Origin: Gammaproteobacteria bacterium | GTDB lineage: Bacteria > Pseudomonadota > Gammaproteobacteria > Eutrophobiales > Eutrophobiaceae | Reading direction: 5' to 3' | DNA length: 54,142 bases | Assembly: GCA_038922795.1 (NCBI GenBank) | Contig: JBCKWI010000005.1 | Span: 1 to 54,142 of the forward strand | In this document: positions 1 to 54,142 of the stretch, piece after piece | Layout of the letters: each line of letters opens with the position of its first letter | Numbering within the stretch: position 1 is the stretch's first letter | Translations under genes and position numbers: made by a program | The notes under the pieces: generated by a model | Databases searched by the model: none | What the model saw: the letters and a program-made list of their open reading frames with translations, nothing else | Told to the model about the DNA's origin: nothing

Positions 1-46
1 GATACTAACAAGAGTTGATTAAGGACTGTTAGATGTAACAATATAT

Positions 47-601
47 TCAAGGCTCGGTATCTCCCTTGCAAATAAAAACCGTCGAGCCTTGAGACTGAGA
101 CTGTTCATTGTCAGTATGTAAGTCATTCTTAGACTCAGAAATCATTCTAAGTGATTTCAACTTTGTATCGTTTATTCTTATAAATTCCTGCCTAGATGAA
201 ATTTCCTCATCTGAATGAAAAGACATATATTCTGATGCCATAGATGCTCGAAATGAGCCATTACAAATATTTGCCCATCCGCCTCCTACATAGATAAGGT
301 ACTCACTTTTCATATCTATTTCTAAACCACAATCTCCTCCACCAACACCCGTTTTAACAAGTTCTGTGCTTTCTACAGAGCCCTTGAAAGACTCAATAAC
401 TATGAATTTTAACTCTCCATCGCTAGTTCGACTTTCGGATGCTAACTTTCCTAAAAAAACTTTAGCAGCATGATCATAGTACTCCTCTTCACTACAGAGG
501 TTACAGGAACAGGCATAAGAATTAGAGGAGATGTTCGTTATCGTGAAGCAAAGAATTAATTTTATGGCGAGGTGAAAATAGCTTACCTGTATGTATTTCA
601 T
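47..601 (-). CDS. Secreted TIMP/NTR-like domain protein
   Basis: Signal-like N-terminus, then ACSC, VFLGK, ESFKG, GGGDCG, EYLIY and ICNGS, as in bacterial TIMP-like proteins. Confidence 0.55.
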   Translation of the reverse strand: MKYIQVSYFHLAIKLILCFTITNISSNSYACSCNLCSEEEYYDHAAKVFLGKLASESRTSDGELKFIVIESFKGSVESTELVKTGVGGGDCGLEIDMKSEYLIYVGGGWANICNGSFRASMASEYMSFHSDEEISSRQEFIRINDTKLKSLRMISESKNDLHTDNEQSQSQGSTVFICKGDTEP

Positions 602-921
602 AGAATGGCTGCTTACTTATCTTTTATATTGAGATAAAAATAATTATATATTTGATATTTAGAGAGGTAAAAAACAATTTTTTATATTTTAATAGATTAC
701 AGTGGATATTGTTACCCATATATACTTCCTTATAAAAGGGTAGTCTATATTTGGTAAACTGGAAAGTAGATAGGAGTTGTTAATATCTGTCAATAAGCAG
801 TTCCCATTTACCGTGGAATGGTATAAAAATAATGCCTATCAAGGAAAATCTAACTGATTCCCAAACACATCCCTCATAGATCTTATTACGGTAATCGACA
901 ATGTTGAAGTGGGTTTAGAGC

Positions 922-1326
922 ATGATAACCAGAGAACAGGTAAAAGAATATATTTTCAACAATTGCCCTGGATTTGAAACAGCATGGTCACATGGCGATT
1001 TTGACGATGGCCATTACTTTTTACAATTCAATGACTATGAAGGCCTTGAATCACAGAAGATACTTCTTCACCTAGCATTATATTTCACCTGGTTGTTATT
1101 AAGTGAGCAATATAGACAAGTACAGCAAGTAAGCTCAGTTATCGAAAAGTTATTTCAAGAAGGTACGAAAAAAGTGGCCGAGGATTTAACATTCTACTTC
1201 ATTGAAATACTGTATATGAAAACTAAGGAAACACGGCTTTTAACCGAAAAATTAGAACTACTATTTTCAAAAGAATCTCTAAAATGGTATACGTTTATAA
1301 AGCAGATGCCTTGTTATAATCGTTAA
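922..1326 (+). CDS. Hypothetical protein (helical)
   Basis: 134-aa ORF with ATG start. Confidence 0.6.
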   Translation: MITREQVKEYIFNNCPGFETAWSHGDFDDGHYFLQFNDYEGLESQKILLHLALYFTWLLLSEQYRQVQQVSSVIEKLFQEGTKKVAEDLTFYFIEILYMKTKETRLLTEKLELLFSKESLKWYTFIKQMPCYNR

Positions 1327-1397
1327 CTATATTTTCTTCACAGATTACACAATCTGCTTACAGTTATAAGCGGATATTCGTGATAATGCACCTTTTC

Positions 1398-1931
1398 TCA
1401 ATCTATTTTTGATGCGTTTTCATTAGGTACATGTGGAGCATTTACATCTTTATTCAGAAAATGTTTTGTCGTGAAATATTCAATTAATTGACTGCCCATG
1501 TCTCCTGCATATTCACCATTCCGTATTTTAATGTAGTAACATCCACCAAATTTTCTACCTTCTTCAATTTCATCTGTTTCGTACATATTATCAATATGAG
1601 GGAGTATATATTCACACAAACTGTTCCAAGAACAATTTACTAAATGGCTGACAAGATAGAGGGCAAATAAGGTATGATTATTATTAGGATACATCATATA
1701 TTCAGCATCCTTCTTAGAGCGTTGAGCAGATATTACTGCCGCTTCTAAGAAGCCTAGCGTAAAAGGATCCAATATGATTTCCGGTTTTATTTGGAATTTA
1801 AGCACAGGAATATTCTCTAAATAATGCTTTCCAAATAATATTTGAACATCCGGAACCATTTTCCTTATTTGCTTACATATTCTCCACCACTTAATGGGAT
1901 GTAATATAATAAACCAATTTAAATGTAGCAT
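1398..1931 (-). CDS. Hypothetical protein
   Basis: 177-aa ORF in AT-rich DNA. Confidence 0.55.
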   Translation of the reverse strand: MLHLNWFIILHPIKWWRICKQIRKMVPDVQILFGKHYLENIPVLKFQIKPEIILDPFTLGFLEAAVISAQRSKKDAEYMMYPNNNHTLFALYLVSHLVNCSWNSLCEYILPHIDNMYETDEIEEGRKFGGCYYIKIRNGEYAGDMGSQLIEYFTTKHFLNKDVNAPHVPNENASKID

Positions 1932-2142
1932 CTAACTCACACGATTATTGATTAACTCATTCTATATAATAGCTCTAACTTCTTCTAAATAAAGTAGTAT
2001 TGTTACTTATGTGACTAATAAAAACACTTCTATCTGGATATTACGAACGTCTGCTTTGTATATGGACTCCTCCTGTTAAACAAGCAATTCCCGTTTTAAA
2101 TATAAGCCGCGTACGTATATTCGGTTATCGACCCTTACCGCT

Positions 2143-2303
2143 AAATTGATCGAGATACCATGGGAAAGTGTGACCCGGATGGCGGATTTTTCCATGCGGT
2201 CTATGTGCCAAACAACCAGTTTGCCTTGAGCTTCCTCATCCCGGATCAGTCCTGGATTCCCAATGACCTGAGACAAATACTCATGGACCATATCGACGAC
2301 TGA
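2143..2303 (+). pseudogene. 5'-truncated, frameshifted paralogue of ORF 2426-2791
   Basis: KLIEIPWESVTR/DGGFFHAVYVPNNQFALSFLIPDQSWIPNDLRQILMDHIDD* aligns with LLDVQWEGVMHRDGHYIGIFLADNEKGFVFVIPDEDWLTNDLREILEEHLDP; 1-nt shift near 2177. Confidence 0.75.
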
Positions 2304-2371
2304 GCCTTGCGCAAATATCAGTATCTTATATGAAATAAATTTTTCTCTTCATCCATTCAATTCTAAAAACA

Positions 2372-2407
2372 GCCTGCTGGTCTTCGGATCAGTGGGTTTT
2401 TCTTTTG
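2372..2407 (+). terminator. Intrinsic terminator-like hairpin just upstream of ORF 2426
   Basis: CCTGCTGGTC-TTCG-GATCAGTGGG followed by a T-rich tract. Confidence 0.6.
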
Positions 2408-2425
2408 CCATAACGGGAGAAATTC

Positions 2426-2791
2426 ATGCTCACTTTTAAATCAAGAAATGATCTATCGAAGCTCGATCCAAGTGATCCTGCCTATCCCATCATAGAGGAA
2501 TTCGTTCAACGTCTCTGTGTTGATATACCCAATGAAGGCTATCTTTATATCCCTGAAGACCATGGCTGGATTAACCTGGTTTGTCCAAATGACATGGACC
2601 GAGTCATCACGGAAATATGGAAAGACTGGACCTTACTGGATGTTCAATGGGAAGGCGTTATGCACAGGGACGGTCACTACATCGGCATCTTTCTAGCTGA
2701 TAATGAAAAGGGCTTTGTCTTCGTCATACCCGATGAAGATTGGCTCACCAATGACCTTAGAGAAATTCTGGAGGAACATCTCGATCCATAA
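2426..2791 (+). CDS. Hypothetical acidic protein (island)
   Basis: RBS GGGAGA, 121 aa; paralogue remnant upstream. Confidence 0.75.
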   Translation: MLTFKSRNDLSKLDPSDPAYPIIEEFVQRLCVDIPNEGYLYIPEDHGWINLVCPNDMDRVITEIWKDWTLLDVQWEGVMHRDGHYIGIFLADNEKGFVFVIPDEDWLTNDLREILEEHLDP

Positions 2792-2860
2792 ACACCCCTC
2801 CCCTCTCTTTTCTTTCTATTCATTCAAAACAAAACTTTCAAATCCATAGGAGAAATACTA

Positions 2861-3370
2861 ATGAAGAAACCTTCATCAGACAACATTCGTGTTCTTAAAA
2901 CAGATACCTGTCACTCCCTCACTGGTAAATCCAAAATCACTTACCAAATCGGCTGTACTCCAGACAATAAGATCCTTTTCCGTATTTGTGGCAACACAGG
3001 CGGTGGATTCTTCAGTGGTAAAGAATGGATCCCTTTCTCAGCCATTCAGCAAATCCTCAAAAAAGTCCCAAAGGATTCACCTGTCACATCCATTCATCTT
3101 TACCCTTTGTTCAAAGGTAAATCAGTTAATACGCCCTCCTTTCTTATGGCGGCACTCGTTTCAGAAGCATTAACGGAACCTTTACCTGACAAGAAGAGAT
3201 CTCACAAACTGACAGACCCAAAGCCGTTTCTTGAAGAAATGAAAGGCATGATGTCTTCCAAGGTTGCTCAGAACGTGGCCAAGGAACACGCTGCAGTCAA
3301 GAAAGCAGTATCAAAGAAAGTCTCTAAGAAAACCTCATCCCGCAACAAGAAAACAGTCACCAAGAAATAA
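2861..3370 (+). CDS. Hypothetical protein with Lys-rich C-terminal tail (possibly DNA-binding)
   Basis: RBS AGGAG; tail KKAVSKKVSKKTSSRNKKTVTKK. Confidence 0.75.
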   Translation: MKKPSSDNIRVLKTDTCHSLTGKSKITYQIGCTPDNKILFRICGNTGGGFFSGKEWIPFSAIQQILKKVPKDSPVTSIHLYPLFKGKSVNTPSFLMAALVSEALTEPLPDKKRSHKLTDPKPFLEEMKGMMSSKVAQNVAKEHAAVKKAVSKKVSKKTSSRNKKTVTKK

Positions 3371-3540
3371 ACCCTGTAACAGGGACTTATTTTCACTTCC
3401 ACATTTTCACAAGTTCTCAGTAACTCGGTCATTTAGATCAAGTTTGCTTAGTTCTCTATGTTCCCTGCTTCAATTCTGAAGCTATACCGATGATCACAAA
3501 CCTGATCATTTTCAATTACTTACTTTAAATCACACAAAAC

Positions 3541-3705
3541 ATGGCAACCCTAATACTCATCTTTTTATTCATTTGTTCTTTGTTTTTAAACACGCCCAGG
3601 ATGATTGCCTTAGTTGTCGGCATTGCACTTTGCTACATGTATCCCTATTACATGGTTGCTGCACTGATTCTCTACGCAATCGTCATTTTCCTTTTCAACC
3701 GTTAA
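3541..3705 (+). CDS. Small hydrophobic membrane protein (54 aa; absent from ORF track)
   Basis: MATLILIFLFICSLFLNTPRMIALVVGIALCYMYPYYMVAALILYAIVIFLFNR*; weak RBS. Confidence 0.55.
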   Translation: MATLILIFLFICSLFLNTPRMIALVVGIALCYMYPYYMVAALILYAIVIFLFNR

Positions 3706-3720
3706 TTACAGGAGAAAACC

Positions 3721-3867
3721 ATGCTATACGAAGACTGCTTACCCGAAGCAATTCAGACCGTACTTTCTCAAGAACCATCTGTAGAAGTGATTCATCAGGT
3801 TATTGAAGCTCATGCTAAATTCGTGTCAGGCATGATGAATGAGGAATCACCGGACGACTCTTGGTAG
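3721..3867 (+). CDS. Small acidic protein (48 aa; absent from ORF track)
   Basis: Strong RBS ACAGGAG; MLYEDCLPEAIQTVLSQEPSVEVIHQVIEAHAKFVSGMMNEESPDDSW*. Confidence 0.65.
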   Translation: MLYEDCLPEAIQTVLSQEPSVEVIHQVIEAHAKFVSGMMNEESPDDSW

Positions 3868-3884
3868 TGATGCCTTAATATTGT

Positions 3885-3912
3885 CTGGGTTAGCCTTAGG
3901 GCTAGCTCAGAT
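3885..3912. terminator. Stem-loop, possible terminator
   Basis: TCTGGGTTAGCC-TTAG-GGCTAGCTCAGA after the small ORFs. Confidence 0.45.
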
Positions 3913-3983
3913 AATTATTACTGGCAAAATGACGCGTTGCATTTCAAAATGACACTTATCACTAATCACAGGAAATTACATTT

Positions 3984-4661
3984 ATGGAAACTATAAACAA
4001 AGCTTTCTTTGATTATGAAACTATAACAGGCATGTTAGGTGCGATGGGAACTAACCTGAGACGCGCCATCATTCTCTTGGCTTTTATTGGTCTTATTGCT
4101 CTCAACATTGCAACTTTAGTTAGCTCAGTAGTTTATGATTTATTATATAAAGGACTTTCAAGCATGCCCATTGCTGCTATGTCCGATTTATTGGCAAATA
4201 GTCCTACAGAGAAAAACAAACGCAAAACAGCCAAACTGGAAAAAAAGCACGCTGATATTAAAGAAAAGGTGGAAATGAAATCAAGCAGTATCAAGAAAAG
4301 AACGGTTAAAATTACTGTGCTAAATGTTTCTTCAGTTGCGGCAGAAGCTATACCTTATATTGGTATTGGTGTCATCCTGGCAGTCACCGCTCTTGAAGTA
4401 AAAGCCGCCTGCGACAATATGAAGGACATGGATGAATTGGTCCAGTCTCTGGAAATCGAACCAAACCAGGAAGAGACATCCACAGTATGTGGTCTAAAGC
4501 TCCCATCAATTGAAGACTTGAAGCCTAATCTTTCATTTGATTTTGATAAATATAAAAGCAAACTTGATGAGTTATACGATGATGTAAAAGAAAAATCAGC
4601 TGAAAATTGGAGCGTTTTCAAAGATAAGGTCAATGAAGCCCATACACAATTGACTAACTAA
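3984..4661 (+). CDS. Membrane protein, two hydrophobic segments
   Basis: Hydrophobic stretches AIILLAFIGLIALNIATLV and AIPYIGIGVILAVTAL; stop lies 2 nt before the polymerase-like ATG. Confidence 0.75.
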   Translation: METINKAFFDYETITGMLGAMGTNLRRAIILLAFIGLIALNIATLVSSVVYDLLYKGLSSMPIAAMSDLLANSPTEKNKRKTAKLEKKHADIKEKVEMKSSSIKKRTVKITVLNVSSVAAEAIPYIGIGVILAVTALEVKAACDNMKDMDELVQSLEIEPNQEETSTVCGLKLPSIEDLKPNLSFDFDKYKSKLDELYDDVKEKSAENWSVFKDKVNEAHTQLTN

Positions 4662-4663
4662 TC

Positions 4664-6226
4664 ATGCAGGATATAGACGACATCCCAAGCCGCCCCTTTG
4701 GTGGTTTTGATTGGTCTGAGCATCCTGAAGTGACATCACTGATAGGCCATCTCATTGAAGGGTACATTGACTGGCTCAAAGGAAGTAATACGAACAAACG
4801 CATTAGAGACAAAGACAAGGTAAGACAACACCTGACTCATTTCGTGCTGGAAGCTTACCGTAACTACATGGCCTTACCTGAACTCTGCATGGGTGTCCAT
4901 TTAGGCAAGCACTATTACCAGGATATTGCCTGTAGACGTTACCATCCTAACCACCTCACCTACAGTCGCGTTATCAATGTCACGGACTTCCTGGTTGACA
5001 TGGATTATCTGGAAATGCCCTTTGGAAAGAGTGGCTGGAAAGCGAAACCAAGTGAACGGCGGACCACACGCTACCGGGCCACAGACAAGCTGATTTCTCT
5101 TTGTAAGGAATATGGGATTAACCGCTTCATGATTATCCCCTACCCCTATACAGAGCCTGAAATCATTATCCTGAAAGACAAGAAGGCTAAAAAGCAGTCT
5201 TCCGGGAAGGTAATGGATTACACGGATACACCCTTTACCCTGCAAGCCCGCAAGACTCTGAAGAAGATAAATACCTTCATAGGCAAACACTGTCTCAACC
5301 TGGATATCACCGATAAGCAACATCATGAACTGCAATCACGTCTACGCCACCATAATGACCCTGGTAGTGAAGCCTGTATGGACCTGACCCGTGTCCATCT
5401 AAGACGTATTTTCAATAACGGCTCTTTTGAAGAAGGGGGACGTTTCTATGGGGCATGGTGGCAACAGATCCCCTCTGATTACCGTATATTTATTACTATC
5501 AATAATAAAAAGACCTCACAACTCGATTATTCCGGTATGCATTTCTCGATTATGTATGCACAAAAGGGACTGGAATTACCCATGGAAGACCCTTATGCCT
5601 TAGAAGGGTATGACAAGGCATTACGGAGTGATATCAAGGTCGCCTTCAATGCCATCATTAACTGTCAGACTAAAAGACAAGCCATAGAGACCGTTAATCA
5701 CTACATCCAAAAAGGAGAACTCTCATCAGACCTCATTAGTGGCAAGAAAGTTATAGAGGAATTCATCAAACTACATCCGGCCATCAAAGACATGATAGCC
5801 AGTGGGGAAGGTGTCAAGGTTCACTTTATAGATTCCCAGATAGCAGAGAAGATATTGCTTAAAGGTATAGATGCCGGTATCTGTGTTCTCCCGATACATG
5901 ACGGCTTTATCTCTACTGCTTCAACAATACACATCCTCAAATGTTGGATGTTTGATGCATTTCATGAGGTGACAGGACAACCTGCTACAGTGAGACCAGA
6001 AACCTTTAACCTGTCTATTATTGAAGACGTTGGACAACATTCCCCTTACTGGGTAACTCATCCTGATGGTACGACTACATGTAACGGGCCTTTAGAAGGG
6101 AAAGCAACTGCTTACTCTACTGTGCATAATAAAGTGGCTCTGTGGAAAGGACTGACCGAGGACACCATTCATAAGACCATCAGGGATACTGTCTATAGCG
6201 AGTGGAAAGTAGTACATCATCCTTAA
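4664..6226 (+). CDS. Family-A DNA polymerase/T7-RNAP-like palm protein (TV-Pol-like); no exonuclease domain recognised
   Basis: GGRFY...WQ, motif A-like QLDYSGMH, motif B-like RSDIKVAFN, motif C-like LPIHDGFI. Confidence 0.7.
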   Translation: MQDIDDIPSRPFGGFDWSEHPEVTSLIGHLIEGYIDWLKGSNTNKRIRDKDKVRQHLTHFVLEAYRNYMALPELCMGVHLGKHYYQDIACRRYHPNHLTYSRVINVTDFLVDMDYLEMPFGKSGWKAKPSERRTTRYRATDKLISLCKEYGINRFMIIPYPYTEPEIIILKDKKAKKQSSGKVMDYTDTPFTLQARKTLKKINTFIGKHCLNLDITDKQHHELQSRLRHHNDPGSEACMDLTRVHLRRIFNNGSFEEGGRFYGAWWQQIPSDYRIFITINNKKTSQLDYSGMHFSIMYAQKGLELPMEDPYALEGYDKALRSDIKVAFNAIINCQTKRQAIETVNHYIQKGELSSDLISGKKVIEEFIKLHPAIKDMIASGEGVKVHFIDSQIAEKILLKGIDAGICVLPIHDGFISTASTIHILKCWMFDAFHEVTGQPATVRPETFNLSIIEDVGQHSPYWVTHPDGTTTCNGPLEGKATAYSTVHNKVALWKGLTEDTIHKTIRDTVYSEWKVVHHP

Positions 6227-6660
6227 TCCAGGTTAGCAGCCTTATTTTTTTAGTTACAACAACTGCAAGAATAATTTTTTCCACTAACTGTGCCCTTATA
6301 TGGCCCCTTCATTACTGGGGCAGTTATGCGCCGCGCGGCTAAGTCGATGAAACTCATCGGGCTTTTTTAGTTATTGCCCCTTTTTTCTATACCACCTTCA
6401 TTTTGGGTGACTTGCGTAGGAAATATTTCACACCAAAGTACAGTGCCTTTCCTTAATAGAAAATTTTCCCATTAACACCGCGTTAATATTTTTAATCGAA
6501 TGGAAACCTATTGGATAGGTAATTATTTTCTATCCTTCTCCGGGGCCCATGAATAGGATCCAAGCCCGTTATATTAACCCGAAAGCCCTGTTTATAACGA
6601 ATAGGAAAATTTGCTTCGGTTACATGTTATTTAATTAAACAATTATTGTGGAGCATTTAT

Positions 6661-6930
6661 ATGAAGAAAAATAAAGATAACGATGAAGACGTACAGTTAG
6701 AGAAGCTTAAGAAAGTAGCACTTATGCTGATCACTGAACAAGTAAAGGAGTTAAAGCCTGATATTGCTTACATAACGGAATACCTACTACGGCGTATCTG
6801 GAAAGACCTTTCAGAAAAGGAGCGCGGTCTTGCTGATACGGCTGTAGGCGTCTTGGCTAAGACAAACCAAATACCGCTTGTTTGTTTCTATATAACTAGT
6901 ACAGATCTGAGTCTATTTACACTTAAATAA
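6661..6930 (+). CDS. DUF1413-like small protein (copy 1)
   Basis: RBS GGAG before ATG 6661; aligns with 7213-7530 (IW..L, TNQ, TS). Confidence 0.55.
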   Translation: MKKNKDNDEDVQLEKLKKVALMLITEQVKELKPDIAYITEYLLRRIWKDLSEKERGLADTAVGVLAKTNQIPLVCFYITSTDLSLFTLK

Positions 6931-6949
6931 TTTAGCCATAACAACTCAT

Positions 6950-7007
6950 GGCCATGTGAAGTCTCTTTTGCATGGCCTTTTTTTATGTCCAATTTTATTG
7001 CATACAG
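6950..7007 (+). terminator. Intrinsic terminator plus conserved tail (copy 1)
   Basis: GGCCATGTGAA...TTTGCATGGCC-T7; near copy at 7539-7595. Confidence 0.8.
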
Positions 7008-7212
7008 AAAGATCACAAATAAAAAATAATAGAAAAATTTTCTGCTTGATTTTTTATAAACCGCGCCCATACTCAACGAAGAAATTTGTTACTGTATTAA
7101 TATAGATCGTTCATTAAGGCAAGCGCCAACCAGCTTTTTATAAGCTGTTCAAATAGCATATCAATAACTGATTTCTCCAAAATATTTTATCAACCAATTT
7201 ATTGGAGAATAC

Positions 7213-7530
7213 ATGAAAACTGTTTCAAGCAATGTTATCCACTTAAATAACCAAAGTGATGAATTAAGTTTAATACCTATCAACCAAGCTTATGAAAATG
7301 ATCCGCTAACAAAGAAACTTCTTAGATTAGCGCCCAAATACATAGAGCGACTTTCCTATAATGTAGAGTTTGAAGCTAAAACTATATTGCATGAAATATG
7401 GTGGAAGCTACCAAGAACAATAGCAGGCAGACGATTCAAATATTTGGTTTTGACTAATCAGCTTCTGCTTATATACAGGGGTGATACCTCTTCACATCAT
7501 GCATTGTATATTCGCAAATCAACTTATTAA
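7213..7530 (+). CDS. DUF1413-like small protein (copy 2)
   Basis: RBS GGAG; W..L....AGRRFKYLV...GDTSSHHALY pattern. Confidence 0.6.
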   Translation: MKTVSSNVIHLNNQSDELSLIPINQAYENDPLTKKLLRLAPKYIERLSYNVEFEAKTILHEIWWKLPRTIAGRRFKYLVLTNQLLLIYRGDTSSHHALYIRKSTY

Positions 7531-7538
7531 GTTCATTA

Positions 7539-7595
7539 GGCCATGTGAAATTTCTTTTACATGGCCTTTTTTATTTCCAATTTCATTACATACAG
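7539..7595 (+). terminator. Intrinsic terminator plus tail leading into the integrase RBS (copy 2)
   Basis: GGCCATGTGAA...TTTACATGGCC-T6, then CAGGAGG and ATG 7606. Confidence 0.8.
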
Positions 7596-7605
7596 GAGGT
7601 AATCC

Positions 7606-8795
7606 ATGACCGAAAAACCAAAACTCACCAATGAAAATATCCATACCTTTAAGCACCCACCAGAAGGAAAACGAAAAAGTGAAATTCCAGATACACTCAT
7701 CACTGGGCTCTACCTAGAGCTTAGAATGTCAGGCAAATCTACCTACTGGTTCCGCTACACCAACCCCACCACTCGCCGCCTCTCGCACATCAAAGTCGGC
7801 CCCGGTAACGCACTCACGCTCGGGCAGGCCCCGAAAGCAAGGCCCGCGCACTGCGTGCCACCCTGGCCCTCGGTGGTAACCCAAAGGCGGATTTAGAGGC
7901 CCAGCGGGATGCTCCCCTCTTCACGGTATTTATGGAAGACACCTACTTAGCGTGGACAGAGGAAACGACCAAGGAATCTTCAAGCTGTAAGAAGGAACAG
8001 CACTATCGATTGCACCTCAAGGATGAGTTCAAGGATAGACGCCTCAATCAAATCACCAAGGCCGATGTCAAAAAGCTACAGTCCAAGTTACATGCTAAAG
8101 AGCTGAGTAGTGCATCAATTAATCGCGTCATAACTACTCTGCGTCATGCGATGGGACATGCTTATGATCTGGAGCTGATTGAGAAAAATCCATGTCGGTG
8201 CATCAAGATGTATCCGGAAAATAATCAAATGGAATACTACCTGCAAGGAGATGACTTGAAGAACCTGCTCAAAGTATTGAAAACAGATAAGAACAAAATG
8301 ATTTGTTCAATCGTACTTTTCTTGTTGAGTACTGGCGCACGTCTAAATGAAGCATTGAAAGCGAAATGGTCTGAATGTGATACTCAGAATCGTGTTTGGA
8401 AAATACCCGCTCAAAATGCGAAATCAGGGAAGGTACGTTCAGTTCCATTGAATGATACAGCCATCAGTGTATTGGATAGTGTCGATACAAAAGGCGAATA
8501 TGACTATATATTCATCAATCGAAAGACAAATAATCCATACACCAATATCACGCGTTCATGGCACCGCATCAGGAAGGCGGCTGGACTACCTTTCTTGAGG
8601 CTTCATGATTTGCGTCATTCATTTGCTTCATTCTTGGTTAATTCAGGCAGGACTCTGTATGAAGTGCAACAGACACTTGGCCATAGCAATCAGGTGACCA
8701 CGCAACGGTATGCGCATCTGAGCACCAAGACGTTACAGGATGCAAGTAATACTGCTTCGGACTTTATCAATGAAGCGATGAGAGAAGCATCGTAG
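7606..8795 (+). CDS. Tyrosine integrase (arm-binding + catalytic domains), frame break near 7830
   Basis: Arm-binding pattern (D..ITGLYL.....GKSTY.FRY) in 7606-7896; the -1 frame continues KARALRATLALGGNPKAD into 7932-8795 with TGARLNE, HDLRH, LGHS and TTQRY. Confidence 0.85.
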
Positions 8796-8835
8796 GTAAC
8801 AATCTAAATGACAGGAAAAGGATTTCCTGTTGTCT

Positions 8836-9303
8836 TTATTTTTCTTTTTTTTCCTCATGTATCCAAGCATCGTGTTCTTGACACAAATCGAAGATGATCA
8901 TTAATTGCTCTAATTCAATTGCAGCTTTACTTAAAGTCCTCGCAGGTTTTGTCATGCCCTCACCATCAGTTAAACTTTTTAATAATGCATCATCTGCCAA
9001 TAGATCATGTGCTATGTAGTTTCTAAATACGACTACACTATCCAGGAAGGTAGTAAAATCTTCTCTAATCTTATTCTTCTTTAACTCCTTTGCAACTATT
9101 CCAAGAGTCCATTTTTCTATTGCTTCACCATCATATCCTAATTTTCTAACCAGTAGTCCTTTTAGGCCAATCTCCAATATCTGTGTCTTTCCCATAAACA
9201 TTGCATACTGTTCTAAAAAACTTAAATGATCTTGTTTAGAAAGCCTTTCAAAAGCAAGCTCGGCTACATTAATTCCTTCTTCTGTATCTTTTTTAATTAT
9301 CAT
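8836..9303 (-). CDS. HEPN-like protein
   Basis: RX4H motif (RNYIAH); upstream Q.LE and TLG elements typical of HEPN families. Confidence 0.55.
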   Translation of the reverse strand: MIIKKDTEEGINVAELAFERLSKQDHLSFLEQYAMFMGKTQILEIGLKGLLVRKLGYDGEAIEKWTLGIVAKELKKNKIREDFTTFLDSVVVFRNYIAHDLLADDALLKSLTDGEGMTKPARTLSKAAIELEQLMIIFDLCQEHDAWIHEEKKEK

Positions 9304-9414
9304 TTGTTTTACACGATATTTTTTATCTCAATTTAGAAGAAGCTATTGCTTATATTCAGTCACTTGGCTTTGATGAGAGTGACGAAATAATTATATAAAT
9401 CAATACTGAAAGAA

Positions 9415-9490
9415 TGGTGGCCAGGGGCGGAATCGAACCACCGACACAGGGATTTTCAGTCCCCTGCTCTACCAACTGAGCTACCTAGCC
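9415..9490 (-). tRNA. tRNA-Phe(GAA)
   Basis: Reverse complement GGCTAGGTAGCTCAGTTGGTAGAGCAGGGGACTGAAAATCCCTGTGTCGGTGGTTCGATTCCGCCCCTGGCCACCA. Confidence 0.98.
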
Positions 9491-9499
9491 ATATTTAAA

Positions 9500-9720
9500 T
9501 TTTTCCATGCCATCCATGGCGCAAGTTCACAAACTTCGATAACGACCAGCCTTGTCATCCTCTGACAAGGCGCTCATCAGGAAATTTGTTCACTGGACAA
9601 ATTTCTTTGTCCGGTTCGCCCAACTTGGTCACTAAGTTATTCGGTACTTCCATGTACCTCACCCTGCGGGCCAGCGCCGTAAACGACGCTGTTCAATTTC
9701 TGTTCCCTACGAAATTGTCG
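9500..9720 (-). repeat. Hairpin-rich tRNA leader with several GGA-loop stem-loops
   Basis: On the minus strand: GGTAC-ATGGAA-GTACC, CCTTGTC-AGAGGAT-GACAAGG, GCC-ATGGAT-GGC and others. Confidence 0.65.
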
Positions 9721-9737
9721 GCCTTCCAAACCAGAAG

Positions 9738-9773
9738 AGCGCGTATTAAACCGGGCTATTGCCGTTCCGTCAA
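9738..9773 (-). promoter_or_regulatory. sigma70 stable-RNA-type promoter for tRNA-Phe
   Basis: TTGACG-17 nt-TTTAAT followed by GC-rich discriminator ACGCGC. Confidence 0.75.
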
Positions 9774-9781
9774 GTCATCGG

Positions 9782-10054
9782 TTATTCCTTCGGCGGAACA
9801 TACTCACCAGGCTTCTCCGAGCCCTGACCGAAGAAGAACTTCTCCATTTCTTCCTCCAGGAACTTTCTGGCTTTGGGTTCTATCGGGGTCAGGCGGTATT
9901 CGTTGATAAGCATGGTCTGGTGCGCCAGCCACATTTTCCAGGCCTCCTGCGACACATTTTCAAAAATGCGTTTACCGAGTTCGCCGGGGTAGGGAGCATA
10001 TTTCAGCCCCTCTGCCTCTTTATTCAATTTTACACATTGTACGGTCCTGGTCAT
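9782..10054 (-). CDS. yggX: Fe(II)-trafficking/oxidative damage protection protein
   Basis: RTVQCVKL...[14 protein letters not shown]; downstream of mutY. Confidence 0.95.
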
Positions 10055-10060
10055 TTTTAG

Positions 10061-11134
10061 TTACTCATCGGTTTTAAGAGTTATATCCTGCAACAGTTTT
10101 TTTACCGGTGTTGCCATCCCCAGATATTCTTTGCCTGATGGCTCATACCAGCGATAACGTTCTGCATCATTTATCCGGCTATTTCGGGCTTTTACCCTGG
10201 CATGAACAGGCATGATATCCAGGTGAAAGTGACTAAAGGTATGTCGTATCAGGGATTTATATTCCAGCTTTTTTATCGAATATCCCCACTGCCGCTTGAT
10301 CCAGGTTTTGATGTCATCCTCAGGCAAACATTCGGGTAACGACCAGAGTCCTCCCCATATCCCGGCAGGCGGACGGTGTTCCAGCAATATCTGGCCCTGA
10401 TGATTCTCCAGAATAGCAAAGACCGTTTTTCGAACCGGTATGGTTTTCCTTGGTTTAGCCTGAGGAAATTCGTGCTGGCGTGATTGTTGGTACGCACAGC
10501 AATCTTTATTCACCGGGCATGCTTCACAACGTGGGTTCCTGCGAGTACACACGGTTGCGCCCAGATCCATCATCGCCTGGGTATAGTCCGCAACGTTTTT
10601 CTCCGGCGTATGTTGCATGGCTAATTCCCACAATCCCTGTTCTACCGTAGACAGGCCCGGCCAGCCCTCGATCCCGTGATACCTCGTCAATACCCGTTTC
10701 ACATTGCCGTCCAATATAGGATGGCGCTGGTTACATGCCAGTGCAAGTATGGCCCCGGCTGTTGACCGGCCTATGCCCGGCAATGACATTAATTGCTCAA
10801 TATGCAAAGGAAAAAGGCCACTGTGATCTTCCATGATTATTCGTGCTGCACGATGCAGGTTCCTGGCACGTGCGTAATAGCCAAGTCCCGTCCAGTAATA
10901 CAGTACTTCATCCAGATCGGCTTCGGCCAGTGATTTGATGTTGGCAAAGCGGTCCATGAAATTATTGAAATACGGAATAACTGTATTGACCTGGGTTTGT
11001 TGTAACATGACCTCGGAGACCCAGACACGGTAGTGGGTAACGTCTTTTTGCCAGGGGAGATCGTGCCGGCCATGCCGGTCAGACCAGTTTAACACCTGTT
11101 CTGAAAAATCAGGTGCCTGACTGATCACTGGCAT
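10061..11134 (-). CDS. mutY: A/G-specific adenine glycosylase
   Basis: VWVSEVMLQQTQV, GLGYYARARNL, DGNVKRV, 4Fe-4S Cys cluster. Confidence 0.97.
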   Translation of the reverse strand: MPVISQAPDFSEQVLNWSDRHGRHDLPWQKDVTHYRVWVSEVMLQQTQVNTVIPYFNNFMDRFANIKSLAEADLDEVLYYWTGLGYYARARNLHRAARIIMEDHSGLFPLHIEQLMSLPGIGRSTAGAILALACNQRHPILDGNVKRVLTRYHGIEGWPGLSTVEQGLWELAMQHTPEKNVADYTQAMMDLGATVCTRRNPRCEACPVNKDCCAYQQSRQHEFPQAKPRKTIPVRKTVFAILENHQGQILLEHRPPAGIWGGLWSLPECLPEDDIKTWIKRQWGYSIKKLEYKSLIRHTFSHFHLDIMPVHARVKARNSRINDAERYRWYEPSGKEYLGMATPVKKLLQDITLKTDE

Positions 11135-11675
11135 ATTGTTCCAATCGATTCAATATCACGGATAATTCCTGCAGTATTTTGTTTTTTATCATCCATGGCC
11201 CGATCAACGGTGGGATCCAGAAAGCGGGTTCCAGTTTTTTCCGTAACATAATACTGGTCTGCCCGGCATCTGCCGGCAATATTTTCCAATTACTGCTCCC
11301 GGAACTGAAATTGCTCAGCGCCGGGTCGACTACTGTTATTACCTCATCTTTTCCATTCTCCTGTGCATCTTCTGTCAACACCGCATCGCGACAGAAAAAC
11401 AGAATGCATGAATGCAACAACAGGCGGTATTTCTTTACCAGATCACTTTGTTTATTGATCACCGCACTTTCAACAATGATATCATTGAGACGGTAAAAAT
11501 GATCATAATCAGTCAGCAAAGTGTATATTTCTGGCTGCCCCGCAGACACCAATGCATCAAATTCCACTGAGTAAACACCTTCGCTGTATTGCACGGAGGC
11601 ATGCCGGATTTCTCCGGCATATACACTATAAATTACACACAACGGCAGTAATGCAACCGCGGCAATTCTGATCAA
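11109..11675 (-). CDS. Exported SRPBCC/START-like protein
   Basis: Signal peptide; LLTDYDH and P.FWIPPLIG patterns. Confidence 0.65.
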   Translation of the reverse strand: MIRIAAVALLPLCVIYSVYAGEIRHASVQYSEGVYSVEFDALVSAGQPEIYTLLTDYDHFYRLNDIIVESAVINKQSDLVKKYRLLLHSCILFFCRDAVLTEDAQENGKDEVITVVDPALSNFSSGSSNWKILPADAGQTSIMLRKKLEPAFWIPPLIGPWMIKNKILQELSVILNRLEQYASDQSGT

Positions 11676-14600
11676 TCAAACAAACCCTTCAGTGCATCCT
11701 CGAGGCCATCCTTTAACTGATCTTCCGTTTTCTTCTTTTTTTTGGTTGCCGGTTGTTCAGTTGTGGCCGCTGGTTGTTCCTGTGTCGCTGGTTGTTCCTG
11801 TGTCGCTGTTGGCTGCACCTGTGTCGCTGTTGGCTGCACCTGTGTTGCTGTTGGTTGCGCCTGTGTCGCTGGTTGCTCAACTGTAGTTTCAGCAGGAGCA
11901 GTAGCGGGGGGCTTGGCTGTCTCGATGCCCAGTGATTTTTCCAGAAATCCTTTCAATTTTTCTTCCCCGCCTTTCTGCAACAGAACCTTGGCGATATCTC
12001 CCACATCAGGTTTACAATCCGGCTTGCTTAACCGGCCACGGCATTTCACTGGTATCTCATAACCACCGAGGTTGTAGCGTTTTTCACCCTTGGTTGCGCT
12101 GGTTTCATCAACATTGACTTTCATGTCATATTTGATGGTTTCATCATTCAGATTTGCCAGGACTCCTTTCCCTGTTAATGTAAAGCCGGTTGCTGTCATT
12201 AACATGTCCTTGTTGTGCACAATTCCCTGGTTGATATCCAGCGTCCCGCTCAGTTGCTCGAATCTGGTTTCTCCTTCCGAGTTTACATTACCAAAACGTT
12301 TACTCTCAATCATGATTTCAACCTGTTCAAGCGTCTTGTTGACATCAACCCCTCGCAATATGCCATCTTTGATACTGAATTTCCCCTTACCCATCATGCT
12401 GCGTTTGATCTGGGTTGCATCATTTCCGCTGGCAGTCAACTGATCAAACGATATGTCCGCGATTCCCACGAGGGGGCTTTCCGGTTGCTGCAGGTAATCC
12501 TTGAGCAAGGGATCCAGCAGTACACCCGTCAATTGTGTATTGATCACAATATTGGGCATTTTACCCCTGGCATCCATGGCAACTGTGCCCTGATATTTAC
12601 CCTGATAGAGTTCGGCAGCGGCGGGCTCCAGACGGATATCCCCATCTCTGGCCTTGATAGCCAGTTTCACGTTTGTCATTTTTGCGTTGGACAGGATCAA
12701 TTGCCCGATGAGCAGTTCACCGTTGAGCCTGAGAGAGCGCAACGTATCCAGCGGTAATTCCGTTGCGGCAGCCCCGGCAGCACTCTCGGGGGTAACCGGC
12801 TTACCCTTGACGGCGGGGGGAAGATACCGATCCGCATTAATCGAATCGATGCCTATTCCAAACTGTATATCCGGCTGGGTAAATTTCGCGATGGACAAAT
12901 TACCTTTCAATTGGGTTTCGTCCAGTTGTAATGTCAAATCCTTCAGGCTCAGACTGTCTGCACTTCCCGTGAAACCCGCCTGTAATGCTACTTTATTAAA
13001 CACATTTTTATCCGCGGTTTCCGGGAGGGTCTGGTTTAACTGTTGCGCAAATTGGCGCAGGTTGAATTCCGCGACTGACAAATCTCCGCTAAACGCTGGC
13101 TTGTCCATTATCTGACTGGCACTAATATTACTCTTGACGTTCAGCCCCAACCCCTGCAGGGACAGATTTTCAATTACCAGGGTCTGTTTATCCAGATTGG
13201 CACGGGTATTGGCGCTAAAGGTCATAGCGACCGGCGAATTCGGGATCTGCTTTCCGGCAAAGGTGGCCTTGACCTGTAATGGGTTGAGGACAAAATCACC
13301 CCCGGTTCCCTTGATCCCGGCATCAACAGAAACTGCCTGCATCACTTCACCTAGTCCGGCCTGACCAAATGCGTTCAGCACCCCGGCCAATTTTTCACCC
13401 TTAAGCAAAAGCTTCCCGTCGATACTGGCATTGTTTGAATTCATGTTCCTGGCATCTAACTGACCATTAACACTGACACCCATAGTCTTTGCTGCCAGAG
13501 TGGGTATATTGATATTTCCCTTGTTCAGATCAGCATCAAAATCAGCGGAGATATCAAACGCCCGGTCCGGCACTTTGGCCAGACGCTGACCGTATTCTCT
13601 GAGTTTCGGTTCCTTGCCGGTTTCAAACTGACCGATCACCTGCATCAAGGCAGGCAGGTCCGGACCGGTTGCTTTAAACTTGCCTTTGGCTGATGGTGTT
13701 TTGGTTTGAATATTGGCAGCATCGATCTCGCCATTGATGGTTGCGCCGAACATCTTTGCATCCAGGCTGGAGATTTTGATATTTCCCTTCTCAAGATCAG
13801 CATCAAGATCAGTCTTGATATCAAACGACCGGTCCTGAAGACCGGCCAGTTGTGTGGCAAGTGGTTCGATACCGGCCAGCTTGAATACCAGGGCAAGATC
13901 ATTACCCTTGGCATCGAGTTTGGCATTGACCACCGGCTTCCCGCTCAGGAAATTACCCGCATTGATATTGCCTGCAACATTCAGCCCCAGTCCCTGTAAT
14001 GTCATGTTGTTAACCGCCAGTGTTTCTTTTTCAAGATTCATTCTGGTCTCTGCATTCAGTGTGACATCCGCCGGTGAGTTCGGGATCTGCTTACCTGCAA
14101 ATGTGGCCTTGACTGACAGGGGGTTCAGTATGATCTCTTTCCCTGCACCACTGATACCAGCATCGATATTAATCACCTGCAAGACTTCACCAAGCGCCTT
14201 CTGATCAAAGGCCGTCAACACAGCGGCGAGTTTTTCTCCGTGCAATGACAATTTGCCCTCCACCTTGCCGGTGCTGGTATTCATGTCTTTCGCGTCCAGT
14301 TGTCCGTTTGCAGTAATGCCGAGCGCCTTGACCGCAAGTGTGGGAACATGAATATTCCCGCCCCCGAGATCCGCATCAAATTCCGCGGAGATATCAAAAG
14401 ATTTTTCAGCCACTTTGGACAAACGCTGGCCATAGTCCTTGAGTTTAGGTTCCTTGCCGGTCTCAAACTGGCCAACAACCTGCATTAATGCAGGCAGATC
14501 CGGGCCGGTTGCCTTTAACATTCCTTTGGCTGAAGGGGTGCTTTGGAGATTACTGACATCCACCTGCCCCTGAATATTGGCGCCCAGTAATTTTGCGTCG

Positions 14601-15637
14601 AGTTGCGATATCTGCACATTCCCTTGCCCCGGATTGGCAGACAGGTTCAGCTTGATATCGACTGAGCGATCATGCAGACGCGCCAGTTCAGCGGCAGATG
14701 CGGGATCGAGAAGACTGAGCAACCGGGTCAGATCATCACTCTTGACAGTGAGTTGCGCACGGGTATCCGGTTGACCGGAACTGACCCGGCTGGCGGTCAG
14801 CACACCCTTGATACTGGTACCCAGTACATCCAGACTCAGGTCATCGATCTGGACCGTGTCATTCTTGAGGTTGGATTCAACAGCGGCCTTGAATACCAGA
14901 TCGGCACTGCCACCGGGAACGTCTTTGCCAGTCAACCTCGCTGTGAGATCGATGGGCTTGAAGGAATATATCCCGGTGTCCAGATTATAGTTCAACACAC
15001 CATCCAGTTTCAGATCACTCTTCACTGCCGGTTTGTTGGCCTCTGCCTTGAGTGCTACCTTAAGATTAACCGGGGCGCCATAGATCAGTTCACCCGTGGT
15101 CACATTAAGATCAGTGATCTTGATCTTCTGATCTGTCGTCATGTCCTGCCAGGTGATCTGTGCATCCTTGACATCGATACCACCCAACACTACTGCTGCA
15201 AACTGCAAGGGGTCCTGTTTTTTGCCGGGTTTGTCGCTGGCAAGGTCATCCCAGTTAGTTATACCCTGTTCATTTTTTGCAAGATTTACATCAAGCCCAT
15301 GCAATCTGAGCGTATCCAGTTCATACTGTTTTTTGAACAAGGGCATGGTCTTGATACGAAATGCCACTATGTCTGCATGGAGAAACGGTTCATCACCAAA
15401 ACCGTTGGCATTGCCCAGCGTGATTCCGCCGGCTTCCAGACCTAACCATGGATAAAAAGTCAGATCGATATCACCGGTGATAGCGAAGGACCGGCCCGTC
15501 GCCTTTTCCACCTTGGAGATAATAAAATCCTTGTGCTGGTTCGGATCAAAATACATCATGGCGCCGGCCATCACTACCATAACGGTGACAATTAATACCA
15601 GGGTCAAACCCAGCAAAAATTTGATAACTTTAACCAT
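11672..15637 (-). CDS. asmA: AsmA family protein, enlarged by internal duplication
   Basis: N-terminal TM, FDPN...ATGR...FYPWLG; asmA-mutY synteny. Confidence 0.88.
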   Translation of the reverse strand: MVKVIKFLLGLTLVLIVTVMVVMAGAMMYFDPNQHKDFIISKVEKATGRSFAITGDIDLTFYPWLGLEAGGITLGNANGFGDEPFLHADIVAFRIKTMPLFKKQYELDTLRLHGLDVNLAKNEQGITNWDDLASDKPGKKQDPLQFAAVVLGGIDVKDAQITWQDMTTDQKIKITDLNVTTGELIYGAPVNLKVALKAEANKPAVKSDLKLDGVLNYNLDTGIYSFKPIDLTARLTGKDVPGGSADLVFKAAVESNLKNDTVQIDDLSLDVLGTSIKGVLTASRVSSGQPDTRAQLTVKSDDLTRLLSLLDPASAAELARLHDRSVDIKLNLSANPGQGNVQISQLDAKLLGANIQGQVDVSNLQSTPSAKGMLKATGPDLPALMQVVGQFETGKEPKLKDYGQRLSKVAEKSFDISAEFDADLGGGNIHVPTLAVKALGITANGQLDAKDMNTSTGKVEGKLSLHGEKLAAVLTAFDQKALGEVLQVINIDAGISGAGKEIILNPLSVKATFAGKQIPNSPADVTLNAETRMNLEKETLAVNNMTLQGLGLNVAGNINAGNFLSGKPVVNAKLDAKGNDLALVFKLAGIEPLATQLAGLQDRSFDIKTDLDADLEKGNIKISSLDAKMFGATINGEIDAANIQTKTPSAKGKFKATGPDLPALMQVIGQFETGKEPKLREYGQRLAKVPDRAFDISADFDADLNKGNINIPTLAAKTMGVSVNGQLDARNMNSNNASIDGKLLLKGEKLAGVLNAFGQAGLGEVMQAVSVDAGIKGTGGDFVLNPLQVKATFAGKQIPNSPVAMTFSANTRANLDKQTLVIENLSLQGLGLNVKSNISASQIMDKPAFSGDLSVAEFNLRQFAQQLNQTLPETADKNVFNKVALQAGFTGSADSLSLKDLTLQLDETQLKGNLSIAKFTQPDIQFGIGIDSINADRYLPPAVKGKPVTPESAAGAAATELPLDTLRSLRLNGELLIGQLILSNAKMTNVKLAIKARDGDIRLEPAAAELYQGKYQGTVAMDARGKMPNIVINTQLTGVLLDPLLKDYLQQPESPLVGIADISFDQLTASGNDATQIKRSMMGKGKFSIKDGILRGVDVNKTLEQVEIMIESKRFGNVNSEGETRFEQLSGTLDINQGIVHNKDMLMTATGFTLTGKGVLANLNDETIKYDMKVNVDETSATKGEKRYNLGGYEIPVKCRGRLSKPDCKPDVGDIAKVLLQKGGEEKLKGFLEKSLGIETAKPPATAPAETTVEQPATQAQPTATQVQPTATQVQPTATQEQPATQEQPAATTEQPATKKKKKTEDQLKDGLEDALKGLFD
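11748..11880 (-). repeat. Coding tandem repeats of 18/21 bp (QPATQE/QPTATQV)
   Basis: Repeated CCTGTGTCGCTG units. Confidence 0.85.
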
Positions 15638-15649
15638 TCACTTGCTTCC

Positions 15650-17068
15650 TCATTTCTTTGTAACTTTATGCAGGCGTTGCCGTCCACGCTTGATGGCCTT
15701 CCTGATTTGGGCCGGTGCAGTACCACCGATATGCGCACGTGAGGCGATTGAGCCTTCCAGGGTTAAACAGGCAAAAACGTCTTTTGCAATTTTTTTACTG
15801 AATTGCTGCAATTCTTTCAGGGTTAATTCAGACAAATCCTTATTCCGGGCAATGGCATACTGCACGGTCTTACCGACAATAGCATGGGCATCCCGGAACG
15901 GGATCTGCTTGCGGACCAGATAGTCCGCCAGATCCGTGGCCGTCGCATAACCGCGTTGGGCCGCCATGCGCATGTTGTCCGCCCTAACCGTGATGGATGG
16001 AATCATGCCGATATAGGCCTGCAAACATCCCTTGACCGTATCAATAGTATCAAACAGAGACAATTTATCTTCCTGGTTATCACGATTATAGGCCAATGGC
16101 TGGGCCTTCATGAGTGTCAACAAGGCCAGCAGATGCCCGTACACGCGCCCCGTTTTGCCACGGACCAGTTCCGGTATATCCGGATTCTTCTTCTGCGGCA
16201 TGATGGATGAACCGGTGCACCATGCATCATCCAGCTCAATGAAGGCAAATTGCTGTGATAACCACAGGATCAGTTCTTCCGAACAGCGGGACAAATGCAT
16301 CATGATCAATGCGGCGCAACTGCAGAATTCAATAGCAAAATCCCGATCGCTCACTGCATCCAGCGAATTTTCAGCAATCGCACTGAAGCCCAGTAATTTT
16401 GCCGTGTATTTCCGATCTATCGGATAACTGGTGCCCGCCAGTGCGCCTGCGCCAAGCGGTAAAACATCAATCCGTTTCCGGCAATCCGCCAGACGCACGC
16501 TGTCCCGGTACATCATCTCGAACCACGCCATGACATGATGACCAAATGTAATCGGCTGAGCCGTCTGTAAATGGGTGAATCCGGGCATGATGGTATCCGC
16601 CTCGCGCTCCGCCAGATCCAGTATCGCCGTCATGAGATCTGCCAGCAGCGTAGAGATCGCATCAACCTCGGCCCGCAGATAAAGACGGGTATCCGTCGCC
16701 ACCTGATCATTACGCGAACGCCCGGTATGTAGTTTCTTGCCCACTTCACCGATACGCACGATCAATGCGGATTCAATATTCATATGCACATCTTCCTGAG
16801 CCGTATCCCACTTGAACCGGCCTTGCTCGATGTCTGACTCAATGGCTTGCAATCCCTTAACAATCTTTTCACCTTCATTTTTCGTCAACACCCGCACATG
16901 CACCAGCATGCGGACGTGAGCAATTGAGCCCATAATGTCATAATGATACAACCGCTGGTCATAGGAGACAGACTGGGTGAATTGCTCGACGAAGGTATGG
17001 GTCGCGACGGAGAACCGGCCACCCCAGAGCTTTTTAGGGGGTTTCTTTTTGCTGGATTTTGACGTCAT
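15650..17068 (-). CDS. argH: Argininosuccinate lyase
   Basis: [23 protein letters not shown]. Confidence 0.98.
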
Positions 17069-17158
17069 ATCAGATTCATGCTTGACTGTGTCAATATGTG
17101 TAATGGCATCATTATACCGTAAGGGACAAACAAAAAATTTCCTTTTTTGACTATAACC

Positions 17159-18220
17159 ATGAAACCGGAAACTCCCGCCAACAGTTCATTTCTGCCCGAT
17201 TTTTGCGGGGTACGTATGGTATTTGTGGTCGTGTTGATCGGAGAACTATTGGCGCTGGTTCTGACACTGGCCGAAGCCAGTAATATTCAGAATGGCACCT
17301 CTTCTCTGGCGCTGAAATCGCTATTCATCCAGTGGGTCGCACTGTCCAGTGTAGCAGTTTTATGCGTCTCCCGCCCCTGGCTCAATCGTTTGCCGGATTA
17401 TCAGGCTGCTTCAGCCAGTTATTTCCTGATGCTGTTGGTGTCTTTTATTATCGCCGAGATCACCTGGTGGGTATTGCAGAAGTCGCCGGCTGTTGCCGAC
17501 GTGTTGACGCAAACTCATGGTATTTTTTTAATCCGTTGTATGGGGATCAGTGCGATTGTCAGCGCCCTGGCCCTGCGCTATTTCTATGTCCAGCACCAAA
17601 GACACAGGAATATTGAGTCAGAGGCGGCTGCACGCATAGAGGCCCTGCAATCTAGAATCCGGCCGCATTTTCTGTTTAACTGCATGAATACGATTGCCAG
17701 CCTGACCCGCAAGGAACCACGGCTGGCTGAAGAAGCAATAGAAGATCTCTCCGATCTCTTCCGTGTAAGTTTGAAAGACGCCCAATCATTATCAAGACTG
17801 GACGATGAACTTTCTTTATGCAAACGCTACCTGCGTATCGAGACACACCGTCTGGGGGAGAGATTACAGGTGATCTGGGACCTGGATTCTCTACCCGGCA
17901 ACGTGCAACTGCCCGCACTGATTCTGCAACCTTTGATTGAGAACGCTATCTATCACGGCATCGAAACACTTGCTGGTGGCGGCACTATCCGCATCACTGG
18001 CAAAAAAACCGGTAATCACATCACGATAGACATTGATAATCCATTACCGATGGATACTTATCAGGACCATCATGATGGAAATAAACTGGCCCAGGAAAAT
18101 GTACAGCAGCGCATCAATGCCTTTTTCGGTCAACGTGGGAGACTGGAAACCTATATTGCTGATGACCGCTATCACGCAGAAATTACGCTACCCTGCCAAA
18201 ATGAAAATTCTGATCGTTGA
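17159..18220 (+). CDS. algZ: LytS-type sensor kinase AlgZ/FimS
   Basis: [24 protein letters not shown]; divergent from argH. Confidence 0.9.
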
Positions 18221-18938
18221 TGATGAAAAACTCGCCAGAGAAAGACTGATTAGTCTGATCAATGAACTGGCTACTGATCATGAAATCTCCGAGGCGGAAC
18301 ACGGGCTGGCCGCACTTGATAAAATTTCCAATGAACCACCGGATGTAGTGTTACTTGATATCCGCATGCCGGTCATGGATGGACTGGAAGTTGCGCACCA
18401 CCTCACTTCACTGGAATATGCCCCTGCGGTAATTTTTACCACCGCCTATCAGGATCATGCCCTGCAGGCATTTGAAACACAGGCAGTGGATTATTTACTC
18501 AAACCGATTCGCAAAAACCGCCTCGAACAGGCATTGCAACGTGCCAGGATATTACAACGTGCCCATATCGCGGAAATGCGAAAAACTGATAAAACACTGC
18601 CATCTCGAAGTCATCTCAGTGCAACCATCAACGGTCAACTCAAACTGGTTGTGGTCAAGGATATCCGCTATTTCAAGGCAGAACAGAAATATGTCATTGC
18701 CGGCTGGCCGGGTGGTGAATTATTGCTGGATGAATCACTGATTGCGCTTGAAGAAGAATTCAAGGACTGGTTCGTAAGGATACACCGCAATGCCCTGATC
18801 GCGCGTGAATACATTGATACACTCAGGAAAAATAATGATGGCACCTCGATTGTAACACTTGTGGGCGTGCCTGTTTCCTTGCAAGTCAGCCGCCGTAATC
18901 TGAGTAATTTACGGGGGACATTGAAATCGGGGAAGTAA
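18201..18938 (+). CDS. algR: LytTR response regulator AlgR
   Basis: Starts MKILIVDDE at 18201; RIHRN and VSRR LytTR motifs. Confidence 0.9.
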   Translation: MKILIVDDEKLARERLISLINELATDHEISEAEHGLAALDKISNEPPDVVLLDIRMPVMDGLEVAHHLTSLEYAPAVIFTTAYQDHALQAFETQAVDYLLKPIRKNRLEQALQRARILQRAHIAEMRKTDKTLPSRSHLSATINGQLKLVVVKDIRYFKAEQKYVIAGWPGGELLLDESLIALEEEFKDWFVRIHRNALIAREYIDTLRKNNDGTSIVTLVGVPVSLQVSRRNLSNLRGTLKSGK

Positions 18939-18996
18939 ACCTTCAAAGAGTTTTTTGAAAACGTCATGACCGCGCGAAATAGTTTTCAACAAACTC

Positions 18997-20277
18997 TTAA
19001 CCGGCCATCTCCCTTGCCGCTGCTAACATGGCCAATCTTGCAATCACCCCATAGGCATAAAAACGGTTCGGATGCGCATCCGGGGACATGCTTTTCTCCG
19101 GGGAGATACAGCAATCTTCAAATGCGAGTGGCTCAAAACGCATGCCTGGTGAATTCAGATTTTCATTCACACCCCGGGCCGAATGCACACGATAAAAGCC
19201 CCCAACCACACTATGGCCAATCAGATACACCACCGGCTCTGCAACCGCTGGCGGTTCTCCCCAGGTCTCATGAGTATAAACACCTTCCTGTATCAACACC
19301 TTGGTTACCTTCTGCCCCTCCTTGACCGTCGCCATGCGTGTGCGTTGTTTACGGTTCAGATCACTGATTTCGTCAGGACTTTTCACGGTCATGATACCCA
19401 TGCCGTAAGTCCCGGCATCGGCCTTGACCATCACAAACGGTTCACTTTTGATGTCATATTCATCATATTTCTTCTGAATATTCTCCAGCAGGGCCGTAAC
19501 ATTTCTGGACAAACAAGTCTCACCTTCCCGTTTCATGAAATCAATCTCGCCACAGTTGCGGAACAAGGGATCAATCAACCAGGGGTCGAGATCAATTTGT
19601 TTCGCAAACTCTTCCACAACCATTTTATATTGGCCGAAATGCATGGACTTCAACCGGTTAGACCAGCCCATATTGAGTGGTGGGGCAAGCAGCTGCTGCA
19701 AACCTTCCAGCATGGCAGGACGGCCCGAGGACAGATCATTATTTAATAGTACAAGTTCCGGAATAAAGTCATTAACACCGATACGATCCTGTTCTTTCAC
19801 CAATGGCTCAAGCAGTACACGACGGCCGGAGGCCAGGGTAATCTCCTTTGGCTCCGTTAAATCAGATAACATGGATCCCAGCCTGACTTCAAAACCGGCT
19901 TTTTCGATGATCTCCTGCAAGAGTGCCAGGCTTTCCATATAAAACCGGTTACGGGTATGGTTTTCCGGGATGATTAATATGCGATCGATGCGGGTATTCA
20001 ACCGTTCAATGGCCAACTGTACAGCCTGTATGCACAAGGCTTCAAAGGCAGGATTGAGATTATTAAATCCGGCCGGGAACAGATTGGTATCGACCGGTGC
20101 AATCTTGAAACCGGCATTGCGTATATCAACCGAGGTATAAAAGGGTTCCTGGATATTCCGCCACTGGTTACGAAACCAGGATTCGATATCCGCCAGGTGT
20201 TCCTGCAAATGGCTTTCAACCATAAGCATGGGACCGATCTGGGCGGTAGTGATATGAGGCACGGATTGCGTCGGCAT
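18997..20277 (-). CDS. gshA: Glutamate--cysteine ligase (ATP-grasp-type GshA)
   Basis: SVDIRNAGFKIAPVDTNLFPAGFNNL, KADAGTYGMG, ENLN.PG. Confidence 0.92.
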   Translation of the reverse strand: MPTQSVPHITTAQIGPMLMVESHLQEHLADIESWFRNQWRNIQEPFYTSVDIRNAGFKIAPVDTNLFPAGFNNLNPAFEALCIQAVQLAIERLNTRIDRILIIPENHTRNRFYMESLALLQEIIEKAGFEVRLGSMLSDLTEPKEITLASGRRVLLEPLVKEQDRIGVNDFIPELVLLNNDLSSGRPAMLEGLQQLLAPPLNMGWSNRLKSMHFGQYKMVVEEFAKQIDLDPWLIDPLFRNCGEIDFMKREGETCLSRNVTALLENIQKKYDEYDIKSEPFVMVKADAGTYGMGIMTVKSPDEISDLNRKQRTRMATVKEGQKVTKVLIQEGVYTHETWGEPPAVAEPVVYLIGHSVVGGFYRVHSARGVNENLNSPGMRFEPLAFEDCCISPEKSMSPDAHPNRFYAYGVIARLAMLAAAREMAG

Positions 20278-20327
20278 ATTTTTTATATTTGTGCAGTATT
20301 ATGTGTGTATTCTACAGCAATTTCCCG

Positions 20328-21059
20328 CTAACGCAGATCACCCCACATCACCTGACAGGCAGTGATTGCGGCCAGTGCGGCGGTCTCGGTTCGCAGGATA
20401 CGCGGACCGAGGGAAATGGCCTGATAACCATGCTGCACGGCAAGGGCGACTTCAGTACCACTAAAACCACCCTCTGGTCCTGCCAGTAGGGTTACCCGGT
20501 CCTGTTTACTTTTTAACTGGCTTATTTGCATGGATGTCCCCGGCTGCAGGATTAACTTTACTTCGTTGGCATCAACATCAACCCATTCATCCAATTCCTG
20601 TGTAAGAGTCAAGGATGGGATCTGGTTGCGGCCGCATTGTTCACAGGCATTGATAATAATCTTCCCCCAGTGTTCATGCCGTTTTTGTTTTTTCTCATCA
20701 TCCAGTTTGACATTGGTATATTGGCATAACACCGGGACAATCTGCTGCACACCCAATTCAACGGCCTTTTGCAAAGTATAATCCATGCGTTCGCCACGTG
20801 AGACCCCCTGCACCAGGGTGATTGCCAATGGTGATTCACATTCGTCAGGATGATGATCACCTGTTACAACCTCAACGCTGCGTTTGTCTATTCTGGTGAT
20901 GGTGGCGTCGAAATATCCGCCCCGGCCATCAAACAGATGTAAAGACTGTTCAACCTCCATGCGAAGGACCTTGCTGACATGATGTGCGGCATCATCTGAT
21001 AACAGGCAGCCTGTGTTTTCAGCAAGCGCCCGCTCAAGATAGATTCTCGGAATACGCAT
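20328..21059 (-). CDS. rsmE: 16S rRNA m3U1498 methyltransferase
   Basis: GPEGG, LGPRILRTETA. Confidence 0.97.
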   Translation of the reverse strand: MRIPRIYLERALAENTGCLLSDDAAHHVSKVLRMEVEQSLHLFDGRGGYFDATITRIDKRSVEVVTGDHHPDECESPLAITLVQGVSRGERMDYTLQKAVELGVQQIVPVLCQYTNVKLDDEKKQKRHEHWGKIIINACEQCGRNQIPSLTLTQELDEWVDVDANEVKLILQPGTSMQISQLKSKQDRVTLLAGPEGGFSGTEVALAVQHGYQAISLGPRILRTETAALAAITACQVMWGDLR

Positions 21060-21061
21060 AA

Positions 21062-22408
21062 TTATAGTGTCGCCCGTGCTATTCCGGCTTTGGCAACTTC
21101 TGCGACCTTGGCGATCTCATCCGGTGTAATCACATAGGGAGGCATGAGATAAACCACATTCCCTATCGGCCGTAACAGCACACCTTGAGTGAGCGCATAT
21201 TGATATACCGTCAGACCACGGCGTTCCTGCCACGGGAAAGGTGTGCGGGATTTTTTATCCTTAATCATTTCAATGGCGAGGATCATGCCCTGTTGCCGCA
21301 CTTCCGCGACATGTGGATGATCTGCGAGATCAGCCGTCAAATCATGCATGCATTTTGATAATACCTTGTTATTTTCAAGTACCGGCTGTGTGGCAAAGAT
21401 ATCCAGTGTGGCCAGGGCCGCACTGCAACCCAGGGGATTGCCGGTATAACTGTGTGAATGCAGAAATGCCGTCAGGTTTTCATAATCATCATAAAACGCC
21501 TGATAGATCTCATCAGTCGTGAGTGTGACTGAAAAAGGCATGTAACCCCCGGTCAGCCCTTTGGACAAACACAGGAAGTCGGGGGATATATCTGCCTGCT
21601 CGCAGGCAAACAGGGTCCCGGTCCTGCCAAAACCAACTGCAATCTCATCCGCGATCAAATGCACATCATACTTATCACAGGCTGCCCTTAACAAAGACAG
21701 ATACACTGGATGATACATGCGCATATAACCTGCGCATTGCACCAGGGGTTCCACAATCACGGCACATACTTCATCGGCATACTGCTTCAGAATTGCCTCC
21801 ATGCTGGTAAAACAAGCTCTTGAATGCGCTTCCCAACTAACTCCAGGTTCACGATCAAAACAATCAGGAGACTTTGCAAAGATCGTATCCAGTAATAACG
21901 GCGCATAGGTTTCTTTATAAAGCGGTACGTTGCCAACTGATAAAGCACCGATTGTCTCACCGTGATAACTGTTTTCCAGACTGATAAACCTTGTTTTATT
22001 ATGCTGCCCCTTATTACGCCAATAATGAAAACTCATTTTTAATGCGACTTCCACCGCGGAGGAACCGTTATCAGCGTAAAAACAGCGGCTGAGACCCGGC
22101 GGTGTAATGCTGATCAGTTTTTCCGAAAGTATCACAGCCGGCTCATGGGTAAATCCGGCAAAGATGACATGTTCCAGTTGGTCCAGTTGCGACTTGATAG
22201 CTGCATTGATTTGCGGATGGCAGTGGCCAAAGATATTCACCCACCAGGAACTGATGGCATCGATATAACGGTTGCCGTCCATATCCTCTATCCATACGCC
22301 TGAGCCCTTGCGTATCGGTATCAGCGGCAAGGTTTCGTGATCCTTCATCTGTGTGCAGGGATGCCAGACCACGGATAAATCGCGTCCGGTAAAATCAGAA
22401 TTCACCAT
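21062..22408 (-). CDS. bioA: Adenosylmethionine-8-amino-7-oxononanoate aminotransferase
   Basis: WHPCTQM, SSWW, DEIAVGFGRTG, KGLTGG. Confidence 0.95.
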   Translation of the reverse strand: MVNSDFTGRDLSVVWHPCTQMKDHETLPLIPIRKGSGVWIEDMDGNRYIDAISSWWVNIFGHCHPQINAAIKSQLDQLEHVIFAGFTHEPAVILSEKLISITPPGLSRCFYADNGSSAVEVALKMSFHYWRNKGQHNKTRFISLENSYHGETIGALSVGNVPLYKETYAPLLLDTIFAKSPDCFDREPGVSWEAHSRACFTSMEAILKQYADEVCAVIVEPLVQCAGYMRMYHPVYLSLLRAACDKYDVHLIADEIAVGFGRTGTLFACEQADISPDFLCLSKGLTGGYMPFSVTLTTDEIYQAFYDDYENLTAFLHSHSYTGNPLGCSAALATLDIFATQPVLENNKVLSKCMHDLTADLADHPHVAEVRQQGMILAIEMIKDKKSRTPFPWQERRGLTVYQYALTQGVLLRPIGNVVYLMPPYVITPDEIAKVAEVAKAGIARATL

Positions 22409-22477
22409 ATGACCCAAATCGGTAATATTAATCTGCTATGATAACTAAAGGAACCGATGATGTAATCAGAGTCAAGC

Positions 22478-22795
22478 ATGCGGGTATTCAAGGCAAAATT
22501 CACGGTCGGGCAGTTGGTGATTCACAACTTGTTCAACTACCGGGGTGTTATTGTAGATGTCGATCCGGGCTATCAGGGCACTGAGGAATGGTATAACCAG
22601 ATTGCCCTGACCCGCCCGCCTGTAGATAAGCCCTGGTATCGCGTACTGGTGCATAATGCATCCTATGAAACCTATGTGGCCGAACGCAACCTGGATATTG
22701 ATGATTCACAAACCCCGGTCAACAACCCCTTGCTGGAAGAATATTTTGATGAGTTTGTGGAAGGCCGGTATGTCACCCACCACCGGAGTAATTAA
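22478..22795 (+). CDS. hspQ: Heat shock protein HspQ (YccV-like)
   Basis: KFTVGQLV.H..F.YRGVIVDVDP, PWY, YVAERNL. Confidence 0.9.
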   Translation: MRVFKAKFTVGQLVIHNLFNYRGVIVDVDPGYQGTEEWYNQIALTRPPVDKPWYRVLVHNASYETYVAERNLDIDDSQTPVNNPLLEEYFDEFVEGRYVTHHRSN

Positions 22796-22832
22796 TTTTA
22801 ACCTGTTTGACTAAATTCATTGTATAAAATTA

Positions 22833-22924
22833 CCCTCACCCTTAGCCCCTCTCCCGGAGGGAGAGGGAAATATTATTTTAGTAATTCATTGAAGCCCCTC
22901 TCCTTCCGGGAGAGGGGGTGAGGG
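22833..22924. repeat. Palindromic REP-like pair (CCCTCTCCC type) between convergent genes
   Basis: Two CCCTCTCC...GGAGAGGG hairpins enclosed by CCCTCACCC/GGGTGAGGG. Confidence 0.8.
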
Positions 22925-22931
22925 AATGTTC

Positions 22932-23408
22932 TCATCCAAGTATCCTGGCAATCAATTGGTCCTCCAGCTCTACGCGGGCTGCCAGTATCATCCCCAGGCT
23001 TGATAAATCATTGGTCAGATTGGCGTGATGGTTTTTATTACCGGTGCTATATTTTTCGCTAAATTCCAGCGCCTGTTGTGTAGACTGTGCAATCTGTGGA
23101 TAAATATTCTTTGCAATACTGGCAACGTCCTGACGTCTCTCCTTGCCTTGGGCAATCCTTTCATATAATCCGAAATGACCCGCCGCAACATAGTCAACAA
23201 CAACCTCGCAAATTTCTACAAGCAATTCCTCATCCTGGGGCTCCAGACTGTCAGCATCCAGATTTGAGGCCTGCAGCAACAACGCAAACAATTGCCGGCG
23301 TTCCGCCAGCATATGTTCAATCTGTTGCCTGGCTGCATTGCGTCTTTCTGTAGATTTACCAGATAGCATAGCTGTTTCCCTTGTATTATCCCGTATGTTC
23401 TTTTTCAT
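22932..23408 (-). CDS. rsd: Rsd/AlgQ anti-sigma70 family regulator
   Basis: LAERRQL, VDYVAAGHFGLYE, R.ELEDQLI; start uncertain (23408 or 23369). Confidence 0.88.
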   Translation of the reverse strand: MKKNIRDNTRETAMLSGKSTERRNAARQQIEHMLAERRQLFALLLQASNLDADSLEPQDEELLVEICEVVVDYVAAGHFGLYERIAQGKERRQDVASIAKNIYPQIAQSTQQALEFSEKYSTGNKNHHANLTNDLSSLGMILAARVELEDQLIARILG

Positions 23409-23434
23409 CAGTGTCAAGGTTCTCTAATGACAAT

Positions 23435-24106
23435 TTAAAACGGATCGTCCGGCCTCCAGCCATTTTCCCACACTGGCAAAGGCACTATAAATGGAGGCTC
23501 CCCATTATCCAGAAACCAGGAGTCAACAGCAAAATATTTTCCACTCCCTTTTTCACGGATTACAGCCGTAAAATGCGGCACCTGGAAGCTGCCAATGCCA
23601 CGGCTGACGCGATGATCCACTGTATACCATTTCAGCAAATTATCAGTCTGGAGCATGGTCAGATATGATGATGTGTTGGTTGCTTCGTCAACACAATCCA
23701 TCTGACCTTCCTCACCCATGCCTGCAAAATTCCCGGCCTTGTCGTTAGAAGTGCCGGTCATCTCACCTGCCATGATTTCAAGCAAGGCAATGGCTTCACG
23801 GATTTGCTCACGTTCCTGTCCGGCGGAAACAGCAGATGGACTGAATATCGGCCTGATCCTGTGCCATTCATTATCGGTCAGGGCAAGTACAGCAAAGTAT
23901 TGGCAGGTATGCCCGTAACATATAGAAAAGCTGGAATATTCAGGGCGAGTGACAAATCCTGATTCCAGGACATGAATAATATCATTATTATTACTTATCA
24001 GATTTATCAGGGGTGCAGTATTATTGTCACCAGTATTCACGGCATGACAACCGTATAATTGGTATCCAATAATTAAAATAAACAGTATTCTCTTGTTTTT
24101 AAACAT
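23435..24106 (-). CDS. Conserved Cys-containing lipoprotein
   Basis: Lipobox-like YGC; CYGHTC, GQMDCVDE, H.TAVI, AVDSWF. Confidence 0.75.
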   Translation of the reverse strand: MFKNKRILFILIIGYQLYGCHAVNTGDNNTAPLINLISNNNDIIHVLESGFVTRPEYSSFSICYGHTCQYFAVLALTDNEWHRIRPIFSPSAVSAGQEREQIREAIALLEIMAGEMTGTSNDKAGNFAGMGEEGQMDCVDEATNTSSYLTMLQTDNLLKWYTVDHRVSRGIGSFQVPHFTAVIREKGSGKYFAVDSWFLDNGEPPFIVPLPVWENGWRPDDPF

Positions 24107-24135
24107 AAATAATTTGACGGCATAAAATCCATTTT

Positions 24136-25530
24136 ATGGAAATACCCGGTTATCAAATCGACAAAATGATAGGCAAAGGAGGCATGGCGACGGTTTACCG
24201 CGCCACACAAACATCCCTTTCCAGACCGGCTGTTCTAAAAGTACTCAACATCTCCGGAGAGACTAATCACTCAAATCTGATTGACCGTTTCCTTGCTGAA
24301 GGCCGCATTGTTGCCTCTCTAAATCATCCAAACATCATCACCATATATGATATTGGTGTTACTGATGATAACGCCTTATATATTTCGATGGAATATATTG
24401 AGGGCGGAGATCTCAAGGCCCGTATGGGTATTCCCATGTCTCCGGAAGAAGCGCTGGATATCCTGATCAAAATCGGCAAGGGCCTTAAAACTGCACACGA
24501 ACGTGGCGTCATCCATCGGGATGTGAAACCGGCAAACATCCTGTTCCGCGATGATGGCACACCATTACTCACTGACTTCGGGATCGCCAAACAAGTTGGT
24601 AACGATCTCGATCTCACATCGACCGGGGTGTTCCTGGGTAGCCCGAACTATGTCAGCCCGGAGCAGGCCGATGGTAAAGAGATTGACGGCAGAACGGATA
24701 TTTACAGTCTCGGCTGTATTTTTTACGAGATGCTGACAGGAGAAAAGCCCTTCAAATCGGAAACATTATTTGATGTTATCAATCAACACAAGAATACCCC
24801 GATTCCATTGTTACCGGCAGACATTCAGGAGTGTCAGCCTCTGCTCAACCTGATGATGGCCAAATCTCCGCATGAACGTTTTACAAATGCCGGTGAGATG
24901 ATTGAATACATAACAAGGCTGCGGAAAAAACTTAAACCCTCACTGAGCACGGTGGATTTTGACATTACGATTTCACCGGGCATACCTGTCAGCAAAAATA
25001 AACGCGCTTTTATAATACTGATGGTGTTGCTTGCCATATCGTCGATCTTCTTCGTTGCGTTGCAGTATATTGATATTAAATTCAAGCGCCCGGCTGTGAA
25101 TCTTGATGCCGTTTCCGTGGAAACCACAGTAAGTGAGGGTTTCACAATGAGTCCATCAGCAGCTACAGAGAATTCCGAACCGGTATCAGAAGATGTGGTC
25201 AACGCCCTGATCTGGCTGGGCAACCAGAGTCTTGAGGAATATAAACTCACTTATCCACCCAAAGACAACGCGTATTATTATTTTTCACGATTGCTGGAGA
25301 TCAACCCGCAAAGTGAAATTGCGCGCCGCGGCATACTCGATATCGCGGATCGTTACGCCCAGCTGGCAGAAAAAGCGCTTGCGGCAAATGACTACAGCAA
25401 AACACAGGCCTATATCGATATAGGATTAAAAATTAATCCCCGCAATGCGACATTACTGTCATTGCAGCAGTTGAGCGAAGAAACAAGACAAAAATCATTT
25501 ATAGAGATACTAAAAGGGGTTTTTAATTAA
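24136..25530 (+). CDS. Hanks-type Ser/Thr protein kinase with TM segment and TPR-like C-terminus
   Basis: GKGGMATVY, HRDVKPAN, DFG, SPE, DIYSLG. Confidence 0.93.
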   Translation: MEIPGYQIDKMIGKGGMATVYRATQTSLSRPAVLKVLNISGETNHSNLIDRFLAEGRIVASLNHPNIITIYDIGVTDDNALYISMEYIEGGDLKARMGIPMSPEEALDILIKIGKGLKTAHERGVIHRDVKPANILFRDDGTPLLTDFGIAKQVGNDLDLTSTGVFLGSPNYVSPEQADGKEIDGRTDIYSLGCIFYEMLTGEKPFKSETLFDVINQHKNTPIPLLPADIQECQPLLNLMMAKSPHERFTNAGEMIEYITRLRKKLKPSLSTVDFDITISPGIPVSKNKRAFIILMVLLAISSIFFVALQYIDIKFKRPAVNLDAVSVETTVSEGFTMSPSAATENSEPVSEDVVNALIWLGNQSLEEYKLTYPPKDNAYYYFSRLLEINPQSEIARRGILDIADRYAQLAEKALAANDYSKTQAYIDIGLKINPRNATLLSLQQLSEETRQKSFIEILKGVFN

Positions 25531-25543
25531 TCACGAATTATAT

Positions 25544-26006
25544 TGTCATTTCGAATGAACGTGAGAAATCCAGAAATTTAATCTTATTTGTATTGACTCA
25601 GATTCAAGCTGGCATTGTGTGTCAGATCATCATGCTTGGAGACATAGTGAACAATTCAAATTGGCCAGTTAAAGACATTGACGAAACTGGCTCTCCGCCA
25701 TGCTGGACTGGTTGACCTCCATGGATGGAGGAAATGCATAAGGATTGTCGAACAATCCATGCCCAGCATCCAGTCGATTAAAAGTTTTTACATTTTTAGA
25801 CTAGATTACATCCTTCGCTCCGTTAGCGGCACATCCGTGTGCCACTCCTCTGGCAGGAGTTTATACCCGGAGGGTGCCAGAATGACGGGTTGGGTCGATT
25901 TAAGCTGTTCATGACAATATCCGTTTTCGGACACCTATTGTCAGATCGAATCTGAGTCAATACATCTTATTGCAACTACAGATTTCTCACTATGTTCGGA
26001 ATGACA
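25544..26006. repeat. Inverted GTCATTTCGA-N-GAGAAATC REP-like pair enclosing a MITE
   Basis: 25544-25570 and 25981-26006 are inverted copies. Confidence 0.8.
25589..25964. mobile_element. 376-bp non-autonomous element with TGT...ACA ends (IS481/IS3-like) and 7-bp TSD
   Basis: TIR TGTATTGACTCAGATTC / GAATCTGAGTCAATACA; TCTTATT repeated at 25582-25588 and 25965-25971. Confidence 0.8.
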
Positions 26007-26014
26007 GCAATTTG

Positions 26015-26548
26015 TCAATCCATAGACGATGCATCAACACCGATTTTTTCCTTGGACTGCTGTGTCTTCTGTTGTTCCCATTCTAAAATGAGTGCGCGCA
26101 GATTATCTTCATTAAGCTCATTATTTACCGGCATATCTGATTGTTCAGCGGCAGGTTCCGGCAGGGCATTGTCCGGTAAGGCAATTTCTGTTTCGCCCGC
26201 AACCGGTGCAAATGGTTCTTCCTGTAACTGCGCACCTATCTTTAATTTAAGTTGTTCTGCCTGTAGTGCCATTTGCCTGGCCTTTTCCTTATCTTCAGCA
26301 GCTTTAGCCAGTGCCTGTCCGCGTAATTCTTCCCGCGACGAATCAGAGATATTGATACTGGTATCATCAATGACCCTGCCTTTCTCAAAGACGATGACTC
26401 GAGGCCCGTTGTCCGGACTCCTGTACCATGCAGGTGGTTTGCCTGAAAGTTGGGTCGTGCCTGTTTCGGGATCAGTCCATTGATACATGCGCGCCTGAAC
26501 CGGCAGACTTGCCAACAATAAGGCCAGAAATATCAAACGCCTTGTCAT
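26015..26548 (-). CDS. Exported DUF4124-like protein
   Basis: Signal peptide followed by MYQWTDP.TG...S..PP. Confidence 0.75.
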   Translation of the reverse strand: MTRRLIFLALLLASLPVQARMYQWTDPETGTTQLSGKPPAWYRSPDNGPRVIVFEKGRVIDDTSINISDSSREELRGQALAKAAEDKEKARQMALQAEQLKLKIGAQLQEEPFAPVAGETEIALPDNALPEPAAEQSDMPVNNELNEDNLRALILEWEQQKTQQSKEKIGVDASSMD

Positions 26549-26648
26549 ATGATTTATAGCATTGCTTGGTAGACTTGCGGGAATTATAGCACTCTATAAA
26601 ATTAAAATATCCAGCCAGATAATAATACAACAATAACGGGTAACCAGC

Positions 26649-27908
26649 ATGAGTCTATTTGATATCATTGCCATATTAATCACCATCACGGCTATATTCA
26701 GTTATCTGAACTTCCGTTATCTGCGGTTACCGGCCACTATCGGGGTGATGCTGATCAGCCTGGTATTTTCTATAGGCATCATCCTGCTCAAATATGTTGG
26801 CCTTGATTTCACACTACAGGCCGAACATATCCTCAACAGGATTGATTTTGATGCCACCCTGATGCATGGCATGTTGAGCTACCTGTTATTTGCCGGCGCC
26901 CTGCATGTCAACCTTGAAGACCTGGCCAAACAAAAATGGTTGATAGTTTCTCTGGCCACCTTCGGCATCGTGGTCTCTACCTTCATCATTGGCACCCTGA
27001 CCTGGCTGGCACTGGGTATGCTTGGTATGGAAATATCCTACATCTATTGTCTGTTGTTTGGTGCATTAATCTCGCCCACCGACCCGATTGCGGTTTTGGC
27101 CATATTGCGCGGTGCGGGCACCCCCAAATCACTGGAAACAAAGATTACCGGTGAGTCCCTGTTCAATGATGGTGTAGGCGTCGTGGTTTTTATCCTGATC
27201 TCAGGTATTATCATCAGCGGTCAGGACATCACTTTCGGATCTGTCACTACCCTGTTTCTGGAAGAAGCAGTAGGTGGGGCAGCCTATGGACTGATACTGG
27301 GTGGGATCACTTACTGGATGCTCAGACGAGTTGATAATTACCAGGTAGAAATACTCCTGACCCTGGCGCTGGTAACAGGTGGTTATGCCCTGGCAACAGC
27401 CATCCATGTTTCCGGGCCAATTGCCGTTGTGGTCGCGGGACTCATGATCGGTAATCAGGGCAGGTTATTGGCCATGAGCGATATCACCCGCGAGCATCTG
27501 GACACCTTCTGGGAACTCATCGACGAAATTCTGAATGCAATATTGTTTGTATTGATTGGTCTGGAGGTCTTGATTATTCAGTTCGATCTGAATACATCGA
27601 TAGCCGGATTTATTGCTGTTTTCATTGTCCTGCTCGGAAGATTTATCAGTGTCGGTGTACCCATCACTGTTATGCGCAAATACAAGGAATTCAGCCCGCA
27701 TGCTATCAAAATCCTGACCTGGGGCGGTTTGCGTGGAGGCATATCTGTAGCGCTTGCACTTTCTTTACCGGCAAGTCCTGAGCGTGAAGTCATATTGACC
27801 ATTACTTACTTTGTCGTGATCTTCTCCATACTGGTGCAGGGATTGACGATCAGCAAGTTGATCAAGCTTTCAACGAGATCAAGCAAAGGACATGAAGATG
27901 TAATTTAA
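26649..27908 (+). CDS. nhaP: CPA1 Na+/H+ antiporter (NhaP-like)
   Basis: FGALISPTDP, GESLFNDG, WGGLRGGIS. Confidence 0.9.
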   Translation: MSLFDIIAILITITAIFSYLNFRYLRLPATIGVMLISLVFSIGIILLKYVGLDFTLQAEHILNRIDFDATLMHGMLSYLLFAGALHVNLEDLAKQKWLIVSLATFGIVVSTFIIGTLTWLALGMLGMEISYIYCLLFGALISPTDPIAVLAILRGAGTPKSLETKITGESLFNDGVGVVVFILISGIIISGQDITFGSVTTLFLEEAVGGAAYGLILGGITYWMLRRVDNYQVEILLTLALVTGGYALATAIHVSGPIAVVVAGLMIGNQGRLLAMSDITREHLDTFWELIDEILNAILFVLIGLEVLIIQFDLNTSIAGFIAVFIVLLGRFISVGVPITVMRKYKEFSPHAIKILTWGGLRGGISVALALSLPASPEREVILTITYFVVIFSILVQGLTISKLIKLSTRSSKGHEDVI

Positions 27909-27911
27909 AGC

Positions 27912-28725
27912 GTCATTGCGAGCGCAGGTCTACAGGAAGTACAGAATTTCGGTGGAGAGTCTAGCCGGGAGCAGGAACCGGGTCGAACAGGGGGTTGTTT
28001 ACTGGATGCTGGTCGCTACGGACTGACGCATAGGGATATGCTAATGCCGCGATCACAAGGAGGTGAATGAGCGGCCCTGTCCTTTCGCGGCATTTCCCAT
28101 ATCCTATGGGTCGTTTTCACCAGCATGATGGTAAAGATACTTAATCAGAGGTTCCTTAGAACATTCTTCGCGTGCAGGGCACGCTCCTACAGGATGACGA
28201 CCTATGTAGGAGCACGCCCTGCGTGCGACAAAAATCATTCGCGGTAGTGGTCCGCTCCTGCAATGAAGATTTCTCGCTACGCTCGAAATGACAAACTGCG
28301 GTCGAAATGACAAACATTTTCTGTCATTTCGAGCGCAGGTCTACAGGAAGTACAGAATTTCGGTGGAGAGTCTAGCCGGGAGCAGGAACCGGGTCGAACA
28401 GGGGGTTGTTTACTGGATGCTGGTCGCTACGGACTGACGCATAGGGATATGCTAATGCCGCGATCACAAGGAGGTGAATGAGCGGCCCTGTCCTTTCGCG
28501 GCATTTCCCATATCCTATGGGTCGTTTTCACCAGCATGATGGTAAAGATACTTAATCAGAGGTTCCTTAGAACATTCTTCGCGTGCAGGGCACGCTCCTA
28601 CAGGATGACGACCTATGTAGGAGCACGCCCTGCGTGCGACAAAAATCATTCGCGGTAGTGGTCCGCTCCTGCAATGAAGATTTCTCGCTACGCTCGAAAT
28701 GACAAATCATTTTCTGTCATTTCGA
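27912..28725. repeat. 411-bp tandem duplication of a composite REP/MITE cluster
   Basis: 27919-28295 matches 28330-28706; contains a GTAG-type REP pair, an IS5-like TIR and nested ~51-bp modules. Confidence 0.9.
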
Positions 28726-28731
28726 TTACTG

Positions 28732-29451
28732 TCACTCCCCGACACACTGCAAATATGCAGCTTCAAAATTATCCGCCTGATACCTGTTGCAACATTCCTG
28801 GGGAGTTCCTGAAAAACATATATTACCGTCATGCAAAATAATTACCCGGTCACACAGGGCCGCAACATCTTCCAGTAAATGCGTACTGTAAAACAGGGTC
28901 TTGCCTTGTTGTTTCAATTCCAGCAGACGGCGTTTTAACGATGCCCTGGCCCTGGGATCAAGACTGCTCATCGGCTCATCAAACACCATCAATGCCTTAT
29001 TACTTAACAGACAGGCCGCCAGTCCGAGTTTCTGGCCCATGCCCTTGGAATACTGGCGCACCGGCTTGGTCAGTGCGGACAAATCCAGATCAAGGACCTT
29101 CAACATCTCTGTAACCACCACAGCGTCATAGGCCACACCATGCAGATCAGCCATATACTGCAGGAAATTTTCACCAGTTAAATAATAGGGAGGAATAAAC
29201 TTCTCCGGGAGATAGGTAAGCTGTTTACGTGCCTCCGTCTGCCTGTGATCAATGCCGAATATACTGATTGAACCGGCATCGATAGAACAGAAATCCAGCA
29301 GGCATTTAATCAGAGTGGTTTTGCCAGCGCCATTGATGCCAATCAGACCGACATATTCTCCAGCGTCTATGGACAGGCTCACGTCTTTAAGCACATTCTG
29401 CTGGCCAAACTTTTTATTCAGTTTGTCTATTATGATTGAATGGGTCTGCAT
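28732..29451 (-). CDS. ABC transporter ATP-binding protein
   Basis: GINGAGKTT, YSKGMGQK, FDEP, STH. Confidence 0.92.
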   Translation of the reverse strand: MQTHSIIIDKLNKKFGQQNVLKDVSLSIDAGEYVGLIGINGAGKTTLIKCLLDFCSIDAGSISIFGIDHRQTEARKQLTYLPEKFIPPYYLTGENFLQYMADLHGVAYDAVVVTEMLKVLDLDLSALTKPVRQYSKGMGQKLGLAACLLSNKALMVFDEPMSSLDPRARASLKRRLLELKQQGKTLFYSTHLLEDVAALCDRVIILHDGNICFSGTPQECCNRYQADNFEAAYLQCVGE

Positions 29452-29485
29452 GCTTATATTTTGAATATTCCTTTTCACTCCTGAC

Positions 29486-29517
29486 AAAAAGAAAGACCCG
29501 TGTTACCGGGCCTTTCT
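29486..29517 (-). terminator. Intrinsic terminator after the pilin gene
   Basis: AGAAAGGCCCGG...CGGGTCTTTCT followed by a T tract. Confidence 0.7.
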
Positions 29518-29543
29518 CAATTCATACATCCAGATGGGAATTA

Positions 29544-30317
29544 TCAGTACAGAAACACAGCGTTACAAGATGTGTTGTCACTGTCCACATTATAAATGGC
29601 GGCAGCGTCGCCCTCGCCGGTGACGCATACCGGTGTGCCGGTCCAGATCAAGGCGGCGCCCATATCGGTGCCGGTTTCACCCGTGTTTGCTTCTGAAACC
29701 GTCGGGCGCATGACGCCGGTGACCGGGGACCCGTCATCGAGTTTTACATCCAGTTCGCGCAGCATGGAGGGCTGTATGCCGGCACCAAATGCAAACGCCA
29801 GCCGCACTGAGGTTGTACCGACGCCATCATAATCATCAGTGTAGGCCAGCATGATGGCCTGTTGAAAGGCATTGGCCGGCACTGCTATCGGCGTCGCCAA
29901 AACACCACCGAGATAGGTAGCCGCACTTGTTATACCAGCGCCGGTAAAGCTGCCATTCAAAAATCCTGAAGCGGACAAATGGTTCCAGACTGCGCCAGCT
30001 TCGTCCCAATCATCTATACGGCCATTCTGGTCACCGCCAACGCCGTCACCAGGACACCCATTCACTACTGTTCCTATTGCAGCACAGGCTGCAGCGCCGG
30101 GCATATCGCCAGGGATCTGGCGGAAACGGTCGATAAAGCCGAAATATGCGGCCTGAACGCCGGAATTCTGATCCGCCATGTTACGGACGCGGGCGCTGTT
30201 GATTAATTGCTGGCCCTTCAGGATCCCGCCGAGCAGCAGACCGATAATGACCAGCACGATGGCGATTTCCACCAATGTGAAACCGGATTGTTTTCTGGAT
30301 GTATTCATAATCATCAT
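29544..30317 (-). CDS. Type IV prepilin-like protein (likely major pilin)
   Basis: KQSG/FTLVEIAIVLVIIGLL; RBS AGAGGA; has its own promoter and terminator. Confidence 0.88.
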   Translation of the reverse strand: MMIMNTSRKQSGFTLVEIAIVLVIIGLLLGGILKGQQLINSARVRNMADQNSGVQAAYFGFIDRFRQIPGDMPGAAACAAIGTVVNGCPGDGVGGDQNGRIDDWDEAGAVWNHLSASGFLNGSFTGAGITSAATYLGGVLATPIAVPANAFQQAIMLAYTDDYDGVGTTSVRLAFAFGAGIQPSMLRELDVKLDDGSPVTGVMRPTVSEANTGETGTDMGAALIWTGTPVCVTGEGDAAAIYNVDSDNTSCNAVFLY

Positions 30318-30375
30318 AATTTTATTCCTCTGTTTAATAATGGTCATTTTCCTAGATGACACTTGTCTAAAATAA

Positions 30376-30391
30376 GGCATATAATATGCCA
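30376..30391 (-). promoter_or_regulatory. sigma54 (-24/-12) promoter of the pilin gene
   Basis: TGGCATATTATATGC = GG-N10-GC; sigma54 activator encoded at 51557-52999. Confidence 0.6.
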
Positions 30392-30579
30392 ATATTATAT
30401 CTTATTGATAATTATATAGATTGTGCGACTAATATAGGGGTATTCGTCCTGATTTTGACGATCTATCATCAATTATGACGGATTTTCGACACTTTGATGC
30501 ACTGCCAGAAAATTTTTGTCTCTGCCGCAACCTGAAAGATCATAAAATCCGGATTGAGATTTAACCGGTGTTTTCCTGG

Positions 30580-30764
30580 TTAAGGAGCCTCTGATTAAGG
30601 TGTCATTTCGAGCAAAGCGAGAAATCCTTGTCTCGACCAAAGGGACGACCCCATGGACGGGGGAGGTAGAGTTGCGCCGGGAGCAGCAACCGAGAGATCT
30701 CATTAAGATCCCTCACTTCGTTCGGGACGCCTACGGCGAATTTCTCCTTTTAGTCGAAATGACA
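30580..30764. repeat. Composite REP element with one 48-bp module (30646-30693)
   Basis: Reverse-complement homologue of 49846-50079 and 53108-53223. Confidence 0.85.
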
Positions 30765-30771
30765 GAATTTG

Positions 30772-31661
30772 TTATTTCTTTTCCTCTTCAAGCCGCTCCA
30801 GCCGTTGCATCAAAAATAGCAATTCATGTTCATCCTTGATTGCGCCACTCTCCAGCAAACCTCCTATCAATATTTTGGCGCTTTCAATTTCATGCATGTC
30901 TTCCAGCACATAAATAGGCATCTGCTTTACCCAGTGAGGAACATTCTCGACTGTCACGTGTCCGGCCAGCGCCTCTGCATAGCGCAGCGCCAGTGGTAGA
31001 TCATTTAATCTGTGCTTGGCCACATAAACAGCATGAGCAAGCGAAGGCCAGCGCCGGTTTGGATCCTCAAAAAACTTCTCATACACAAACTCAAGCATTT
31101 GCCTTTGCCTTGTTTCATCTGGCACCTGGCTATAGACACGGCTGGCGGCAAGCAACGGGTATTGTCCTCTCCTATCCAGCACCAGAATATTATCCAGCCA
31201 GCCTGTGACCTTGTTATAGTCAAGTTCCCGGAACGGGATGCTGATACCCGGTTGATTATCAAATGCCTGTAACCAGAGCATCAGCATTTTTGCAAGGGCA
31301 ACTGGATCACCCAAACTGGAAAGCTGTAATTGTTCTTTTGATAACGGTTCGGGCAATGGTCTTGCCGAAGGATCAAGCAACGGTCTCGCTGCGTGCCATG
31401 CAATCTGCGCAGATAGCGCAACAACAAGAATAATCAAAACCACGCGCGGGACATCTGCTACTGACCGTTCATTACTATTAGGGAACCTCTGAATAAGTCT
31501 AAAAATTCTTTGAATCGTCATTACTGGCACCCTCCGGGTATAAACTCCTGCCAGTATCCCCTTCCCCCTTCCAGGGGGAAGGTACGACTGCATGGATGCA
31601 GGCGGTGAAGATACTTATTCAGAGCTTCCTTAGTTATCCATGCAGGTAACAATAATTGCAT
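30772..31661 (-). CDS. Membrane-anchored hypothetical protein of the pilus/ABC locus, interrupted near codon 10 by a MITE
   Basis: Removing 31482-31629 plus one TTAG gives MQLLLPAWITNSNERSVADVP...; in-frame restart ATG at 31521. Confidence 0.75.
31482..31629. mobile_element. 148-bp MITE with IS5-like TIRs and TTAG TSD
   Basis: GGAACCTCTGAATAAGT / ACTTATTCAGAGCTTCC, flanked by TTAG on both sides. Confidence 0.82.
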
Positions 31662-31663
31662 TA

Positions 31664-32434
31664 TCAAAAATTCTTTCTGTAAAGGTCGAACAATGCCGCC
31701 GCGGAAAGCAAACTGACATATATCACGCTTTGTATAATGATAACGGGTAAATCGCCTGCATTTCCGGAACCGTATACCAGCCATTCCGTCCGGGTAAAAC
31801 CGGCAAGATCCGGCAAAACATACGCAATCAGATCGATAGCTTTATTCATAAACTGCTGTGACAAGGCTGTTGATTCAAGTATCGGGCTGCGACTTAAAAG
31901 CTGAATGGTACTGATACTTCTTGCCAATAGATAAAATGCTACTACGACAGTGAAGGCAGTTGTTATGTTTCCGAATGTGAAAAGACACAGCAGACAAAGC
32001 GCAATAATGATAAATAACTCACACATCAATGACACAACCCATAAAGCAACTTGGGTAAATTCAGAATAAAGCAGGAGAGGCAAACTCAGGAGAAGCGAAA
32101 AAACCACTGTCAGAAGAAAAAACCCGGAAAGCTTGCCAAGATAATAAACGTATCTGGATAAAGGCAGCGATATGATCATGTCCACTGTTTTATCATTGAA
32201 TTCCCTGACAACACTGGTAATTACAAACAGACTGATAACGAAGACAGTCGCCAGACGCATGACAAAACCCACCAGCCCTCCCTGCACCTGATGAGTTTCA
32301 GTTATGGCAAGTTCACCGGCAAACTGCCCTAGTGCAAATACACAGACTATACCAATCAAACCGAGGACAAACAGGCGGTTTTTAATCGCTTCAAGGAAAG
32401 TATATTTAGCAATCGTGATAACCGGGTGTTTCAT
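31664..32434 (-). CDS. ABC-2 type transporter permease
   Basis: IAKYTFLEAIKNR, LPLSR..Y.LGK, multiple TM segments, F.RKNF end. Confidence 0.88.
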   Translation of the reverse strand: MKHPVITIAKYTFLEAIKNRLFVLGLIGIVCVFALGQFAGELAITETHQVQGGLVGFVMRLATVFVISLFVITSVVREFNDKTVDMIISLPLSRYVYYLGKLSGFFLLTVVFSLLLSLPLLLYSEFTQVALWVVSLMCELFIIIALCLLCLFTFGNITTAFTVVVAFYLLARSISTIQLLSRSPILESTALSQQFMNKAIDLIAYVLPDLAGFTRTEWLVYGSGNAGDLPVIIIQSVIYVSLLSAAALFDLYRKNF

Positions 32435-32452
32435 AATGACATTGTATAAATG

Positions 32453-32851
32453 CTAAAGCCTCCGTGCATCAGGCAATACTGCCATCTTTCGATCAAGGGT
32501 GAGGGTCACAAGGCCGGAACGGCAGTAATCATCCGCAATAAGGCGATCAAGCAATCCACAACCAGTCCTGGTTTCAAGGATTTTGAGTACATTATTACCA
32601 TTAAGAGGAGCCACCAGCCCGCTACTAAAAACCTGGGTAAGTGCAGTGCGGGCATCTCCCCTGGATACACCATAATGGTGTTGAAGAACGATATATGCTT
32701 CACCAATGACCTGGTTTGAAACAAATGTTTCTGCATCTTCCTGTTCTATGAGAAGCGTTAACTTACGAACACTGTCTTCGAAACCTGCCTTGGGATCACC
32801 TGTAAGCAGGCGAACAAGGATAGAAGTATCAATCCCGAAGCGAGGGGTCAT
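32453..32851 (-). CDS. vapC: PIN-domain toxin VapC
   Basis: GIDTSILVR, conserved E, LLDRLI, TLD. Confidence 0.85.
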   Translation of the reverse strand: MTPRFGIDTSILVRLLTGDPKAGFEDSVRKLTLLIEQEDAETFVSNQVIGEAYIVLQHHYGVSRGDARTALTQVFSSGLVAPLNGNNVLKILETRTGCGLLDRLIADDYCRSGLVTLTLDRKMAVLPDARRL

Positions 32852-33071
32852 GCGGTTTTTTTCGGAAGGTATTCAGATTAAACCTGCCTTTACCTTTACG
32901 TATTTTATTGCGTAATGGGGCAAGGCGTGAGAGATCGATACGGCGGGGCCGGAGAATATAACCTTCTGTGCCTTCACGTAATTCAAGACTATCACCGGGT
33001 TGTACTCCAAGCGAATCCAGCACCCGGGCCGGGAAAGTGACCTGACGTTTAGCTGTAATTTTGATAATCAT
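32829..33071 (-). CDS. vapB: AbrB/MazE-family antitoxin
   Basis: KITAKRQVTFP..V.DSLGVQPGD. Confidence 0.85.
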   Translation of the reverse strand: MIIKITAKRQVTFPARVLDSLGVQPGDSLELREGTEGYILRPRRIDLSRLAPLRNKIRKGKGRFNLNTFRKKPHDPSLRD

Positions 33072-33306
33072 GGTAATACCTGCATTTCACCTTACTGAAA
33101 GGATAGTTTAGTAAGGCATATATGTCAAACCAGATGTACATCCATCCCTATTAACCCGCTGGTAAAGAAGCGGTTTTTAATCGCTTCAAGGAAAGTATAT
33201 TTAGCAATCGTGATTACGGGATATTTCATAGTAGAATGCGTTAAATTATGTTACGAGATCAATTATATACTATGGTGTCCATGTTATTCACATTCAGAGA
33301 GTATTC

Positions 33307-33477
33307 ATCCCTCCCCCTTTAAGGGGGACGACTGCATGGATGCAGGAGGTAGGATGAAGCAGGATGCCAGAGTCGAGGACGCGGTGGGGGTCAAGAATAT
33401 CAAACCCGCGGTTTTCGCCCCCATCCTGACCCCCGTATAAAGTACGGGGCAGGCTTCCCCCGTCAAGTGGGAAGGTT
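33307..33477. repeat. CCCTCCCCC-type palindromic repeat containing a 48-bp module (33329-33376)
   Basis: TCCCCCTTTAAGGGGGA[module]GG...; second arm CCCCATCCTGA...TTCCCCCGTCAAGTGGGAAG. Confidence 0.75.
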
Positions 33478-33537
33478 TTTGTTTCTTAATTTTTATGTTG
33501 AATTAACTATACATACTATTTCTTAAATTCCTGATCT

Positions 33538-35208
33538 ATGACCAGTGTAATGCAACCCATCATCAACCGGCGGGATTATTTTATTCTCGCCGCCATGCTG
33601 GGTTTCCTGCATGCCGCGCTCCTGATTGATTTTGGCAGTGCAATTTCCAGCGCCCTGCTGCTGATACATCTCGGGTTTTTCCTGCTCTGGCAACCTTTAC
33701 AAAAAAGTGAAGAAAAATATGCCTGGTATAATGGCATCATTTTCATAGGGCTAATGCTGGCGTTTGCCTATTGGGTCAACTGGTGGTTGATCTTTGCGTG
33801 GCTGATTTTGCTGATAGGGATAGCCGGTGGCCGGGTTGTTATCAACCGGACGGAAAGGTATGTTCTCTTTCTGGCCATGATTTTCCTCGTCTCTGAATTG
33901 TTAATTATTGCTATTCCCAGCCTGTTTACTGTCGTTTACGGTAATCCGGTTTTTAATCCTCTTAAATACGCCATCATTTTCATCCCATTGGCATTGCCAC
34001 TCTTTCCACGTCCTTATGCAAGGAAAACGGAATTGTCCGTTGATTTGTTACATGCCATCACGGCCTCGCTGCTGGTAGGCCTCCTTGCACTTGGCAGTCT
34101 GGTCATTATGTATCACAGCGGCACGGATTATTTCACTTCCCTGATTTATTCCCTCCTCGCGATCGGCACCGGCCTGCTATTGATCAGCTGGCTGTTATCA
34201 GCGCATACAGGTTTCGGGATGTTGTCCCAGCTATGGTCCAGATCGCTGTTGAATATCGGCACCCCCTTTGAACAATGGCTTGCGGAGTTATCCGCTCTTA
34301 AAGATCAACACGAATCTCCGGCAGATTTTCTGGAAGCCGCCATTGAAAAACTTGCCGCCCTGCCCTGGATATCCGGTGTTAAATGGCATATATCCGATCA
34401 ACTGAATATTCATGGAATCAAGACCAGCCATGCAATCAAACTCAGCATCAAAACATACCCTGTCACCCTTTATACCCGCGTCCCCGTTGGTGGCGCGCTA
34501 TTGTTACACTGCAAACTACTCATGAAACTGATTGAATATTTCTATATGGCCAAGGTGAATGAGCGTGAACTGGCGAACCGGGCACATCTGCAGGCCATAT
34601 TCGAGACCGGTGCCCGTATCACACACGATATTAAAAACCTTCTGCAATCCATGCATTCCATGGTCACCATACTGCAGGCGGACACGACTGAGACAGACTC
34701 AAAGTCTGTTCTTATCCTTAAAAAACAATTCCCCTATTTTATCCAGCGCCTCGAACAGGCCATGGATAAACTCCAGACGCCGCAGCAGTTCAGCAAGGAA
34801 GAGATCTATCTGATGGACTGGTGGGGGGAATTAAATGCACACTACAAGGACTACCATATTGATTTCCATGCGGAGATAGACAGCAATCCATTGATCCCGT
34901 TTGACCTGTTTAACAGTATCACGGGAAACCTGCTCGAAAATGCCATCACAAAACGCAAAGGCGAGCCTGATATCAGGATCTCCGCAAAAATAAATATCAA
35001 GGGTGACGCGATCAGCTTGATAGTTTCTGATACCGGCAAGGCCATCGATGAAAAAACTGCCGCCATGTTATTCAAGGAATCTCTGAAATCAGATAACGGC
35101 CTCGGTATAGGTCTGCTTCAGGCTGCCAAGCAGGCCGAATCCATGGGTTACACACTCAGCCTGAAATATAATTTCACCGGTAATGTGTGTTTTGAGTTAC
35201 ACAATTAG
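33538..35208 (+). CDS. Membrane sensor histidine kinase
   Basis: Many TM segments; THDIKN, NLLENA, DTG, GLGIGL. Confidence 0.9.
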   Translation: MTSVMQPIINRRDYFILAAMLGFLHAALLIDFGSAISSALLLIHLGFFLLWQPLQKSEEKYAWYNGIIFIGLMLAFAYWVNWWLIFAWLILLIGIAGGRVVINRTERYVLFLAMIFLVSELLIIAIPSLFTVVYGNPVFNPLKYAIIFIPLALPLFPRPYARKTELSVDLLHAITASLLVGLLALGSLVIMYHSGTDYFTSLIYSLLAIGTGLLLISWLLSAHTGFGMLSQLWSRSLLNIGTPFEQWLAELSALKDQHESPADFLEAAIEKLAALPWISGVKWHISDQLNIHGIKTSHAIKLSIKTYPVTLYTRVPVGGALLLHCKLLMKLIEYFYMAKVNERELANRAHLQAIFETGARITHDIKNLLQSMHSMVTILQADTTETDSKSVLILKKQFPYFIQRLEQAMDKLQTPQQFSKEEIYLMDWWGELNAHYKDYHIDFHAEIDSNPLIPFDLFNSITGNLLENAITKRKGEPDIRISAKINIKGDAISLIVSDTGKAIDEKTAAMLFKESLKSDNGLGIGLLQAAKQAESMGYTLSLKYNFTGNVCFELHN

Positions 35209-35244
35209 CATGATCATAATACCATAACCTGCATAACATACCTT

Positions 35245-35541
35245 TCAAAGATTCTTTAACTGTTCAGGTAACAGGCGTGCACTATGGCGTATTGTCAAAA
35301 TATCTATTCGATCAGGAAGGATACGGTAGATAATCCGATACCGGCCCTCGTATATTTCCCGAATATCGTCCCGTTGATATTTAGACACTTGTTTTCCACT
35401 ACGTGGATGCTCTGCTAGCACCTGCACTCTACGGGTTATTCAATCAATAAAACGTAAAGCATTAGAGGGTTGATCTTCTGCTATGTAATTATAGAGTTGT
35501 TGTAATCAATACCGGCTCTTATGCGTCCAATTGACCTTCAT
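35245..35541 (-). pseudogene. RelE/ParE toxin with two in-frame TGA codons
   Basis: MKVNWTHKSRY*LQQLYNYIAEDQPSNALRFID*ITRR...YRIIYRI...ILTIRHSAR. Confidence 0.85.
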
Positions 35542-35732
35542 TCAGGTAAACCAAACTGCTGACGCACAGTTGTATTATCTACAACCCGGCCTGCATCACT
35601 ATCTTCCAATCCTTCCTCAATATCTTGCATAACTGAAAGTTCATAAATCAGGTCTTTCCAGCTCGCTTCATCCGGTAATTGGTCTATCAACTGATGTGCC
35701 GCTTGTTTAATTGTATGGGTTGGCGTACTCAT
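35538..35732 (-). CDS. Antitoxin upstream of the RelE/ParE toxin
   Basis: LIDQLPDEASW..L.Y.L...IEEGL.D..AGRV; ATGA overlap with the toxin. Confidence 0.8.
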   Translation of the reverse strand: MSTPTHTIKQAAHQLIDQLPDEASWKDLIYELSVMQDIEEGLEDSDAGRVVDNTTVRQQFGLPE

Positions 35733-35762
35733 CTCAAACCTCATCTGGTTTTACTGTTTATA

Positions 35763-35938
35763 GAACCTATCTTAAAATTGATTTTCTGCTTTTTTGACAG
35801 AATCAATAACCGATGACACCTTCCCCCTGGCAGGGGGAAGGCCGGGATGGGGGTTGAGTTTCAGCCATGTTTTATATTTCACCCCCACCTCAATCCTCCC
35901 CCTTCAAGGGGGAGGAAGTTTAATTTTGAGATAGGTTC
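35763..35938. mobile_element. 176-bp MITE (GAACCTATCTYAAAATT TIR, TA flanks), empty form
   Basis: Homologue of 44456-44679 lacking the 48-bp insert. Confidence 0.85.
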
Positions 35939-36220
35939 TACAATATTTTACACTATCTCACTGCTCTACACAGGTCCATGTGCATATCTTTTATATTCGT
36001 CATATGGCAACTGGCCTATCTTAACAAGGGAAAAGGTTATTCTTGAATTGATGGAACCTTATAGTCAAACCCAAGTAGTCCTTTGGGTTACACACTCAGC
36101 CTGAAATATAATTTCACCGGTAATGTGTGTTTTGAGTTAAGAAAATTAAATGACTATTGAAGCGTTACCAGATGGGCGCTATCCTTCACGTATTGATTTA
36201 ATCTTTAATAACCTACAGCC

Positions 36221-36511
36221 ATGAAACCTTCAAATTCACTCAAGCAACACAGGGCAGCTATCCGGCAAATCATTAAACGCCACCATGCAGATAACGCCAG
36301 AATCTTTGGCTCAGTTCTAAAGGGTAATGATAAAGAGGGGAGTGATCTGGATATTATTGTTGATCCAACCCCCTTAACCACGCTAATGGACATAGGTGCT
36401 ATGCGCATCGAGTTACGTAACCTTCTTGGTGTTGAGGTCGATGTATTGACTCCAAATTCTCTCCCCGGCCACTTTCGTGAACAGTTGCTCCGGGACGCAC
36501 AACCTGTATGA
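36221..36511 (+). CDS. Minimal nucleotidyltransferase antitoxin (MntA-like)
   Basis: IFGS..KG.D..GSDLDI, VDVLT. Confidence 0.9.
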   Translation: MKPSNSLKQHRAAIRQIIKRHHADNARIFGSVLKGNDKEGSDLDIIVDPTPLTTLMDIGAMRIELRNLLGVEVDVLTPNSLPGHFREQLLRDAQPV

Positions 36512-36870
36512 ATTCTGAAGAGCGCGCCAGACTTAAAGATTACCTGGGCCACATACTTCTCGCAATTGACCGCATTAATCTGTATATCGATGAGATGAAC
36601 GAAATAGCATTTACTCAGGATCAGCGTACCCAAGATGCTGTAATCTGTAATTTTTAGATTATAGGTGAAGCCTCAAGAAACATAACAAAACACTATCCTG
36701 AATATGCAGCAAAGAACTCACATGTGCCGTGGGACATTGCATATGAAATGAGGAATGTTCTGTCACATGGTTATTTCGGAGTTGATATCGGTATTGTCTG
36801 GAAAACGATTGAAAATGATCTGCCTATACTTAAAGCTCAAATAAACGGATTATTACAAACAACCAACTGA
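36508..36870 (+). pseudogene. HEPN/DUF86 toxin (HepT-like) with an internal TAG at codon 50
   Basis: DAVICNF*IIGEA (usually DAVIRNFEIIGEA); RNVLSHGYF motif; TAG at 36655-36657. Confidence 0.88.
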
Positions 36871-36877
36871 AAACAGC

Positions 36878-37120
36878 ATGGCTGCATTGAATTATCTCTC
36901 TATAAATGACGAATTTACCCCGTTTGTATTGAGCGAATACATCAAGAACCCGGTTCGGGTTATGCGCATCGAAGCTGGCCTGAACCAGGCACAACTTGCA
37001 CGCCGCTTAGGTGTCACACAAGGTTATATCAGCCGGATCGAAGGCCGCAATTATCCTGTAAGTGAAAAATTGCTTAAACGGGTAAACGATGTTCTGAAAG
37101 TTGCTCGTAAAAAGAAATAA
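36878..37120 (+). CDS. Xre-family HTH protein (orphan antitoxin-like)
   Basis: R.EAGLNQAQLARRLGVTQGYISRIE. Confidence 0.8.
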   Translation: MAALNYLSINDEFTPFVLSEYIKNPVRVMRIEAGLNQAQLARRLGVTQGYISRIEGRNYPVSEKLLKRVNDVLKVARKKK

Positions 37121-37278
37121 TACTGCCAGGCCATAAATCAGTTCGGCAAAATCCAATGATTTTCCCTGAAATATAATTTCACCGGTAATGTGTGTTTTGA
37201 GTTACACAATTAGACAAGACAATAATATCGATCCTGTCATTTCGAGTGAATACGAGAAATTTTATTATAAAATGAATA

Positions 37279-38007
37279 TCAGGGAAGGATTCCTGCATTC
37301 AGCATCTTGGTCCTGAGAATATGCGGTGAGATCCAAATCATAAGATCATCAATATCAAAGCTGTAATCCCTATACACAAAATATTCATCATCATTAAGAT
37401 TTTCTGCTTCATCTGTGGATGGCGCTTCAGCCCAGTCCTTTCCGTATGATACAACAATTGCGGGAATTTCTGTAGCAAGATTTGATCCGCCAGCACTATT
37501 CAGAACAACAATGTCACCATCCGAACATAATGCAAATGAAACATTCAGTGTAGTGTCAGAACATGAAGGAGGATTATTGGCACCATCTGTATTATCACCA
37601 AATGTTGTAGTAACACGGTAAGTGAATCTCTGCCCCCATGCATCATGTTCCTTAACCCCTAATATTACCCAGGGAAGATTCCCCATTGCTGTGGCACAAC
37701 TAGCGCCACCCAGTATATCTTCAACGCCATCATTTGCCGTCATGGTCGCACAATCACCCGCATTGTCCCTGCAATCCGGGCATGGCAGGCGATACTTATT
37801 GAGCACATTATTTTGATTGAACATGAAACCGAATAACACCTCTTTGATCTCATCCAGTTGGGCCTGTGTTTGCTCCCGTTGCCTCTGCTCTATCTGAGTT
37901 GTCAAGGGTGGCAATATAGCGCCCAAAAGTAGTGCGAGAATAAATAACACTATCGCTAACTCGATCAGTGTAAAACCACTGTGATATTGAATTTTCATTT
38001 CGGTCAT
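37279..38007 (-). CDS. Minor prepilin-like protein
   Basis: HSG/FTLIELAIVLFILALL; LPCPD, DAWG. Confidence 0.88.
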   Translation of the reverse strand: MTEMKIQYHSGFTLIELAIVLFILALLLGAILPPLTTQIEQRQREQTQAQLDEIKEVLFGFMFNQNNVLNKYRLPCPDCRDNAGDCATMTANDGVEDILGGASCATAMGNLPWVILGVKEHDAWGQRFTYRVTTTFGDNTDGANNPPSCSDTTLNVSFALCSDGDIVVLNSAGGSNLATEIPAIVVSYGKDWAEAPSTDEAENLNDDEYFVYRDYSFDIDDLMIWISPHILRTKMLNAGILP

Positions 38008-38012
38008 TGAAA

Positions 38013-39893
38013 TTATGGTGTGGCAAGAACTTTTATCTGATCATTAAATATTGAGCTTGCTTTACCTTTTTCAAATATTTCATTATCAGGGGGAGTAATA
38101 ATTGAATTCATTCCCTCGAAATAACTCAACAAATCACCCGGCGCTGCTGTTCTGTCCTGCTCAATACCTTCAGCTGGATTATTAATGGCCGCCCCGGCAA
38201 TAATCACCAAGCCGCGATTATTATTCTCCGGGTTACCTGCGCCATCCAATACAAGGCAATCAGTTCCACTCGTACACACTGTCGCACTTCCGGGAGGACT
38301 CTCTGATTCCGGATAAGCTACATAAATCAATTTATGCCAGTCATTTTTTACAAACCAATCGGGTATTTCGCCATCATCAATATTAATATCGTATTGAATT
38401 GAGCCGACACTAATATTGCCATCCAGAATCTCTCCGATGCTCAAGACAAGTGTACTGGCACGCTGTCCATCATAAAGAACAGGATTGAACCATGCAGCAA
38501 ATGCTGCCAGTCCTGAGTCATAAGTGTCTGAAAGCTGAACGCTAACATTCTCTACATTGTTGTTTGATATATCCAGAGTCCTCGCTCTTGATGAAGTTGA
38601 TTCAGGATTCGCAATAATTGCATCATCAATATCTGTATATTCAAATGTGATGCTGTATGTTCTGCTGACGTTATATGTAATATCAATATCCTCTCCAAAT
38701 AAATTATGGGTTCTGGTGTAAGCTGTGGTTATCGTTTTCGTTCCATTGCATTTCATATAATTTTTTGGTTCAACATCTACCGTATTTGTCCATTCACACT
38801 GTCCAACAGCTTTGGCAATTTGAATCGGGCCATTAAGAACGCCAAAAATAGAATCCGTGCAATCATCTGATCTCATACAATTTTCGTCCGGATCAGGAGT
38901 ATCGGGGTTGCCTGAAGTGGTCAAAGTACCGTTATTTATATCCCATGCAACAGACTGTTCTGTATCAAATGGATTCCTGTTATTTGAACCATCAGGAAGG
39001 TCTTCCAGAAAATGATAAGGCAAATGTCCCTGCCATGTATTTATCACTGTCTTGAATGCAGATGTGGATGGATCAGAAAACGGACTCAGCCAGGGATAAG
39101 CATCATAATCAGTTTGATATTTTCTCAATGCCTGTGCCACTTCTCCCAATACGCGTTTTTCAACCGCCTGCATTAATTCGTCTTTGGTCAGCAGAATATA
39201 ATTATCCGTATTACTTGTTTGAATAACCTTGTTACCACTACTGAAAACAGCTTCGATATAATTTGTATGGTCATTAGGCCCAGCATCCCTGTTCTGATTA
39301 TTTTGCGGGACTCCTGGAGCAAAGATAATGGCTGCTATATCGGCCATGCCATTTACTTCAAGATTGCCGGTAGAATCACTGACAGTTTCGCTATTTTGAC
39401 GCGCCAGTTTTTTGGGATTATTCCTGAAATTATCTGCTACCACATACCACAAACGCTCACCATGACTGTCCTTAATGTCCTCAGCTTCTAGCGTTTTATA
39501 TGGAAACCTGCCAATAGAAGTTCCTCCACTCAATGAACAGCTGCCGCCAGCAGAACCATTATTGTTTATGTCTGCGCATGGTAAATAACCCGGTCCATCA
39601 ATCGGATCAGTTCCTGATTTGGCATCAATTTCCGGGAACATGACTGCATAACCAATTAACGCCTGCTTGGCCTGATTAAGAGCCATTCTTGTCCGTTCTT
39701 CACCACCCACCCTGATTAAATTTGCATTGAGCTTATTAACGAGCAGGTAAGATGTGCCGACTATCAGAACCAGCATAAAAGCCAGCACTACTGCGCCTGA
39801 TTGCTGTTTTTGCGAATCATGATTAAACACAAGATTTCTCGCTTCACTCGAAATGACAGAGGAAAGAAAGATTCCTCGGTCTCTGTTCGACAA
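38013..39893 (-). CDS. Large PilX-like pilin/adhesin; start uncertain because of repeat insertions
   Basis: KQQSG/AVVLAFMLVL; AL.QAKQALIGYA, PGYLPCAD. Confidence 0.8.
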   Translation of the reverse strand: MSNRDRGIFLSSVISSEARNLVFNHDSQKQQSGAVVLAFMLVLIVGTSYLLVNKLNANLIRVGGEERTRMALNQAKQALIGYAVMFPEIDAKSGTDPIDGPGYLPCADINNNGSAGGSCSLSGGTSIGRFPYKTLEAEDIKDSHGERLWYVVADNFRNNPKKLARQNSETVSDSTGNLEVNGMADIAAIIFAPGVPQNNQNRDAGPNDHTNYIEAVFSSGNKVIQTSNTDNYILLTKDELMQAVEKRVLGEVAQALRKYQTDYDAYPWLSPFSDPSTSAFKTVINTWQGHLPYHFLEDLPDGSNNRNPFDTEQSVAWDINNGTLTTSGNPDTPDPDENCMRSDDCTDSIFGVLNGPIQIAKAVGQCEWTNTVDVEPKNYMKCNGTKTITTAYTRTHNLFGEDIDITYNVSRTYSITFEYTDIDDAIIANPESTSSRARTLDISNNNVENVSVQLSDTYDSGLAAFAAWFNPVLYDGQRASTLVLSIGEILDGNISVGSIQYDINIDDGEIPDWFVKNDWHKLIYVAYPESESPPGSATVCTSGTDCLVLDGAGNPENNNRGLVIIAGAAINNPAEGIEQDRTAAPGDLLSYFEGMNSIITPPDNEIFEKGKASSIFNDQIKVLATP

Positions 39894-40019
39894 TATGTTC
39901 CCGACATTGTCTCGGTCTCTGTTCCAGACTCGACTCTACCGATTTCATCCCTGTAATCGTACCACCTACATCCTTGTAGGCGTCCAGACGCGACTCTACC
40001 TCCGGCATCCATGCAGTCG
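39876..40019. mobile_element. Triple-nested 48-bp modules (3 x 48 = 144 bp) inside a REP
   Basis: Outer 39876-39886 + 39983-40019; middle 39887-39911 + 39960-39982; inner 39912-39959. Confidence 0.85.
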
Positions 40020-40061
40020 TCACATTTGCTCGAAATGACAGCTTAAATAATTCAGGCATGT

Positions 40062-40820
40062 TCAATTGTCTTGATATCCCGGCGAAATTATTTTATCTGC
40101 CTCAGGATCATAGGTCTGGCCGGTTTTTAATTTAATTTTTGTTTCGTTGATCGGGATTAGAATCTCAACATCTTCCGGTTTGATATTGTGCGCATCGATC
40201 TGGATATATTGATTAGCAAAATTGCCCTCATAGGTATTGGCGCTGTTAACCCACGCAGTGCTTTTGTTTCCTTTTCGGTATACCAGTCCATTGACGGTGA
40301 TGCCGCCAATGACGGGTTTTTCTTCTGCAACTTCTGGTTCCGGTTCCATGAAAATGATTTCTGGCGCTTTTTCTTCAACCGGTTTCTGATGGCGCAGTTT
40401 TTCCAGCGTATTACGTTGCTGTGGCGTGGTGAACAGGCGGCCGAGATCGTCATCGGCGAAGGCATTTGGTGCTAATGTAAATAACAATATCGCCATAGCA
40501 GCAAGCACGGACATTGAGTAGAAGATATTATTTACTGGATACTGGTCGCTACGGACATCGTGTCCTCTCGCGACATTTCCTACATCCTGTAGGTCGCCTT
40601 CGCCAGTATGACAGCTGAAAGAATTTTTAGATTTATTCAGAGGTTCCTTAACATTACACCCCCATCCTGCCTCGGCTTTGGCTTCCTGCGTCGCTCTACC
40701 GCCTGCATCCATGCAGGCGTTCTCCCTTAAAAGGGGAAGGTGCTTTATGCTCGAAATGACAGGGCAGAGAAGATTTATCGTTCTTGCTCGAAATGACAGC
40801 TTGTGTATATATCGTTTCAT
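40062..40820 (-). CDS. Exported pilus-associated protein (LGRLFTT type) with repeat-derived N-terminal extension
   Basis: LGRLFTTPQQR..LE; ATG overlaps the upstream stop (ATGA); alternative start at 40514. Confidence 0.75.
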   Translation of the reverse strand: MKRYIHKLSFRARTINLLCPVISSIKHLPLLRENACMDAGGRATQEAKAEAGWGCNVKEPLNKSKNSFSCHTGEGDLQDVGNVARGHDVRSDQYPVNNIFYSMSVLAAMAILLFTLAPNAFADDDLGRLFTTPQQRNTLEKLRHQKPVEEKAPEIIFMEPEPEVAEEKPVIGGITVNGLVYRKGNKSTAWVNSANTYEGNFANQYIQIDAHNIKPEDVEILIPINETKIKLKTGQTYDPEADKIISPGYQDN

Positions 40821-41443
40821 GATGAGAGATTAATATCACTCCCGTTTGGTTTTTTTATATTCAGCCATCTGAGTTCACATTCCGCGGAAATGTTAACCTT
40901 GGTTGCATTTTCAATACTGATTTCGCCGGATCGCCGGATCATGCATGTTGAGATATTATATGTTCCCGGCGCCTCGGCGCTTAATGTATCAAGCAGTTTT
41001 TTCAGGTCGCCCTCATGCAATAAATCGATATTAAGTTTCATGGAGCTGCTGTATATCTGGAAAGAGCCTGTATTGATTGAATAATCAGGAACAAACCTGG
41101 ACTGTGACTCAATTCCATATCTCAAGGCAGGCAGTTTGATATAGTCGCCTGCTCTTCGCAGCGTTTCGATCCAGCTGAGCCTGCGTTCCGGGCCGATAAT
41201 GCCCTTATCGTGCAGTTTGATAAATTCGGGATAATACTGCCTGATGAGTTTCTCTTCCTGATCTATGTCGAGATACTGGTTGCTTATATTCTGAAACCGG
41301 CTTTTCTGCCTGTTATGTTCAAGCAACATTTTATCTTTGTAATACCAGGTAGCACTGATCAACGTACCGCTGACCAAAATGCTGATCATGAAGATTATGA
41401 TCGCGCCTTGCAGGACTGACCAGTCTATTTTTTCAGCCTTCAT
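40817..41443 (-). CDS. PilO-like alignment protein
   Basis: N-terminal TM, coiled coil, LLHEGDL; operon position. Confidence 0.7.
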   Translation of the reverse strand: MKAEKIDWSVLQGAIIIFMISILVSGTLISATWYYKDKMLLEHNRQKSRFQNISNQYLDIDQEEKLIRQYYPEFIKLHDKGIIGPERRLSWIETLRRAGDYIKLPALRYGIESQSRFVPDYSINTGSFQIYSSSMKLNIDLLHEGDLKKLLDTLSAEAPGTYNISTCMIRRSGEISIENATKVNISAECELRWLNIKKPNGSDINLSS

Positions 41444-43043
41444 GACGTATCCCCAATACCAGTCTCACGGAAAAATTTGCCGTGCCGGGCGCGGCATTCG
41501 AAACGCCCTGCAAACTGGCGCTTGAGCTGACATCTAGTGGCAGGGTGACAATGCTGACATCATGCACTGATGGTATGTTGCGTAATGTTTCCGCGAACCT
41601 GTTAATCATGTCCAGTGCTTCACGGTAGTTGCCATCGAAAGGACTGATATGGCCTTTCATGGCCGCTATCTGGTAATAATTATAGCCAGTGTCAACTGTG
41701 CCTATGTTACTCACTCCTACCACTCCCTGATCAGGATTGCCTGTATCAACATCGCTGATCTTGCGGTTGGGGTCCGCACTGGCGGCCAGGGCGATCTCAT
41801 CGATCTGGACCAGTGGAAACTGATCCATCCCCTTGCTGATGACCTTCAGCACATCAAAAGGGTCCGTCTTGTGTTTGCTCACGGTATCGGCAATATTAAC
41901 AACCAATTGAAGCTCTGCCGGGGTAACCGGCGTATCGGGCAGTTTTTCCCGCGCAAGCTGGTATCGCTCGCTGTAGAACTCTGATTTTTTGGCTGCGATC
42001 TCCGCCTGTTTTTTATTGACTACCGCATTCATGAAATTAAACCCGCCCCAGATCATGCCAGCCAGCATCATGCATACACTTGCTGCATACATGAAGCGGC
42101 CCGCCTTTAACATCTGGAAATAGCGTCTTTCTTCCGGCAATGCATAATAATTGTCCGGCCTGAGTTTTAGTAAATGGAAATTGAAGAGTTGATCGCTGAA
42201 CGGGGTGGTTATTCCGCGGACATTGCCTTGCTGTTCACCGAATGCATTGACATCAAGGTAATAATTCAAAATTGACGGGGATTGCGTCGATAATTTTCTG
42301 ATTTCGCCCAGTAGTTTTGGATCTGCCAGATAATAAATGTGCAATGGCTTGTCTATGTCGATCAGGCGTATGCTGTTCAGGTAGCGGCGTATGATTTCAA
42401 CTTCTTCAATGATGACCGGTGCGTAGGGCTGGGTGCCATAACGTGGCATATCAACCAGGCGGCTGATTTTAAGCTTCTGTTTGAGAAAAAATGTCTGCCT
42501 GAGTCCACTGATGCTTTGCAGGCTGGTAACCAGCATATGATCCGCCGGGTCAGGCAAGTATTTGATTAAATGTTTCGTCAATTGCGGTATGGAGTAAATA
42601 CCCGCCAGAGGTATCTTGTTCTCATGCAGAAGTTTTACCCAGGGAGAGATGAGATCAGGGTTGGTCAAACCCATGAACAGGATGCGATCATCCTTGCGGC
42701 CATCTACTTCCCGGTCCTGTATATCGGCATAGAAATAGGGCGTATCGCGGAACAACCGCGTCTTTTTTCTGCCGATGATGGCCTTTCTGTCACCGCCAAA
42801 GACATGCGGGATCGTATCTTGCCGGTATTCTTCTTCTACAAGATCAATCAGAAACCAGGTGGCTATCCTGCCGGTTTCCTTGAGATACCGATCAAAATAT
42901 TTCTGGCCGTCCGCGGACACATCGAACAAATAGGAACTGCCAAGTTTGCCGTTGGCCCAATGATATATCTCGAGCTTGTCCGCGCTCAGGAAAATAGAAC
43001 GCTGTGGCGATTTATCAAATCTTGACTTTAGAGATGAGATCAT
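41433..43043 (-). CDS. PilM/PilN-like fused assembly protein
   Basis: Cytoplasmic domain, single TM, periplasmic domain; GLRQTFF. Confidence 0.65.
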   Translation of the reverse strand: MISSLKSRFDKSPQRSIFLSADKLEIYHWANGKLGSSYLFDVSADGQKYFDRYLKETGRIATWFLIDLVEEEYRQDTIPHVFGGDRKAIIGRKKTRLFRDTPYFYADIQDREVDGRKDDRILFMGLTNPDLISPWVKLLHENKIPLAGIYSIPQLTKHLIKYLPDPADHMLVTSLQSISGLRQTFFLKQKLKISRLVDMPRYGTQPYAPVIIEEVEIIRRYLNSIRLIDIDKPLHIYYLADPKLLGEIRKLSTQSPSILNYYLDVNAFGEQQGNVRGITTPFSDQLFNFHLLKLRPDNYYALPEERRYFQMLKAGRFMYAASVCMMLAGMIWGGFNFMNAVVNKKQAEIAAKKSEFYSERYQLAREKLPDTPVTPAELQLVVNIADTVSKHKTDPFDVLKVISKGMDQFPLVQIDEIALAASADPNRKISDVDTGNPDQGVVGVSNIGTVDTGYNYYQIAAMKGHISPFDGNYREALDMINRFAETLRNIPSVHDVSIVTLPLDVSSSASLQGVSNAAPGTANFSVRLVLGIRHEG

Positions 43044-44220
43044 AAATCGGTCCTAATACGGAAAACATAACCCAGCCGATAATCGTGCCGAGCACAACAG
43101 TCATTGCAGGTTCAATCATGGTCTGTACTTTCTCAATAGATTCTTTAATGTCGCGGGTATAGAAATAACTGATATTCAGCAATGCGCCTTCCAATGCGCC
43201 TGTGTTCTCCCCTACCCTGATCATTCGCAACACCAGAGGCGGGAATAATCTGGCCTTCTCAAAACTCCTGCTCAGGGTTTCGCCTTCCGCAATCAATTGC
43301 CCGACCTGGCGCATGGCCTCTTCAATGACCTTGTTGCCGACAATCTGCTCGCCGGTGCGGATACATTCAATAATGGTTATTCCCGAGGCATACATCATGG
43401 CAAAAAAACTGGTCAGACGGGTCAGGATAATCTTTTTCAGAATCGGCCCGATGATCGGGGTCTTCAATTTCAGCGCATCGACATTATAACGGAATGAAGG
43501 GCTCACCCTGATACCTACCATAATTGCTATATACAATAAAACCGGCAACGATAAAATCAGGTACCAGTAATTTACGAACACATTGGAGACTACTATCAGT
43601 GCCTTGGTATGCGCTGGCAGTTCCTGCCCCATGGTTTTTACGAATGTGAGTAATTCAGGAACCAGATAAATCATAAGAAAAAACACAACCGCGATGACTA
43701 CACTGCCTACCACTACCGGATAGATAAGCAACTTCTTGGTTTGCGCTGCTGTTTCATCCTGCCACTTCAGGTTTTCACCAATGTTAAAAAATACCTGTGT
43801 AATTTCACCTGACTGCTCGCCTGCCCGTACCAGTGCACTGAATATTCTATCAAACACAGCCGGATAATCGCGCATGGCGTCTGACAGTGTTTTACCACCT
43901 TCAATGGATTCAATCATCGAGGCAATCACTTCACGCAGCCGTGGGTTTTCAGTACTGTCCCGGAGGTCCTGCAGGCTTTCCAGGATGGGCACGCCGGCGC
44001 GACTGGTTTGTTCAAGGTGAAAACAGAAGGTGATCAAATCCCGGCGCGTTACACCGGCGCCGGTAATTCTCTGGGTACTGGAGCCCAGTTCTTTATAATT
44101 AATCAGGTCCAGACCCATCTTGGTCAGGCGCGCCTCAAGGTCAGCGATATTGACGGCATCAACCTTGCCGTTATGTATCCTGCCGTTATCGTCGATTGCC
44201 TTGTATTTGTATGCTTCCAT
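43015..44220 (-). CDS. PilC/GspF/MshG platform protein
   Basis: AGEQSG, YP, GENTG.L, IEP, PIY. Confidence 0.93.
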   Translation of the reverse strand: MEAYKYKAIDDNGRIHNGKVDAVNIADLEARLTKMGLDLINYKELGSSTQRITGAGVTRRDLITFCFHLEQTSRAGVPILESLQDLRDSTENPRLREVIASMIESIEGGKTLSDAMRDYPAVFDRIFSALVRAGEQSGEITQVFFNIGENLKWQDETAAQTKKLLIYPVVVGSVVIAVVFFLMIYLVPELLTFVKTMGQELPAHTKALIVVSNVFVNYWYLILSLPVLLYIAIMVGIRVSPSFRYNVDALKLKTPIIGPILKKIILTRLTSFFAMMYASGITIIECIRTGEQIVGNKVIEEAMRQVGQLIAEGETLSRSFEKARLFPPLVLRMIRVGENTGALEGALLNISYFYTRDIKESIEKVQTMIEPAMTVVLGTIIGWVMFSVLGPIYDLISKVKI

Positions 44221-44269
44221 CGGGACCCTTGTTTACCGTTTGTTCACGGATACTACTTCAACCTGCTGC

Positions 44270-44435
44270 GCCTTCCCCCTGGCAGGGGGAAGGTTGGGAT
44301 GGGGGTTGAGTTTCAGCCATTCCTGAGATTTCACCCCCACCTCGACAACTGTTCCCGGCGTTGTTCTCGGTCTCCGCTCCAGACTCGACTCTACCTCCTC
44401 CTTCCTTGGAGTCGTCGCTTCGCTCGGAATGACAA
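44270..44435. repeat. Chimeric repeat: MITE core + half 48-bp module (44342-44366) + full module (44367-44414) + REP arm
   Basis: Left part repeats 44510-44579; ends TCGCTTCGCTCGGAATGACA. Confidence 0.8.
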
Positions 44436-44455
44436 ATGAATATTCATGTTAATTA

Positions 44456-44679
44456 GAACCTATCTCAAAATTAGTTTTCCGCTCTTTTGACGGAAGCAAT
44501 AATCCACTGCGCCTTCCCCCTGGCAGGGGGAAGGTTGGGATGGGGGTTGAATTTCAGCCATTCCTGAGATTTCACCCCCTCGACAACTGCTCCCGGCGTT
44601 GTTCTAACTCCTGCATCCATGCAGTCGACCTCAATCCTCCCCCGTCAAGGGGGAGGAAGTTTAATTTTGAGACAGGTTC
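44456..44679. mobile_element. 224-bp MITE = 176-bp form plus a 48-bp module (44580-44627)
   Basis: Same TIRs as 35763-35938; length differs by exactly 48. Confidence 0.88.
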
Positions 44680-44690
44680 TAATAAATTCT

Positions 44691-46406
44691 TCACTTCTGT
44701 TTTATCCTGCTGGTCAAATCAATGACACGTGACATTTCTTCCAGTGATGTTGAACCATCCAGCACCCGTGCCGAGCCTGAATCCGCCAGGGTCTTGAATC
44801 CTTTCGACAAGGCGGCGCGCATGAGTTCACGCTGGGTACCGCGCCGGGCAATGATGTCGTCCAGGTCAGTATCGAGATGCAGGATTTCCAGGATTGCCAA
44901 TCTGCCCCTGTAGCCTTGCCCTTCACATTGCTGGCAACCTTTGGCACGATAGGTAGATTGATGTTTATCCGTTACCTTCAAGTTTAGCAGCGTCCGCTCC
45001 AGTTCACTCATTTCGTAAGACTCTTTACAAACGGGACAAAGCTTTCGCACCAGCCGCTGTGCGATTATCCCGATGATGTTACCGGCCAGAATGTCCGGTT
45101 TTATGCCGATATCCATGAGGCGTGGTATCGCCGCCAGAGCCGAATTGGTATGCAGGGTTGAAAACACCTGATGTCCGGTCATCGCGGCGCGCAAGGCCAT
45201 GCTGGCCGTATCTTCATCACGAATTTCACCGACCAGAATAATATCCGGATCCTGGCGCATCATGGAACGGATACCGCTGGCAAAATCCAGCCGGGATGTT
45301 TCACTGGCCGAGGTCTGGCGGATCATGCTGGTGGGGTATTCCACCGGGTCTTCCAGGGTCATGATATTGACTGATTCGCTGTTCAGATAATGCAGAATGG
45401 AATAGAGCGTTGTGGTCTTGCCGCTGCCGGTGGGGCCGGTGATCAGGATAATGCCCTCCGGACGGGAAACCATGATCTTCAATATATTGAGCGCATCATC
45501 CTTGAGACCGAGTTTTTCCAGGGCGACAATACCACTCTGGCGATCCAGCACACGCAGGACAATATTTTCGCCATGTACCGTGGGTAATGTTGAAACACGG
45601 AAATCAACCGGGCGCCCGGAGAGAGAAAGCGAGATACGTCCATCCTGCGGGGAACGGGTTTCGGCAATGTCCATACCGGCCATGACTTTTAAACGCACGG
45701 CAATCGCTGACCAGTAATTTTTATGGATGCTGCGGATCTGGCGCAAGACTCCGTCAATTCGATAGCGGAACCTGAGGAAACCTTCTTCCGGCTCAAAGTG
45801 GATGTCCGAGGCACGGCGCTTGACCGCATCCGCCAGCAATGCGTTCACCAGACGCACTACCGGCTGGCTGTATTCATCGCTTTCCGCATCCAGACTTTGA
45901 TAATCGATCTCGCCGGTCTCGATCTCTTTCAGGATGCCATCAACGGATAATTCAAAACCATAAAACTGATCAATACATTTTTCTATTTCCGCTTCACCAG
46001 CAAGCACAGGTATTAATTCTATCTCCCTGCCAACCTGGACACTGACCTGATCCAGCACGACCACGTTAAATGTATCCGTCATGGCGATGGTCAGCTTCTT
46101 GTTTGCACTGTCATAAGTCAGTGGCAAGACATGCAGGCGGCGGGCCAGTGCTTTGGGCACCAATGTGACTGCATCACCGTCGGCAACGGCATTTTCCAGA
46201 TTGACACTGACCTGACCGATAACGCCACCAATGACATCGCGAATGATAGACTCTGTTGCAAATCCCAAACGCACCAGTATCTTGCCGAGTTTTTCCTTGC
46301 TTTTTTTCTGTTCCATCAGCGCAATTTCAATCTGATCGGGCGTGGTGACACCTTGCTGAACAAGGATCTCTCCCAGGCGTTGGACCTTTTTATTCTGGAG
46401 ACTCAC
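44691..46406 (-). CDS. PilB/GspE/MshE extension ATPase with MshEN-like N-terminus
   Basis: RLGEILVQQG, ASDIHFEP, GPTGSGKTT, RQDPD, CxxC pairs. Confidence 0.95.
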   Translation of the reverse strand: MSLQNKKVQRLGEILVQQGVTTPDQIEIALMEQKKSKEKLGKILVRLGFATESIIRDVIGGVIGQVSVNLENAVADGDAVTLVPKALARRLHVLPLTYDSANKKLTIAMTDTFNVVVLDQVSVQVGREIELIPVLAGEAEIEKCIDQFYGFELSVDGILKEIETGEIDYQSLDAESDEYSQPVVRLVNALLADAVKRRASDIHFEPEEGFLRFRYRIDGVLRQIRSIHKNYWSAIAVRLKVMAGMDIAETRSPQDGRISLSLSGRPVDFRVSTLPTVHGENIVLRVLDRQSGIVALEKLGLKDDALNILKIMVSRPEGIILITGPTGSGKTTTLYSILHYLNSESVNIMTLEDPVEYPTSMIRQTSASETSRLDFASGIRSMMRQDPDIILVGEIRDEDTASMALRAAMTGHQVFSTLHTNSALAAIPRLMDIGIKPDILAGNIIGIIAQRLVRKLCPVCKESYEMSELERTLLNLKVTDKHQSTYRAKGCQQCEGQGYRGRLAILEILHLDTDLDDIIARRGTQRELMRAALSKGFKTLADSGSARVLDGSTSLEEMSRVIDLTSRIKQK

Positions 46407-46421
46407 TTTTTATACTTTAAA

Positions 46422-48116
46422 TTATTGATTTGAAACTTGTGTCAGGTCGTTGACACGGGCCAGCACATTGGCAGTGTTGAAACTCACCTGTGTCGAATCA
46501 GTCAGCTCAAGTGCCTTGTTATAATATTCTATTGCCGCCCGCGACTGCCCGATATGATCAAGACTTACGGCAAGATTATAGGCGTAATCCGGATTATCCG
46601 GTTGCAGGCGGTGGGCCTCAAAAAATGCCTGTTGCGCTTCAGGCCAACGTGACTGGGCTGCATAATTATTACCCAGCGCAAAATGCAGGAAAGCAGTGTC
46701 AGGCTGTTCCCGGAGCATGAGTTTTATCGTGCTCTCGTTTTTCAGCGGATCAGTATTATCCTGAAGACTGATCATCCCGGTGATTGCCACAACATCTCTG
46801 GGATAAAGTTTCAGGACTTTAAGATAATACTCATAGGCGCCCCGCACATTTCCCTTACGCCAGGCAATGGCGGCATTACCCAACAGGGCATCACGGTTCT
46901 CCGGCATGGTCTTCAACACTTCCTGATATGCCGCTTCTGCTTGTATAAAATTACCTGCGTTATATTGAGCATAGGCGGCATTGATCAGTTGATCTTTTTT
47001 GTCCGCTGATTTTGTGCGGCTGATGGCAATGGCCTGTTCGTCGACCTGTATCTTTTCAGGCAATATATTATTTTCTTCCGGCATACTCTGCGTTGCCGTT
47101 GCCGTTGCCTCAATAACAGGTGGTTTCCAGTCCGCAACTTCAGGTCCGGATATGGCCATTGGTCCAGGTTCACCTGCTGCAACCTCAGGCTGCTCAGATC
47201 CCGCAACCGGTGCGGCCGGGGATTCCATCGTTGCTATGGTTGCTGCCTCCGGCAAGACGGCGCTTGCGGATACTGGTGCTTCTTCCGCCGGCAACGGGAC
47301 AACAAATGCCGGTAGCGCGTCAACTTCCACCCCTTGCGCGACTAATGGAGAAGAAACTTCCGGCGTTAAAGGTGTGATCTTGAGATAATAAAACGTGCCA
47401 GCGGCAGCCATAATGACGGCAAACAATCCAAGGAAAACCACCCACTCCATAACTTTCCGTTGACCGGAAACACCGCCAACCGCACTGAACACAGTCTGGG
47501 CTGCAACCGGTGTAGGGGCTGTCTTGCCAAGGCTGCCGATATCTCTGGCCAGTTCGGCGGCACTGATGACTGATTTGAAGGAGCGGCTGCCGCTTAACGT
47601 ATCCGTAAACTTGTCTTTGAGCAGGTCATCGCCTGTATCATCAAACGGAGGAATTGAATCCTCTTCTATACTAATATCCGTCAGGGCAAATGATTTATCG
47701 TCGCCCGGCGTGGGTTGCTTTTCATCATTTAAATCATGCTCATCAAATGATCCGGAAAGACCGGCATGTTCAATGGTGACATCTTCCAGGAACAATGATT
47801 CAGGTTCAGTTTTTTTAGCGCCCGGATGGGTTGTTGATAACTCTGGACCAGGTTTATGTTCGACTGTGTTCTCATCAAGCGCCGGGAGGGACAGCCCTGA
47901 AGAGCTTTTTTTTTCTGTAACGATTGATGATCCTGCCTGTCTGGTTTCTTCTTTTGACGGCCCGTCCTTTTGCCACGGTGTTTCCGCCGTATCCTGCTGA
48001 TCATCCGACTGCAGTTTAATCTGCTCGCCGGTCCTTTCCTGGGCTTCCTTGAGTCGTTTGGCTGCCTCCTTTTTTTCCTGTTCCGCCTTTTTCAAGGCAT
48101 CCATTAACAGGCTCAC
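46422..48116 (-). CDS. TPR protein (MshN-like), single TM
   Basis: MSLLMDALKKAE start; C-terminal TPRs (FALGN, YNLAVSLD). Confidence 0.8.
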   Translation of the reverse strand: MSLLMDALKKAEQEKKEAAKRLKEAQERTGEQIKLQSDDQQDTAETPWQKDGPSKEETRQAGSSIVTEKKSSSGLSLPALDENTVEHKPGPELSTTHPGAKKTEPESLFLEDVTIEHAGLSGSFDEHDLNDEKQPTPGDDKSFALTDISIEEDSIPPFDDTGDDLLKDKFTDTLSGSRSFKSVISAAELARDIGSLGKTAPTPVAAQTVFSAVGGVSGQRKVMEWVVFLGLFAVIMAAAGTFYYLKITPLTPEVSSPLVAQGVEVDALPAFVVPLPAEEAPVSASAVLPEAATIATMESPAAPVAGSEQPEVAAGEPGPMAISGPEVADWKPPVIEATATATQSMPEENNILPEKIQVDEQAIAISRTKSADKKDQLINAAYAQYNAGNFIQAEAAYQEVLKTMPENRDALLGNAAIAWRKGNVRGAYEYYLKVLKLYPRDVVAITGMISLQDNTDPLKNESTIKLMLREQPDTAFLHFALGNNYAAQSRWPEAQQAFFEAHRLQPDNPDYAYNLAVSLDHIGQSRAAIEYYNKALELTDSTQVSFNTANVLARVNDLTQVSNQ

Positions 48117-49780
48117 GGACTTGCCACTCCCCGTGCACCAGGCACTGTTGACTGTTGATCCAGAAATGTATTGTAAAAATTCAGATCGCTATCAAGGCTC
48201 GGGTTACGTATTACTAATGGCCTGATAAAGATGACTGTTTCAGTTTTACTATATTCAATATTGCGCGTTTTGAACAGATTTCCTAACAAACCTAGTTTAG
48301 AAGTACCGGGAAGACCTGCATCCCTTACTGAAGACCGGTCCTCCATCAATCCGCCAAGTATCGCAACCTGCCCGCTGTTGAGCCTGATGATTGATTCCAT
48401 CTCCTGTGAAACGGTTTCCGGGATAAAATTATCAAGAATCGTTGCTGTTCCCCCACCAGCAGCAGGTACCGGTATCGCCTTTTTCACGCCTGTATCACGT
48501 GAAATGGTCGGGCGCACCAGCAGAATGATCTCATCATTCTCCGCAATGTGGGGAGTGATCGTCATGACGATACCAATTGGCAGTTGGTGTATCGTCGTGT
48601 CAAACGACTGGGTAGTTCCCGCCACACTTGTCGCGGTACTACCTTCGACAGTAAAGAATACCTTGTTTTCAATACGCTTAAGTATGGCTGTCTGGTTATT
48701 CAGCGCCATCAATTGCGGGCTGGACAATACCTTGACATTACCAAACTCTTCCAGCAACTGGAGTGTCGCTTCTGTATCAGAATCTTCGTAATTCACAACC
48801 AGACCCTTAGCCCCTGATATTGCCGCTGCTGCGAGTGTCCCAAAGCCTGTTCCCAAAGTGCTGGAAGTAATAGCAAATGCGCCAAGTTCTAGAGATTTCC
48901 AGTCTATGCCGGCCTGGTATTCATCACTCAAACCAACTTCAACAATCGTGATCTGGATAAGTACCTGGCGCCGGACATTATTCATGACCTTGTCGATGAA
49001 TGCCTGAATCTGCTCATGTTGTTTTGTGGTTGCATTGACCGAGATCGTCCCGGTTTCCGGGCTGGTGATCACTGCATCCGAGATCGGGACTTCACTACCC
49101 GATGAGGCAGTAACTTTTTCGCCTATGATGGCCTGAATATTATTGGTGATCGCCACCCAGAAACGGTTTAAAGACGTACTGGTCAGATCCGTCGTTGAAT
49201 TATTCCCGGAGAATGCGCCGCCGCCCTGTCCGCCGCCCTCACTGCCACCAACACTGGTGGTAGCCAGGGATGTCGCCACGGTATTGGTATTTACCGTATC
49301 GCGGGCAATATTCAGATAATCAATTTTATAGGTTCTGAAGAAGGGTAAATCCGGCTCAACAAACAGATTATCGCCCTGGTATTCGTAGCGCATATCAACC
49401 TGGCGGCCGATGCGGTCCAGGATCTGGGGCAGGGTTTGATCAACCGCGTTGATAGTGACATTGCCATCGATGCGCGGATCGATATCGACATTGATCTTGG
49501 CGTCGCGGGCCAGCGCGAACAAGAGTTCCTTGGCCGGCACTTCATTCACCACCACGGTATATTTTTCCTGTTCCACGGGGGGTTGTGGCGCGGGCAGGAT
49601 GGGGGTTTTCTGGACCAGTTCCGGGATTTGTCCGGCTGGTTTTGTGTCGCTCTTTATATGGCCAGCCGACGGTTCGAAGGGTTTGGGTTCAATTTCGGCA
49701 CAACCAAACACCAGAAACGCCACAAGGCCGAACAGCACCGGTTTTAACTTGTTCAACTCCATATCCCCCATATAGCCCAT
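48113..49780 (-). CDS. Lipidated secretin (MshL-like)
   Basis: VFGC lipobox; RQVLI..TIVEV, VLSSP, LNNQTA, LGGLM. Confidence 0.9.
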   Translation of the reverse strand: MGYMGDMELNKLKPVLFGLVAFLVFGCAEIEPKPFEPSAGHIKSDTKPAGQIPELVQKTPILPAPQPPVEQEKYTVVVNEVPAKELLFALARDAKINVDIDPRIDGNVTINAVDQTLPQILDRIGRQVDMRYEYQGDNLFVEPDLPFFRTYKIDYLNIARDTVNTNTVATSLATTSVGGSEGGGQGGGAFSGNNSTTDLTSTSLNRFWVAITNNIQAIIGEKVTASSGSEVPISDAVITSPETGTISVNATTKQHEQIQAFIDKVMNNVRRQVLIQITIVEVGLSDEYQAGIDWKSLELGAFAITSSTLGTGFGTLAAAAISGAKGLVVNYEDSDTEATLQLLEEFGNVKVLSSPQLMALNNQTAILKRIENKVFFTVEGSTATSVAGTTQSFDTTIHQLPIGIVMTITPHIAENDEIILLVRPTISRDTGVKKAIPVPAAGGGTATILDNFIPETVSQEMESIIRLNSGQVAILGGLMEDRSSVRDAGLPGTSKLGLLGNLFKTRNIEYSKTETVIFIRPLVIRNPSLDSDLNFYNTFLDQQSTVPGARGVASP

Positions 49781-49820
49781 GAACTGGACTCTTGATTATA
49801 AACTACCAAACAATAATCCT

Positions 49821-50079
49821 ATAGGACCTCTGATTAAGTTGTTATTGTCATTTCGACCGTAGGGACGCCCTTGCATGAATGCAGGCGGTAGAACCACGCC
49901 GGGAACAGTGATCGAGAAATCCGTCGTAGGCATCCCGAACGCAAGTGAGGGATCTTAATGAGATCTCTCGGTTGCTGCTCCCGGCGCAACTCTACCTCCC
50001 CCGTCCATGGGGTCGTCCCTCCGGTCGAGACAAGGATTTCTCGCTTTGCTCGGAATGACACCTTATCAGAGATTCCCTA
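49821..50079. repeat. Composite REP element in IS5-like TIRs with two modules (49866-49915, 49968-50015)
   Basis: Homologous to 30580-30764 and 53081-53223. Confidence 0.85.
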
Positions 50080-50096
50080 TGTCATATATTTGACAT

Positions 50097-51557
50097 TTAT
50101 AGACTTTCCGGATTTATTAATGGCCGGTATATAATCGAAGTACAGAGCTTGCATACGGTATCAGTACCTGAAAAAACCACTGACTCCGGCGGCAATAACC
50201 TTAATTGATTAATCAATAACTCTGCCTCATCACTCGAAAGTGATGGCTCCCCCCATTCAATGACCTTTGCATAGTGCTCTTTATCAAGCAAATAATCCGC
50301 CAATCCTTTACCGGTTTCAGCCCCGGCTGATAGCGCCGTAGTACTTTTAAGGATTATGGTGTCCTCTGTCTGCGTTACTGGTAGCTGCCCCTGAGGTTCC
50401 GCTGATAATTCAGCCTGTGCTGCCGGTTCTATGGCATGACTCTCCGGCACATCAATTACGGCCCACTCACCCACACTCACCCTGTCTGCATAGACAGTAT
50501 CATCCTGTGGCTGGTAGATAGTTTCAACCGGGTCCGTCCGGGTGGCTGTTTCTATATCGGTATGATCGGTGTCCGGCTGATATTCCTGATGCGCAAGATC
50601 TTTCACATCTTCTGGCGCCGGAGTCGCTGTTGTCTTCCAGCCATTAAAGCTCTCCAGCAGTTGATTAAATGGCAGCAGCCAACCCGCCAGAAGCAGAATG
50701 ATAACAACCCCGGCAACCACTGCGGAAAAACGAAAATGTTGCCAACCGGCGACAAACTCACTGTCTTTAGCAGCGATTCTGACCTGTTTCGCGGAGACGT
50801 TGTGCAGGTTTGCCGCATAAGCAGCCAGCATGGCCTTGTCCGCCAAAATGTTAATTCGGCGTAGCAGTCCCCTGGAAAAACGGGCGATCACCCGGACCGA
50901 GGAGGCGCTGAATACCTCGCCACCCCGATATCCACAGGCACGCAGGCGGGAATTCAGGTAATCCTTGATCTCATTATGGTTTAATGGATTGAGGTAAAAG
51001 CTGTAAGTAATCCGTTCCTTGAGTTGCCGTATATCCCTCTGGGACAACATCTGGTCCAGTTCCGGCTGCCCGAACAGGACTATTTGTAATAATTTGTGCT
51101 GATGTGTTTCAAGATTGCTCAACAACCGGATTTCTTCCAGTGTGGCCAGCGGCATACTCTGTGCTTCTTCGACAAACAGCACCACCTGGCGGTTTTCGGC
51201 ATGCCGTTGCAACAAATATTGCTGCAAACTCTGCATGACCCGGAGGCGGTCATCCTGCGCATTGATTGCCAGCTTTAACTCTATGGCAATAGCATGCAGG
51301 ATGTTGTCCGGGGAAAGCCTGGGATTGGCGAGATAGACTACCTCAATCTTTTCCGGCAGTTCGACCGCCAGCATCCGGCACAACATGGTCTTGCCGCTGC
51401 CAACCTCACCCACCACCTTGACAATCCCTTCACCACTGGTAATGGCATAGATCATTGCATTGAGAATGGCGCCACGATTTCCGCCCGGAAAAAACAGGCT
51501 GGTATCCGGGGTAATCCTGAATGGCGGCTGATCCAGACCGAAATAATCGTAATACAC
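50097..51557 (-). CDS. ExeA/MshM-family AAA ATPase
   Basis: YFGL..PPF.ITPD, GEVGSGKT, EEAQ, GQPEL. Confidence 0.92.
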   Translation of the reverse strand: MYYDYFGLDQPPFRITPDTSLFFPGGNRGAILNAMIYAITSGEGIVKVVGEVGSGKTMLCRMLAVELPEKIEVVYLANPRLSPDNILHAIAIELKLAINAQDDRLRVMQSLQQYLLQRHAENRQVVLFVEEAQSMPLATLEEIRLLSNLETHQHKLLQIVLFGQPELDQMLSQRDIRQLKERITYSFYLNPLNHNEIKDYLNSRLRACGYRGGEVFSASSVRVIARFSRGLLRRINILADKAMLAAYAANLHNVSAKQVRIAAKDSEFVAGWQHFRFSAVVAGVVIILLLAGWLLPFNQLLESFNGWKTTATPAPEDVKDLAHQEYQPDTDHTDIETATRTDPVETIYQPQDDTVYADRVSVGEWAVIDVPESHAIEPAAQAELSAEPQGQLPVTQTEDTIILKSTTALSAGAETGKGLADYLLDKEHYAKVIEWGEPSLSSDEAELLINQLRLLPPESVVFSGTDTVCKLCTSIIYRPLINPESL

Positions 51558-52999
51558 TATTTTTTCTCCCCATTGCCCAGCCGTTCCAGCCTGCTATACA
51601 GCGTAGTACGGTTTATCCCAAGTAATCTTGCGGCCTGGCTCAGATTGCCGCTGCTCATCTCCAGTGCGGAATTGATGTAGCGCCGTTCCAGATCGCCAAG
51701 AAAACCGTCCAGTCCGAACTTCTGATCCAGCAGATTTTTGCGTATCTGGGCTTCAAAATCTTCATATTCACCAACCTCTGTATAAGGCGTAATACTCTCA
51801 AGTTCCGCCTCCAACTGTGCCCTGCTGACAGTTTTGCCTGGATATTTTGCGCCAAGCCGGATAACAATATTCCGTAACTCACGTATATTGCCCGGAAATT
51901 TATATTTCTGAAGAGTTTCTTTCGCCTCATCACTCAGCGCATACTGGCCGCCTGTGGATGAATATATTTTTATAAAGTGATCCAGCAGGAGCAGGCAGTC
52001 ATTACCGCGTTCATGCAAGGGCGGAACATTAATAGTGAGCACACTCAGGCGATGATAGAGATCCTGACGAAACGTTCCCTTCCGCACGGCTTCTTTCAGA
52101 TCACGATTGGTCGCGGCAATGATACGCGCGGATGATCGCCTTGGTTGTGTTTCACCGATCCGGTAATATTCACCATTCTCCAGCACCCGTAATAATTTTG
52201 ATTGCAGATCAACAGGCAGATCGCCAATTTCATCAAGAAACAGACTGCCTTCATTGGTTTCTTCAAAAAAACCTGTCTTGAGCGTGATGGCGCCGGTAAA
52301 TGCCCCTTTGCTGTGCCCGAATAACTGTGCTTCAAGCAACTCAGGAGTGAAAGCGGCGCAGTTAAGGGTTAAAAACGCAGACCTGACGCGTGAACTCAGA
52401 TTATGCAGACTCTCGGCAACCAGTTCCTTACCGCTGCCGGATTCCCCTTCTATCAATACCGGGAAAGGTGAATCGGCAAACTGCCGGATAAGATCGCGCA
52501 GGGTTTCAATCGCCGGACTTTCCCCAATCAGTTTGTCCTTGTCTCTCTCAACGTGCTGTTGTGCCCGTTCCGCTGTGAGCATCATGACCTGATGGGCCAG
52601 CCGCGTCTTCAACAAGGAAATATCACAAGGCTTGGGAATGAAATCAACAGCTCCCAGTGTGAGCGCATGTTGAATGTTGGCCCGTTCGTTTTGTCCGGAC
52701 AGGACCAATATTTTGATATCACGGTTCAGATTCAGCAGATCACGAATGAGGGCAAAGCCTTCTTCAGGCGAATGGGGTTTGGGTGGCAGCCCTAAATCCA
52801 CCAGCGCCAGTGAAGGGACATCTTCCAGGGTATGCAGCAGATTGTTGGCTTGAGTACGGGTTTCCGCCGGATATATCCGGTAATCATCCTGCAAGACCAT
52901 GCCAAGTGATTCAATAATCAGGGAATCGTCATCGACCAGCAATAGCCGTATTCTGGTTTCAACACCGGGCCTGGAGACACTGCTGGATTTATCAGACAA
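51557..52999 (-). CDS. sigma54-dependent response regulator (NtrC/PilR-like)
   Basis: Receiver domain, GESGSGKE, GAFTGA, Fis-type HTH. Confidence 0.93.
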   Translation of the reverse strand: MSDKSSSVSRPGVETRIRLLLVDDDSLIIESLGMVLQDDYRIYPAETRTQANNLLHTLEDVPSLALVDLGLPPKPHSPEEGFALIRDLLNLNRDIKILVLSGQNERANIQHALTLGAVDFIPKPCDISLLKTRLAHQVMMLTAERAQQHVERDKDKLIGESPAIETLRDLIRQFADSPFPVLIEGESGSGKELVAESLHNLSSRVRSAFLTLNCAAFTPELLEAQLFGHSKGAFTGAITLKTGFFEETNEGSLFLDEIGDLPVDLQSKLLRVLENGEYYRIGETQPRRSSARIIAATNRDLKEAVRKGTFRQDLYHRLSVLTINVPPLHERGNDCLLLLDHFIKIYSSTGGQYALSDEAKETLQKYKFPGNIRELRNIVIRLGAKYPGKTVSRAQLEAELESITPYTEVGEYEDFEAQIRKNLLDQKFGLDGFLGDLERRYINSALEMSSGNLSQAARLLGINRTTLYSRLERLGNGEKK

Positions 53000-53025
53000 A
53001 TTGGCAACCCCGTTGTGACTAATCT

Positions 53026-53270
53026 AACCACGGAGGACACGGATAAATGCGGGGGAATAAACCCAATAACAGAATTAATATTAAGGAATCTCTGAATAAA
53101 TTGTTTTTGTCATTTCGACCGTAGGGAGAAATCCGTTGTAAGCGTCCCGGCCAGAGTGGGGGATATGATGTAGAATTCTCCCGCTGGTCGAGACAAGGAT
53201 TTCTCGCTTTGCTCGAAATGACAGTTTTAAACAAAGTTTACTTAACTAATCTCCGTGTTCTCCGTGGTTT
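53026..53270. repeat. Nested repeats: ACCACGGAG inverted pair enclosing an IS5-like TIR and the module-free composite REP (53108-53223)
   Basis: AACCACGGAGGACACGGA / TCCGTGTTCTCCGTGGTT; both module insertion sites are empty. Confidence 0.75.
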
Positions 53271-53293
53271 CATTGTTTAATATTATAGTATTC

Positions 53294-54142
53294 CTATCCT
53301 GCCGATATCTTTTTCTCACTTCGGCGCTTGCTCAAAATCAGGTTTTTCCAGATGGCCTCGGATGCCTCAGACTGGTTCATGGTATACATATGCAATCCGG
53401 GAGCGCCATGTCCCAGCAGGTTTTCACAAAGCTGTGTGGTGACATCGATACCGAAATCGCGGATCGCCTTTCTGTCATCACCGAATTCCTGCAGTCTCTT
53501 GAGTATCCAGCGAGGAATTTCAGCACCACAGGCACCGGAGAAACGCACCAGTTGCGTACAGTTAATAATAGGCATGATGCCGGGTACGATCGGAACATCA
53601 ATGCCCACTTTTTCACAACTGTCGATAAACCTGAAATAGGCATCCGGATTGTAAAAATACTGTGTAATGGCGGAGTTGGCGCCCGCATCAATTTTGCGCT
53701 TGAAGTTCTCCAGGTCCTTTTTCGGGCTGGGGGCCTGGGGATGAAATTCGGGGTATGCCGCTACTTCAATATGGAAATGATCACCGGTTTCCTTGCGGAT
53801 GAATTCGACCAGTTCATTGGCATAACGTAATTCACCATAACTCGCCAGACCGGATGGCATATCACCACGCAAGGCCACGGTGCGTTTGATACCGGCAGCT
53901 TTATAGGTTTTCAGTACGTCCTTGATGTCAGAGGTCATGTAACCGATGCACGAGATATGCGGCGCCGCCTCGATCCCGGTTTTTTCACGGATATCCTGGA
54001 CCGTTTCAAAGGTGCGCTGACGCGTACTGCCACCGGCGCCAAAGGTAACGGAGAAAAAATCAGGATTGTATTTCGCCAGACTTTCCTGTGTCATCTGCAA
54101 TTTGCCGACGGCTTCAGGCGTCCTGGGTGGAAAAAATTCAAA
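53294..54142 (-). CDS. metF: 5,10-methylenetetrahydrofolate reductase (5' end outside window)
   Basis: FEFFPP, SVTFGAGGST, ALRGD, AAYPEFHP, ITQY, HMYTMN. Confidence 0.96.
   Translation of the reverse strand, partial: FEFFPPRTPEAVGKLQMTQESLAKYNPDFFSVTFGAGGSTRQRTFETVQDIREKTGIEAAPHISCIGYMTSDIKDVLKTYKAAGIKRTVALRGDMPSGLASYGELRYANELVEFIRKETGDHFHIEVAAYPEFHPQAPSPKKDLENFKRKIDAGANSAITQYFYNPDAYFRFIDSCEKVGIDVPIVPGIMPIINCTQLVRFSGACGAEIPRWILKRLQEFGDDRKAIRDFGIDVTTQLCENLLGHGAPGLHMYTMNQSEASEAIWKNLILSKRRSEKKISAG

Follow-up and report, generated by a model that had tools for sequence, protein, structure and literature searches.

Organization of the locus

The window, that is the whole 54,142-nt stretch of DNA under analysis, contains on its minus strand a row of MSHA-type pilus genes, and short hairpin modules are found both within this row and outside of it (Table 1).

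Table 1. Repeat modules and genes of the window.
Feature	Coordinates	Strand	Remarks
Two GGA-loop hairpins of another module family	25716..25843	25717 +, 25829 -	without GACG and GGTAG flanks
Complete module, near-identical to 49967-50017, loop intact	30644..30694	+	antisense to flanking minus-strand genes
First-hairpin unit alone, CTGC-ATGGAT-GCAG	31580..31613	+	antisense to flanking minus-strand genes
Module in divergent intergenic region	33324..33377	+	upstream of histidine-kinase gene 33538-35208
MSHA-type pilus gene row	38013..52999	-	host of insertions
Nested array	39887..40024	-	ends with two second-hairpin units
Module, stem CTGC/GCAG, loop ATGGAT, then GCGACGCAGGAAGCCAAAGCCGAG variant of second part	40670..40724	-	
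T2SSF	43015-44220	-	pilus gene row
mshE-mshG spacer, 470 nt	44221..44690	.	repeat modules throughout
Module, stem CTCC/GGAG, loop AAGGAA, then two serial second-hairpin units	44342..44419	-	
Module, stem CTGC/GCAG, loop ATGGAT, then second hairpin CAACGCCGGGAGCAGTTG	44578..44632	-	
T2SSE/MshEN	44691-46406	-	pilus gene row
TPR protein	46422-48116	-	pilus gene row
Secretin	48113-49780	-	pilus gene row
Degenerate copy, first-hairpin loop ATGAAT	49861..49915	+	sole antisense copy of the pilus operon; E=0.014
Complete two-hairpin module ('51-mer')	49967..50017	-	sense, between AAA_22 gene and secretin gene
AAA_22	50097-51557	-	pilus gene row
Sigma-54 response regulator	51557-52999	-	pilus gene row

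The covarying ANGGAN hairpins listed in the initial annotation are all present in the window, the observation being in fact stronger than first stated: CTGC-ATGGAT-GCAG is found at 31588 and 33332 on the plus strand and at 44611 and 40703 on the minus strand, CCCC-ATGGAC-GGGG at 30649 (+) and 49999 (-), CTCC-AAGGAA-GGAG at 44398 (-) and CTAC-AAGGAT-GTAG at 39966 (-). Two further hairpins reported around 25716 and 25828 also exist (CTCC-ATGGAT-GGAG at 25717 (+) and GCAC-ACGGAT-GTGC at 25829 (-)) but belong to another module family, which is without the GACG and GGTAG flanks. The complete minus-strand module at 49967 reads GACGA-CCCC-ATGGAC-GGGG-GAGGTAGAG, followed by GTTGC-GCCGGGAGCA-GCAAC-CGAG. 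Within the nested array, the first module is split after TCTGGA by a second first-hairpin unit (CTAC-AAGGAT-GTAG), which is itself split after GGTA by a third and imperfect unit (TTAC-AGGGAT-GAAA).

The copies between 39800 and 50100 had been described as biased towards the mRNA strand, with a single antisense copy that has lost its GGA. This is literally true: the minus strand of this interval contains six full first hairpins, a partial one and some units made up of the second hairpin only, and the antisense copy, whose first hairpin extends from 49861 to 49894, indeed carries the altered loop. Nevertheless, the local bias is not beyond chance, since only 4–5 intergenic sites are involved and two intact antisense copies occur in the same window.

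Module architecture and stem covariation

The complete unit spans approximately 48 nt and consists of two hairpins with GGA in both loops, the stems of both being subject to covariation. Indeed, the RNAalifold consensus of 70 sequences (66 from other species and 4 from the window) comprises two hairpins and 12 base pairs, 9 of which show compensatory double changes, in agreement with the covariation initially proposed; it also places the second GGA noticed in the module within the loop of the second hairpin. The modules come in three sizes: a first-hairpin unit of around 23 nt, CG[A/C]C-stem-A.GGA.-stem-G.GGTA, a second-hairpin unit of around 24 nt with the pattern stem-G[TC]N(G)GGA[AG]CA-stem-CGA, and the 48-nt pair that combines both.

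Perfect 4-bp hairpins with an ANGGAN loop number 311 in the genome, which is more than expected by chance, as the same bases A,G,G,A,N,N in their 89 alternative orders yield 68 hairpins at the median and 147 at most. A search for the flanks only (GACGN-N14-NNGGTAG) returned 58 sites representing six stem types, the A.GGA. loop being present in 51 and four Watson-Crick pairs in 47. The same loop is kept in 156 of 158 copies, and the conserved GGTAGAG follows the first hairpin on its 3' side and precedes the second by 2 nt. Stem mismatches amount to 8 G.T versus 15 A.C, which corresponds to no excess of wobble (G·U) pairs. In respect to folding, single modules do no better than shuffled sequence (z = -0.38 and +0.42), and only the 149-nt array does (z = -2.29).

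Copy number, insertion sites and distribution

In the genome surveyed (1.9 Mb, 72.6% complete) we have found at least 158 copies in 88 arrays; according to the gene calls of our own crude ORF caller, 154 of the 158 fall outside ORFs, although coding sequence makes up 84% of the genome. Of the 88 arrays, 78 have one orientation only, the copies being nested or arranged head-to-tail, with no inverted REPIN dimers. Nesting is evident from matching empty and filled forms: the unit ATCGC-GTCGGGAACA-GCGAT is found intact as well as interrupted, in the latter case with an insert behind GGGA that extends from CGCC to TCGA. The base preceding CG[A/C] is A in 126 of 130 copies, and in 85 of these 130 the preceding 4-mer is GGTA (34), GGGA (26), AGGA (14) or GAGA (11), with insertion junctions that are ambiguous by 1–4 nt. 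The insertion target would be a GG[T/G]A or NGGA motif, entered either internally or directly behind its last base. Earlier copies offer such motifs in their GGA loops and in their GGTA tail, and insertion there would build up the nested arrays.

The mshE-mshG junction, filled with modules here, measures 2–3 nt in the same-family genomes G161 and G326; such an empty site in relatives, together with the nesting and the patchy spread, substantiates the earlier proposal that the modules are portable. In fact, carriers of the pattern amount to 23 of 401 genomes of the class sample, with 37 exact matches in this genome, 11 and 8 in the next highest, and none for the reversed control pattern across all 401 genomes. 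Among the genomes tallied, from whose scoring G248 was left out, are four unpublished ones (G141, G308, G039 and G296); all four are without the element, and no claim depends on any single one of them. Public collections contain at least 117 and at least 120 stretches with the module, the named genome-collection records among the matches listed being from Methylobacter, Pseudomonas relatives, Shewanella and others, and near-identical units occur in many other Gammaproteobacteria. Tandem copies have a period of 48 nt, corresponding to 16 codons, and in other genomes copies are found in frame inside squalene-hopene cyclase, CitG and a hybrid histidine kinase, the peptide encoded in the former two being DDC[RKM]DAGGRAT[QH]GAVAE. 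Copies inside coding sequences are observed in both orientations.

The tandem 48-nt arrays and the 1–4 nt shared at junctions could also arise without mobility, if short GA/GGA homologies underwent local slippage, duplication or gene conversion. Such processes are hardly credible as the origin of the modules, considering that near-identical units are present at unrelated loci in many orders, as well as inside unrelated genes and unrelated host palindromes.

Relation to CsrA

The initial annotation regarded the modules as Csr-binding cassettes, kept for a CsrA-binding RNA that would control host transcripts or act as a dispersed sponge. In agreement with its first part, a canonical csrA is present (PF02599, 97 bits, C15:23913-24071), whose product matches E. 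coli CsrA 1y00 with E=2.6e-27. As given in PMC4347634, the CsrA-site consensus is RUACARGGAUGU / CANGGANG with GGA in the loop of a short hairpin, and the first hairpin of the module, a C-G-closed ANGGAN hexaloop, matches this CsrA/RsmE consensus, with the exact SELEX version UACARGGAUGU in 15 of 158 copies and ACAnGGA in 62 of 158. With two GGA loops per module, arrays reach 10–20 GGA in about 250 nt, thereby resembling the sponge RNAs CsrB, RsmY and RsmZ, which also have several GGA hairpins in series. No canonical representative of these was detected in this genome at the Rfam cut-offs, the best bit scores of the CsrB, RsmZ and RsmY models being 22.1, 19.4 and 22.1 where 71, 44 and 57 are required, and the weak matches (up to about 22 bits) coincide with module arrays, in the orientation of the GGA strand. 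However, unlike the sponge RNAs, which are encoded by one or two dedicated genes, the modules remain below these cut-offs and form 88 dispersed arrays in both orientations. At the gathering threshold, the Rfam scan of the window gave one tRNA only, and a scan of twelve loci from other species retrieved PrrF, an FMN riboswitch and tRNAs, with no match on the module.

A distinct scenario results from the placement of the modules. Arrays of this genome comprise 24 in sense versus 18 in antisense (p=0.44), so that no consistent sense orientation is observed and the 9:1 ratio of the pilus operon is not general. When 64 sites from other species are included, 65 sense versus 41 antisense sites are obtained (61% sense, p=0.025), which still leaves 39% in antisense, and the GGA loop is equally intact in antisense (45/46) and sense (46/46) copies. 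Median distances from flanking genes are alike for sense and antisense arrays, without preference for ribosome-binding sites, and arrays are densest in convergent spacers (~0.41 per kb versus 0.26 in co-directional ones). Also, four of the 23 carriers have no csrA match, namely G161 (100% complete), G338 (93%), G361 (94%) and G138 (69%), and csrA is not enriched among carriers (19/23 versus 328/377 non-carriers; odds ratio 0.71, p=0.53). Altogether, the placement suggests that CsrA binding is not the reason why the modules are retained. While the presence of csrA and the consensus loop speak for selected Csr cassettes, the orientation, the intact antisense loops, the coding-sequence copies in both orientations, the stem mismatches with no G·U excess and the csrA-less carriers make them distinctly unlikely.

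Binding of CsrA by sense transcripts is nonetheless plausible, and mobile DNA could have an incidental but real Csr effect, with sense copies titrating CsrA or altering the fate of local mRNAs; in that case Csr control would have been rewired, as a secondary consequence, by the burst of modules seen here. The same consensus loops and GGA-rich arrays are consistent with this, as are at least 46 sense copies situated between co-directional genes, some of them in the pilus gene row. On the other hand, single-unit hairpins are short and thermodynamically weak, and the incompleteness of the genome puts the CsrA/site stoichiometry beyond estimation; we consider such an effect possible, although rather doubtful.

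The modest sense excess, along with the asymmetric and strand-specific nature of the element and its insertion into hairpin loops, would also be compatible with spread via an RNA intermediate or with recognition by a different RNA-binding protein; homing into GGA loops by means of a reverse transcriptase would be one example. This is very improbable, as stems bear no G·U signature and known retro-elements are far larger than the unit.

A further possible link, proximity to csrA, was rejected. In both G000 and G167 a copy lies downstream of csrA between tRNA-Ser and tRNA-Arg, but in opposite orientations, and the site looks like an insertion hot spot: the G167 copy is embedded in duplicated 3' fragments of tRNA-Ser, and G000 has an integrase-like ORF beside tRNA-Arg. 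No paper pairing CsrA with repetitive extragenic palindromic was found by title or abstract.

Proposed mobility and a candidate mobiliser

We propose that the modules are probably non-autonomous miniature mobile DNA of the REP or small-dispersed-repeat kind, whose hairpin would be both recognised and targeted by a mobiliser and in which CsrA binding would be a by-product. From the conserved loop and flanks combined with freely covarying stems we infer that a trans-acting mobiliser recognises the folded single strand, and loop conservation independent of transcript orientation agrees with this. Sense transcripts would display near-consensus CsrA sites, which looks like a by-product and not the reason for keeping the motif. 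The alternative offered initially, according to which the hairpin is the recognition site of the mobiliser, fits the results better than the Csr reading, even if recognition itself is deduced from conservation.

Some observations do not favour this proposal. The orientation of the element is independent of the sign of GC skew (15/26/14/23, odds ratio 0.95), whereas genes do follow the skew; a lagging-strand ssDNA transposon would be expected to follow it too, although in draft contigs GC skew reflects the direction of replication only indirectly. The modest sense excess could also stem from a role at the RNA level, no cognate mobiliser was found in the search of this 72.6%-complete genome, and the folding of single modules does not exceed that of shuffled sequence.

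The leading candidate would be a Y1/HUH transposase of the IS200-RAYT type. Carriage tracks a Y1/HUH transposase gene rather than csrA: a Y1_Tnp gene is present in 21/23 carriers versus 229/377 non-carriers (naive odds ratio 6.8, p=0.003), an association that is confounded by shared ancestry and overall mobile-element load. Within this genome no RAYT gene is flanked by modules, as other repeats surround all four Y1_Tnp/RAYT-like genes: those of contig C98 are classic GTAGGAGC REPs, those of C13 and C21 are GGCCCCTTT repeats. With NF047646, two of the four reach 59 and 70.2 bits, below the cut-off of 80. In five other carriers, all of low copy number, the element is not close to the Y1 genes.

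Comparison with known repeats

PATEs, which are hairpin MITEs derived from IS200/IS605, have hairpins near both ends with no obvious terminal inverted repeats, and insert beside a fixed short motif with no or ambiguous target duplication and with strand asymmetry. The modules share the end hairpins, the lack of obvious terminal inverted repeats and the strand asymmetry, and may share the short-motif insertion, but at ≤48 nt they are far shorter than known PATEs, no TnpA ends were found to match and orientation is not biased by GC skew. The small dispersed repeats (SDR) of Nostoc and its relatives were reportedly described by Elhai et al. in 2008 (Genome Res 18:1484) as dispersed and nested units of 21–27 nt, mobile by an unknown mechanism; the 23–24-nt units nested after GGTA or GGGA are alike in this respect, the difference being in the host, here Gammaproteobacteria. 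A cyanobacterial origin is not supported, with no cyanobacterium among the at least 117 stretches listed. Rickettsia palindromic elements are likewise palindromic and tolerated in frame within protein-coding genes, but their sequences and hosts are unrelated and RPE-1 is longer.

The REP/REPIN-RAYT systems (PMC3733652, PMC3116915) are similar in being short intergenic palindromes of high copy number. In PMC3733652, REP sub-families are described whose stems differ by complementary changes; these repeats favour unidirectional and convergent spacers, and some copies lie within genes, in part in frame. The modules differ in not flanking any RAYT gene, in having stems of only 4–7 bp with conserved GGA-containing loops of 6–10 nt, and in nesting head-to-tail instead of forming inverted dimers. 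In the module, GTAG is placed 2 nt 5' of the second hairpin and a 3-nt tail is conserved, which recalls the description of the GTAG-1 and GTAG-2 families (PMC3733652), and the modules may be identical with one of the GTAG families listed there. The Thiomargarita MITEs described in PMC4853749 are other MITEs than these modules, and none of the Beggiatoa repeats in the literature matched by title or abstract. Full-text search for module sequence strings gave no match, and the supplementary lists of PMC3733652/PMC4853749 may include the family.

Implications

The family is well-defined and broadly distributed, its ends and its target motif (GGNA / GGA loops) are clear, and some carriers can be cultivated (Methylobacter tundripaludum SV96, Shewanella metallivivens and Ectopseudomonas chengduensis DSM 26382), which makes the mechanism testable. 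To our knowledge, no mechanism has been established for nesting, apparently mobile elements of 23–48 nt. Expansions of the family could alter Csr regulation as a side effect, sense copies being near-consensus predicted CsrA sites. A more far-reaching possibility, which we see as unlikely, is that widespread 23–48-nt modules with consensus CsrA sites home into GGA loops and that their bursts scatter high-affinity CsrA sites across operons, creating a genome-wide evolvable Csr sponge and regulon. If so, CsrA or the GGA-loop structure might even serve the modules in spreading; a selfish element and a global RNA regulator would be connected in a new way, and the modules would be among the smallest mobile units known outside cyanobacteria. 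In practical terms, modules break assemblies at spacers and yield spurious or fused ORFs, which matters for the annotation of metagenome-assembled genomes.

As a side observation, contigs of a relative in run X1 differ from the window at ~5–9% of positions and stop at repeat spacers. Two contigs from X1-X3, with a likeness of 85 and possibly derived from other repeat copies, may give at most a weak hint of presence/absence polymorphism: one joins 44230 to 44455, skipping 224 nt and carrying 8 other letters, and the other joins 49865 to 50035 with 37 other letters.

The GGA-loop hairpin is part of a two-hairpin module

The initial annotation had described a covarying hairpin with an ANGGAN loop, and all of the examples that it listed were located in their places. 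In the draft genome (G000; 127 contigs totalling 1.92 Mb, completeness 72.6%, 48% G+C), of which the window is one entire contig (C5), the ANGGAN loop occurs in 311 perfect 4-bp hairpins; the 89 other orderings of the same loop letters reach at most 147 (median 68). When sites were ascertained by their flanks only (GACGN-N14-NNGGTAG), so that the hairpin itself was not selected on, 51 of the 58 recovered had the A.GGA. loop and 47 had four Watson-Crick pairs, in six stem types. A profile search of this genome yielded 158 copies at E≤1 (103 at E≤0.001), the loop being present in 156 of them, with nine perfectly complementary stem types. RNAalifold analysis of 70 sequences (66 from other species and 4 from the window) predicted two hairpins comprising 12 pairs, 9 of which have compensatory double changes; since the search pattern that retrieved the sequences of other species constrained part of the first stem and nothing of the second hairpin, covariation in the latter is unbiased. 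Folding thermodynamics contributes little to this case, as single modules fold no better than shuffled sequences (z = -0.38 and +0.42); the 149-nt array does fold better (z = -2.29, 0/200 shuffles). The GGA-loop covarying hairpin is genuine and is part of a widespread 48-nt two-hairpin module.

Sequences from other species give the consensus GACGAC-TGC-ATGGAT-GCA-GGAGGTAGAG-CAAC-GCAGGAGCA-GTTG-CCGAG. The first hairpin, a C-G-closed ANGGAN hexaloop, carries an extension, either CGCC/GGCG or the variant CGAC/GGAG, which contains a tandem G.A mismatch, and the second has a 5-bp covarying stem, a GC/GC inner pair and the loop G[CT]N(G)GGA[GA]CA. Units come in three sizes, namely the first hairpin alone (~23 nt, GGTA end), the second alone (~24 nt, CGA end) and the 48-nt pair, the period of which is seen in tandem copies at 2791, 2839 and 2887 in genome G390.

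The pattern was found in 23 of 401 class-sample genomes and its reversed control in 0/401; exact matches numbered 37 in G000, the next highest carriers having 11 and 8. Scans of public collections returned at least 117 and at least 120 stretches with the module and, among the matches listed, the named relatives are Gammaproteobacteria. Carriers include the single-contig genome G044, G064, Methylobacter tundripaludum SV96 and Shewanella metallivivens. Rfam holds no family for the module, and its sequence had no match in the searched full text of papers. One module lies between tRNA-Ser and tRNA-Arg in both G000 and G167, in opposite orientations, within a conserved gene order; the G167 locus has duplicated tRNA-Ser 3' fragments and in G000 an integrase-like ORF adjoins tRNA-Arg.

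Modules behave as mobile DNA homing to GGA sites

In G000 units are interrupted by other units, the junction being always of the same kind, as in GGTA|CGATTACAGGGAAGTAATCGGTA|GAG and in GTCGGGA|CGCC...TCGA|ACAGCGATCGAGG, the uninterrupted form of the latter being present elsewhere in the genome. A immediately precedes CG[A/C] in 126 of 130 copies, and the most frequent preceding 4-mers (n=130) are GGTA (34), GGGA (26), AGGA (14) and GAGA (11). The preferred landing sites are thus the GGA loops and the GGTA tail, which explains the arrays. In other species, units were found within unrelated palindromes of the host, either in the loop or in an arm; duplicated 3' ends of tRNA-Ser are another host site enclosing a unit.

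Based on gene calls made in this analysis on draft contigs, 154 of the 158 copies lie outside ORFs, coding sequence making up 84% of this genome. Five of the six reading frames of the consensus unit are open, and in other species units of 48–51 nt are found in frame inside genes for squalene-hopene cyclase, CitG, MMPL and STAS proteins, and in an antisense frame inside a hybrid histidine kinase gene; the loci with a unit inside real genes are L027, L090, L106, L108, L070 and L103, and in the last of these it joins an Aminotran_4 (aminotransferase) ORF to a YceG ORF as a fusion. We conclude that the modules are miniature mobile DNA homing to GGNA/GGA sites.

Within the pilus gene row, the mshE-mshG spacer consists of modules and repeats throughout, and in two same-family genomes (loci L126, L127) the junction measures 2–3 nt, corresponding to the empty site; translational coupling has therefore probably been broken here. 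A larger MITE-like shell (repeat families D4 and D8) is often seen around small modules, and a further family of host palindromes receiving modules recurs beside them.

Positions of the modules' surroundings and of other repeats
Feature	Location	Strand	Details
MSHA-type pilus gene row	window 38-53 kb	minus	T2SSF, T2SSE with MshEN, TPR protein, secretin, AAA_22 ATPase, sigma-54 response regulator
mshE-mshG spacer	window 44221-44690		470 nt
Host palindrome with unit	other species		CCCTCTCCC..GGGA^GAGGG..GGGTGAGGG
Host palindrome with unit in loop; itself repeated, at times with further inserts	Pseudomonas group: L029, L038, L069, L077, L086, L112, L122		AGCAGGCCGTTGAAAAAC..GTTTTTCAACAGCCTGCT
MITE-like shell ends	window 25982-26008, 28269-28295, 28680-28706, 30740-30766, 39834-39860, 50036-50062, 53199-53225		TGTCATTTCGAGC...GCTCGAAATGACA
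Host palindromes beside modules	window 44262-44300, 44505-44545, 35887-35954		CCTTCCCCCTGGCAGGGGGAAGG-type, then GGTTGGGATGGGGGTTGA
Conserved gene order	L125 (G000:C15:21500-27500), L124 (G167:C41)		alaS-lysC-csrA-tRNA-Ser(GCT)-tRNA-Arg(ACG)
GTAG REPs	G000:C98:2750-3200		GTAGGAGC..TGC..GC
Sub-threshold CsrB/RsmY matches	G000, e.g. C11:7577-7773, C56:2951-3144, C104:3030-3155	GGA strand	module arrays; scores of at most 22 bits
Direct repeat, perfect	window 27912-28211, 28323-28622		300 nt, 411-nt spacing
Tandem repeats, family D5	window 11750-11893		21 nt
ORF	window 11672-15637		1321 aa
Internal repeats of this ORF	window 13452-14539		131-173 nt

CsrA binding and module orientation

A role as CsrA-binding cassettes had been proposed for the modules, and a canonical csrA was indeed found in the host. 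PMC4347634, citing Dubey 2005, describes a CsrA SELEX consensus with invariant ACA and GGA, the latter placed in the loop of a hairpin. The CTAC-A[AG]GGAT-GTAG variants are equal to this consensus, RUACARGGAUGU, which is exact in 15 of the 158 copies of G000, ACAnGGA being found in 62, and arrays carry 10–20 GGA per ~250 nt. The Rfam models for CsrB, RsmZ and RsmY have no canonical match at cut-off in this incomplete genome, and weak matches to all three coincide with module arrays, which resemble Csr sponges in motif but not in family membership. Binding of CsrA by sense transcripts is plausible.

The strand bias reported for the pilus row (9:1) is local. Between co-directional genes of G000, 46 copies are sense and 46 antisense; by array the counts are 24 sense versus 18 antisense (p=0.44), four further co-directional arrays having both orientations, as do 10 of 88 overall. 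Two intact copies in the window are themselves antisense to the adjacent gene row. In other species, counted only where the flanking ORFs reach 220 aa or more, sense to antisense ratios are 22:11 in genomes and 19:12 in metagenomes. Pooled with the arrays of G000, the ratio of 65:41 (61%, p=0.025, CI 0.51–0.71) indicates a modest sense excess, short of that in the pilus row.

The GGA loop is intact in 46/46 sense and 45/46 antisense copies of G000, and loop plus stem in 39/46 versus 33/46 (p=0.21). Sense and antisense arrays do not differ in their distance from flanking genes (medians to the upstream stop, 124.5 and 129.5 nt; to the downstream start, 132 and 108.5 nt), and arrays are densest in convergent spacers (16 in 39.3 kb; co-directional 46 in 175.6 kb, divergent 12 in 60.2 kb); this placement is not that of sites occluding a ribosome-binding site. 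Stem mismatches comprise 8 G.T and 15 A.C, and with no surplus of G.T the wobble signature of RNA is absent. Also, csrA is found in 19/23 carriers versus 328/377 non-carriers (odds ratio 0.71, p=0.53), and G161, a carrier of the same family that is 100% complete, yielded no csrA match. The motif does not seem to be kept because of CsrA binding.

Candidate mobiliser and known repeat families

A Y1/HUH transposase gene is present in 21/23 carriers versus 229/377 non-carriers, with an odds ratio of 6.8 (p=0.003) that is naive, as related genomes are non-independent and mobile-element-rich genomes tend to have both; the two carriers lacking a match are 73% and 69% complete. Four RAYT-like genes were found in G000, two scoring 59 and 70.2 bits on NF047646 (cut-off 80), and these four are flanked by other repeats rather than modules. 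The Y1 genes of five low-copy carriers lie far from the element, and in G000 module orientation does not agree with the sign of GC skew, whereas genes do. Movement of the modules through a single-stranded DNA hairpin by an HUH transposase is therefore only the leading candidate mechanism. Upstream of one RAYT-like gene, classic GTAG REPs of a separate family stand in series.

In behavior the modules match what is reported of Nostoc small dispersed repeats (Elhai 2008). Their behavior also agrees with features of REP families given in PMC3733652, namely sub-families whose stems differ by complementary changes, preferential location in unidirectional and convergent spacers, and intragenic copies; the REP layout stated there is GTAG, a dinucleotide, a stem-loop and a 3-nt tail. 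Unlike REP/REPIN-RAYT systems, the modules have neither a REPtron nor the REPIN dimer form.

Among the other repeats of the window, the 300-nt direct repeat, downstream of a Na+/H+ exchanger gene, holds other GGA-loop hairpins (GCAT-AGGGAT-ATGC and TCAC-AAGGAG-GTGA), and the 21-nt tandem repeats lie within the 1321-aa ORF.

What the first reader, a model, noticed from the sequence alone, without database searches (positions are those of the whole stretch)
30646..50015. A 48-bp mobile module that inserts precisely, without target duplication, into palindromic repeats
Seen: copies at 30646-30693, 33329-33376, 39876-40019 (three), 40672-40719, 44367-44414, 44580-44627 and 49968-50015 are each exactly 48 bp; 49866-49915 is 50 bp; partial copies sit at 31585 and 44342. 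Read on one strand they run TCG...CTACC...hairpin...CG with divergent interiors. Empty and filled sites coexist: the MITE at 35763-35938 (176 bp) vs 44456-44679 (224 bp); and one composite REP with 0 (53108-53223), 1 (30601-30764) or 2 (49846-50060) modules. Junctions show no TSD and are mostly C|T in pyrimidine-rich arms. Known: TSD-free insertion guided by subterminal hairpins is typical of HUH (IS200/IS605 TnpA, RAYT) chemistry. Inference: a fixed-length, non-autonomous element parasitising other repeats, mobilised in trans by an enzyme outside this window. I do not recognise it as a named family.
Basis: partly seen in the sequence, partly recalled or inferred. Interest (0 to 1): 0.9.

Follow-up and report, generated by a model that had tools for sequence, protein, structure and literature searches.

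The report
48-bp self-nesting REP-like mobile element
A 48-base-pair, two-hairpin DNA repeat in an uncultured groundwater bacterium has inserted itself precisely, always in one orientation and without duplicating its target, into other repeats and into copies of itself, so it may show how very small bacterial repeats spread.

Summary
The unit is a 48-nt module: TCG, hairpin 1, CTCTACC, hairpin 2, TCG. A custom profile search with repeated excision finds 172 copies in this 1.92-Mb MAG. Of 143 high-confidence copies, 118 are exactly 48 nt and the rest 47 or 49.

The "three copies" at 39876-40019 are nested, not tandem. The "partial copies" are halves of host modules. Genome-wide, 51 modules are split at 61 points by other modules. 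Insert and host share orientation in 77 of 77 pairs. Top-level element sizes are quantised at about 48, 96, 144, 192 and 241 bp.

The target is YYC^T(C/A)CC: C^T in 93 of 112 distinct flank pairs, with no TSD. Three 48-bp insertions are missing at orthologous sites of a same-genus genome. Both hairpins covary.

On the other strand, hairpin 1 is a GTAG-tagged REP. The nesting sites CTC|TACC and YCC|TGCG resemble the published in vitro cleavage sites of E. coli TnpA_REP.

Mobility is well supported. The enzyme was not identified, and an HUH Y1 enzyme acting on single-stranded DNA is inferred only. This is a new variant of a known kind.

The parts
30646..30693 (-). 48-nt module inserted in the composite palindromic REP 30601-30764
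   Evidence: A3: 48-column gap against the empty copy at 53108-53223
31585..31608 (-). orphan hairpin-2 half of a module (no partner half found)
33329..33376 (-). 48-nt module, flanks ..gcgtcc^ and ^tccccctt
39876..40019 (+). three-level nest (144 bp): outer 39876-39886 + 39983-40019, split at TGT^TCC
   Evidence: healed outer is 48 nt, 57.1 bits
39887..39982 (+). middle module 39887-39911 + 39960-39982, split at GTC^TACC
   Evidence: healed 48 nt, 50.7 bits
39912..39959 (+). innermost intact 48-nt module
40672..40719 (+). 48-nt module of the TCGGCTTTGGCTTCC^TGCG subfamily (weak hairpin 1)
44342..44366 (+). orphan hairpin-1 half of a host module whose hairpin-2 half is missing
44367..44414 (+). 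48-nt module inserted after that half (TTC^)
44580..44627 (+). 48-nt module inside the MITE 44456-44679; absent at the orthologous site of L015 and in the paralogous MITE 35763-35938; junction CCCCC^ / ^ACCTC
   Evidence: A1
49866..49915 (-). 50-nt variant module (2 extra bases in the 3' arm of hairpin 2) in the composite REP 49846-50060
49968..50015 (+). 48-nt module, same sequence as 30646-30693, in the same composite REP
   Evidence: (I1)
35763..35938 (+). empty copy of the host MITE
53108..53223 (+). empty copy of the host composite REP

Best explanation
The 48-nt unit is a non-autonomous mobile element built from two hairpins joined by a CTAC tag.

Read on its top strand it runs: TCG; hairpin 1 (7 bp with a bulged T and a TCCNG loop); CTCTACC; hairpin 2 (5-8 bp with a TCCA/TCCC loop); TCG. 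On the bottom strand the hairpin-1 half reads GTAG-AG-hairpin-CGA, the layout of a GTAG-type REP.

Shown:
- The unit integrates as a whole, in one orientation only and without target duplication.
- It lands between a pyrimidine-run C and a T (YYC^T(C/A)CC).
- Each module carries two or three such sites: GY^TCC in the hairpin-1 loop, YCC^TGCG in one subfamily, and CTC^TACC in the tag.
- Modules therefore land inside one another and build nests of 96, 144, 192 and 241 bp.
- They also land in unrelated palindromic repeats.

Inferred:
- The strand that moves is single-stranded.
- An HUH Y1 enzyme of the RAYT/TnpA_REP or IS200-IS605 kind, encoded elsewhere, does the cutting and joining. It would cleave 5' of T at the donor ends and at the target, then exchange strands.
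- A 48-bp double-stranded circle is mechanically implausible. A 48-nt single-stranded circle or linear piece with two hairpins is not.
For: Copy number and length:
- 172 modules, of which 118 of 143 high-confidence ones are exactly 48 nt and the rest 47 or 49.
- The reversed-genome null gives 0 hits.

Nesting:
- After excising intact copies, every new hit in the first parse spans an excision: 35 of 35 and 11 of 11.
- 51 hosts are split at 61 points. Gap lengths are 47-49 (46 cases), 95-99 (14 cases) and 145 (1 case).
- Top-level sizes are quantised.
- After de-nesting, only about 3 left halves and 8 right halves remain above the null.
- Random 48-nt excisions heal 6 of 620, against 35 of 124 for real modules.

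Polarity: insert and host share orientation in 77 of 77 pairs.

Target:
- Among 112 distinct flank pairs, -1 is C in 99 and +1 is T in 105; C^T occurs in 93.
- C^T still holds in 24 of 33 context clusters under very loose clustering.
- No TSD.

Mobility between relatives:
- L015 lacks exactly 44580-44627.
- G001 lacks exactly C3:33309-33356 and C3:33387-33434 inside an otherwise orthologous nest. With both removed, 118 of 127 columns are identical and there is no long gap.
- 57 of 108 top-level elements have paralogous empty sites.

Structure:
- 81.7% of cells are paired, against 67.2% when shuffled.
- The covariation score is 0.462, against 0.204 shuffled (0 of 500 shuffles reach it) and 0.05-0.15 when slid.
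- 11 of 15 pairs carry double changes. DNA folds agree.

Link to HUH chemistry:
- I read section 18 of PMC3333891. E. coli TnpA_REP cuts single-stranded DNA at TGCC|TGAT, at (G/T)NCC|TAC inside CTAC, and at C|T in linkers.
- Here the nesting sites are YCC^TGCG, CTC^TACC inside CTAC, and C^T generally.
- The genome encodes 4 Y1_Tnp ORFs, one of them a RAYT above NCBIfam's cut-off (149.5 bits).
- All 12 family genomes with 16 or more pattern hits have a Y1-like match (my tally).
Against: No enzyme is tied to the module.
- 0 of 4 Y1 genes in G000 are flanked by modules. Only 3 of 44 Y1 loci examined across relatives have a module within about 1.5 kb.
- The one clear RAYT (C98) is flanked by a different REP, GTAGGAGCGCGCC....
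- The C13 gene has its own TIR-like repeats.

Y1-like genes track modules only weakly. They occur in 36 of 54 module-bearing and 38 of 72 module-free family genomes. G014 has 9 pattern hits and no Y1 match. G019 is 99% complete with 16 hits, yet has only one Y1-like ORF, which reads HIQ where HUH is expected.

The right end is cut after G (..CG^T), not after C. E. coli TnpA_REP binds the GTAG strand, whereas the junctions here lie on the CTAC strand. Only 20 of 111 top-level elements have an opposite-strand neighbour within 300 bp to supply a REP in cis.

Orientation shows no bias with local GC skew: 52 against 50. An IS608-like coupling to the lagging-strand template would predict a bias.

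Some spread of filled copies may be gene conversion between repeated hosts, or transposition of whole composites. The genome is 72.6% complete, so absences are weak evidence.
Confidence: 0.55

Rival explanations
1. The element is mobile as described but is moved by something other than an HUH Y1 enzyme. Candidates are an unrecognised nuclease or recombinase, or an RNA-templated route.
For: No Y1 gene is physically linked to modules. Co-occurrence is weak: 36 of 54 against 38 of 72. G019 has 28 modules in the stretches examined, 10 of them split hosts, yet its only Y1-like ORF lacks the second histidine. Orientation shows no replication-strand bias. The right-end cut follows G, unlike the C|T rule of TnpA_REP.
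Against: The target and nesting sites match published TnpA_REP cleavage sites closely. Strict strand polarity (77 of 77) and conserved hairpins are what hairpin-guided single-strand enzymes require. Enzymes that need a double-stranded circle, such as IS110 or serine recombinases, are implausible for 48 bp; this is an inference from DNA stiffness. G019 copies differ from one another, so they may be old.
Confidence: 0.25
2. Most of the observed 'insertions' are not transposition. Filled and empty versions of repeated hosts (MITEs, REPs, modules) are exchanged by gene conversion or homologous recombination, and nested composites are copied as blocks. Only a few ancient primary insertions ever happened.
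For: Hosts are themselves repeated: 57 of 108 top-level elements have paralogous empty sites. The same composite, such as TCGGTCTC..GACTC[TCGACCGC..]TACCGATT.., recurs at several loci. The filled MITE of 44580-44627 recurs with the same flanks on C27. G019 composites recur with divergence.
Against: There are 33 to 63 distinct insertion contexts in one genome, all sharing one target consensus and one polarity. Conversion cannot create these. Two different modules were added to one orthologous nest since the split from G001. Almost no unpaired halves remain, whereas recombination would leave many.
Confidence: 0.12
3. The modules are units of a modular tandem repeat, like boxB of pneumococcal BOX elements or BIME arrays. 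Their number would change by slippage or unequal exchange, not by insertion.
For: Variable numbers of an equal-length unit occur at one locus: 0, 1 or 2 in the composite REP. Sizes are multiples of 48.
Against: Units are nested, not head-to-tail. Halves of a host lie on either side of an intact unit of a different sequence. The two modules in 49846-50060 lie on opposite strands at separate sites. Modules sit in unrelated hosts.
Confidence: 0.03

Closest known systems
GTAG-tagged REPs and their RAYT/TnpA_REP enzymes (REPtrons, BIMEs, REPINs). Sources: Ton-Hoang 2012 PMC3333891 (passages and section 18 read), Corneloup 2021 PMC8266576 (abstract, sections 3 and 28 read), Di Nocera 2013 PMC3733652 (abstract, section 5 and passages read).
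   Same: The hairpin-1 half reads GTAG + AG + hairpin + CGA on the bottom strand. This is the layout Di Nocera describes for GTAG-1/2 REPs: an unpaired dinucleotide after the tag and a conserved 3-nt motif at the far side. The element is high-copy and extragenic, and its stems covary. Insertion sites at C|T, including C|TAC within CTAC and CC|TG, mirror E. coli TnpA_REP cleavage sites. A RAYT is present in the genome.
   Different: The mobile unit is REP plus a second, unrelated hairpin, with a fixed total of 48 nt. Copies are not arranged as inverted pairs: 77 of 77 nested pairs share orientation, and only 20 of 111 top-level elements have an opposite neighbour within 300 bp. No RAYT is flanked by the module. 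Self-nesting at the tag was not found in the papers searched. The right end is cut after G.
IS200/IS605 insertion sequences and their miniature derivatives (PATEs)
   Same: A hairpin lies near each end. There is no TSD. Insertion is strand-specific and next to a short specific sequence. The left cleavage site lies in the flank and the right one in the element. A single-stranded intermediate is plausible.
   Different: No full-length parent with the same ends was found. The hairpins abut the ends, leaving almost no room for guide or linker sequence. The target is constrained on both sides of the cut. Orientation shows no GC-skew bias. At 48 nt the element is far shorter than the PATE sizes I recall, a figure not checked here.
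Small dispersed repeats (SDR) of Nostocaceae: Elhai et al. 2008, Genome Res 18:1484. The paper is not held. I saw only how PMC5861425, PMC2884548 and PMC3116915 cite it; the rest is recalled.
   Same: Very small elements proposed to be mobile. SDR5 is reported to insert into another short repeat, HIP1. I recall nesting within one another and within MITEs, and no known enzyme.
   Different: The SDR size of 21-27 nt is recalled. They are reported in cyanobacteria only. The sequence and fold are different, and I recall no GTAG/CTAC tag.
Pneumococcal BOX elements (boxA-boxB(n)-boxC); recalled, no call
   Same: A short unit of fixed length (boxB, 45 nt as I recall) is present in variable number inside a composite intergenic repeat.
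   Different: boxB units are tandem. Here the units are nested or sit at separate sites, and they occur in many unrelated hosts.

Membership tests
GTAG-type REP | Palindrome of 20-50 nt preceded by a conserved GTAG | tested here: met
   Bottom strand of columns 1-28: GTAG (complement of CTAC; columns 25, 27 and 29 invariant, 24, 26 and 28 at 90% or more) followed by the hairpin-1 complement and CGA. This applies to half of the module only.
GTAG-type REP | High copy number in intergenic DNA | tested here: met
   172 copies in 1.92 Mb. 0 of 111 top-level elements lie 100 or more codons deep in an open frame.
GTAG-type REP | Cognate RAYT gene flanked by the same REP (REPtron) | tested here: not met
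   The C98 RAYT is flanked by a different REP. 3 of 44 Y1 loci have a module within about 1.5 kb, and none is flanked by modules. The genome is 72.6% complete, so a missing gene cannot be excluded.
REPIN / BIME | Two REPs in inverted orientation forming the repeated unit | tested here: not met
   The two hairpins of a module are unrelated. Nested pairs share orientation in 77 of 77 cases. 20 of 111 top-level elements have an opposite-strand neighbour within 300 bp.
IS200/IS605-derived miniature element | Ends shared with a full-length IS that carries tnpA | tested here: not met
   Few unpaired halves remain after de-nesting, and none brackets an ORF. Y1 loci lack module ends.
IS200/IS605-derived miniature element | No TSD; insertion 3' of a short specific sequence; subterminal hairpins | tested here: met
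IS200/IS605-derived miniature element | Orientation bias with respect to replication | tested here: inconclusive
   Local GC-skew proxy gives 52 against 50. The contigs are short and the origin is unknown.
Classical MITE | Terminal inverted repeats and a TSD | tested here: not met
   The ends are TCG...TCG, which are direct rather than inverted. No TSD.
Rfam RNA families | Match at the gathering score | tested here: not met
   Only a tRNA is found in the window.
SDR of Nostocaceae | Sequence and fold of SDR4-6 | not testable with these tools
   The paper is not held.

The most novel reading that the evidence does not exclude
This is a natural record of REP dissemination. A 48-nt single-stranded element carries its own recognition hairpin and its own preferred cut sites. 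A RAYT-like Y1 enzyme integrates it in trans, possibly one of the REP-less subclasses whose function is unknown. The nests would then be the first in vivo footprints of the C|T / C|TAC cleavage and strand-transfer reaction, which has so far been seen only in vitro. That would make it the smallest defined transposable unit with a known target rule.
Probability: 0.35. Interest if true: 0.85.

Novelty: new variant of a known kind. Interest (0 to 1): 0.72.

Why it matters
How REPs spread is still described as unresolved. [quoted passage not shown]

Here the insertion events are readable directly from sequence: exact ends, an exact target rule, strict polarity, and stepwise growth of nests between sister genomes. 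The target rule coincides with the in vitro cleavage specificity of TnpA_REP. That gives a concrete substrate and a prediction for biochemistry.

The family is not confined to this MAG:
- The half-module pattern occurs in 54 of 126 genomes of its family.
- It occurs in 21 sampled genomes of other gammaproteobacterial families.
- It occurs on 12 IMG/VR contigs, 7 of which hold a full module.
- All 9 sampled family loci, and most of those from other families, IMG/VR and G019, hold a module of exactly 48 nt.

Practical points:
- Nests of near-identical 48-nt units break short-read assemblies. Many copies sit at contig ends.
- They can be mistaken for tandem repeats.

Tried and rejected
Searches and tools that gave little:
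- Rfam, whole window: only a tRNA.
- nhmmer alone missed a subfamily with shifted indels because it aligns locally. I replaced it with a glocal profile DP.
- The first greedy de-nesting mis-parsed 39975-40019. I replaced it with tiered thresholds.
- The shifted-excision control was not discriminating, because the DP tolerates small shifts: healed hosts at 40 bits or more were 27 at shift 0, against 12-26 at shifts of 1 to 4.
- MAFFT on the orthologous nest misaligned, because the modules resemble one another (A2). I used the parse and a pairwise alignment after removing the two inserts.

Tests for the enzyme or mechanism that came back negative or unclear:
- Flank-versus-module mutual information, a search for a guide and target pair, was high for many columns. 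Subfamily and context are confounded, so no specific pair could be named.
- G-T against A-C mismatch counts do not show which strand folds.
- Replication link. In G019, dnaA lies at 1.735 Mb, and pattern-hit orientation does not flip there: + at 1.613 Mb and + at 2.048 Mb. Numbers are too few. The GC-skew proxy in G000 gives 52 against 50.
- Y1 linkage and co-occurrence are weak.
- My hairpin-2 pattern was one N too long, so its two hits are chance. It was not used.

Sequencing runs:
- No run holds more than 0.14 of the sampled words.
- Laid contigs of X8 and X4 skip 48 nt at 30643-30692 and 39911-39960. These are repeats at about 90% likeness. They may come from paralogous copies, or from the samples behind G001 and L015. 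They are not counted as evidence.

Tool and literature limits:
- Elhai 2008 is not held.
- Supplementary files of the REP papers were not opened. They hold the REP consensus figures and lists that could show whether a similar REP is already catalogued.
- Not-in-print check. Searches found no description of self-nested REP-like modules. This covers the held library only.

Considered and rejected: a tandem array, a classical MITE, IS110 or serine-recombinase routes (a 48-bp double-stranded circle is implausible; inference), and an RNA gene only.
Full report
**What is there**

The window is contig C5 of a 1.92-Mb, 127-contig MAG that is 72.6% complete. The best-matching named record for a flanking pilus ATPase gene, at 94% amino-acid identity, is titled "MAG: Gammaproteobacteria bacterium RIFCSPLOWO2_12_47_11".

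I read the reported copies on one strand and aligned 93 unique genomic copies. This gives a 48-column unit:
- TCG
- a stem of about five pairs
- a bulged T
- two more pairs around a TCCNG loop, then the return arm
- (C)TCTACC
- a second hairpin of five to eight pairs with a TCCA/TCCC loop
- a terminal (T/G)CG

An alignment of 65 distinct copies from this genome, nine relatives and IMG/VR contigs needs no gaps (A4).

**Chance and census**

- nhmmer seeded with eight window copies found 180 hits.
- Local alignment broke off in one subfamily, so I wrote a glocal profile search. It gives 124 hits at 25 bits or more, and none at 20 bits or more in the reversed genome.
- With tiered thresholds and repeated excision, the genome holds 172 modules. 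Of these, 121 are contiguous and 51 are reconstituted only after an inner module is removed.
- Of the 143 modules scoring 45 bits or more, 118 are 48 nt, 14 are 47 nt and 11 are 49 nt.

**Nesting**

- In the first parse, every module that appeared after an excision round spanned an excision point: 35 of 35, then 11 of 11.
- The 51 split hosts carry 61 insertion points. The interruptions measure 47-49 nt (46 cases), 95-99 nt (14 cases) and 145 nt (1 case).
- Nesting depth reaches three enclosing hosts, that is four modules one inside another.
- Top-level elements measure about 48, 96, 144, 192 or 241 bp.
- Insert and host are on the same strand in 77 of 77 nested pairs.
- After de-nesting, almost no orphan halves remain above the null.
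- Random 48-nt excisions reconstitute a module in 6 of 620 trials, against 35 of 124 for real modules.
- The window block 39876-40019 is such a nest of three. The one at 31585 is a lone right half.

**Target**

Insertion points within hosts cluster at four places:
- columns 25^26, CTC^TACC (28 cases, plus 5 displaced by indels)
- columns 11/12, GY^TCC (17 cases)
- columns 14/15, YCC^TGCG, in one subfamily (8 cases)
- columns 32/35, ACC^TAC (3 cases)

All 61 contexts have T on the 3' side.

Over 112 distinct flank pairs of high-confidence modules, -1 is C in 99 and +1 is T in 105. C^T occurs in 93, T^T in 12 and C^A in 4. The genomic CT frequency is 0.05. Positions -2 and -3 are mostly pyrimidines. 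Position +2 is C or A, and +3 and +4 are mostly C. Collapsing contexts by single linkage at up to 8 of 24 mismatches still leaves 33 contexts, 24 of them C^T.

There is no TSD. Identity between the left-flank end and the right-flank start is at or below what re-pairing the flanks gives. Healed hosts of 45 bits or more are 48 nt in 30 of 40 cases and never exceed 49 nt.

Because the module starts with T and the right flank usually starts with T, the cut could in most copies be placed one base further right. The copy at 44580-44627 has C^A flanks and empty sites known, and it fixes the ends as TCG...TCG.

**Hosts other than modules**

- No top-level element lies deep in a long open frame: 0 of 111.
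- For 57 of 108, an uninterrupted paralogue of the flanks exists elsewhere in the genome.
- The window examples check out. One is the MITE with and without the module. The other is the composite REP with 0, 1 or 2 modules, the two on opposite strands at separate sites.

**Mobility since divergence from relatives**

- The contig L015 carries the same MITE between the same two pilus genes, without the 48 bp 44580-44627.
- The same-genus genome G001 is about 90% identical over syntenic DNA.
- Where G000 C3:33259-33450 has four modules, the orthologous nest in G001 has only the outer and middle ones.
- Deleting C3:33309-33356 (at CTC^TACC) and C3:33387-33434 (at ACC^TAC) from the G000 sequence gives 118 identical columns of 127, with no long gap.
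- Other module clusters of G000 are wholly absent in G001, for example C3:23634-24018.
- Precise loss in the relatives cannot be excluded. It would still be a module-exact event.

**Structure**

Against the two-hairpin structure:

| Measure | Observed | Shuffled partners | Slid partners |
|---|---|---|---|
| Cells forming standard pairs | 81.7% | 67.2% | |
| Covariation score | 0.462 | 0.204 (0 of 500 reach it) | 0.05-0.15 |

Eleven of 15 pairs show changes on both sides. Single copies fold as DNA into the same two hairpins on either strand, with z-scores from -1.4 to -3.0. The TCGGCTTTGGC subfamily has a weak first hairpin. Mismatch types do not reveal which strand folds.

**What it resembles**

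On the bottom strand, the first half reads GTAG, AG, hairpin, CGA. Di Nocera et al. describe GTAG-1/2 REPs as having an unpaired dinucleotide after the tag and a conserved 3-nt motif at the other side. The REP that flanks this genome's clear RAYT (C98; NF047646, 149.5 bits) has the same frame: GTAGGAGCGCGCC..GCGCGCGA.

Ton-Hoang et al. report the following for E. coli TnpA_REP:
- It binds the single-stranded REP.
- It cleaves at TGCC|TGAT, at (G/T)NCC|TAC within CTAC, and at C|T in linkers.
- It transfers strands.
- The authors proposed excision of a single-stranded circle and re-integration.

The nesting sites here, YCC^TGCG and CTC^TACC within the CTAC tag, together with the general C^T rule, are what that chemistry would leave behind.

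Corneloup et al. state that the dissemination mechanism is still to be elucidated. They also suggest that the tetranucleotide 5' of the hairpin may act as a guide for the cut site.

**What does not fit, or is unknown**

- No Y1 gene is flanked by modules.
- Y1-like genes occur in 36 of 54 module-bearing and 38 of 72 module-free genomes of the family. All 12 genomes with 16 or more pattern hits do have one. This is my tally; related genomes are not independent.
- G019 has nests of the same kind, but its only Y1-like ORF reads HIQ where HUH is expected. Its copies are diverged from one another, so they may be old.
- The 3' end of the module is cut after G.
- The junctions lie on the CTAC strand, whereas TnpA_REP binds the GTAG strand. 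Only 20 of 111 top-level elements have an opposite-strand neighbour within 300 bp.
- Orientation is unrelated to local GC skew.
- Recurrent composites show that nests may move or be copied as blocks, and gene conversion between repeated hosts probably contributes.

**Distribution**

- The hairpin-1 half pattern occurs in 54 of 126 genomes of the family and in 18 of 34 genera. The backwards control gives four hits in all.
- It also occurs in 21 of the sampled genomes of other families of the class, up to 37 hits in one genome.
- It occurs on 12 IMG/VR contigs, 7 of which hold a full module.
- In the loci fetched, the module is exactly 48 nt in all 9 sampled loci of the family.
- It is 48 nt in 20 of the 28 modules parsed in G019 and in most of those parsed in the loci from other families and IMG/VR.
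- Nests occur in the loci of four family relatives, G010, G014, G019 and G020, in further stretches of G019, and in G375 and G382 of other families.

**Verdict**

The element mainly parasitises itself, has a defined target and strict polarity, and its first half is a GTAG-type REP.

I put about 0.9 on mobility with these rules and about 0.5 on an HUH Y1 enzyme as the agent. I file it as a new variant of a known kind: small REP-like, RAYT-type elements, with SDRs as a precedent for very small nested repeats.

Noticed in passing
G000 C34:6653, C45:8991, C10:42790, C12, C26, C2:61058, C1, C41: A second small insert of about 51 nt (GCACTGCTCC...GTATACGT, itself two hairpins) sits in the hairpin-2 loop of modules at CTGC^TTCC. 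There are 8 copies, all in the same host position. It may be another nested element family or one amplified composite.
   Followed up: partly
L003 (G000 C98) 986-2064: A RAYT gene (NF047646, 149.5 bits) is surrounded by arrays of a different GTAG REP (GTAGGAGCGCGCC..GCGCGCGA), including an exact 84-bp tandem duplication. This is a classical REPtron in the same genome.
   Followed up: partly
G000 C13:37750-37830 and 38560-38640: A 245-aa Y1-like ORF is flanked by inverted copies of AAAGGGGCCAGG..., each doubled. This resembles the TIR-associated Y1 genes (TIRYT) mentioned in PMC6006769.
   Followed up: no
window 27957-27981 and 28368-28392 (-): Two identical, degenerate hairpin-1-like halves (22.7 bits, near the null) lie 411 bp apart with identical flanks, which suggests a local tandem duplication.
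   Followed up: no
window 31560-31583, 35819-35842, 44271-44294, 44512-44535 and others: A separate short palindrome, CCTTCCCCCTGGCAGGGGGAAGG, has 9 copies in 25 kb and often abuts modules. 56-nt direct repeats lie at 35144, 36084 and 37149.
   Followed up: no
window 41433-49780: The modules lie between genes of a type IV pilus / T2SS-like cluster: secretin, TPR protein, T2SSE ATPase and T2SSF. In the near-complete relative G019, 11 of 16 pattern hits fall within 400-472 kb of one contig.
   Followed up: no
L176 (IMG/VR contig) 2053-2190: Three head-to-tail module copies, the middle one lacking 6 nt of the hairpin-1 loop. This was the only truly tandem arrangement seen.
   Followed up: no

Follow-up and report, generated by a model that had tools for sequence, protein, structure and literature searches.

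How a small toxin-antitoxin unit without a recombinase of its own comes to lie between two copies of the start of a transporter gene is the question raised by this locus, which forms part of a stretch of 54,142 nucleotides (hereafter the window, meaning the whole stretch that was analysed). It has a general side, in that the integration of chromosomal toxin-antitoxin pairs lacking any mobile-element gene is said to stay unclear in the parts of a 2026 study drawn on here (PMC13617665). The features concerned, with the basis of each assignment, are:

31664..32434, minus strand: ABC-2 family permease, an intact gene of 256 aa directly behind vapC (PF12698, E = 1.8e-8)
32342..32435, minus strand: attached repeat copy, permease -1 to ~+93, diverged in codons 3-5 and native-looking from codon 6 (alignment to the relative G001)
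32436..32452, minus strand: cassette-borne leader from the vapC stop to the permease ATG, replacing the native 5' untranslated bases (comparison of L144 and G001)
32453..32851, minus strand: vapC, PIN-domain toxin of 132 aa (PF01850, 25.3 bits against a cut-off of 23.6)
32829..33071, minus strand: vapB, AbrB/MazE-type antitoxin of 80 aa (PF04014, TIGR01439)
33072..33136, minus strand: left edge of the cassette, with a promoter-like site and a palindrome (consensus scan; conserved in L144)
33125..33229, minus strand: orphan permease start, an ORF of 34 codons behind the native promoter region (alignment to G001)
33231..33537, no strand: native intergenic region common to the divergent kinase and permease genes (match to G001 and to the X5 contig)
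33538..35208, plus strand: gene for a sensor histidine kinase, next to the permease in divergent orientation (PF02518)

The cassette is a unit of about 700 bp (an insert of 701 bp), made up of its own predicted promoter, vapB, vapC and an 18-nt leader, and set between copies of the permease's first ~93 bases. A repeat search places these copies at 32349-32435 and 33144-33230 as direct repeats of 87 nt, 84% identical and spaced by 795, and genome self-BLAST returns the pair as 67 nt at 91%; only two copies of the permease-start repeat exist in the 1.92-Mb assembly. Past the first 61 bp a weaker homology reaches to about codon 31 (+93), which becomes clear only through comparison with L144, an independent metagenome contig 87.4% identical to the window over 999 nt. 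On the minus strand, the orphan copy (ATG at 33229) encodes MKYPVITIAKYTFLEAIKNRFFTSGLIGMDVHLV* in 34 codons, and the attached copy (ATG at 32434) opens the 256-aa permease with MKHPVITIAKYTFLEAIKNRLFVLG...; within their first 20 codons the two differ at four positions (TAT/CAC, counting as two, CCC/CCG and GTA/GTT), three of them third codon positions. Repeat search and codon comparison thus reproduce what an earlier note on this DNA had described, namely 61-bp repeats 795 bp apart with three of four mismatches at third positions. The orphan protein matches the permease start with E = 2e-8 in a whole-genome search and 3e-10 by tblastn, and a chance match is therefore out. The permease is 91% identical to its orthologue in G001, a congener and the closest genome compared, over 256 of 256 residues and with no stops, and its ORF directly follows vapC with only the leader between, just as that note had it in placing the permease behind vapBC.

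Both genes of the cassette lie on the permease strand, vapB directly upstream of vapC with an overlap of 23 nt, and they are kept as a pair in 80 of 80 genome loci. In VapC, which is 86% identical to the L144 copy, the acidic residues D8, E51 and D102 are invariant and D120 nearly so (14/14 aligned family members); the protein gave no NCBIfam match, and no relative of solved structure was found by sequence. Judged by these PIN residues and the layout of the antitoxin gene, the pair is a predicted type II toxin-antitoxin system of the VapBC kind. Members of the VapC family are RNases. Ahead of vapB, the promoter-like site consists of TTGACA (33128-33123), a 17-nt spacer and TATCCT ending at 33100, and is to be taken as a pattern only, the scan having returned 1 site where 2.8 are expected. 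The palindrome CCTTACT...AGTAAGG (33090-33116) overlaps this site and is likely, from its sequence, to be the VapB operator.

The same position was compared in other genomes and contigs. In G001 the kinase and permease genes stand 306 bp apart without vapBC; across 29 relatives' loci they are divergent neighbours 57-306 bp apart in 21, and vapB or vapC at the locus was encountered in none of the 29. A contig of sequencing run X5 joins 32435 straight to 33241, an empty site, and differs from the window at 1 of 88 nt over 33241-33328. L144, for its part, is occupied, with a cassette whose junctions are the same as those of the window; both of its repeat copies are native-looking, match G001, and differ from each other at 3 of 93 positions. 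The earlier note had called for an alignment of orthologous permease starts and upstream regions in relatives, and the alignment with G001 gave a single start and no cassette; the orphan keeps the native upstream sequence, the bases just 5' of its ATG matching those just 5' of the G001 permease. The absence of vapBC from G001, from the 29 relatives' loci and from the X5 joint supports the reading of the cassette as an insertion.

The source assembly is of 1.92 Mb in 127 contigs and 72.6% complete, and strain mixing at the repeats is, given this quality, possible; the arrangement of repeat, cassette and repeat is nevertheless found independently of this assembly, L144 and contigs from runs X1, X2 and X6 having it too. 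All matches to sequencing runs are to assembled contigs, each run holding 5-7% of the sampled words; they revealed no circle, excision product or intermediate of recombination, although rare ones would escape contigs of this kind. A joint in the X1 and X6 contigs that goes back from 33137 to 32346 was considered as evidence of a circle and rejected, because the native-looking orphan of an L144-like strain aligns better to the window's attached copy. Contig depth over the cassette, compared with its flanks, was 11.7 vs 51-56 in X1, 5.8 vs 18-22 in X2 and ~3-4 vs 36-38 in X6; the lower depth would fit a mixed population, a reading set aside since contig depth is not a share of cells. A REP-like repeat was also observed at ~33290-33350 in the kinase/permease intergenic region.

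The two permease starts of the window are mosaics in reciprocal senses. Relative to G001, the orphan is native-looking in codons 1-20 and diverged in codons 21-29, followed by a 1-nt deletion near codon 30: coding differences number 2/60 in the former stretch vs 9/27 in the latter (Fisher p = 3e-4), a contrast that weakens to 1/15 vs 9/27 with the core left out as gene-converted. The attached copy mismatches G001 at 4/15 positions in codons 1-5, 1/45 in the core and 2/33 in codons 21-31. Within codons 1-5 the orphan shows 1/15 mismatches vs 4/15 for the attached copy, and in the 20 nt 5' of the ATG, 3/20 vs 10/20; over those same 20 nt, the attached copy and the L144 cassette disagree at only 4/20. 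The leader and codons 3-5 of the attached copy thus depart from G001 where the orphan keeps the native form, which bears out the claim that the 5' end of the permease was replaced. Third codon positions hold 9 of the 13 scored changes (p = 0.009) and, in the orphan tail, 6 of 9 (p = 0.04). At 4-fold sites the window and L144 differ more in vapBC (39/108) than in host genes (79/308; p = 0.047, marginal), or, expressed as divergence, by 0.33-0.39 and 0.22-0.28. The further claim, that the cassette arrived with a related strain's own gene start, gains support from the orphan mosaic, the third-position bias and the 4-fold excess of vapBC, with counts that are small throughout, the argument for a foreign allele drawing on nine changes over 27 nt and four over 15 nt. 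Neutral decay at the 4-fold divergence of host genes (0.22-0.28) would itself produce ~6-8 changes over such a 27-nt stretch, and an old orphan that decayed neutrally, together with gene conversion of the core, could stand in place of a foreign allele.

The native/cassette boundaries flank the core in the window, and lie near the ATG and at +93 in L144; such variation between two occupied lineages is predicted by homologous recombination and not by a fixed site-specific crossover. The core itself (45 nt, codons 6-20) differs in other genera at 9-35 of its 45 positions and is thus weakly conserved as DNA elsewhere, so that its identity among the copies fits a tract of recombination or conversion. 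As for a donor of the diverged repeat edges, no orthologue among the 29 is closer than that of G001; the orthologue of G025 comes within 2/15 positions in codons 1-5, a stretch too short to use. Of 126 family genomes searched for a vapC donor, 12 gave a match, the window's own included, the best being 61% identical and at another locus.

The reading that we favour, at a probability of roughly 0.6, is that the cassette was inserted or transferred without an integrase, by host homologous recombination in the 45-nt core (Campbell-type or ends-in), and retained through addiction. Host recombination would have placed or exchanged it within the permease's first ~93 bases, the incoming DNA bearing a permease start from a related lineage and crossing over within the 45 nt of codons 6-20, where every copy reads the same. 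That DNA may have come as a small circle undergoing a single Campbell-type crossover, or a linear piece with both ends matching the target (ends-in). One product would be the orphan start, native on its left and foreign on its right, behind the native promoter; the other would be a working hybrid start, foreign on its left and native on its right, behind vapC, whereby the permease gene would be restored and probably co-transcribed with vapBC. The repeats would permit both precise loss and transfer between relatives, loss of the cassette would be punished by post-segregational killing so that the insert persists, and such killing would account for the frequency of toxin-antitoxin pairs among inserts bracketed by repeats.

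The design recurs well beyond this locus. At least 13 repeat-bracketed intervals containing Pfam toxin-antitoxin genes are found in the 1.9-Mb genome, their 13 families of flanking repeats being unrelated to each other and without a shared motif; in six the repeats are annotated gene ends (permease 5', kinase 3', cytochrome c 3', pmbA 3', PNP_UDP_1 3' and DHFR 3'). Likeness to integron gene cassettes, each with an attC site and served by an intI/attI platform, was considered from two observations, that the 13 repeat families have no common sequence and that they derive from adjacent genes. Kinase 3' repeats of this kind, tagged by the end of the kinase gene, form the neighbouring array:

35144..37210, plus strand: array of kinase 3'-end copies (35144-35208, 36084-36139 and 37149-37210) with two cassettes between them (repeat and profile matches)

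In the first cassette of this array are an antitoxin-like ORF and the remnant of a ParE-like gene, in the second an MNT/HepT pair, with HepT broken, and an HTH remnant; G001's kinase end is likewise duplicated, and its two copies enclose another cassette, RelE-like plus HTH. Lateral movement of a sister cassette is seen at the folA end, where HigBA matches its counterpart from another genus at 89.6% identity over 656 nt, against no more than 65% for that genus's permease. In the vapBC family at large, repeats bracket 12 of 136 loci vs 2 of 599 shifted controls (p = 7e-8), and are drawn there from a DUF454 gene start, a prfC end, the 5' part of a gene resembling metallopeptidases and the 3' end of a tRNA. 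Duplicated ends at pmbA, PNP and folA were absent from the relatives examined (G001, G002, G014 or G024); the contigs of G001 stop at the folA and PNP sites, and synteny past pmbA is not kept. The C48 region had no match in 5 relatives, and a clean pair of empty and filled sites was obtained for none of four other cassettes.

Several other histories must be weighed against insertion by host recombination. An unlikely one is that G001 and the X5 strain lost the cassette through recombination between the repeats, the differences seen in the window having arisen by mutation of a dead orphan and by gene conversion that preserved the core. The junctions common to the window and L144 agree with such a loss, as do the vapB and vapC DNA, 85-90% identical between the two and so near the 87-90% of host genes, and the orphan tail, whose 9/27 is near the host-gene 4-fold divergence of 0.22-0.28; the L144 copies, both native-looking and differing at 3/93, would be explained equally well by a plain duplication of the target without a foreign tag. 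Against it, decay of the orphan is uneven (2/60 vs 9/27, p = 3e-4), third positions take 6 of the 9 changes in a tail that should be dead (p = 0.04), codons 3-5 of the working copy have a cluster of four changes, and the 4-fold divergence of vapBC exceeds that of host genes (p = 0.047); moreover the near-identity of the L144 copies after such divergence itself requires conversion or a recent event.

It is improbable, in our estimation, that the repeats are attL and attR of a tyrosine-recombinase element that targets the gene start and carries a replacement for it, its integrase lost with the decay of an island or acting in trans. Integrase-borne islands classically leave a replaced gene end and direct repeats on either side, a homologous vapBC locus (L069) is set among three tRNA 3'-end copies, and the genome has 11 tyrosine-recombinase (PF00589) matches. 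Yet the cassette neither contains nor adjoins a recombinase gene; the closest PF00589 gene (7932-8792) is ~23.6 kb off, which leaves no integrase within 23 kb, and the scan of window ORFs brought up no serine recombinase. With ~65 nt ahead of vapB and 18 nt past vapC the unit is minimal, and the same holds at no fewer than 13 intervals, so that decay would have needed exact trimming; the 13 repeat families share no core motif, in keeping with the earlier note's argument against a single site-specific integrase; and the window and L144 do not agree in the position of their mosaic boundaries. An integrase-borne island or cis-mobilisable element at this site is disfavoured by the lack of an adjoining recombinase gene and by crossover boundaries that differ in the two occupied lineages compared. 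A transposon, insertion sequence or MITE does not fit either, as the cassette ends have no terminal inverted repeats (the one inverted pair of at least 20 nt in 31000-35000, at 31479-31632, lies away from them) and the duplication is ~93 bp, not short. A local tandem duplication of the permease start unconnected with the arrival of vapBC, which the earlier note had named as its refuting case, fits copies that are direct, close and, in L144, almost identical, and is nonetheless very improbable, the duplicated start never occurring without the cassette among the loci compared (the start is single, and the space too small to house a cassette, in G001, in the X5 contig and at 21 of 29 relatives' loci) and the repeat-plus-cassette design recurring at unrelated genes with specificity for toxin-antitoxin positions (12/136 vs 2/599).

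The locus offers footprints that can be read base by base, with sites that have and lack the cassette, junctions that coincide in two lineages and a mosaic of reciprocal kind, and the variation or fixity of crossover points provides a simple discriminator between host recombination and a hidden recombinase. The transporter gene now stands behind a toxin-antitoxin promoter predicted to be autoregulated, and its expression may change. The footprint is seen in at least 13 intervals of one 1.9-Mb genome and at ~9% of loci in one vapBC family over many phyla; if it is that common, toxin-antitoxin and restriction-modification systems would be linked by a shared way of entering genomes, and it would be explained why unstable, repeat-flanked inserts are so often addiction modules. 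By a bolder extension, which we advance tentatively and consider rather less probable than its negation, toxin-antitoxin (and restriction-modification) modules could be viewed as enzyme-free mobile cassettes addressed by nothing but a copy of one end, 5' or 3', of a conserved host gene, for which ordinary homologous recombination would provide insertion at that gene in any relative and its repair, the repeats exit, and addiction retention; such a mode might work across phyla and account for a sizeable share of lone toxin-antitoxin islets.

In Campbell-type insertion-duplication, a non-replicating circle with a piece of the target gene enters by a single crossover, as with suicide plasmids. The layout that it predicts, of two direct copies that are reciprocal hybrids of resident and incoming sequence, is that of the present locus, and precise loss would be possible by the reverse event. 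The present case would differ from suicide plasmids in being natural, in homology of only 45-93 bp and in a putative circle of ~795 bp. Tyrosine-recombinase islands and cis-mobilisable elements integrate in gene ends, and are like the cassettes described here in having direct repeats on their flanks, in restoring the end of the gene they enter and in forming arrays in tandem at a single site; unlike them, our unit has no integrase, the repeats are unrelated from site to site, and the crossover boundaries vary. Displaced orphan gene ends are known also from rhs, CDI and type VI effector-immunity loci, where, as in the kinase array at 35144-37210, successive insertions push old 3'-end copies downstream; those loci swap the toxic tip of the gene itself, whereas here the gene end is an address and the cargo an unrelated toxin-antitoxin pair.

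Toxin-antitoxin "islets" lying alone between core genes have been described by Belot et al. (2026, Mol Biol Evol, PMC13617665), who, in the parts of the paper drawn on here, propose arrival on transposons or integrases and subsequent streamlining. Such islets resemble the present case in having no mobile-element genes and a patchy presence in relatives, their spread being ascribed to homologous recombination in the core genes on either side; the available text of that paper gives one case with a duplicated 24-bp res-like palindrome and contains the term "direct repeat" 0 times. The footprint reported here differs from what is described there in that it duplicates 50-270 bp from the end of the adjacent gene itself. 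In the full-text literature, subscription journals lying outside its coverage, no description of long target duplication for toxin-antitoxin cassettes was found.

Insertion with long target duplication has a precedent in restriction-modification gene complexes, for which Nobusato et al. (2000, Gene 259:99) are said to be one source. Another is Furuta, Abe and Kobayashi (2010, NAR 38:2428, PMC2853133), and our comparisons are with those parts of their article drawn on here. As in their cases, a small addiction module is inserted with no other mobility gene: the insert is under 20 kb and comprises vapB and vapC only, a toxin-antitoxin module. Likewise, direct repeats of tens to hundreds of bp align to a single copy in an insert-free relative, here the two copies of 87-93 bp to the one start in G001, a direct duplication exceeding the 30 bp set as the criterion; and the repeats vary by site, some overlapping gene 3' ends. 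Furuta et al. suggest that DNA breakage by the element itself drives insertion. The cargo here differs from theirs in being a type II toxin-antitoxin pair rather than a restriction-modification system. Insertion driven in that manner cannot apply to vapBC, because VapC family members, as stated above, are RNases. Unlike the cases described there, finally, the cassette-side parts of our repeats resemble a divergent allele of the target gene, a gene start is made whole again by these repeats, and arrays of several cassettes lie between copies of one gene end.

The start of the ABC-2 permease gene occurs twice in the window, as direct repeats of 87 nt at 84% identity (32349-32435 and 33144-33230; spacing 795 bp) that were detected by a direct-repeat search of the window and again by self-BLAST of the whole assembly, where a 67-nt core aligns at 91% and only these two copies appear in the 1.92-Mb genome. 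The duplication described in the earlier note is therefore real, and its count is correct: codons 1-20 contain four mismatches, of which three are at third codon positions. Between the copies lies a vapBC cassette, in the following layout:

31664-32434, minus strand, intact ABC-2 permease (PF12698), beginning with the attached copy
32453-32851, minus strand, vapC, PIN domain
32829-33071, minus strand, vapB, AbrB/MazE type, with a 23-nt overlap with vapC
start at 33229, minus strand, orphan copy, an ORF of 34 codons translated as MKYPVITIAKYTFLEAIKNRFFTSGLIGMDVHLV*
upstream of the orphan, intergenic region of 308 bp between the orphan and the histidine-kinase gene
33538-35208, histidine-kinase gene, divergent from the permease

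The window also has other repeats. A 384-nt segment is repeated in tandem (27912-28706; 99.7% identity, spacing 411) between an Na+/H+ exchanger gene just before it and an ABC ATPase gene after it, with no long ORF inside, and six tandem units of 21 nt (one of 18 nt) mark the junction of an AsmA-family gene and the next ORF (11750-11893). REP-like palindromic repeats lie at 31581-31606, 33290-33350, 35800-35930 and 44266-44605; one of them, present on at least eight other contigs, makes up codons 1-23 of the ORF called at 30772-31593, whose true start therefore probably lies around codon 39.

Of 61 related genomes, 37 have a permease orthologue, the window's own included. In the closest of these, a genome of the same genus designated G001 (permease 91% identical in protein), the kinase-permease gap measures 306 bp, compared with 1103 bp in the window; no vapBC is present, and alignment of permease starts and upstream regions across relatives, the check proposed in the earlier note, matched the bases directly before the G001 permease ATG to those before the orphan ATG. 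Of 29 loci examined in relatives, 21 have the kinase gene as divergent neighbour 57-306 bp away and eight have no kinase gene within the locus, and tblastn (E up to 1e-3) detected vapB or vapC in none of the 29. A second empty site is provided by a contig from metagenome run X5, which joins 32435 straight to 33241 across the cassette. The vapBC cassette is an insertion; the observation that it duplicates and replaces the permease 5' end is confirmed, and the overall reading built on it is supported.

The same cassette is carried by a second lineage. A VapC scan of metagenome contigs gave one close relative, L144 (VapC 86% identical in protein), whose 1000 bases align collinearly with window 33268-32271 (87.4% identity), in the order native upstream bases, orphan start, vapB, vapC, attached start, permease. 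Its junctions are those of the window: the orphan homology stops at about +93, the same promoter region comes next, and the second ATG has some 18-20 cassette-specific bases in front of it. Over the bases compared, L144 and G001 show no difference in the permease part, and therefore a G001-like lineage exists both with and without the cassette. L144-like cassettes also occur in contigs of metagenome runs X1, X2 and X6.

The cassette has room for no further gene. Its VapC retains the acidic residues D8, E51 and D102, invariant among the 14 family sequences compared, and D120, nearly so. At the extreme left edge lies a promoter-like site (33128-33100; TTGACA, 17-nt spacer, TATCCT), a pattern match only, in a scan that gave one site, against 2.8 in shuffled sequence; it is overlapped by the palindrome CCTTACT...AGTAAGG. 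The 18 nt separating vapC from the permease ATG contained no terminator-like site on the minus strand, and co-transcription of vapBC with the permease is plausible. No recombinase lies near the cassette; of 11 PF00589 hits in the genome, the closest is at 7932-8792. That hit is the catalytic ORF of a tyrosine integrase seemingly split from its arm-binding ORF (7606-7893), bordering some 9 kb (1-9300) of ORFs without family hits that may, with it, be an island remnant; hairpin-plus-T-run repeats similar to each other occur at 6950 and 7539.

Comparison of five copies of the permease start (orphan and attached copies of the window and of L144, and the native G001 start) revealed a mosaic.

Differences from the G001 permease start, by segment
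20 nt upstream of ATG: window orphan 3/20; window attached 10/20
codons 1-5: window orphan 1/15; window attached 4/15
core, 45 nt, codons 6-20: window orphan 1/45; window attached 1/45
codons 21-31, 33 nt, ungapped: window orphan 14/33 (a count raised by the 1-nt deletion around codon 30; codons 21-29 alone, 9/27); window attached 2/33

As these counts divide, in both window copies the parts of the repeat touching the cassette are diverged and the outer parts native-looking. Within the 45-nt core, both window copies and the L144 orphan are identical, one position off G001 and the L144 attached copy; core DNA is not deeply conserved, other genera differing at 9-35 of 45 positions. The 20 nt upstream of the attached copy differ at only 4/20 positions from the L144 cassette. 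Such a reciprocal pattern is that expected if a block comprising orphan tail, vapBC, new leader and first codons entered by crossing-over in the core.

The earlier note had proposed that the cassette arrived from a relative bringing its own permease start, and further tests, of few sites each, lend support. Decay of the orphan is uneven, with 2/60 coding differences in codons 1-20 against 9/27 in codons 21-29 (Fisher p = 3e-4), and changes fall at third codon positions in 6/9 cases in the orphan tail (p = 0.04) and 9/13 overall (p = 0.009), a bias suggesting that they arose in a working gene elsewhere. At 4-fold sites, window and L144 have diverged by 0.33 in vapB and 0.39 in vapC; the corresponding values for the window against G001 are 0.22 in the permease and 0.28 in the kinase (pooled, vapBC 39/108 versus host genes 79/308, p = 0.047). 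In L144 the boundaries differ from those of the window: both coding copies are native-looking, and only the leader and the sequence past +93 are cassette-like. Variable boundaries of this kind are easier to reconcile with homologous recombination or conversion than with site-specific crossover at a fixed point. Taken together, the mosaic and divergence tests make a moderately strong case, short of proof.

We place a probability of about 0.6 on homology-guided insertion and exchange by the host's own recombination, for which the gene-end copy borne by the cassette would serve as address, while addiction would filter which inserts are retained. A single old event of long target duplication, followed by vertical inheritance, precise losses and local decay, would explain L144 well but accounts less well for the mosaic of the window, and we regard it as unlikely, though the strongest of the rival readings.

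Cassettes bracketed by copies of a gene end recur next door. Three copies of the final 56-65 bases of the kinase gene (35144, 36084 and 37149; array 35144-37210) enclose two decayed cassettes, one a ParE-like remnant of 60 aa, the other an MNT/HepT pair, its HepT broken by a stop (36508-36654 and 36724-36867), with an 80-aa HTH remnant. The copies are reciprocal hybrids, the first and second sharing the left part, the first and third the right part including the stop codon, as two successive insertions into one kinase-end tag would produce. G001 carries a different cassette (RelE-like with HTH antitoxin), flanked on each side by a copy of the G001 kinase end, and the HTH remnant in the window is a homologue of this antitoxin. 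This site is a hot spot with turnover.

Self-BLAST of the genome yielded 51 direct-repeat pairs, several overlapping (30-400 nt, at least 80% identity, spacing 400-3000 bp), covered by 20 regions whose 144 ORFs were scanned with Pfam. These regions and the window hold 13 repeat-bracketed intervals with recognised toxin-antitoxin families (PIN, ParE, YafQ, Gp49/HigB with HTH, HigB, Phd, AbiEii, SocA/Panacea domain, MNT/HepT, "unstable antitoxin") and two more with putative pairs (DUF4160 + DUF2442; DUF5615); the remaining pairs are paralogues, intragenic repeats, REP-like elements, an IS200-like gene and unannotated ORFs. Six loci have as their repeat one end of an annotated neighbour gene (permease 5', kinase 3', cytochrome c 3', pmbA 3', PNP_UDP_1 3' and DHFR 3' region). 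The 13 repeat families have in common only chance matches of 9-15 nt, in line with the earlier note's argument against a single site-specific integrase. An integrase, lost or acting in trans, has 11 candidates in the genome but fits poorly with minimal units, unrelated repeats and variable boundaries, and is a doubtful explanation.

Over 656 nt, the HigBA cassette at the folA end of the window's genome (contig C118 1548-2203, L054) shares 89.6% identity with one in G025, a genome of a different genus whose permease is only 65% identical to the window's, which indicates that the cassette moved laterally. In G025 (contig C194, L224) the cassette has other toxin-antitoxin pairs around it and, close by, an orphan piece of the folA end 33 nt long. 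Further arrays of the window's genome include three cassettes in a row on contig C11 (31202-36749; L048, L062), each between direct repeats (Gp49/HigB with HTH; AbiEii with partner; HigB with HTH), one repeat being present three times (32208, 35181, 36701). On contig C1 (58934-70792) a 122-nt cytochrome c 3' end, which flanks a SocA/Panacea cassette, occurs four times in 12 kb (58934, 65689, 67088, 70671) and may mark a longer cassette array. On contig C48 (10551-12462, L052) a ParE/Phd cassette between 165-nt repeats, 95% identical, splits an accessory gene into a 201-aa front and a 235-aa back piece; the region had no match in five relatives.

Relatives of this VapC at 60-77% identity occur in many phyla, where 274 genome stretches and 145 stretches of metagenome contigs were confirmed. 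From the best 80 of each, 136 loci had at least 300 bp on both sides, and 12 of these carry direct repeats of at least 30 nt within 400 bp of each pair end, a count in which two are the same contig in both collections and other such duplicates may remain; with the interval shifted by 1.2-2 kb, 2/599 pass (p = 7e-8). The repeats include:

L106 and L130 (alphaproteobacterial assemblies), first ~190 bases of a DUF454 membrane-protein gene
L145, last 77 bases of prfC
L122 and L135 (Vicinamibacterales assemblies), 5' region of a metallopeptidase-like gene
L069, tRNA 3' end, three copies

A duplication of the permease start independent of vapBC is hardly credible, since the duplicated start is known only alongside the cassette.

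Nobusato et al. (2000) are reportedly a source for insertion of restriction-modification systems with long target duplications. Such systems insert in the absence of any other mobile element, with target duplications that are long (~100 bp) and variable (PMC2853133; PMC3874152), by a mechanism that is unproven and for which a role of DNA breakage is proposed (PMC2853133). A 2026 study of toxin-antitoxin acquisition calls integration unclear, favours arrival by transposon or integrase followed by streamlining, and describes a single case of a 24-bp palindrome that is duplicated; the term "direct repeat" occurs 0 times in its text (PMC13617665). The non-subscription literature searched contained no description of a gene-end-repeat footprint for toxin-antitoxin pairs. 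The likeness to the restriction-modification systems lies in the type of insertion, whereas the cargo here is toxin-antitoxin, and the tags are gene starts and gene ends with signs of allelic divergence; what is new is long-target-duplication insertion in this combination.

Follow-up and report, generated by a model that had tools for sequence, protein, structure and literature searches.

A tandem array of toxin-antitoxin (TA) cassettes was found directly downstream of a gene for a multi-pass membrane histidine kinase (HK) in the window, the stretch of 54,142 nucleotides that was analysed. The array lies between the HK gene and a convergent pilin-like gene, and a VapBC cassette is located on the other side of the HK gene, beside a gene for an ABC-2 permease. 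The features of the region are listed below.

32349-32435, minus strand: gene-attached copy of the ABC-2 5' end, the opening 87 nt of the permease gene at 31664-32434
32453-33071, minus strand: VapBC cassette, with VapC (PIN) at 32453-32851 and VapB (MazE/AbrB-type) at 32829-33071, from Pfam matches
33144-33230, minus strand: stranded copy of the ABC-2 5' end, 84% identical, from repeat search and alignment
33538-35208, plus strand: multi-pass membrane HK gene, the target gene, from its ORF and HATPase_c match; intact, ending in FELHN and the stop
35144-35208, plus strand: HK-end copy 1, 65 nt through the stop codon, which form the functional HK 3' end
35245-35535, minus strand: ParE/RelE-family toxin pseudogene of cassette A, PF05016 match over profile positions 1-88
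35538-35744, minus strand: antitoxin-like ORF of 68 aa in cassette A, adjoining ParE
35758-35943, no strand assigned: MITE-like hairpin element inside cassette A, with 29-nt inverted arms
36084-36139, plus strand: HK-end copy 2, 56 nt, 100% identical to copy 1 and lacking its last 9 nt
36221-36511, plus strand: MNT nucleotidyltransferase, antitoxin of an MNT-HepT pair, intact (PF18765, PF01909)
36508-36870, plus strand: HepT (HEPN) toxin pseudogene, PF01934 match with one TAG inside
36878-37120, plus strand: Xre/HTH ORF of 80 aa (HTH_31, HTH_3)
37165-37213, plus strand: HK-end copy 3, 49 nt including the stop TAG, 100% identical to 35160-35208 of copy 1
37279-38007, minus strand: convergent pilin-like gene (N-terminal methylation motif, N_methyl), which adjoins the HK stop in cassette-free relatives

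The repeat search recovered the HK ends as one family of three copies. Positions 35144-35199 and 36084-36139 were identical over 56 nt (100%), and the third copy had the last 40 nt of this 56-nt register in common with the other two. This 40-nt core occurred exactly three times in the 1.92-Mb assembly and a reversed-pattern control gave no occurrence, which excludes a chance origin of the repeats. Copies of the HK end were found at the HK locus alone, both in this genome (G000) and in a congener (G001). An earlier note on this DNA had stated that the 3' end of the kinase gene recurs at 36084-36139 and 37165-37213 and that the repeats delimit units of 940 and 1065 bp. The repeat search and direct reading of the sequence reproduced the recurrence, and the start-to-start spacings of the copies were indeed 940 and 1065 nt. 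The inserts between the copies, 875 and 1025 nt in length, contained TA-family ORFs and one MITE only, with the ParE-type cassette (A) first and a cassette with MNT-HepT plus Xre (B) second.

The ParE pseudogene of cassette A was interrupted by two in-frame TGA codons (35506-35508 and 35440-35442), and an intact homologue is present in the genome G020. The 68-aa ORF showed no family match in Pfam or NCBIfam; its counterpart in G020 is a conserved partner ORF upstream of the ParE homologue. Related copies of the MITE-like element were located at 44213-44695, and contigs of this element reached hundreds-fold depth in unrelated metagenome runs. In cassette B, the MNT gene showed 80-81% nucleotide identity to those of the loci L039 and L040, and the in-frame TAG of HepT (36655-36657) stands at a codon that encodes Glu in both loci. 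The Xre ORF is what remains of a HigA-type antitoxin of 112 aa, namely its 3' two-thirds, the HigA N-terminus having been lost together with HigB; the full HigB and the 112-aa HigA occupy this position in G001 and L040. The ORFs, the ParE_toxin match and the inverted arms agree with the previous description of the first unit as a RelE/ParE pair plus a MITE, and the profile matches with that of the second as MNT-HEPN plus Xre. The window thus contains neighbouring small genes for toxins and antitoxins of known families, namely ParE_toxin, MNT with HepT, an HTH antitoxin and PIN with a MazE-type partner, and G001 and L040 have HigB-like plus HigA. The toxin frame of VapC was intact, and those of ParE, HepT and HigB were not. 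Judged by their reading frames, all three toxins of the array are dead, ParE by two stops, HepT by one stop and HigB by deletion. The array is old and decaying, with its toxins inactivated and antitoxin genes persisting.

Comparison of the locus in relatives had been proposed as a check, and HK orthologues were found in 28 of the 60 relatives searched. The congener G002 showed an empty site with one HK end, the stop of which is followed by the pilin-like gene within a few nucleotides. In the other genera scanned at the HK locus, the junction was tight and without a repeat, and the visible downstream gene started ~1-70 nt past the HK stop. G001 and the metagenome loci L042 and L043 carried one cassette (MITE, HigB, HigA) and, behind it, a diverged HK-end copy, the left boundary of which is that of copy 3 in the window. 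A different three-copy array was found in L040, a metagenome lineage, in the order HK-end, MNT-HepT, 144-nt HK-end, HigBA and 49-nt HK-end, and its distal 49-nt copy also had a left boundary equal to that of copy 3. Behind the middle copy of L040 stands the sequence found past the HK stop of G001, and the simplest account is therefore that MNT-HepT came in between HK and an older HigBA. In both L039 and L040, MNT-HepT was followed by an HK-end piece of ~144-150 nt with a nearly equal left boundary and a different upstream neighbour. Across the window and its relatives, the length and left boundary of the duplicated HK end varied by cassette (49, 56-65 and ~144-150 nt). Judging from these alignments, the HK/pilin junction is a dynamic hot spot, where different TA cassettes have come in at the HK 3' end, each with a copy of that end as its boundary.

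These loci also bear on the possibility that the tandem order arose from strain variants chained through a 49-56-nt exact repeat during metagenome assembly. The A-then-B order is as assembled in G000, a MAG of 127 contigs and 72.6% completeness in which the copies are 100% identical, and the folA and MTAP contigs of G001 end at or near positions that are repeat-flanked TA sites in G000. However, independent assemblies share the architecture with diverged, non-collapsible copies, two in G001, L042 and L043 and three in L040. In addition, the copy joined to each cassette end has a boundary of its own. The flanking repeats of each cassette therefore exist in real molecules, and only the A-then-B order could be chimeric. 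We regard an assembly artefact as highly improbable.

The two copies of the ABC-2 5' end enclose the VapBC cassette next door. When aligned with G001 and L040, the stranded copy proved to be still joined to the native upstream region. VapBC was missing from G001, L040 and L041-L043, and in G001 and L040 its site was empty and the ABC-2 5' end single-copy. A genome-wide search for TA genes flanked by repeats of neighbouring gene ends had also been suggested, and it showed the pattern to be general in this genome, with local direct repeats of at least 30 nt around 15 of 37 toxin genes, against 841 of 20,000 random intervals (4.2%). In the same census, 22 of the 37 toxin genes were without flanking repeats. 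The source of the repeat was traced for 8 of the 15 flanked genes, and some of the other 7 look hairpin- or MITE-like. Repeats at the other TA loci measured 31-165 nt and included the ends of PmbA, MTAP, FolA, cupin-like and 280-aa genes, and at least seven loci besides HK duplicate unrelated neighbour-gene ends. Empty sites were found for BrnTA in G002, with a single cupin end, and for HicAB in G001, with a single copy.

A search of the 54-kb window revealed no integrase at the array, the nearest Phage_integrase match lying at ~7606-8795, ~26 kb away. The TIGR02249 (integron integrase) signal in the window was a 36-bit partial match at 8547-8726 only, and this profile scored above its cut-off only on contigs C50 and C8. 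The genome as a whole gave 11 Phage_integrase-family matches, of which two are full integron integrases. For attC, the consensus cores R''/R' RYYYAAC ... GTTRRRY were used; this consensus scan, run without a covariance model, gave 0 core pairs in the 54-kb window versus 89 in the genome, 4 of them clustered beside the C8 integrase. Cassette ends compared across TA loci showed no common motif. The profile and attC scans are in line with the earlier note, which had seen no recombinase or attC at the cassette ends.

The integron integrases of this genome, or other tyrosine recombinases elsewhere in it, may act in trans. The cassettes would then be cis-mobilisable or IMEX-like elements that accrete in tandem by site-specific recombination, with the HK-end core as att site and a separate length of flanking identity for each cassette. 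The 40-nt core common to all copies contains a 6-3-6 palindrome, to which a protein could bind, elements with gene 3' ends as targets normally have variable identity blocks, and the 11 Phage_integrase-family matches with their two full integron integrases also speak for this explanation. However, recombinase genes are absent from the surrounding ~26 kb, the palindrome is kept neither in the functional HK end of G001 nor in G002, the window has no canonical attC cores, and the DNA fold of the HK-end copy was no better than that of shuffles (z = -1.05). Moreover, the at least seven loci with unrelated gene ends would each need their own site-specific system, and we consider this explanation improbable.

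Of the integron-like array proposed in the earlier note, the hot spot and the bounding of cassettes by HK-end copies were borne out by the relatives, and the att site was not, as neither an integrase nor attC nor a common end motif was found. A protein gene end as the att site also finds no support in the varying duplicated lengths or in the other loci, which duplicate the end of their own neighbour and leave no single recognition site. TA cassettes of chromosomal integrons were reportedly described by Pandey and Gerdes in 2005. Like integron arrays, the HK array has tandem small, promoter-proximal-independent cassettes, is rich in TA genes, and has a recurring separator, with the newest cassette apparently by the fixed end. 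Unlike them, it is without adjacent intI, attI and attC, its cassettes lie in opposite orientations, and its separator is the end of a protein-coding gene with boundaries that differ each time; the integron integrases are on other contigs. Integrase elements also enter gene 3' ends and bring a replacement end, and their recombinase-less derivatives (CIMEs, IMEX) accrete in tandem. The duplication of a target end that keeps the gene intact and the separation of tandem elements by att copies are likenesses, whereas the cassettes here neither contain an integrase nor lie near one, any defined core is putative, and many unrelated gene ends are involved in one genome. The C-terminal displacement and orphan arrays of rhs/cdiA and the minimal mobile elements of Neisseria gain new cassettes through homologous recombination, with a conserved gene as anchor. 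The previous ends likewise come to lie downstream as a row of fragments, and strains differ in the cassettes between the same two conserved genes. In contrast, the anchor here is a housekeeping-type sensor kinase with an end that has no toxin function, the cargo consists of self-contained TA pairs, and no more than 49-150 nt is duplicated.

Insertion with long target duplication is said to have been described for restriction-modification (RM) systems by Nobusato et al. in 2000 (Gene 259:99). It was judged here by the criteria of Furuta, Abe and Kobayashi 2010 (PMC2853133). Repeats longer than 30 bp were found (56 and 49 nt at 100%, and 87 nt at 84% for VapBC), as were empty single-copy sites in G002 for HK, in G001 and L040 for ABC-2 and in G002 for cupin/BrnTA. 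The inserts (875 and 1025 nt) are below 20 kb and without an integrase, transposase or other mobility gene, and their cargo is toxin-antitoxin pairs and not a complete RM system. According to two sources (PMC2853133; Mruk and Kobayashi 2014, PMC3874152), RM systems show repeats of at least 30 bp and variable length, no mobility genes, sometimes an overlap with a gene 3' end, and repeat-driven amplification. The likeness to the HK array covers an addiction-type unit without a mobility gene, variable repeats of >30 bp that are single in the empty site of a relative, the overlap of some repeats with a gene 3' end, and repeats proposed to drive later amplification and release. The cargo differs, being type II/VII TA pairs here, whose toxins are RNases or translation poisons and not DNA endonucleases, and the double-strand breakage proposed as the common cause for RM systems cannot come from the TA element itself. 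The arrangement differs as well, with different cassettes stacked at one site, three repeat copies and ~40% of the toxin genes of one genome. The recombinase-free gene-end footprint is known for RM genes, and here it is found round many TA pairs of one genome.

The array is probably, though by no means certainly, a product of insertion with long target duplication, after which the copies underwent homologous recombination with one another. Small TA cassettes would have been inserted repeatedly at the tight convergent HK/pilin boundary through the recombination of the host itself, with no dedicated recombinase. A long, variable target stretch, 49 to ~150 nt of the HK 3' end, would be duplicated each time, and the gene would keep one complete end while the other copy would be stranded behind the cassette. 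The insertion chemistry may be illegitimate or short-homology joining of incoming DNA. Only insertions that leave the gene end intact would survive, and this would be the reason that gene termini are what is duplicated. Recombination between copies could stack cassettes of other lineages before older ones, delete cassettes precisely and homogenise the copies, so that the three copies would have come to be 100% identical. This identity requires one further conversion or recombination event, since the counterparts of copy 3 in G001 and L040 show 2 differences between them in 49 sites and 6 relative to copy 3 of the window.

A relative of cassette A (76% nucleotide identity) sits behind pck in another genus, in which HK is only 48% identical. 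Because of this location, and because HK-end copies occur only at the HK locus, the repeat appears to have been made from the local target, and the HK-end tag looks local rather than portable. This bears on a homology-driven form of the model in the earlier note, in which a minicircle that was looped out between two copies and carries the cassette with one gene-end copy re-integrates Campbell-style at the HK end by a RecA-dependent single crossover, in the same or a related cell, and the array grows from the HK side. Copy-cassette-copy is the exact product of a single crossover, the newest cassette is apparently HK-proximal, and the copies that bound cassette A are 100% identical. The nearly equal left boundary of the ~144-150-nt piece behind MNT-HepT in L039 and L040, despite the different upstream neighbours, points the same way. 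However, a travelling tag is unneeded given the cassette A homologues behind another gene in another genus, 49-65 nt of homology is a poor RecA substrate, and the MNT-HepT of the window has no copy on its right side, so we consider minicircles unlikely. In a more general and speculative form, which we hold with low confidence, TA cassettes or addiction modules would have recombinase-free site-specific mobility. The duplicated host-gene end would be a homology arm for RecA insertion before the array, loop-out as a circle and re-insertion at the same gene in related cells. If true, this would be a functional analogue of the integron without an integrase, the addictive cargo would ensure retention, and the 40% of toxin genes with repeats would be its footprint.

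The entry of mobility-gene-free TA "islets" has been explained by hitch-hiking on mobile elements that were later lost, or by homologous recombination at flanking core genes (PMC13617665). [quoted passage not shown] That paper describes neither the footprint of duplicated gene ends nor the stacking, and its main text has 0 instances of the term "direct repeat". For the entry route of chromosomal TA islets without mobility genes, the HK locus supplies a concrete footprint. [quoted passage not shown] It also provides a simple and searchable signature, a TA pair between two neighbour-terminus copies where relatives have an empty site, by which TA gains could be counted and dated. At this one site, the stacked and decaying array shows the whole life cycle, namely entry, stacking, toxin loss and antitoxin retention.

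Polarisation with the first outgroup, summed over 6 loci, assigned 38 changes to the gene-attached copy and 52 to the stranded copy, and at cupin/BrnTA the direction was reversed (9 gene-attached versus 5 stranded). The polarised sites do not show the clean pattern of a simple target duplication, in which the stranded copy decays and the gene copy is conserved, and fit donor-borne gene ends (homology-facilitated illegitimate recombination) about as well. A linear donor with the gene, its end and the cassette would recombine in the gene body and join illegitimately inside the resident end, so that the gene-attached copy would be foreign and the stranded copy resident. Consistent with this, the stranded cupin/BrnTA copy is nearer the outgroup than the functional one (83% versus 79%), gene-attached copies carry many derived changes overall, and in cassette A the 56-nt repeat is followed by 9 nt with which the canonical HK tail is restored. 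However, the stranded copy is more derived at folA, pmbA, ABC-2 and HicAB, and no donor was found. We give a linear donor little credence, and it would be a variant of insertion with long target duplication, not a different kind of element. The ComEC and DprA genes are present in this genome, a weak point in favour of a linear donor, as the same controls were positive in 10 of 14 genomes.

The array at the 3' end of the histidine kinase (HK) gene consists of two toxin-antitoxin (TA) cassettes separated by copies of that gene end, arranged in the assembly as follows.

33538-35208, forward strand: HK gene, identified as an ORF and by Pfam
35144-35208: copy 1, the HK 3' end itself
Between copies 1 and 2: cassette A, a ParE-family toxin, an adjacent 68-aa ORF and a MITE-like hairpin element
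36084-36139: copy 2, an exact recurrence of 35144-35199 (the last 56 nt of HK ahead of the final three codons)
Between copies 2 and 3: cassette B, an MNT nucleotidyltransferase, a HepT toxin and an Xre-type ORF
37165-37213: copy 3, an exact recurrence of 35160-35208 (the last 49 nt of HK, stop included)

The two units, of 940 and 1065 nt, had the contents that the earlier note assigned to them, and they are oriented oppositely. A 40-nt core common to all copies occurred three times in the 1.92-Mb assembly, all at this array. A family match was sought for the 68-aa ORF, and none was found. The ParE gene is interrupted by two in-frame TGA codons, the HepT gene carries an in-frame TAG at a codon read as Glu in two metagenome loci (L039 and L040), and the Xre-type ORF corresponds to the 3' portion of a HigA antitoxin gene whose partner, HigB, is missing. 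Because of these stops and the loss of HigB, all three toxins of the array are inactive, while the antitoxin-side genes are still open. When copy 2 is translated in the HK frame, its continuation (36140-36160) would end in FELRKLNDY-stop; HK of the congener G002 (L034, 7745-7766) ends in FELRNQTAN-stop, and HK of G000 (the window's genome) and of a second congener, G001, in FELHN-stop. The resemblance of the copy 2 tail to the G002 end may be chance or a remnant of an alternative HK tail. Two sparse sequencing runs, sharing only 0.08 and 0.05 of the words sampled, yielded contigs no longer than 174 nt at high identity over stretches of HK, the antitoxin of cassette A and MNT, together with massive MITE coverage; no junction at the repeats was seen among them.

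As the earlier note had stated, the cassette ends carry neither a recombinase gene nor attC: the nearest integrase-family gene, and the sole one of the window, is a split P4-type gene (7606-8795) about 26 kb away, and no attC cores were found in the window. The integron integrases of G000 comprised two full genes and two fragments, all on other contigs.

C50:2685-3626: full integron integrase, 480 bits (cut-off 265)
C8:24337-25272: full integron integrase, 395 bits (cut-off 265)
C29:867-1495: integron integrase fragment
C9:2861-3106: integron integrase fragment

The C29 fragment adjoins a ParE gene, and the C9 fragment is just upstream of a repeat-flanked DinJ-YafQ cassette. A recombinase acting in trans is a possible source of the insertions, at lower odds. 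The integron reading was rejected, as the consensus attC-core scan was empty for the window yet recovered a cluster of attC-like core pairs beside the C8 integrase, at 29-30 kb of that contig. The ends of 14 repeat-flanked TA loci, compared by inspection, shared no terminal motif or inverted repeats. With no nearby integrase, attC or common end motif, a gene end acting as an att site of integron or integrase type is not supported, and the proposal of an integron-like array was upheld only in part. The repeat was also considered as a structured RNA or a terminator, and this was rejected, its DNA fold (z = -1.05) being no better than that of shuffles. An informal comparison by eye with a dif/Xer consensus gave no convincing match in the repeat.

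Next, we compared the HK 3' end among relatives, in which a protein search detected an HK orthologue in 28 of 60.

G002 (same genus, HK 64% aa identity): empty site, with a convergent pilin-like gene ending within a few nucleotides of the HK stop
Loci from other genera: tight convergent junction as in G002, with no downstream HK-end copy
G001 (same genus, HK 85% aa identity): single cassette of MITE, RelE/HigB-like toxin and 112-aa HigA, followed by a diverged HK-end copy
L041-L043 (metagenome contigs): G001-like
L040 (third lineage, HK about 80% nt identity): HK end, about 120 nt, intact MNT-HepT, 144-nt HK-end copy, full HigBA, 49-nt HK-end copy
L039 (1.19-kb contig): Xre-like gene end, MNT-HepT, HK-end piece of about 150 nt, then an opposite-strand ParE-like gene

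The search for empty or different cassettes that the earlier note had proposed thereby yielded an empty site in G002, one cassette in G001 and a different array in L040. The left boundary of the G001 HK-end copy is that of window copy 3. At the DNA level, MNT-HepT was absent from the 60 family genomes searched, and outside the window it was found only in L039 and L040. Judged from these loci, the HK 3' end is a hot spot whose contents differ lineage by lineage.

The HK-end copies are confined to the HK locus in G000 and G001. A relative of cassette A, 76% identical, was found behind pck in G020, a genome of another genus whose HK is 48% identical; there, an intact pair homologous to the cassette A antitoxin and ParE (contig C117, L085, 1526-1934) is directly downstream of the GTP-dependent PEP carboxykinase gene. 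The G020 ParE homologue is an intact toxin, and the contig ends inside its gene. Horizontal movement brings this cassette to other gene ends as well, which speaks for a repeat generated from the local target and against one that travels as a universal tag. The circle model of the earlier note, in which minimal TA circles carrying a gene-terminus tag integrate serially, is possible, with lower odds.

The middle copy in L040 is followed by the same sequence as that after the HK stop in G001, so the simplest history would place the entry of MNT-HepT between HK and an already resident, older HigBA cassette. In the window, a deletion would then have taken the middle copy, HigB and the start of HigA, leaving MNT-HepT against the truncated HigA, and cassette A appears to have been added in front of this remnant. 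HK identities among G000, G001 and L040 were 87.7%, 79.9% and 77.2%, and those of the cassettes were 80-84% for MNT-HepT and 85% for HigBA. Because cassette divergence roughly parallels HK divergence, most of the array is probably old. The three window copies are mutually 100% identical, although copy 3 differs at 2 of 49 sites between G001 and L040 and at 6 between either and window copy 3; this points to some recent recombination or conversion among the HK-end copies in the G000 lineage.

In addition to the HK array, a VapC (PIN) and VapB pair (32453-33071), directly upstream of the HK gene, is bounded on either side by 87 nt matching the 5' end of an ABC-2 permease gene, the two copies being 84% identical. 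G001, L040 and L041-L043 have a single ABC-2 copy and no VapBC. A toxin census, in which the assembly was searched with Pfam and ORFs were checked against it, identified 37 toxin loci (ParE, 13; PIN/PIN_3, 10; Gp49, 4; HicA, 3; PemK, 2; and one each of HepT, YafQ, BrnT, DUF5615 and DUF2442). Fifteen of the 37 toxins were flanked by a same-strand repeat pair (at least 30 nt, at least 70% identity, spacing 300-3500 nt) versus 841 of 20000 random 270-nt intervals (4.2%), figures that are rough because toxins within one array are non-independent and because several of those without flanking repeats sit at the edge of a contig. Conversely, 22 of the genome's 103 repeat pairs enclosed a census toxin. 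The pattern of TA genes between repeats of neighbouring gene ends, which the earlier note had suggested seeking genome-wide, was found for 8 of the 15 flanked toxin genes (7 loci), where a conserved neighbour supplies the repeat from its terminus or close to it (HK, ABC-2, PmbA, MTAP-type phosphorylase, FolA, a cupin-like gene and a 280-aa gene).

Single-copy empty sites were found for BrnTA in G002 and HicAB in G001. For DinJ-YafQ, homology to G001 and G002 begins exactly at the pmbA-end repeat, and the other flank is unshared. At the folA and MTAP cassettes, the search for empty sites met G001 contigs ending at or near the sites and differing synteny in G002. The G001 contigs with folA (C101 end, L061) and the MTAP-type gene (C100 end, L077) stop at or within the G000 TA insertion sites, which suggests variable or repeated DNA there in G001 too. 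Two very short G000 contigs are packed with toxins, C112 (3052 nt; PIN, PemK and ParE genes plus a PIN fragment containing a stop) and C123 (2213 nt; two PIN genes), and may be further TA arrays split by assembly. Another cassette-like array is C10:6360-10426 of G000, where a repeat of 110-250 nt with hairpin-like ends occurs three to four times at 97-99% identity and divides unrelated small genes from one another and from a ParE pair (9443-9963); this separator is no obvious gene end.

Altogether, these loci are best accounted for by insertion with long target duplication, as described for restriction-modification (RM) systems by Kobayashi's group (PMC2853133, PMC3874152). In those accounts, the repeats exceed 30 bp and vary in length, mobility genes are absent, the repeat is single in the empty site and at times overlaps a gene 3' end, and the repeats drive amplification. 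At the loci studied here, host recombination would join incoming TA DNA at a boundary with hardly any intergenic DNA, only events leaving a whole gene end would survive, and the copies would afterwards recombine with each other. Such recombination could put one lineage's repeat-flanked cassette before another's array, with the HK gene as left arm and a copy as right arm, and could also delete cassettes and homogenise copies. In homology-facilitated illegitimate recombination, the gene-attached copy, still part of the target gene, would instead arrive with donor DNA. To tell a target duplication arising de novo from gene ends brought by a donor, repeat differences were polarised against outgroups; the outcome was mixed (38 changes on gene-attached versus 52 on stranded copies left behind cassettes, one locus reversed), and the gene-attached copy may be either native or donor-borne. 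ComEC and DprA are present in all three genus genomes, yet also in 10 of 14 controls, so these competence genes say little.

In the openly accessible main texts searched, long target duplication appeared as a concept for RM systems only and was nowhere described for the insertion of TA pairs; the main text of a 2026 paper on how TA systems are acquired and eroded is silent on direct repeats (PMC13617665). The array is a clear, comparative, multi-locus case that links TA islets to a known, little-studied insertion mode and indicates that this mode does not need a DNA-cutting cargo.

Elsewhere in the window, 27912-28706 is a tandem duplication of 384 nt (99.7% identity, period 411 nt). Just upstream of the P4-type integrase, whose gene is broken into two reading frames (7606-7896 and 7932-8795), are two small ORFs that are paralogues of each other (6646-6930 and 7213-7530). 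Behind each of them is a hairpin-like repeat of 58 nt (6950-7007 and 7539-7595, 88% identical), and the region 6646-8795 is probably a decayed genomic island.

Follow-up and report, generated by a model that had tools for sequence, protein, structure and literature searches.

Repeats of the REP, BIME and REPIN kinds and their RAYT enzymes are the described system that most resembles the element reported here. Like our 48-nt module, they are short, abundant and mostly intergenic hairpins with stems that vary by compensatory change, according to the accessible parts of two accounts (PMC3116915, PMC3733652). In the accessible text of PMC3333891, the E. coli enzyme TnpA-REP acts on REP DNA in single-stranded form and cuts it between C and T, for example in GGCC|TACA. 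The available portion of PMC8266576 proposes GTAG as a guide for the choice of C|T, contains a GTAC-to-G|T result and summarises a target guide model for IS200/IS605. Views on how REP-type repeats spread still draw mainly on cleavage in vitro and on traces left in populations.

IS200/IS605 elements and PATEs, their derivatives without genes, have unlike subterminal hairpins and no terminal inverted repeats, produce no target duplication and insert in one orientation beside a short target motif. MITEs such as Correia, RUP and ERIC, which are mobilised by DDE enzymes, carry terminal inverted repeats and are flanked by target-site duplications. The repeats SDR1-8 of Nostoc punctiforme, which Elhai et al. 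are said to have described in 2008, are reportedly structured repeats of 21 to 27 nt that are nested in themselves or in each other, with an insertion order that can be reconstructed.

Nests of this sort record insertions to the base, with their exact ends, empty sites, orientation and order of events. Here we analyzed a three-level nest within a window of 54,142 nt (the whole stretch of DNA under study) and the module family to which it belongs, which is best read as a clean self-nesting variant of bacterial REP-type repeats.

Results

Three modules lie inside one another

The block at 39876-40019 parses as 11+25+48+23+37 nt and contains three modules, all on the plus strand (Table 1). An earlier note on this DNA had described modules of 11+37, 25+23 and 48 nt nested in one orientation within a GATTCC arm, and both its coordinates and its parse proved exact. 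In silico excision of the inner copy, and then of the middle copy, regained two full 48-nt modules. Scored with a profile built from 56 distinct intact modules, the rebuilt middle module reached 41.4 bits and the rebuilt outer module 43.3 bits, and the intact modules had a median of 41.0 bits (range, 21.3 to 54.0). The rebuilt middle module is identical at 48/48 positions to an uninterrupted copy elsewhere in the source genome (G000:C65:2282-2329), and the nearest copy of the inner module is the inner module of a nest on contig C8 (47/48). Identity between the three copies is 39/48 for inner and outer, 23/48 for inner and middle and 24/48 for outer and middle; because they differ in sequence, slippage is excluded, as the same note had argued.

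Table 1. Positions of module parts and repeat arms in the window
Feature	Position	Strand	Remarks
Neighbouring uninterrupted copy of the repeat arm, empty-site paralogue (direct repeat D2)	39832-39858	+	Just upstream
Host repeat arm, left part (GATTCC), stops at the insertion point	39870-39875	+	Paralogous empty arms continue uninterrupted here
Outer module, first 11 nt (start of hairpin A to third loop base)	39876-39886	+	Joined with 39983-40019
Middle module (long-stem type), hairpin A, 25 nt	39887-39911	+	Joined with 39960-39982
Inner module, intact, 48 nt (hairpin A 39912-39936, hairpin B 39937-39959)	39912-39959	+	44.1 bits
Middle module, hairpin B, 23 nt	39960-39982	+	Completes 39887-39911
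Outer module, last 37 nt (remainder of hairpin A and hairpin B)	39983-40019	+	
Host repeat arm, right part	40020-40040	+	Same arm surrounds a single module in G001
Orphan hairpin-A half without B half	44342-44366	+	A-only profile match, 20.0 bits, E 0.0015
Intact module directly after nt 25 of the orphan A half	44367-44414	+	
Intact module inside another repeat family	44580-44627	+	Exact empty site in G001; TAAC variant
Intact module inside a repeat arm	30646-30693	-	
Intact module inside a repeat arm	49968-50015	+	

At 44342-44414, where a second module had been described as interrupted after nt 25, an intact module does occupy that offset, but the 23-nt B half of the host is absent and a repeat arm comes next instead. 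As the sequence parses, the site is a half module followed by a module and not a complete nest. The related origin that had been suggested for the two sites is not supported, the one at 44342 having a different host half and no B half. The stretch at this site is absent from the orthologous place in G001, a genome of the same genus.

The module consists of two unlike hairpins

Each module is composed of hairpin A (25 nt) and hairpin B (23 nt) in direct order, with CTAC lying across the A/B joint (nt 25-28 in 149/160 distinct modules); read on the other strand, this tag becomes GTAG and is placed 2 nt 5' of the A hairpin. Hairpin A comprises TCG, a variable stem of 5 to 6 bp and the conserved loop YGYTCCNGRC, and hairpin B comprises TACC, a variable stem, a loop containing TCCNTG, and CG at its end. 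Among 160 distinct modules the stem pairs are 95 to 100% paired, with two to four pair types each. Pair 6-21 of hairpin A is paired in 127/131 modules with four pair types (47% after shuffling) and pair 34-43 of hairpin B in 155/160 with three main types (45% after shuffling), compensatory changes that support both hairpins. Terminal inverted repeats amount to 0 to 1 nt in all 160 distinct modules, and a duplication of at least 3 nt accompanied 2 of 106 insertions. The family is absent from Rfam as tested on positions 39000-45500, where the covariance models gave no match at E values up to 1.

Might the stacked hairpins work as RNA, forming a CsrA-binding leader or sponge in the transcript of the pilus operon? 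Both loops display GGA on the other strand, which is transcribed at this locus because the flanking genes are on the minus strand, and the genome has a CsrA gene (G000:C15:23913-24071). The B loop on that strand, CANGGAUG, resembles the CsrA binding motif. However, modules between co-directional genes have no gene-strand preference (12 antisense and 13 sense), and a role in RNA leaves the exact 48-nt nesting, the C|T targets and the empty sites unexplained. We regard this explanation as very unlikely, and as a secondary use at most.

Modules enter modules precisely and at hot spots

The source genome, G000, is a 73%-complete assembly of 127 unordered contigs. Iterative excision identified 123 modules in it, 88 of them intact, 24 rebuilt in round 2 and 11 rebuilt in round 3. 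The accompanying count of nests and offsets gave 39 self-insertions, located at offset 11 (n=12), offsets 24/25 (n=25) and offset 32 (n=2), and 11 nests that are three deep. All 39 inserts have the orientation of their host. The earlier note's proposal of serial insertion with hot spots inside the module thus held, given 37/39 self-insertions at offsets 11 and 24/25, a single orientation, and an outer module that is uninterrupted in G001. At the 45/48 level, roughly 32 of these 39 pairs of host and insert count as distinct, and the event counts overstate the number of independent insertions because many filled sites were copied within larger composites.

The precision of these insertions can be read directly from the excisions. 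Removing the 88 intact modules exactly produced 24 junction-spanning full-length matches with a median of 40.1 bits. This value fell to about 36 to 38, 31, 28 to 29 and 24 to 26 bits when the cut was shifted by 1, 2, 3 and 6 nt, respectively, and random 48-nt excisions (88 in each of 10 replicates) yielded 0 matches. The mean best identity of 26 rebuilt modules to an intact module was 45.15/48, which exceeds the values obtained when the B halves were shuffled (mean, 42.14; standard deviation, 0.42; maximum, 43.69; 500 shuffles) and shows that the joined halves are cognate.

The two offsets are used by different subfamilies: long-stem modules enter at offset 11 and short-stem modules at the A/B joint at offset 25. 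The long type accounts for 11/12 insertions at offset 11 and for 0/27 at offsets 24/25/32 (Fisher p 7e-9). The target consensus is YYC|TNCC for the short-stem type, whose 66 distinct targets have C at -1 (65 cases) and T at +1 (64 cases), and GY|TCCYG for the long-stem type, whose 27 distinct targets have T at +1 (25 cases), C at +3 (25 cases) and G at +5 (21 cases). Across 80 loci of other genomes, C occupies position -1 in 71/79 cases and T position +1 in 73/79. In the long type, T|T and C|T steps are about equally frequent, and the right junction of the module is G|T. The module carries both target motifs, one in the A loop at offset 11 and the other at offset 25 in the C|TAC joint, so insertion favors existing copies, and nests grow. 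For the short type, the mutual information between element and target positions peaked at 0.28 bits compared with a maximum of 0.20 bits in 200 shuffles. We place no weight on this value because composites that carry modules, such as a repeat arm or a variant A hairpin together with a module, are amplified themselves, and the pairs are not independent.

History of the locus

In G001 the outer module sits uninterrupted in the orthologous arm, with synteny on both sides, and in G002, also of this genus, the orthologous intergenic region has neither a module nor a repeat arm. Among the arms of one spacing class, 41/53 are empty. The order of events that we propose begins with the arrival at the locus of the repeat arms, which G002 lacks. 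The outer module would then have entered one of the arms before G000 and G001 split, and in the G000 line the middle module would have entered the outer one at offset 11, most likely already carrying the inner module. The 96-nt composite of middle and inner modules recurs in a different host at G000:C8:19346-19441 (47/48 and 47/48 identical). Because the same composite sits in another host there, we read the last step at 39876-40019 as probably the arrival of a ready-nested unit.

Such a structure could also come from a repeat-induced misjoin in a metagenome-type assembly. The source assembly is fragmented (127 contigs, 73% complete), and the middle and inner composite is 97% identical to C8:19343-19445. 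Yet the halves of the outer module are cognate and match the uninterrupted G001 orthologue with synteny on both sides, the 24 outermost nests of G000 follow one grammar, and assemblies independent of this one also contain nests, among them a Methylobacter scaffold that derives from an isolate (L039). An artefact is therefore highly improbable.

Composites are copied and the family is widespread

Composites recur in different hosts within three sets of contigs (C5/C8/C54, C3/C25 and C23/C39), and the hosts of one composite belong to different subfamilies, lie on different contigs and have unrelated flanks. The recurrence of the middle and inner pair in another host on another contig shows that nests are copied as units and that composites remain mobile. 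A nested composite keeps its outer ends intact and is passed on whole.

Alternatively, there may be no free transposition, and nests may arise on site when hairpin copies already present are cleaved and rejoined or undergo gene conversion with one another, as has been proposed for the growth of BIME arrays; inserts would then be copied from nearby repeats instead of arriving as excised elements. This would be in line with the clustering of modules with other repeats, with the recurrence of identical composites, and with the strand transfer between REPs described for RAYT enzymes in the accessible parts of PMC3333891 and PMC8266576. However, homology-driven conversion is unlikely because the hosts of a composite differ in subfamily, contig and flanks, and every insert is a complete unit of 48 nt whose ends are exact. 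Moreover, the difference from transposition is partly semantic if one enzyme does both. We consider local building unlikely and favor the movement of modules and composites as mobile elements.

Copies that match a strict pattern number 51, 20 and 3 in three genomes of the genus and 0 to 16 in 15 other genomes of the family; a reversed control pattern had 0 copies in every genome counted. The family recurs widely among Gammaproteobacteria from the environment, for example in Methylobacter, Acidiferrobacterales and Lysobacterales MAGs. Nests occur in other members of this class as well, including one that is four deep (L053).

Candidate mobilising enzymes

On balance, we think it fairly probable that 39876-40019 is a three-level nest of a 48-nt, non-autonomous, REP-like mobile element that is moved as single-stranded DNA by a Y1/HUH enzyme. 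A tyrosine transposase of the RAYT or IS200/IS605 kind would act in trans on the folded single strand. Insertion is precise, in a single orientation and without target duplication, and takes place at a C|T step for the short-stem type and at a Y|T step for the long-stem type.

The four Y1 genes of G000 (73% complete) are flanked by other repeats and none by the module. The module-rich genomes G001 (a single gene, C15:18314-18589) and G015 have Y1 genes as well. Among 31 relatives, Y1 genes are present in 7/10 module-bearing and in 11/21 module-free genomes, so that the two do not go together; no Y1 gene was found in G014 (9 pattern copies, 89% complete) or in G002 (3 copies, 99% complete). A tblastn search with the four G000 genes against 80 foreign or other loci returned one Y1 gene near a module, in L037. 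The same arrangement is found at G009:C23, where a module lies 19 nt downstream of a Y1 gene. We rejected this gene as the cognate enzyme: its relatives in G006, G015, G020, G029 and G004 have no module within their loci, and the adjacency is probably incidental. There were no elements with a gene between an A and a B hairpin among the residual A-only (22) and B-only (47) profile matches, all of which are variant modules or fragments. Insertion into the lagging strand would be expected to bias the orientation of modules relative to local GC skew; on the unordered contigs the skew was weak and not significant, with counts of 31 v 18 (p 0.09), 37 v 24 (p 0.12) and, in a third comparison, 37 v 26 (p 0.21).

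Could another kind of enzyme move a self-nesting element of this type? A DEDD enzyme (IS110-type), or else a tyrosine or serine recombinase that works on folded hairpins in the manner of integron integrases, would agree with the finding of no module-flanked Y1 gene in G000, and recombinases of these kinds, too, give insertion that is specific for site and orientation and leaves no duplication. IS110-family elements also insert into REPs, as stated in the accessible parts of PMC12288879 and PMC8450116. On the other side, a double-stranded circle or synapse of 48 bp is physically implausible, both hairpins of the module are conserved and vary in their stems by compensatory change, the module bears the CTAC/GTAG tag, and inspection by eye showed no R-box motifs of integrons. 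We therefore judge this explanation to be improbable and retain a Y1/HUH enzyme as our working model.

Discussion

The module shares with REPs a GTAG/CTAC tetranucleotide at the foot of the hairpin, which is a hallmark of these repeats, and with the REP/RAYT system the lack of inverted ends and of duplications, and a patchy, lineage-specific distribution. The left junction and the empty targets of the short type are C|T, the dinucleotide cut by TnpA-REP of E. coli. It differs from them in its architecture: REPs are typically inverted doublets (REPIN/BIME), whereas the module has two unlike hairpins arranged head to tail in a fixed length of 48 nt. In addition, the right end of the module is G|T and the long type often uses T|T, and a strict C|T enzyme such as that of E. 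coli would not fit unchanged. Unlike a REPtron, the module has no RAYT gene flanked by it in G000 (73% complete).

The resemblance to IS200/IS605 elements and PATEs lies in the unlike hairpins at the ends and in oriented insertion, without terminal inverted repeats or duplication, at a specific target of 4 to 5 nt. Moreover, target preference differs between subfamilies of the module, as expected if the sequence of the element guides the choice. At 48 nt, however, the module is several-fold smaller than known ends-only derivatives, its cleavage points abut the hairpins, and the orphan A and B matches revealed no autonomous relative in which these ends enclose tnpA. The SDR1-8 repeats, going by their reported description, are likewise very small, structured and nested, but they are cyanobacterial, 21 to 27 nt long and of other sequence, in contrast to a two-hairpin, CTAC-tagged module of 48 nt from Gammaproteobacteria. 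With MITEs the module has in common that it is non-autonomous, present in high copy number and intergenic, and that it may enter other repeats and be co-transcribed with neighbouring genes; unlike DDE-type MITEs, it has neither terminal inverted repeats nor target-site duplications.

Precise self-nesting at two internal hot spots does not appear in the accessible parts of the literature on nested REPs, including PMC3733652 and PMC3116915, neither of which uses the term 'nested'. Within the same bounds, the literature on nested REPs and on cyanobacterial small repeats does not describe the module, and a related family might be among the REP families tabulated in PMC3733652.

With their two subfamilies and two targets, the nests amount to a naturally occurring test of target choice. 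We speculate, by analogy with the GTAC-to-G|T result in PMC8266576, that CTAC may serve as a guide that selects the G|T right junction. The TAAC variant listed in Table 1 fits this idea poorly. More tentatively, and with rather less confidence than we place in a Y1/HUH enzyme, the module might be a minimal single-strand transposon of 48 nt that contains its own targeting information, with the two stem classes as retargeted versions of one element. Each stem class carries the target of the other (the A-loop site and the C|TAC joint), so that nests would on this reading be self-propagating and would transpose as composites. If so, the module would be the smallest system in nature whose guide-like target choice, encoded by the element and made by an HUH enzyme, could be read directly from genomes.

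Landing in old copies is a safe-haven strategy that spares the genes of the host, which would account for the tolerance of a small genome towards more than 120 copies. The module will also have practical consequences for annotation: it will mislead gene callers because an insertion of 48 nt stays in frame, and it will confuse assemblers as well.

RESULTS

The block at 39876-40019 consists of five pieces of 11, 25, 48, 23 and 37 nt, which resolve into three 48-nt modules of two hairpins each (A, 25 nt; B, 23 nt), one inside the other. This parse agrees with the earlier note, which had described modules of 11+37, 25+23 and 48 nt in one orientation, and its placement of the nest inside a repeat arm holds, since arm sequence brackets the block; another arm, 40 nt upstream, is uninterrupted. 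Identity is 39/48 between the inner and outer copies, 23/48 between inner and middle and 24/48 between outer and middle, and hence slippage is excluded, as the note had argued. The nest is located between two minus-strand ORFs, both without Pfam matches and downstream of T2SS-F-like and T2SS-E-like genes (pilus or secretion operon). We excised full-length matches to a profile of 56 distinct intact modules from the source assembly in successive rounds. This in silico check, which the note had proposed, recovered the inner module at 44.1 bits (round 1) and the rebuilt middle and outer modules at 41.4 (round 2) and 43.3 bits (round 3), compared with a median of 41.0 bits for intact modules; the rebuilt middle module matches an uninterrupted copy at 48/48 positions.

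Two same-genus genomes support the serial insertion that had been proposed. G001 is syntenic on both sides of the nest (blocks of 90%, 82% and 69% identity) and has a single uninterrupted module in the orthologous arm, with 42/48 identity (counted by eye from the alignment) to the rebuilt outer module; the differences include a compensatory stem change from A-T to T-A. In G002 two genes almost abut at the locus, with neither arm nor module. The three genomes thus form a series from empty site to arm with a single module to arm with the triple nest. At a further module of the window, G001 has an exact empty site.

The source assembly (1.92 Mb, 127 contigs, 73% complete) contains 123 modules: 88 intact, 24 rebuilt by one excision and 11 by two. 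The modules with inserts number 35 and contain 39 interruptions in all, at host position (offset) 11 (n = 12), 24/25 (n = 25) or 32 (n = 2), all 39 with the insert in host orientation. The suspected hot spot inside the module is therefore real, with 37 of 39 events at offsets 11 and 24/25, and the genome-wide count that the note had envisaged gives 24 outermost nests whose left flanks differ; 11 of these reach a depth of three. Exact excision produced 24 junction-spanning modules (median, 40.1 bits); excision shifted by 1 to 24 nt gave fewer or weaker matches, and random excision (10 sets of 88) gave none. Rebuilt modules had a mean best identity to an intact one of 45.15/48, versus 42.14 (maximum, 43.69; 500 shuffles) when B halves were swapped among nests. 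The halves are cognate, and offset-11 inserts break hairpin A itself, which together exclude loose arrays in which A and B hairpins are independent units. That the nest is an assembly artifact is unlikely given these cognate halves, the outer module in the G001 orthologue and the nests in independent assemblies. Among 84 outermost modules, 19 lie within long predicted ORFs (12 sense, 7 antisense); the 48-nt unit keeps the reading frame.

A strict intact short-type pattern matched at least 118 stretches in a species-representative genome collection, nearly all gammaproteobacterial among the matches listed (Methylobacter, Acidiferrobacterales, Lysobacterales, Thiotrichales, Chromatiaceae and unclassified MAGs). 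Excision at 80 of these loci (530 kb) yielded 90 modules with 15 interruptions, at offsets 25 (n = 7), 24 (n = 2), 29 (n = 4), 32 (n = 1) and 8 (n = 1), all in host orientation, and a four-level nest in an unrelated gammaproteobacterial MAG. Among 31 relatives, a related pattern found 51 copies in the source genome, 20 in G001, 16 in G015, 9 in G014 and no more than 4 in each of six others; it found none in the remaining 21 genomes, and a reversed control pattern found 0 in every one.

Hairpin A comprises TCG, a stem (5 bp in the short type, 6 bp in the long type) and the loop YGYTCCNGRC; hairpin B starts with TACC and has a variable stem, a loop with TCCNTG and a terminal CG. Across 160 distinct modules (79 from the source genome, 81 from others), stem positions keep their pairing while base identity varies: A pair 6-21 is paired in 127/131 (CG, AT, TA, GC) and B pair 34-43 in 155/160 (CG, AT, GC), versus 47% and 45% with shuffled partners. 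CTAC spans the A/B joint in 149/160; its complement, GTAG, the hallmark of REP elements, lies two bases 5' of hairpin A. Terminal inverted repeats are absent (0-1 nt in 160/160), and no Rfam family matches the module. A divergent subfamily with the A loop GGCWTCC|TGCG is visible as "orphan" B hairpins that follow TGCGTCGCTC and is itself a target, at its own offset 15. It escapes the profile, so the true module count exceeds 123.

The short type inserts at YYC|TNCC (66 distinct 8+8 targets: C at -1 in 65, T at +1 in 64, C at +3 and at +4 in 52 each), and targets in the 80 loci are again C|T (C, 71/79; T, 73/79). The long type inserts at GY|TCCYG (27 targets: G at -2 in 19, T at +1 in 25, C at +3 in 25, G at +5 in 21). 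The module carries both targets, the long one in the A loop of short-type hosts (offset 11) and the short one at the C|TACC joint (offset 25); hence long-type inserts make up 11/12 at offset 11 versus 0/27 at offsets 24/25/32 (p = 7e-9). Target duplication of at least 3 nt was seen in just 2 of 106 insertions, and the sole boundary ambiguity is one T.

At 44342-44414 the earlier note had described a second interrupted module. The insert after nt 25 of a sound A half stands; the host B half is absent after 44414, where a repeat arm follows. The stretch is missing from G001, and one copy of the surrounding repeat there corresponds to two here. The site is a truncated or rearranged nest of an origin apparently unrelated to that of the triple nest, contrary to the shared origin considered before. 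A further repeat family (~140 nt, with a pair of G/C-rich hairpins of type CCTTCCCCC...GGGGGAAGG) has two copies in the window and one at the orthologous place in G001, and serves as a module target.

Coordinates of modules, repeats and genes (G000, source assembly; C, contig)
Feature	Location	Strand	Composition
Outer module, split	pieces 1 and 5 of 39876-40019	+	first 11 nt, last 37 nt
Middle module, split	pieces 2 and 4	+	25 nt, 23 nt
Inner module, complete	piece 3, center	+	48 nt
Host repeat arm	39870-39875; 40020-40040		GATTCC on left
Uninterrupted copy of middle module	G000:C65:2282-2329
Second site, A half	44342-44366		sound
Second site, intact module	44367-44414		directly after nt 25
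Module, empty site in G001	44580-44627
~140-nt repeat family	44267-44341; 44508-44650
411-bp unit	27912-28706		1.9 copies
Repeat arm examples	39832-39858; G000:C3:65708/65756; G000:C7:6758/6827
Divergent subfamily examples	40697-40719; G000:C56:3017-3097; G000:C1:51104-51232
Middle+inner composite	G000:C8:19346-19441		47/48 + 47/48
Middle+inner composite	G000:C54:3101-3196		46/48 + 46/48
Second composite	G000:C3:62014; G000:C25:16109
Four-level nest	L053 (JBHHYN010000007.1):5604-5799
Y1 genes (IS200-like/RAYT-like)	G000:C13:37823-38557; G000:C21:12759-13460; G000:C98:2842-3705; G000:C7:45982-46461
CsrA gene	G000:C15:23913-24071

DISCUSSION

How did the triple nest arise? The middle+inner composite recurs on contig C8, in a host of a different subfamily, and on C54, in a target that is not a module; the nearest relative of the inner copy among all modules compared is the C8 inner copy. 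A second composite recurs in differing hosts and a third, on C23 and C39, between differing genomic flanks. Nests thus travel as whole units. The triple nest was therefore probably built in two steps: the outer module is old and common to G001, and an already nested 96-nt composite would then have entered it at offset 11.

We infer that the module is moved as a folded single strand by a Y1/HUH tyrosine transposase. Its exact ends, fixed orientation and unlike hairpins, the lack of inverted ends and duplications, the C|T insertion and the GTAG/CTAC tag fit such an enzyme, and the module is too small for a double-stranded synapse. E. coli TnpA-REP requires GTAG plus the hairpin and cuts at C|T, e.g., GGCC|TACA (PMC3333891). 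In a Marinomonas enzyme, altering GTAG alters the cut site (PMC8266576). C|TAC is exactly the sequence at the offset-25 hot spot. The right junction of the module is G|T. Each of the four Y1 genes in the 73%-complete source assembly is bracketed by its own inverted repeats (GTAG-type REPs on C98, GGGG-containing repeats for the other three) and none by the module. Y1 gene presence does not track module presence among 31 relatives; the sole module-adjacent Y1 gene is in G009 (contig C23; also locus L037), and its relatives are without the module. The replication-strand bias of modules is not significant. The other repeats at the Y1 genes, the lack of tracking, the single adjacency that relatives do not share, the G|T junction and the strand result argue against a Y1/HUH step or lend it no support.

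Another reading involves CsrA. On the complementary strand both loops of every module display GGA, the B loop reading CANGGAUG, which is similar to a CsrA site, and the genome has a CsrA gene; however, module orientation relative to genes is unbiased (12 versus 13).

REP-RAYT systems are already well studied, and Elhai reportedly described nested very small repeats in cyanobacteria in 2008. The 48-nt head-to-tail two-hairpin unit, its two internal hot spots used by different subfamilies and the copying of nests as units were not found in the literature searched, including two REP surveys.

Outside modules, insertion is into other repeats, in their loops or arms. The "REP arm" named in the earlier note does host the block, but it forms one end of a small element resembling a MITE; arms often form inverted pairs ~50-70 nt apart, and 53 of one spacing class were counted in the source genome. 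The TCCC arm variant is the preferred target, filled in 11/18 cases versus 1/32 for TCGC. Elsewhere in the window, a 411-bp unit repeated at 99% identity includes repeat arms and module-like A fragments, as if DNA rich in repeats had recently been duplicated in tandem.
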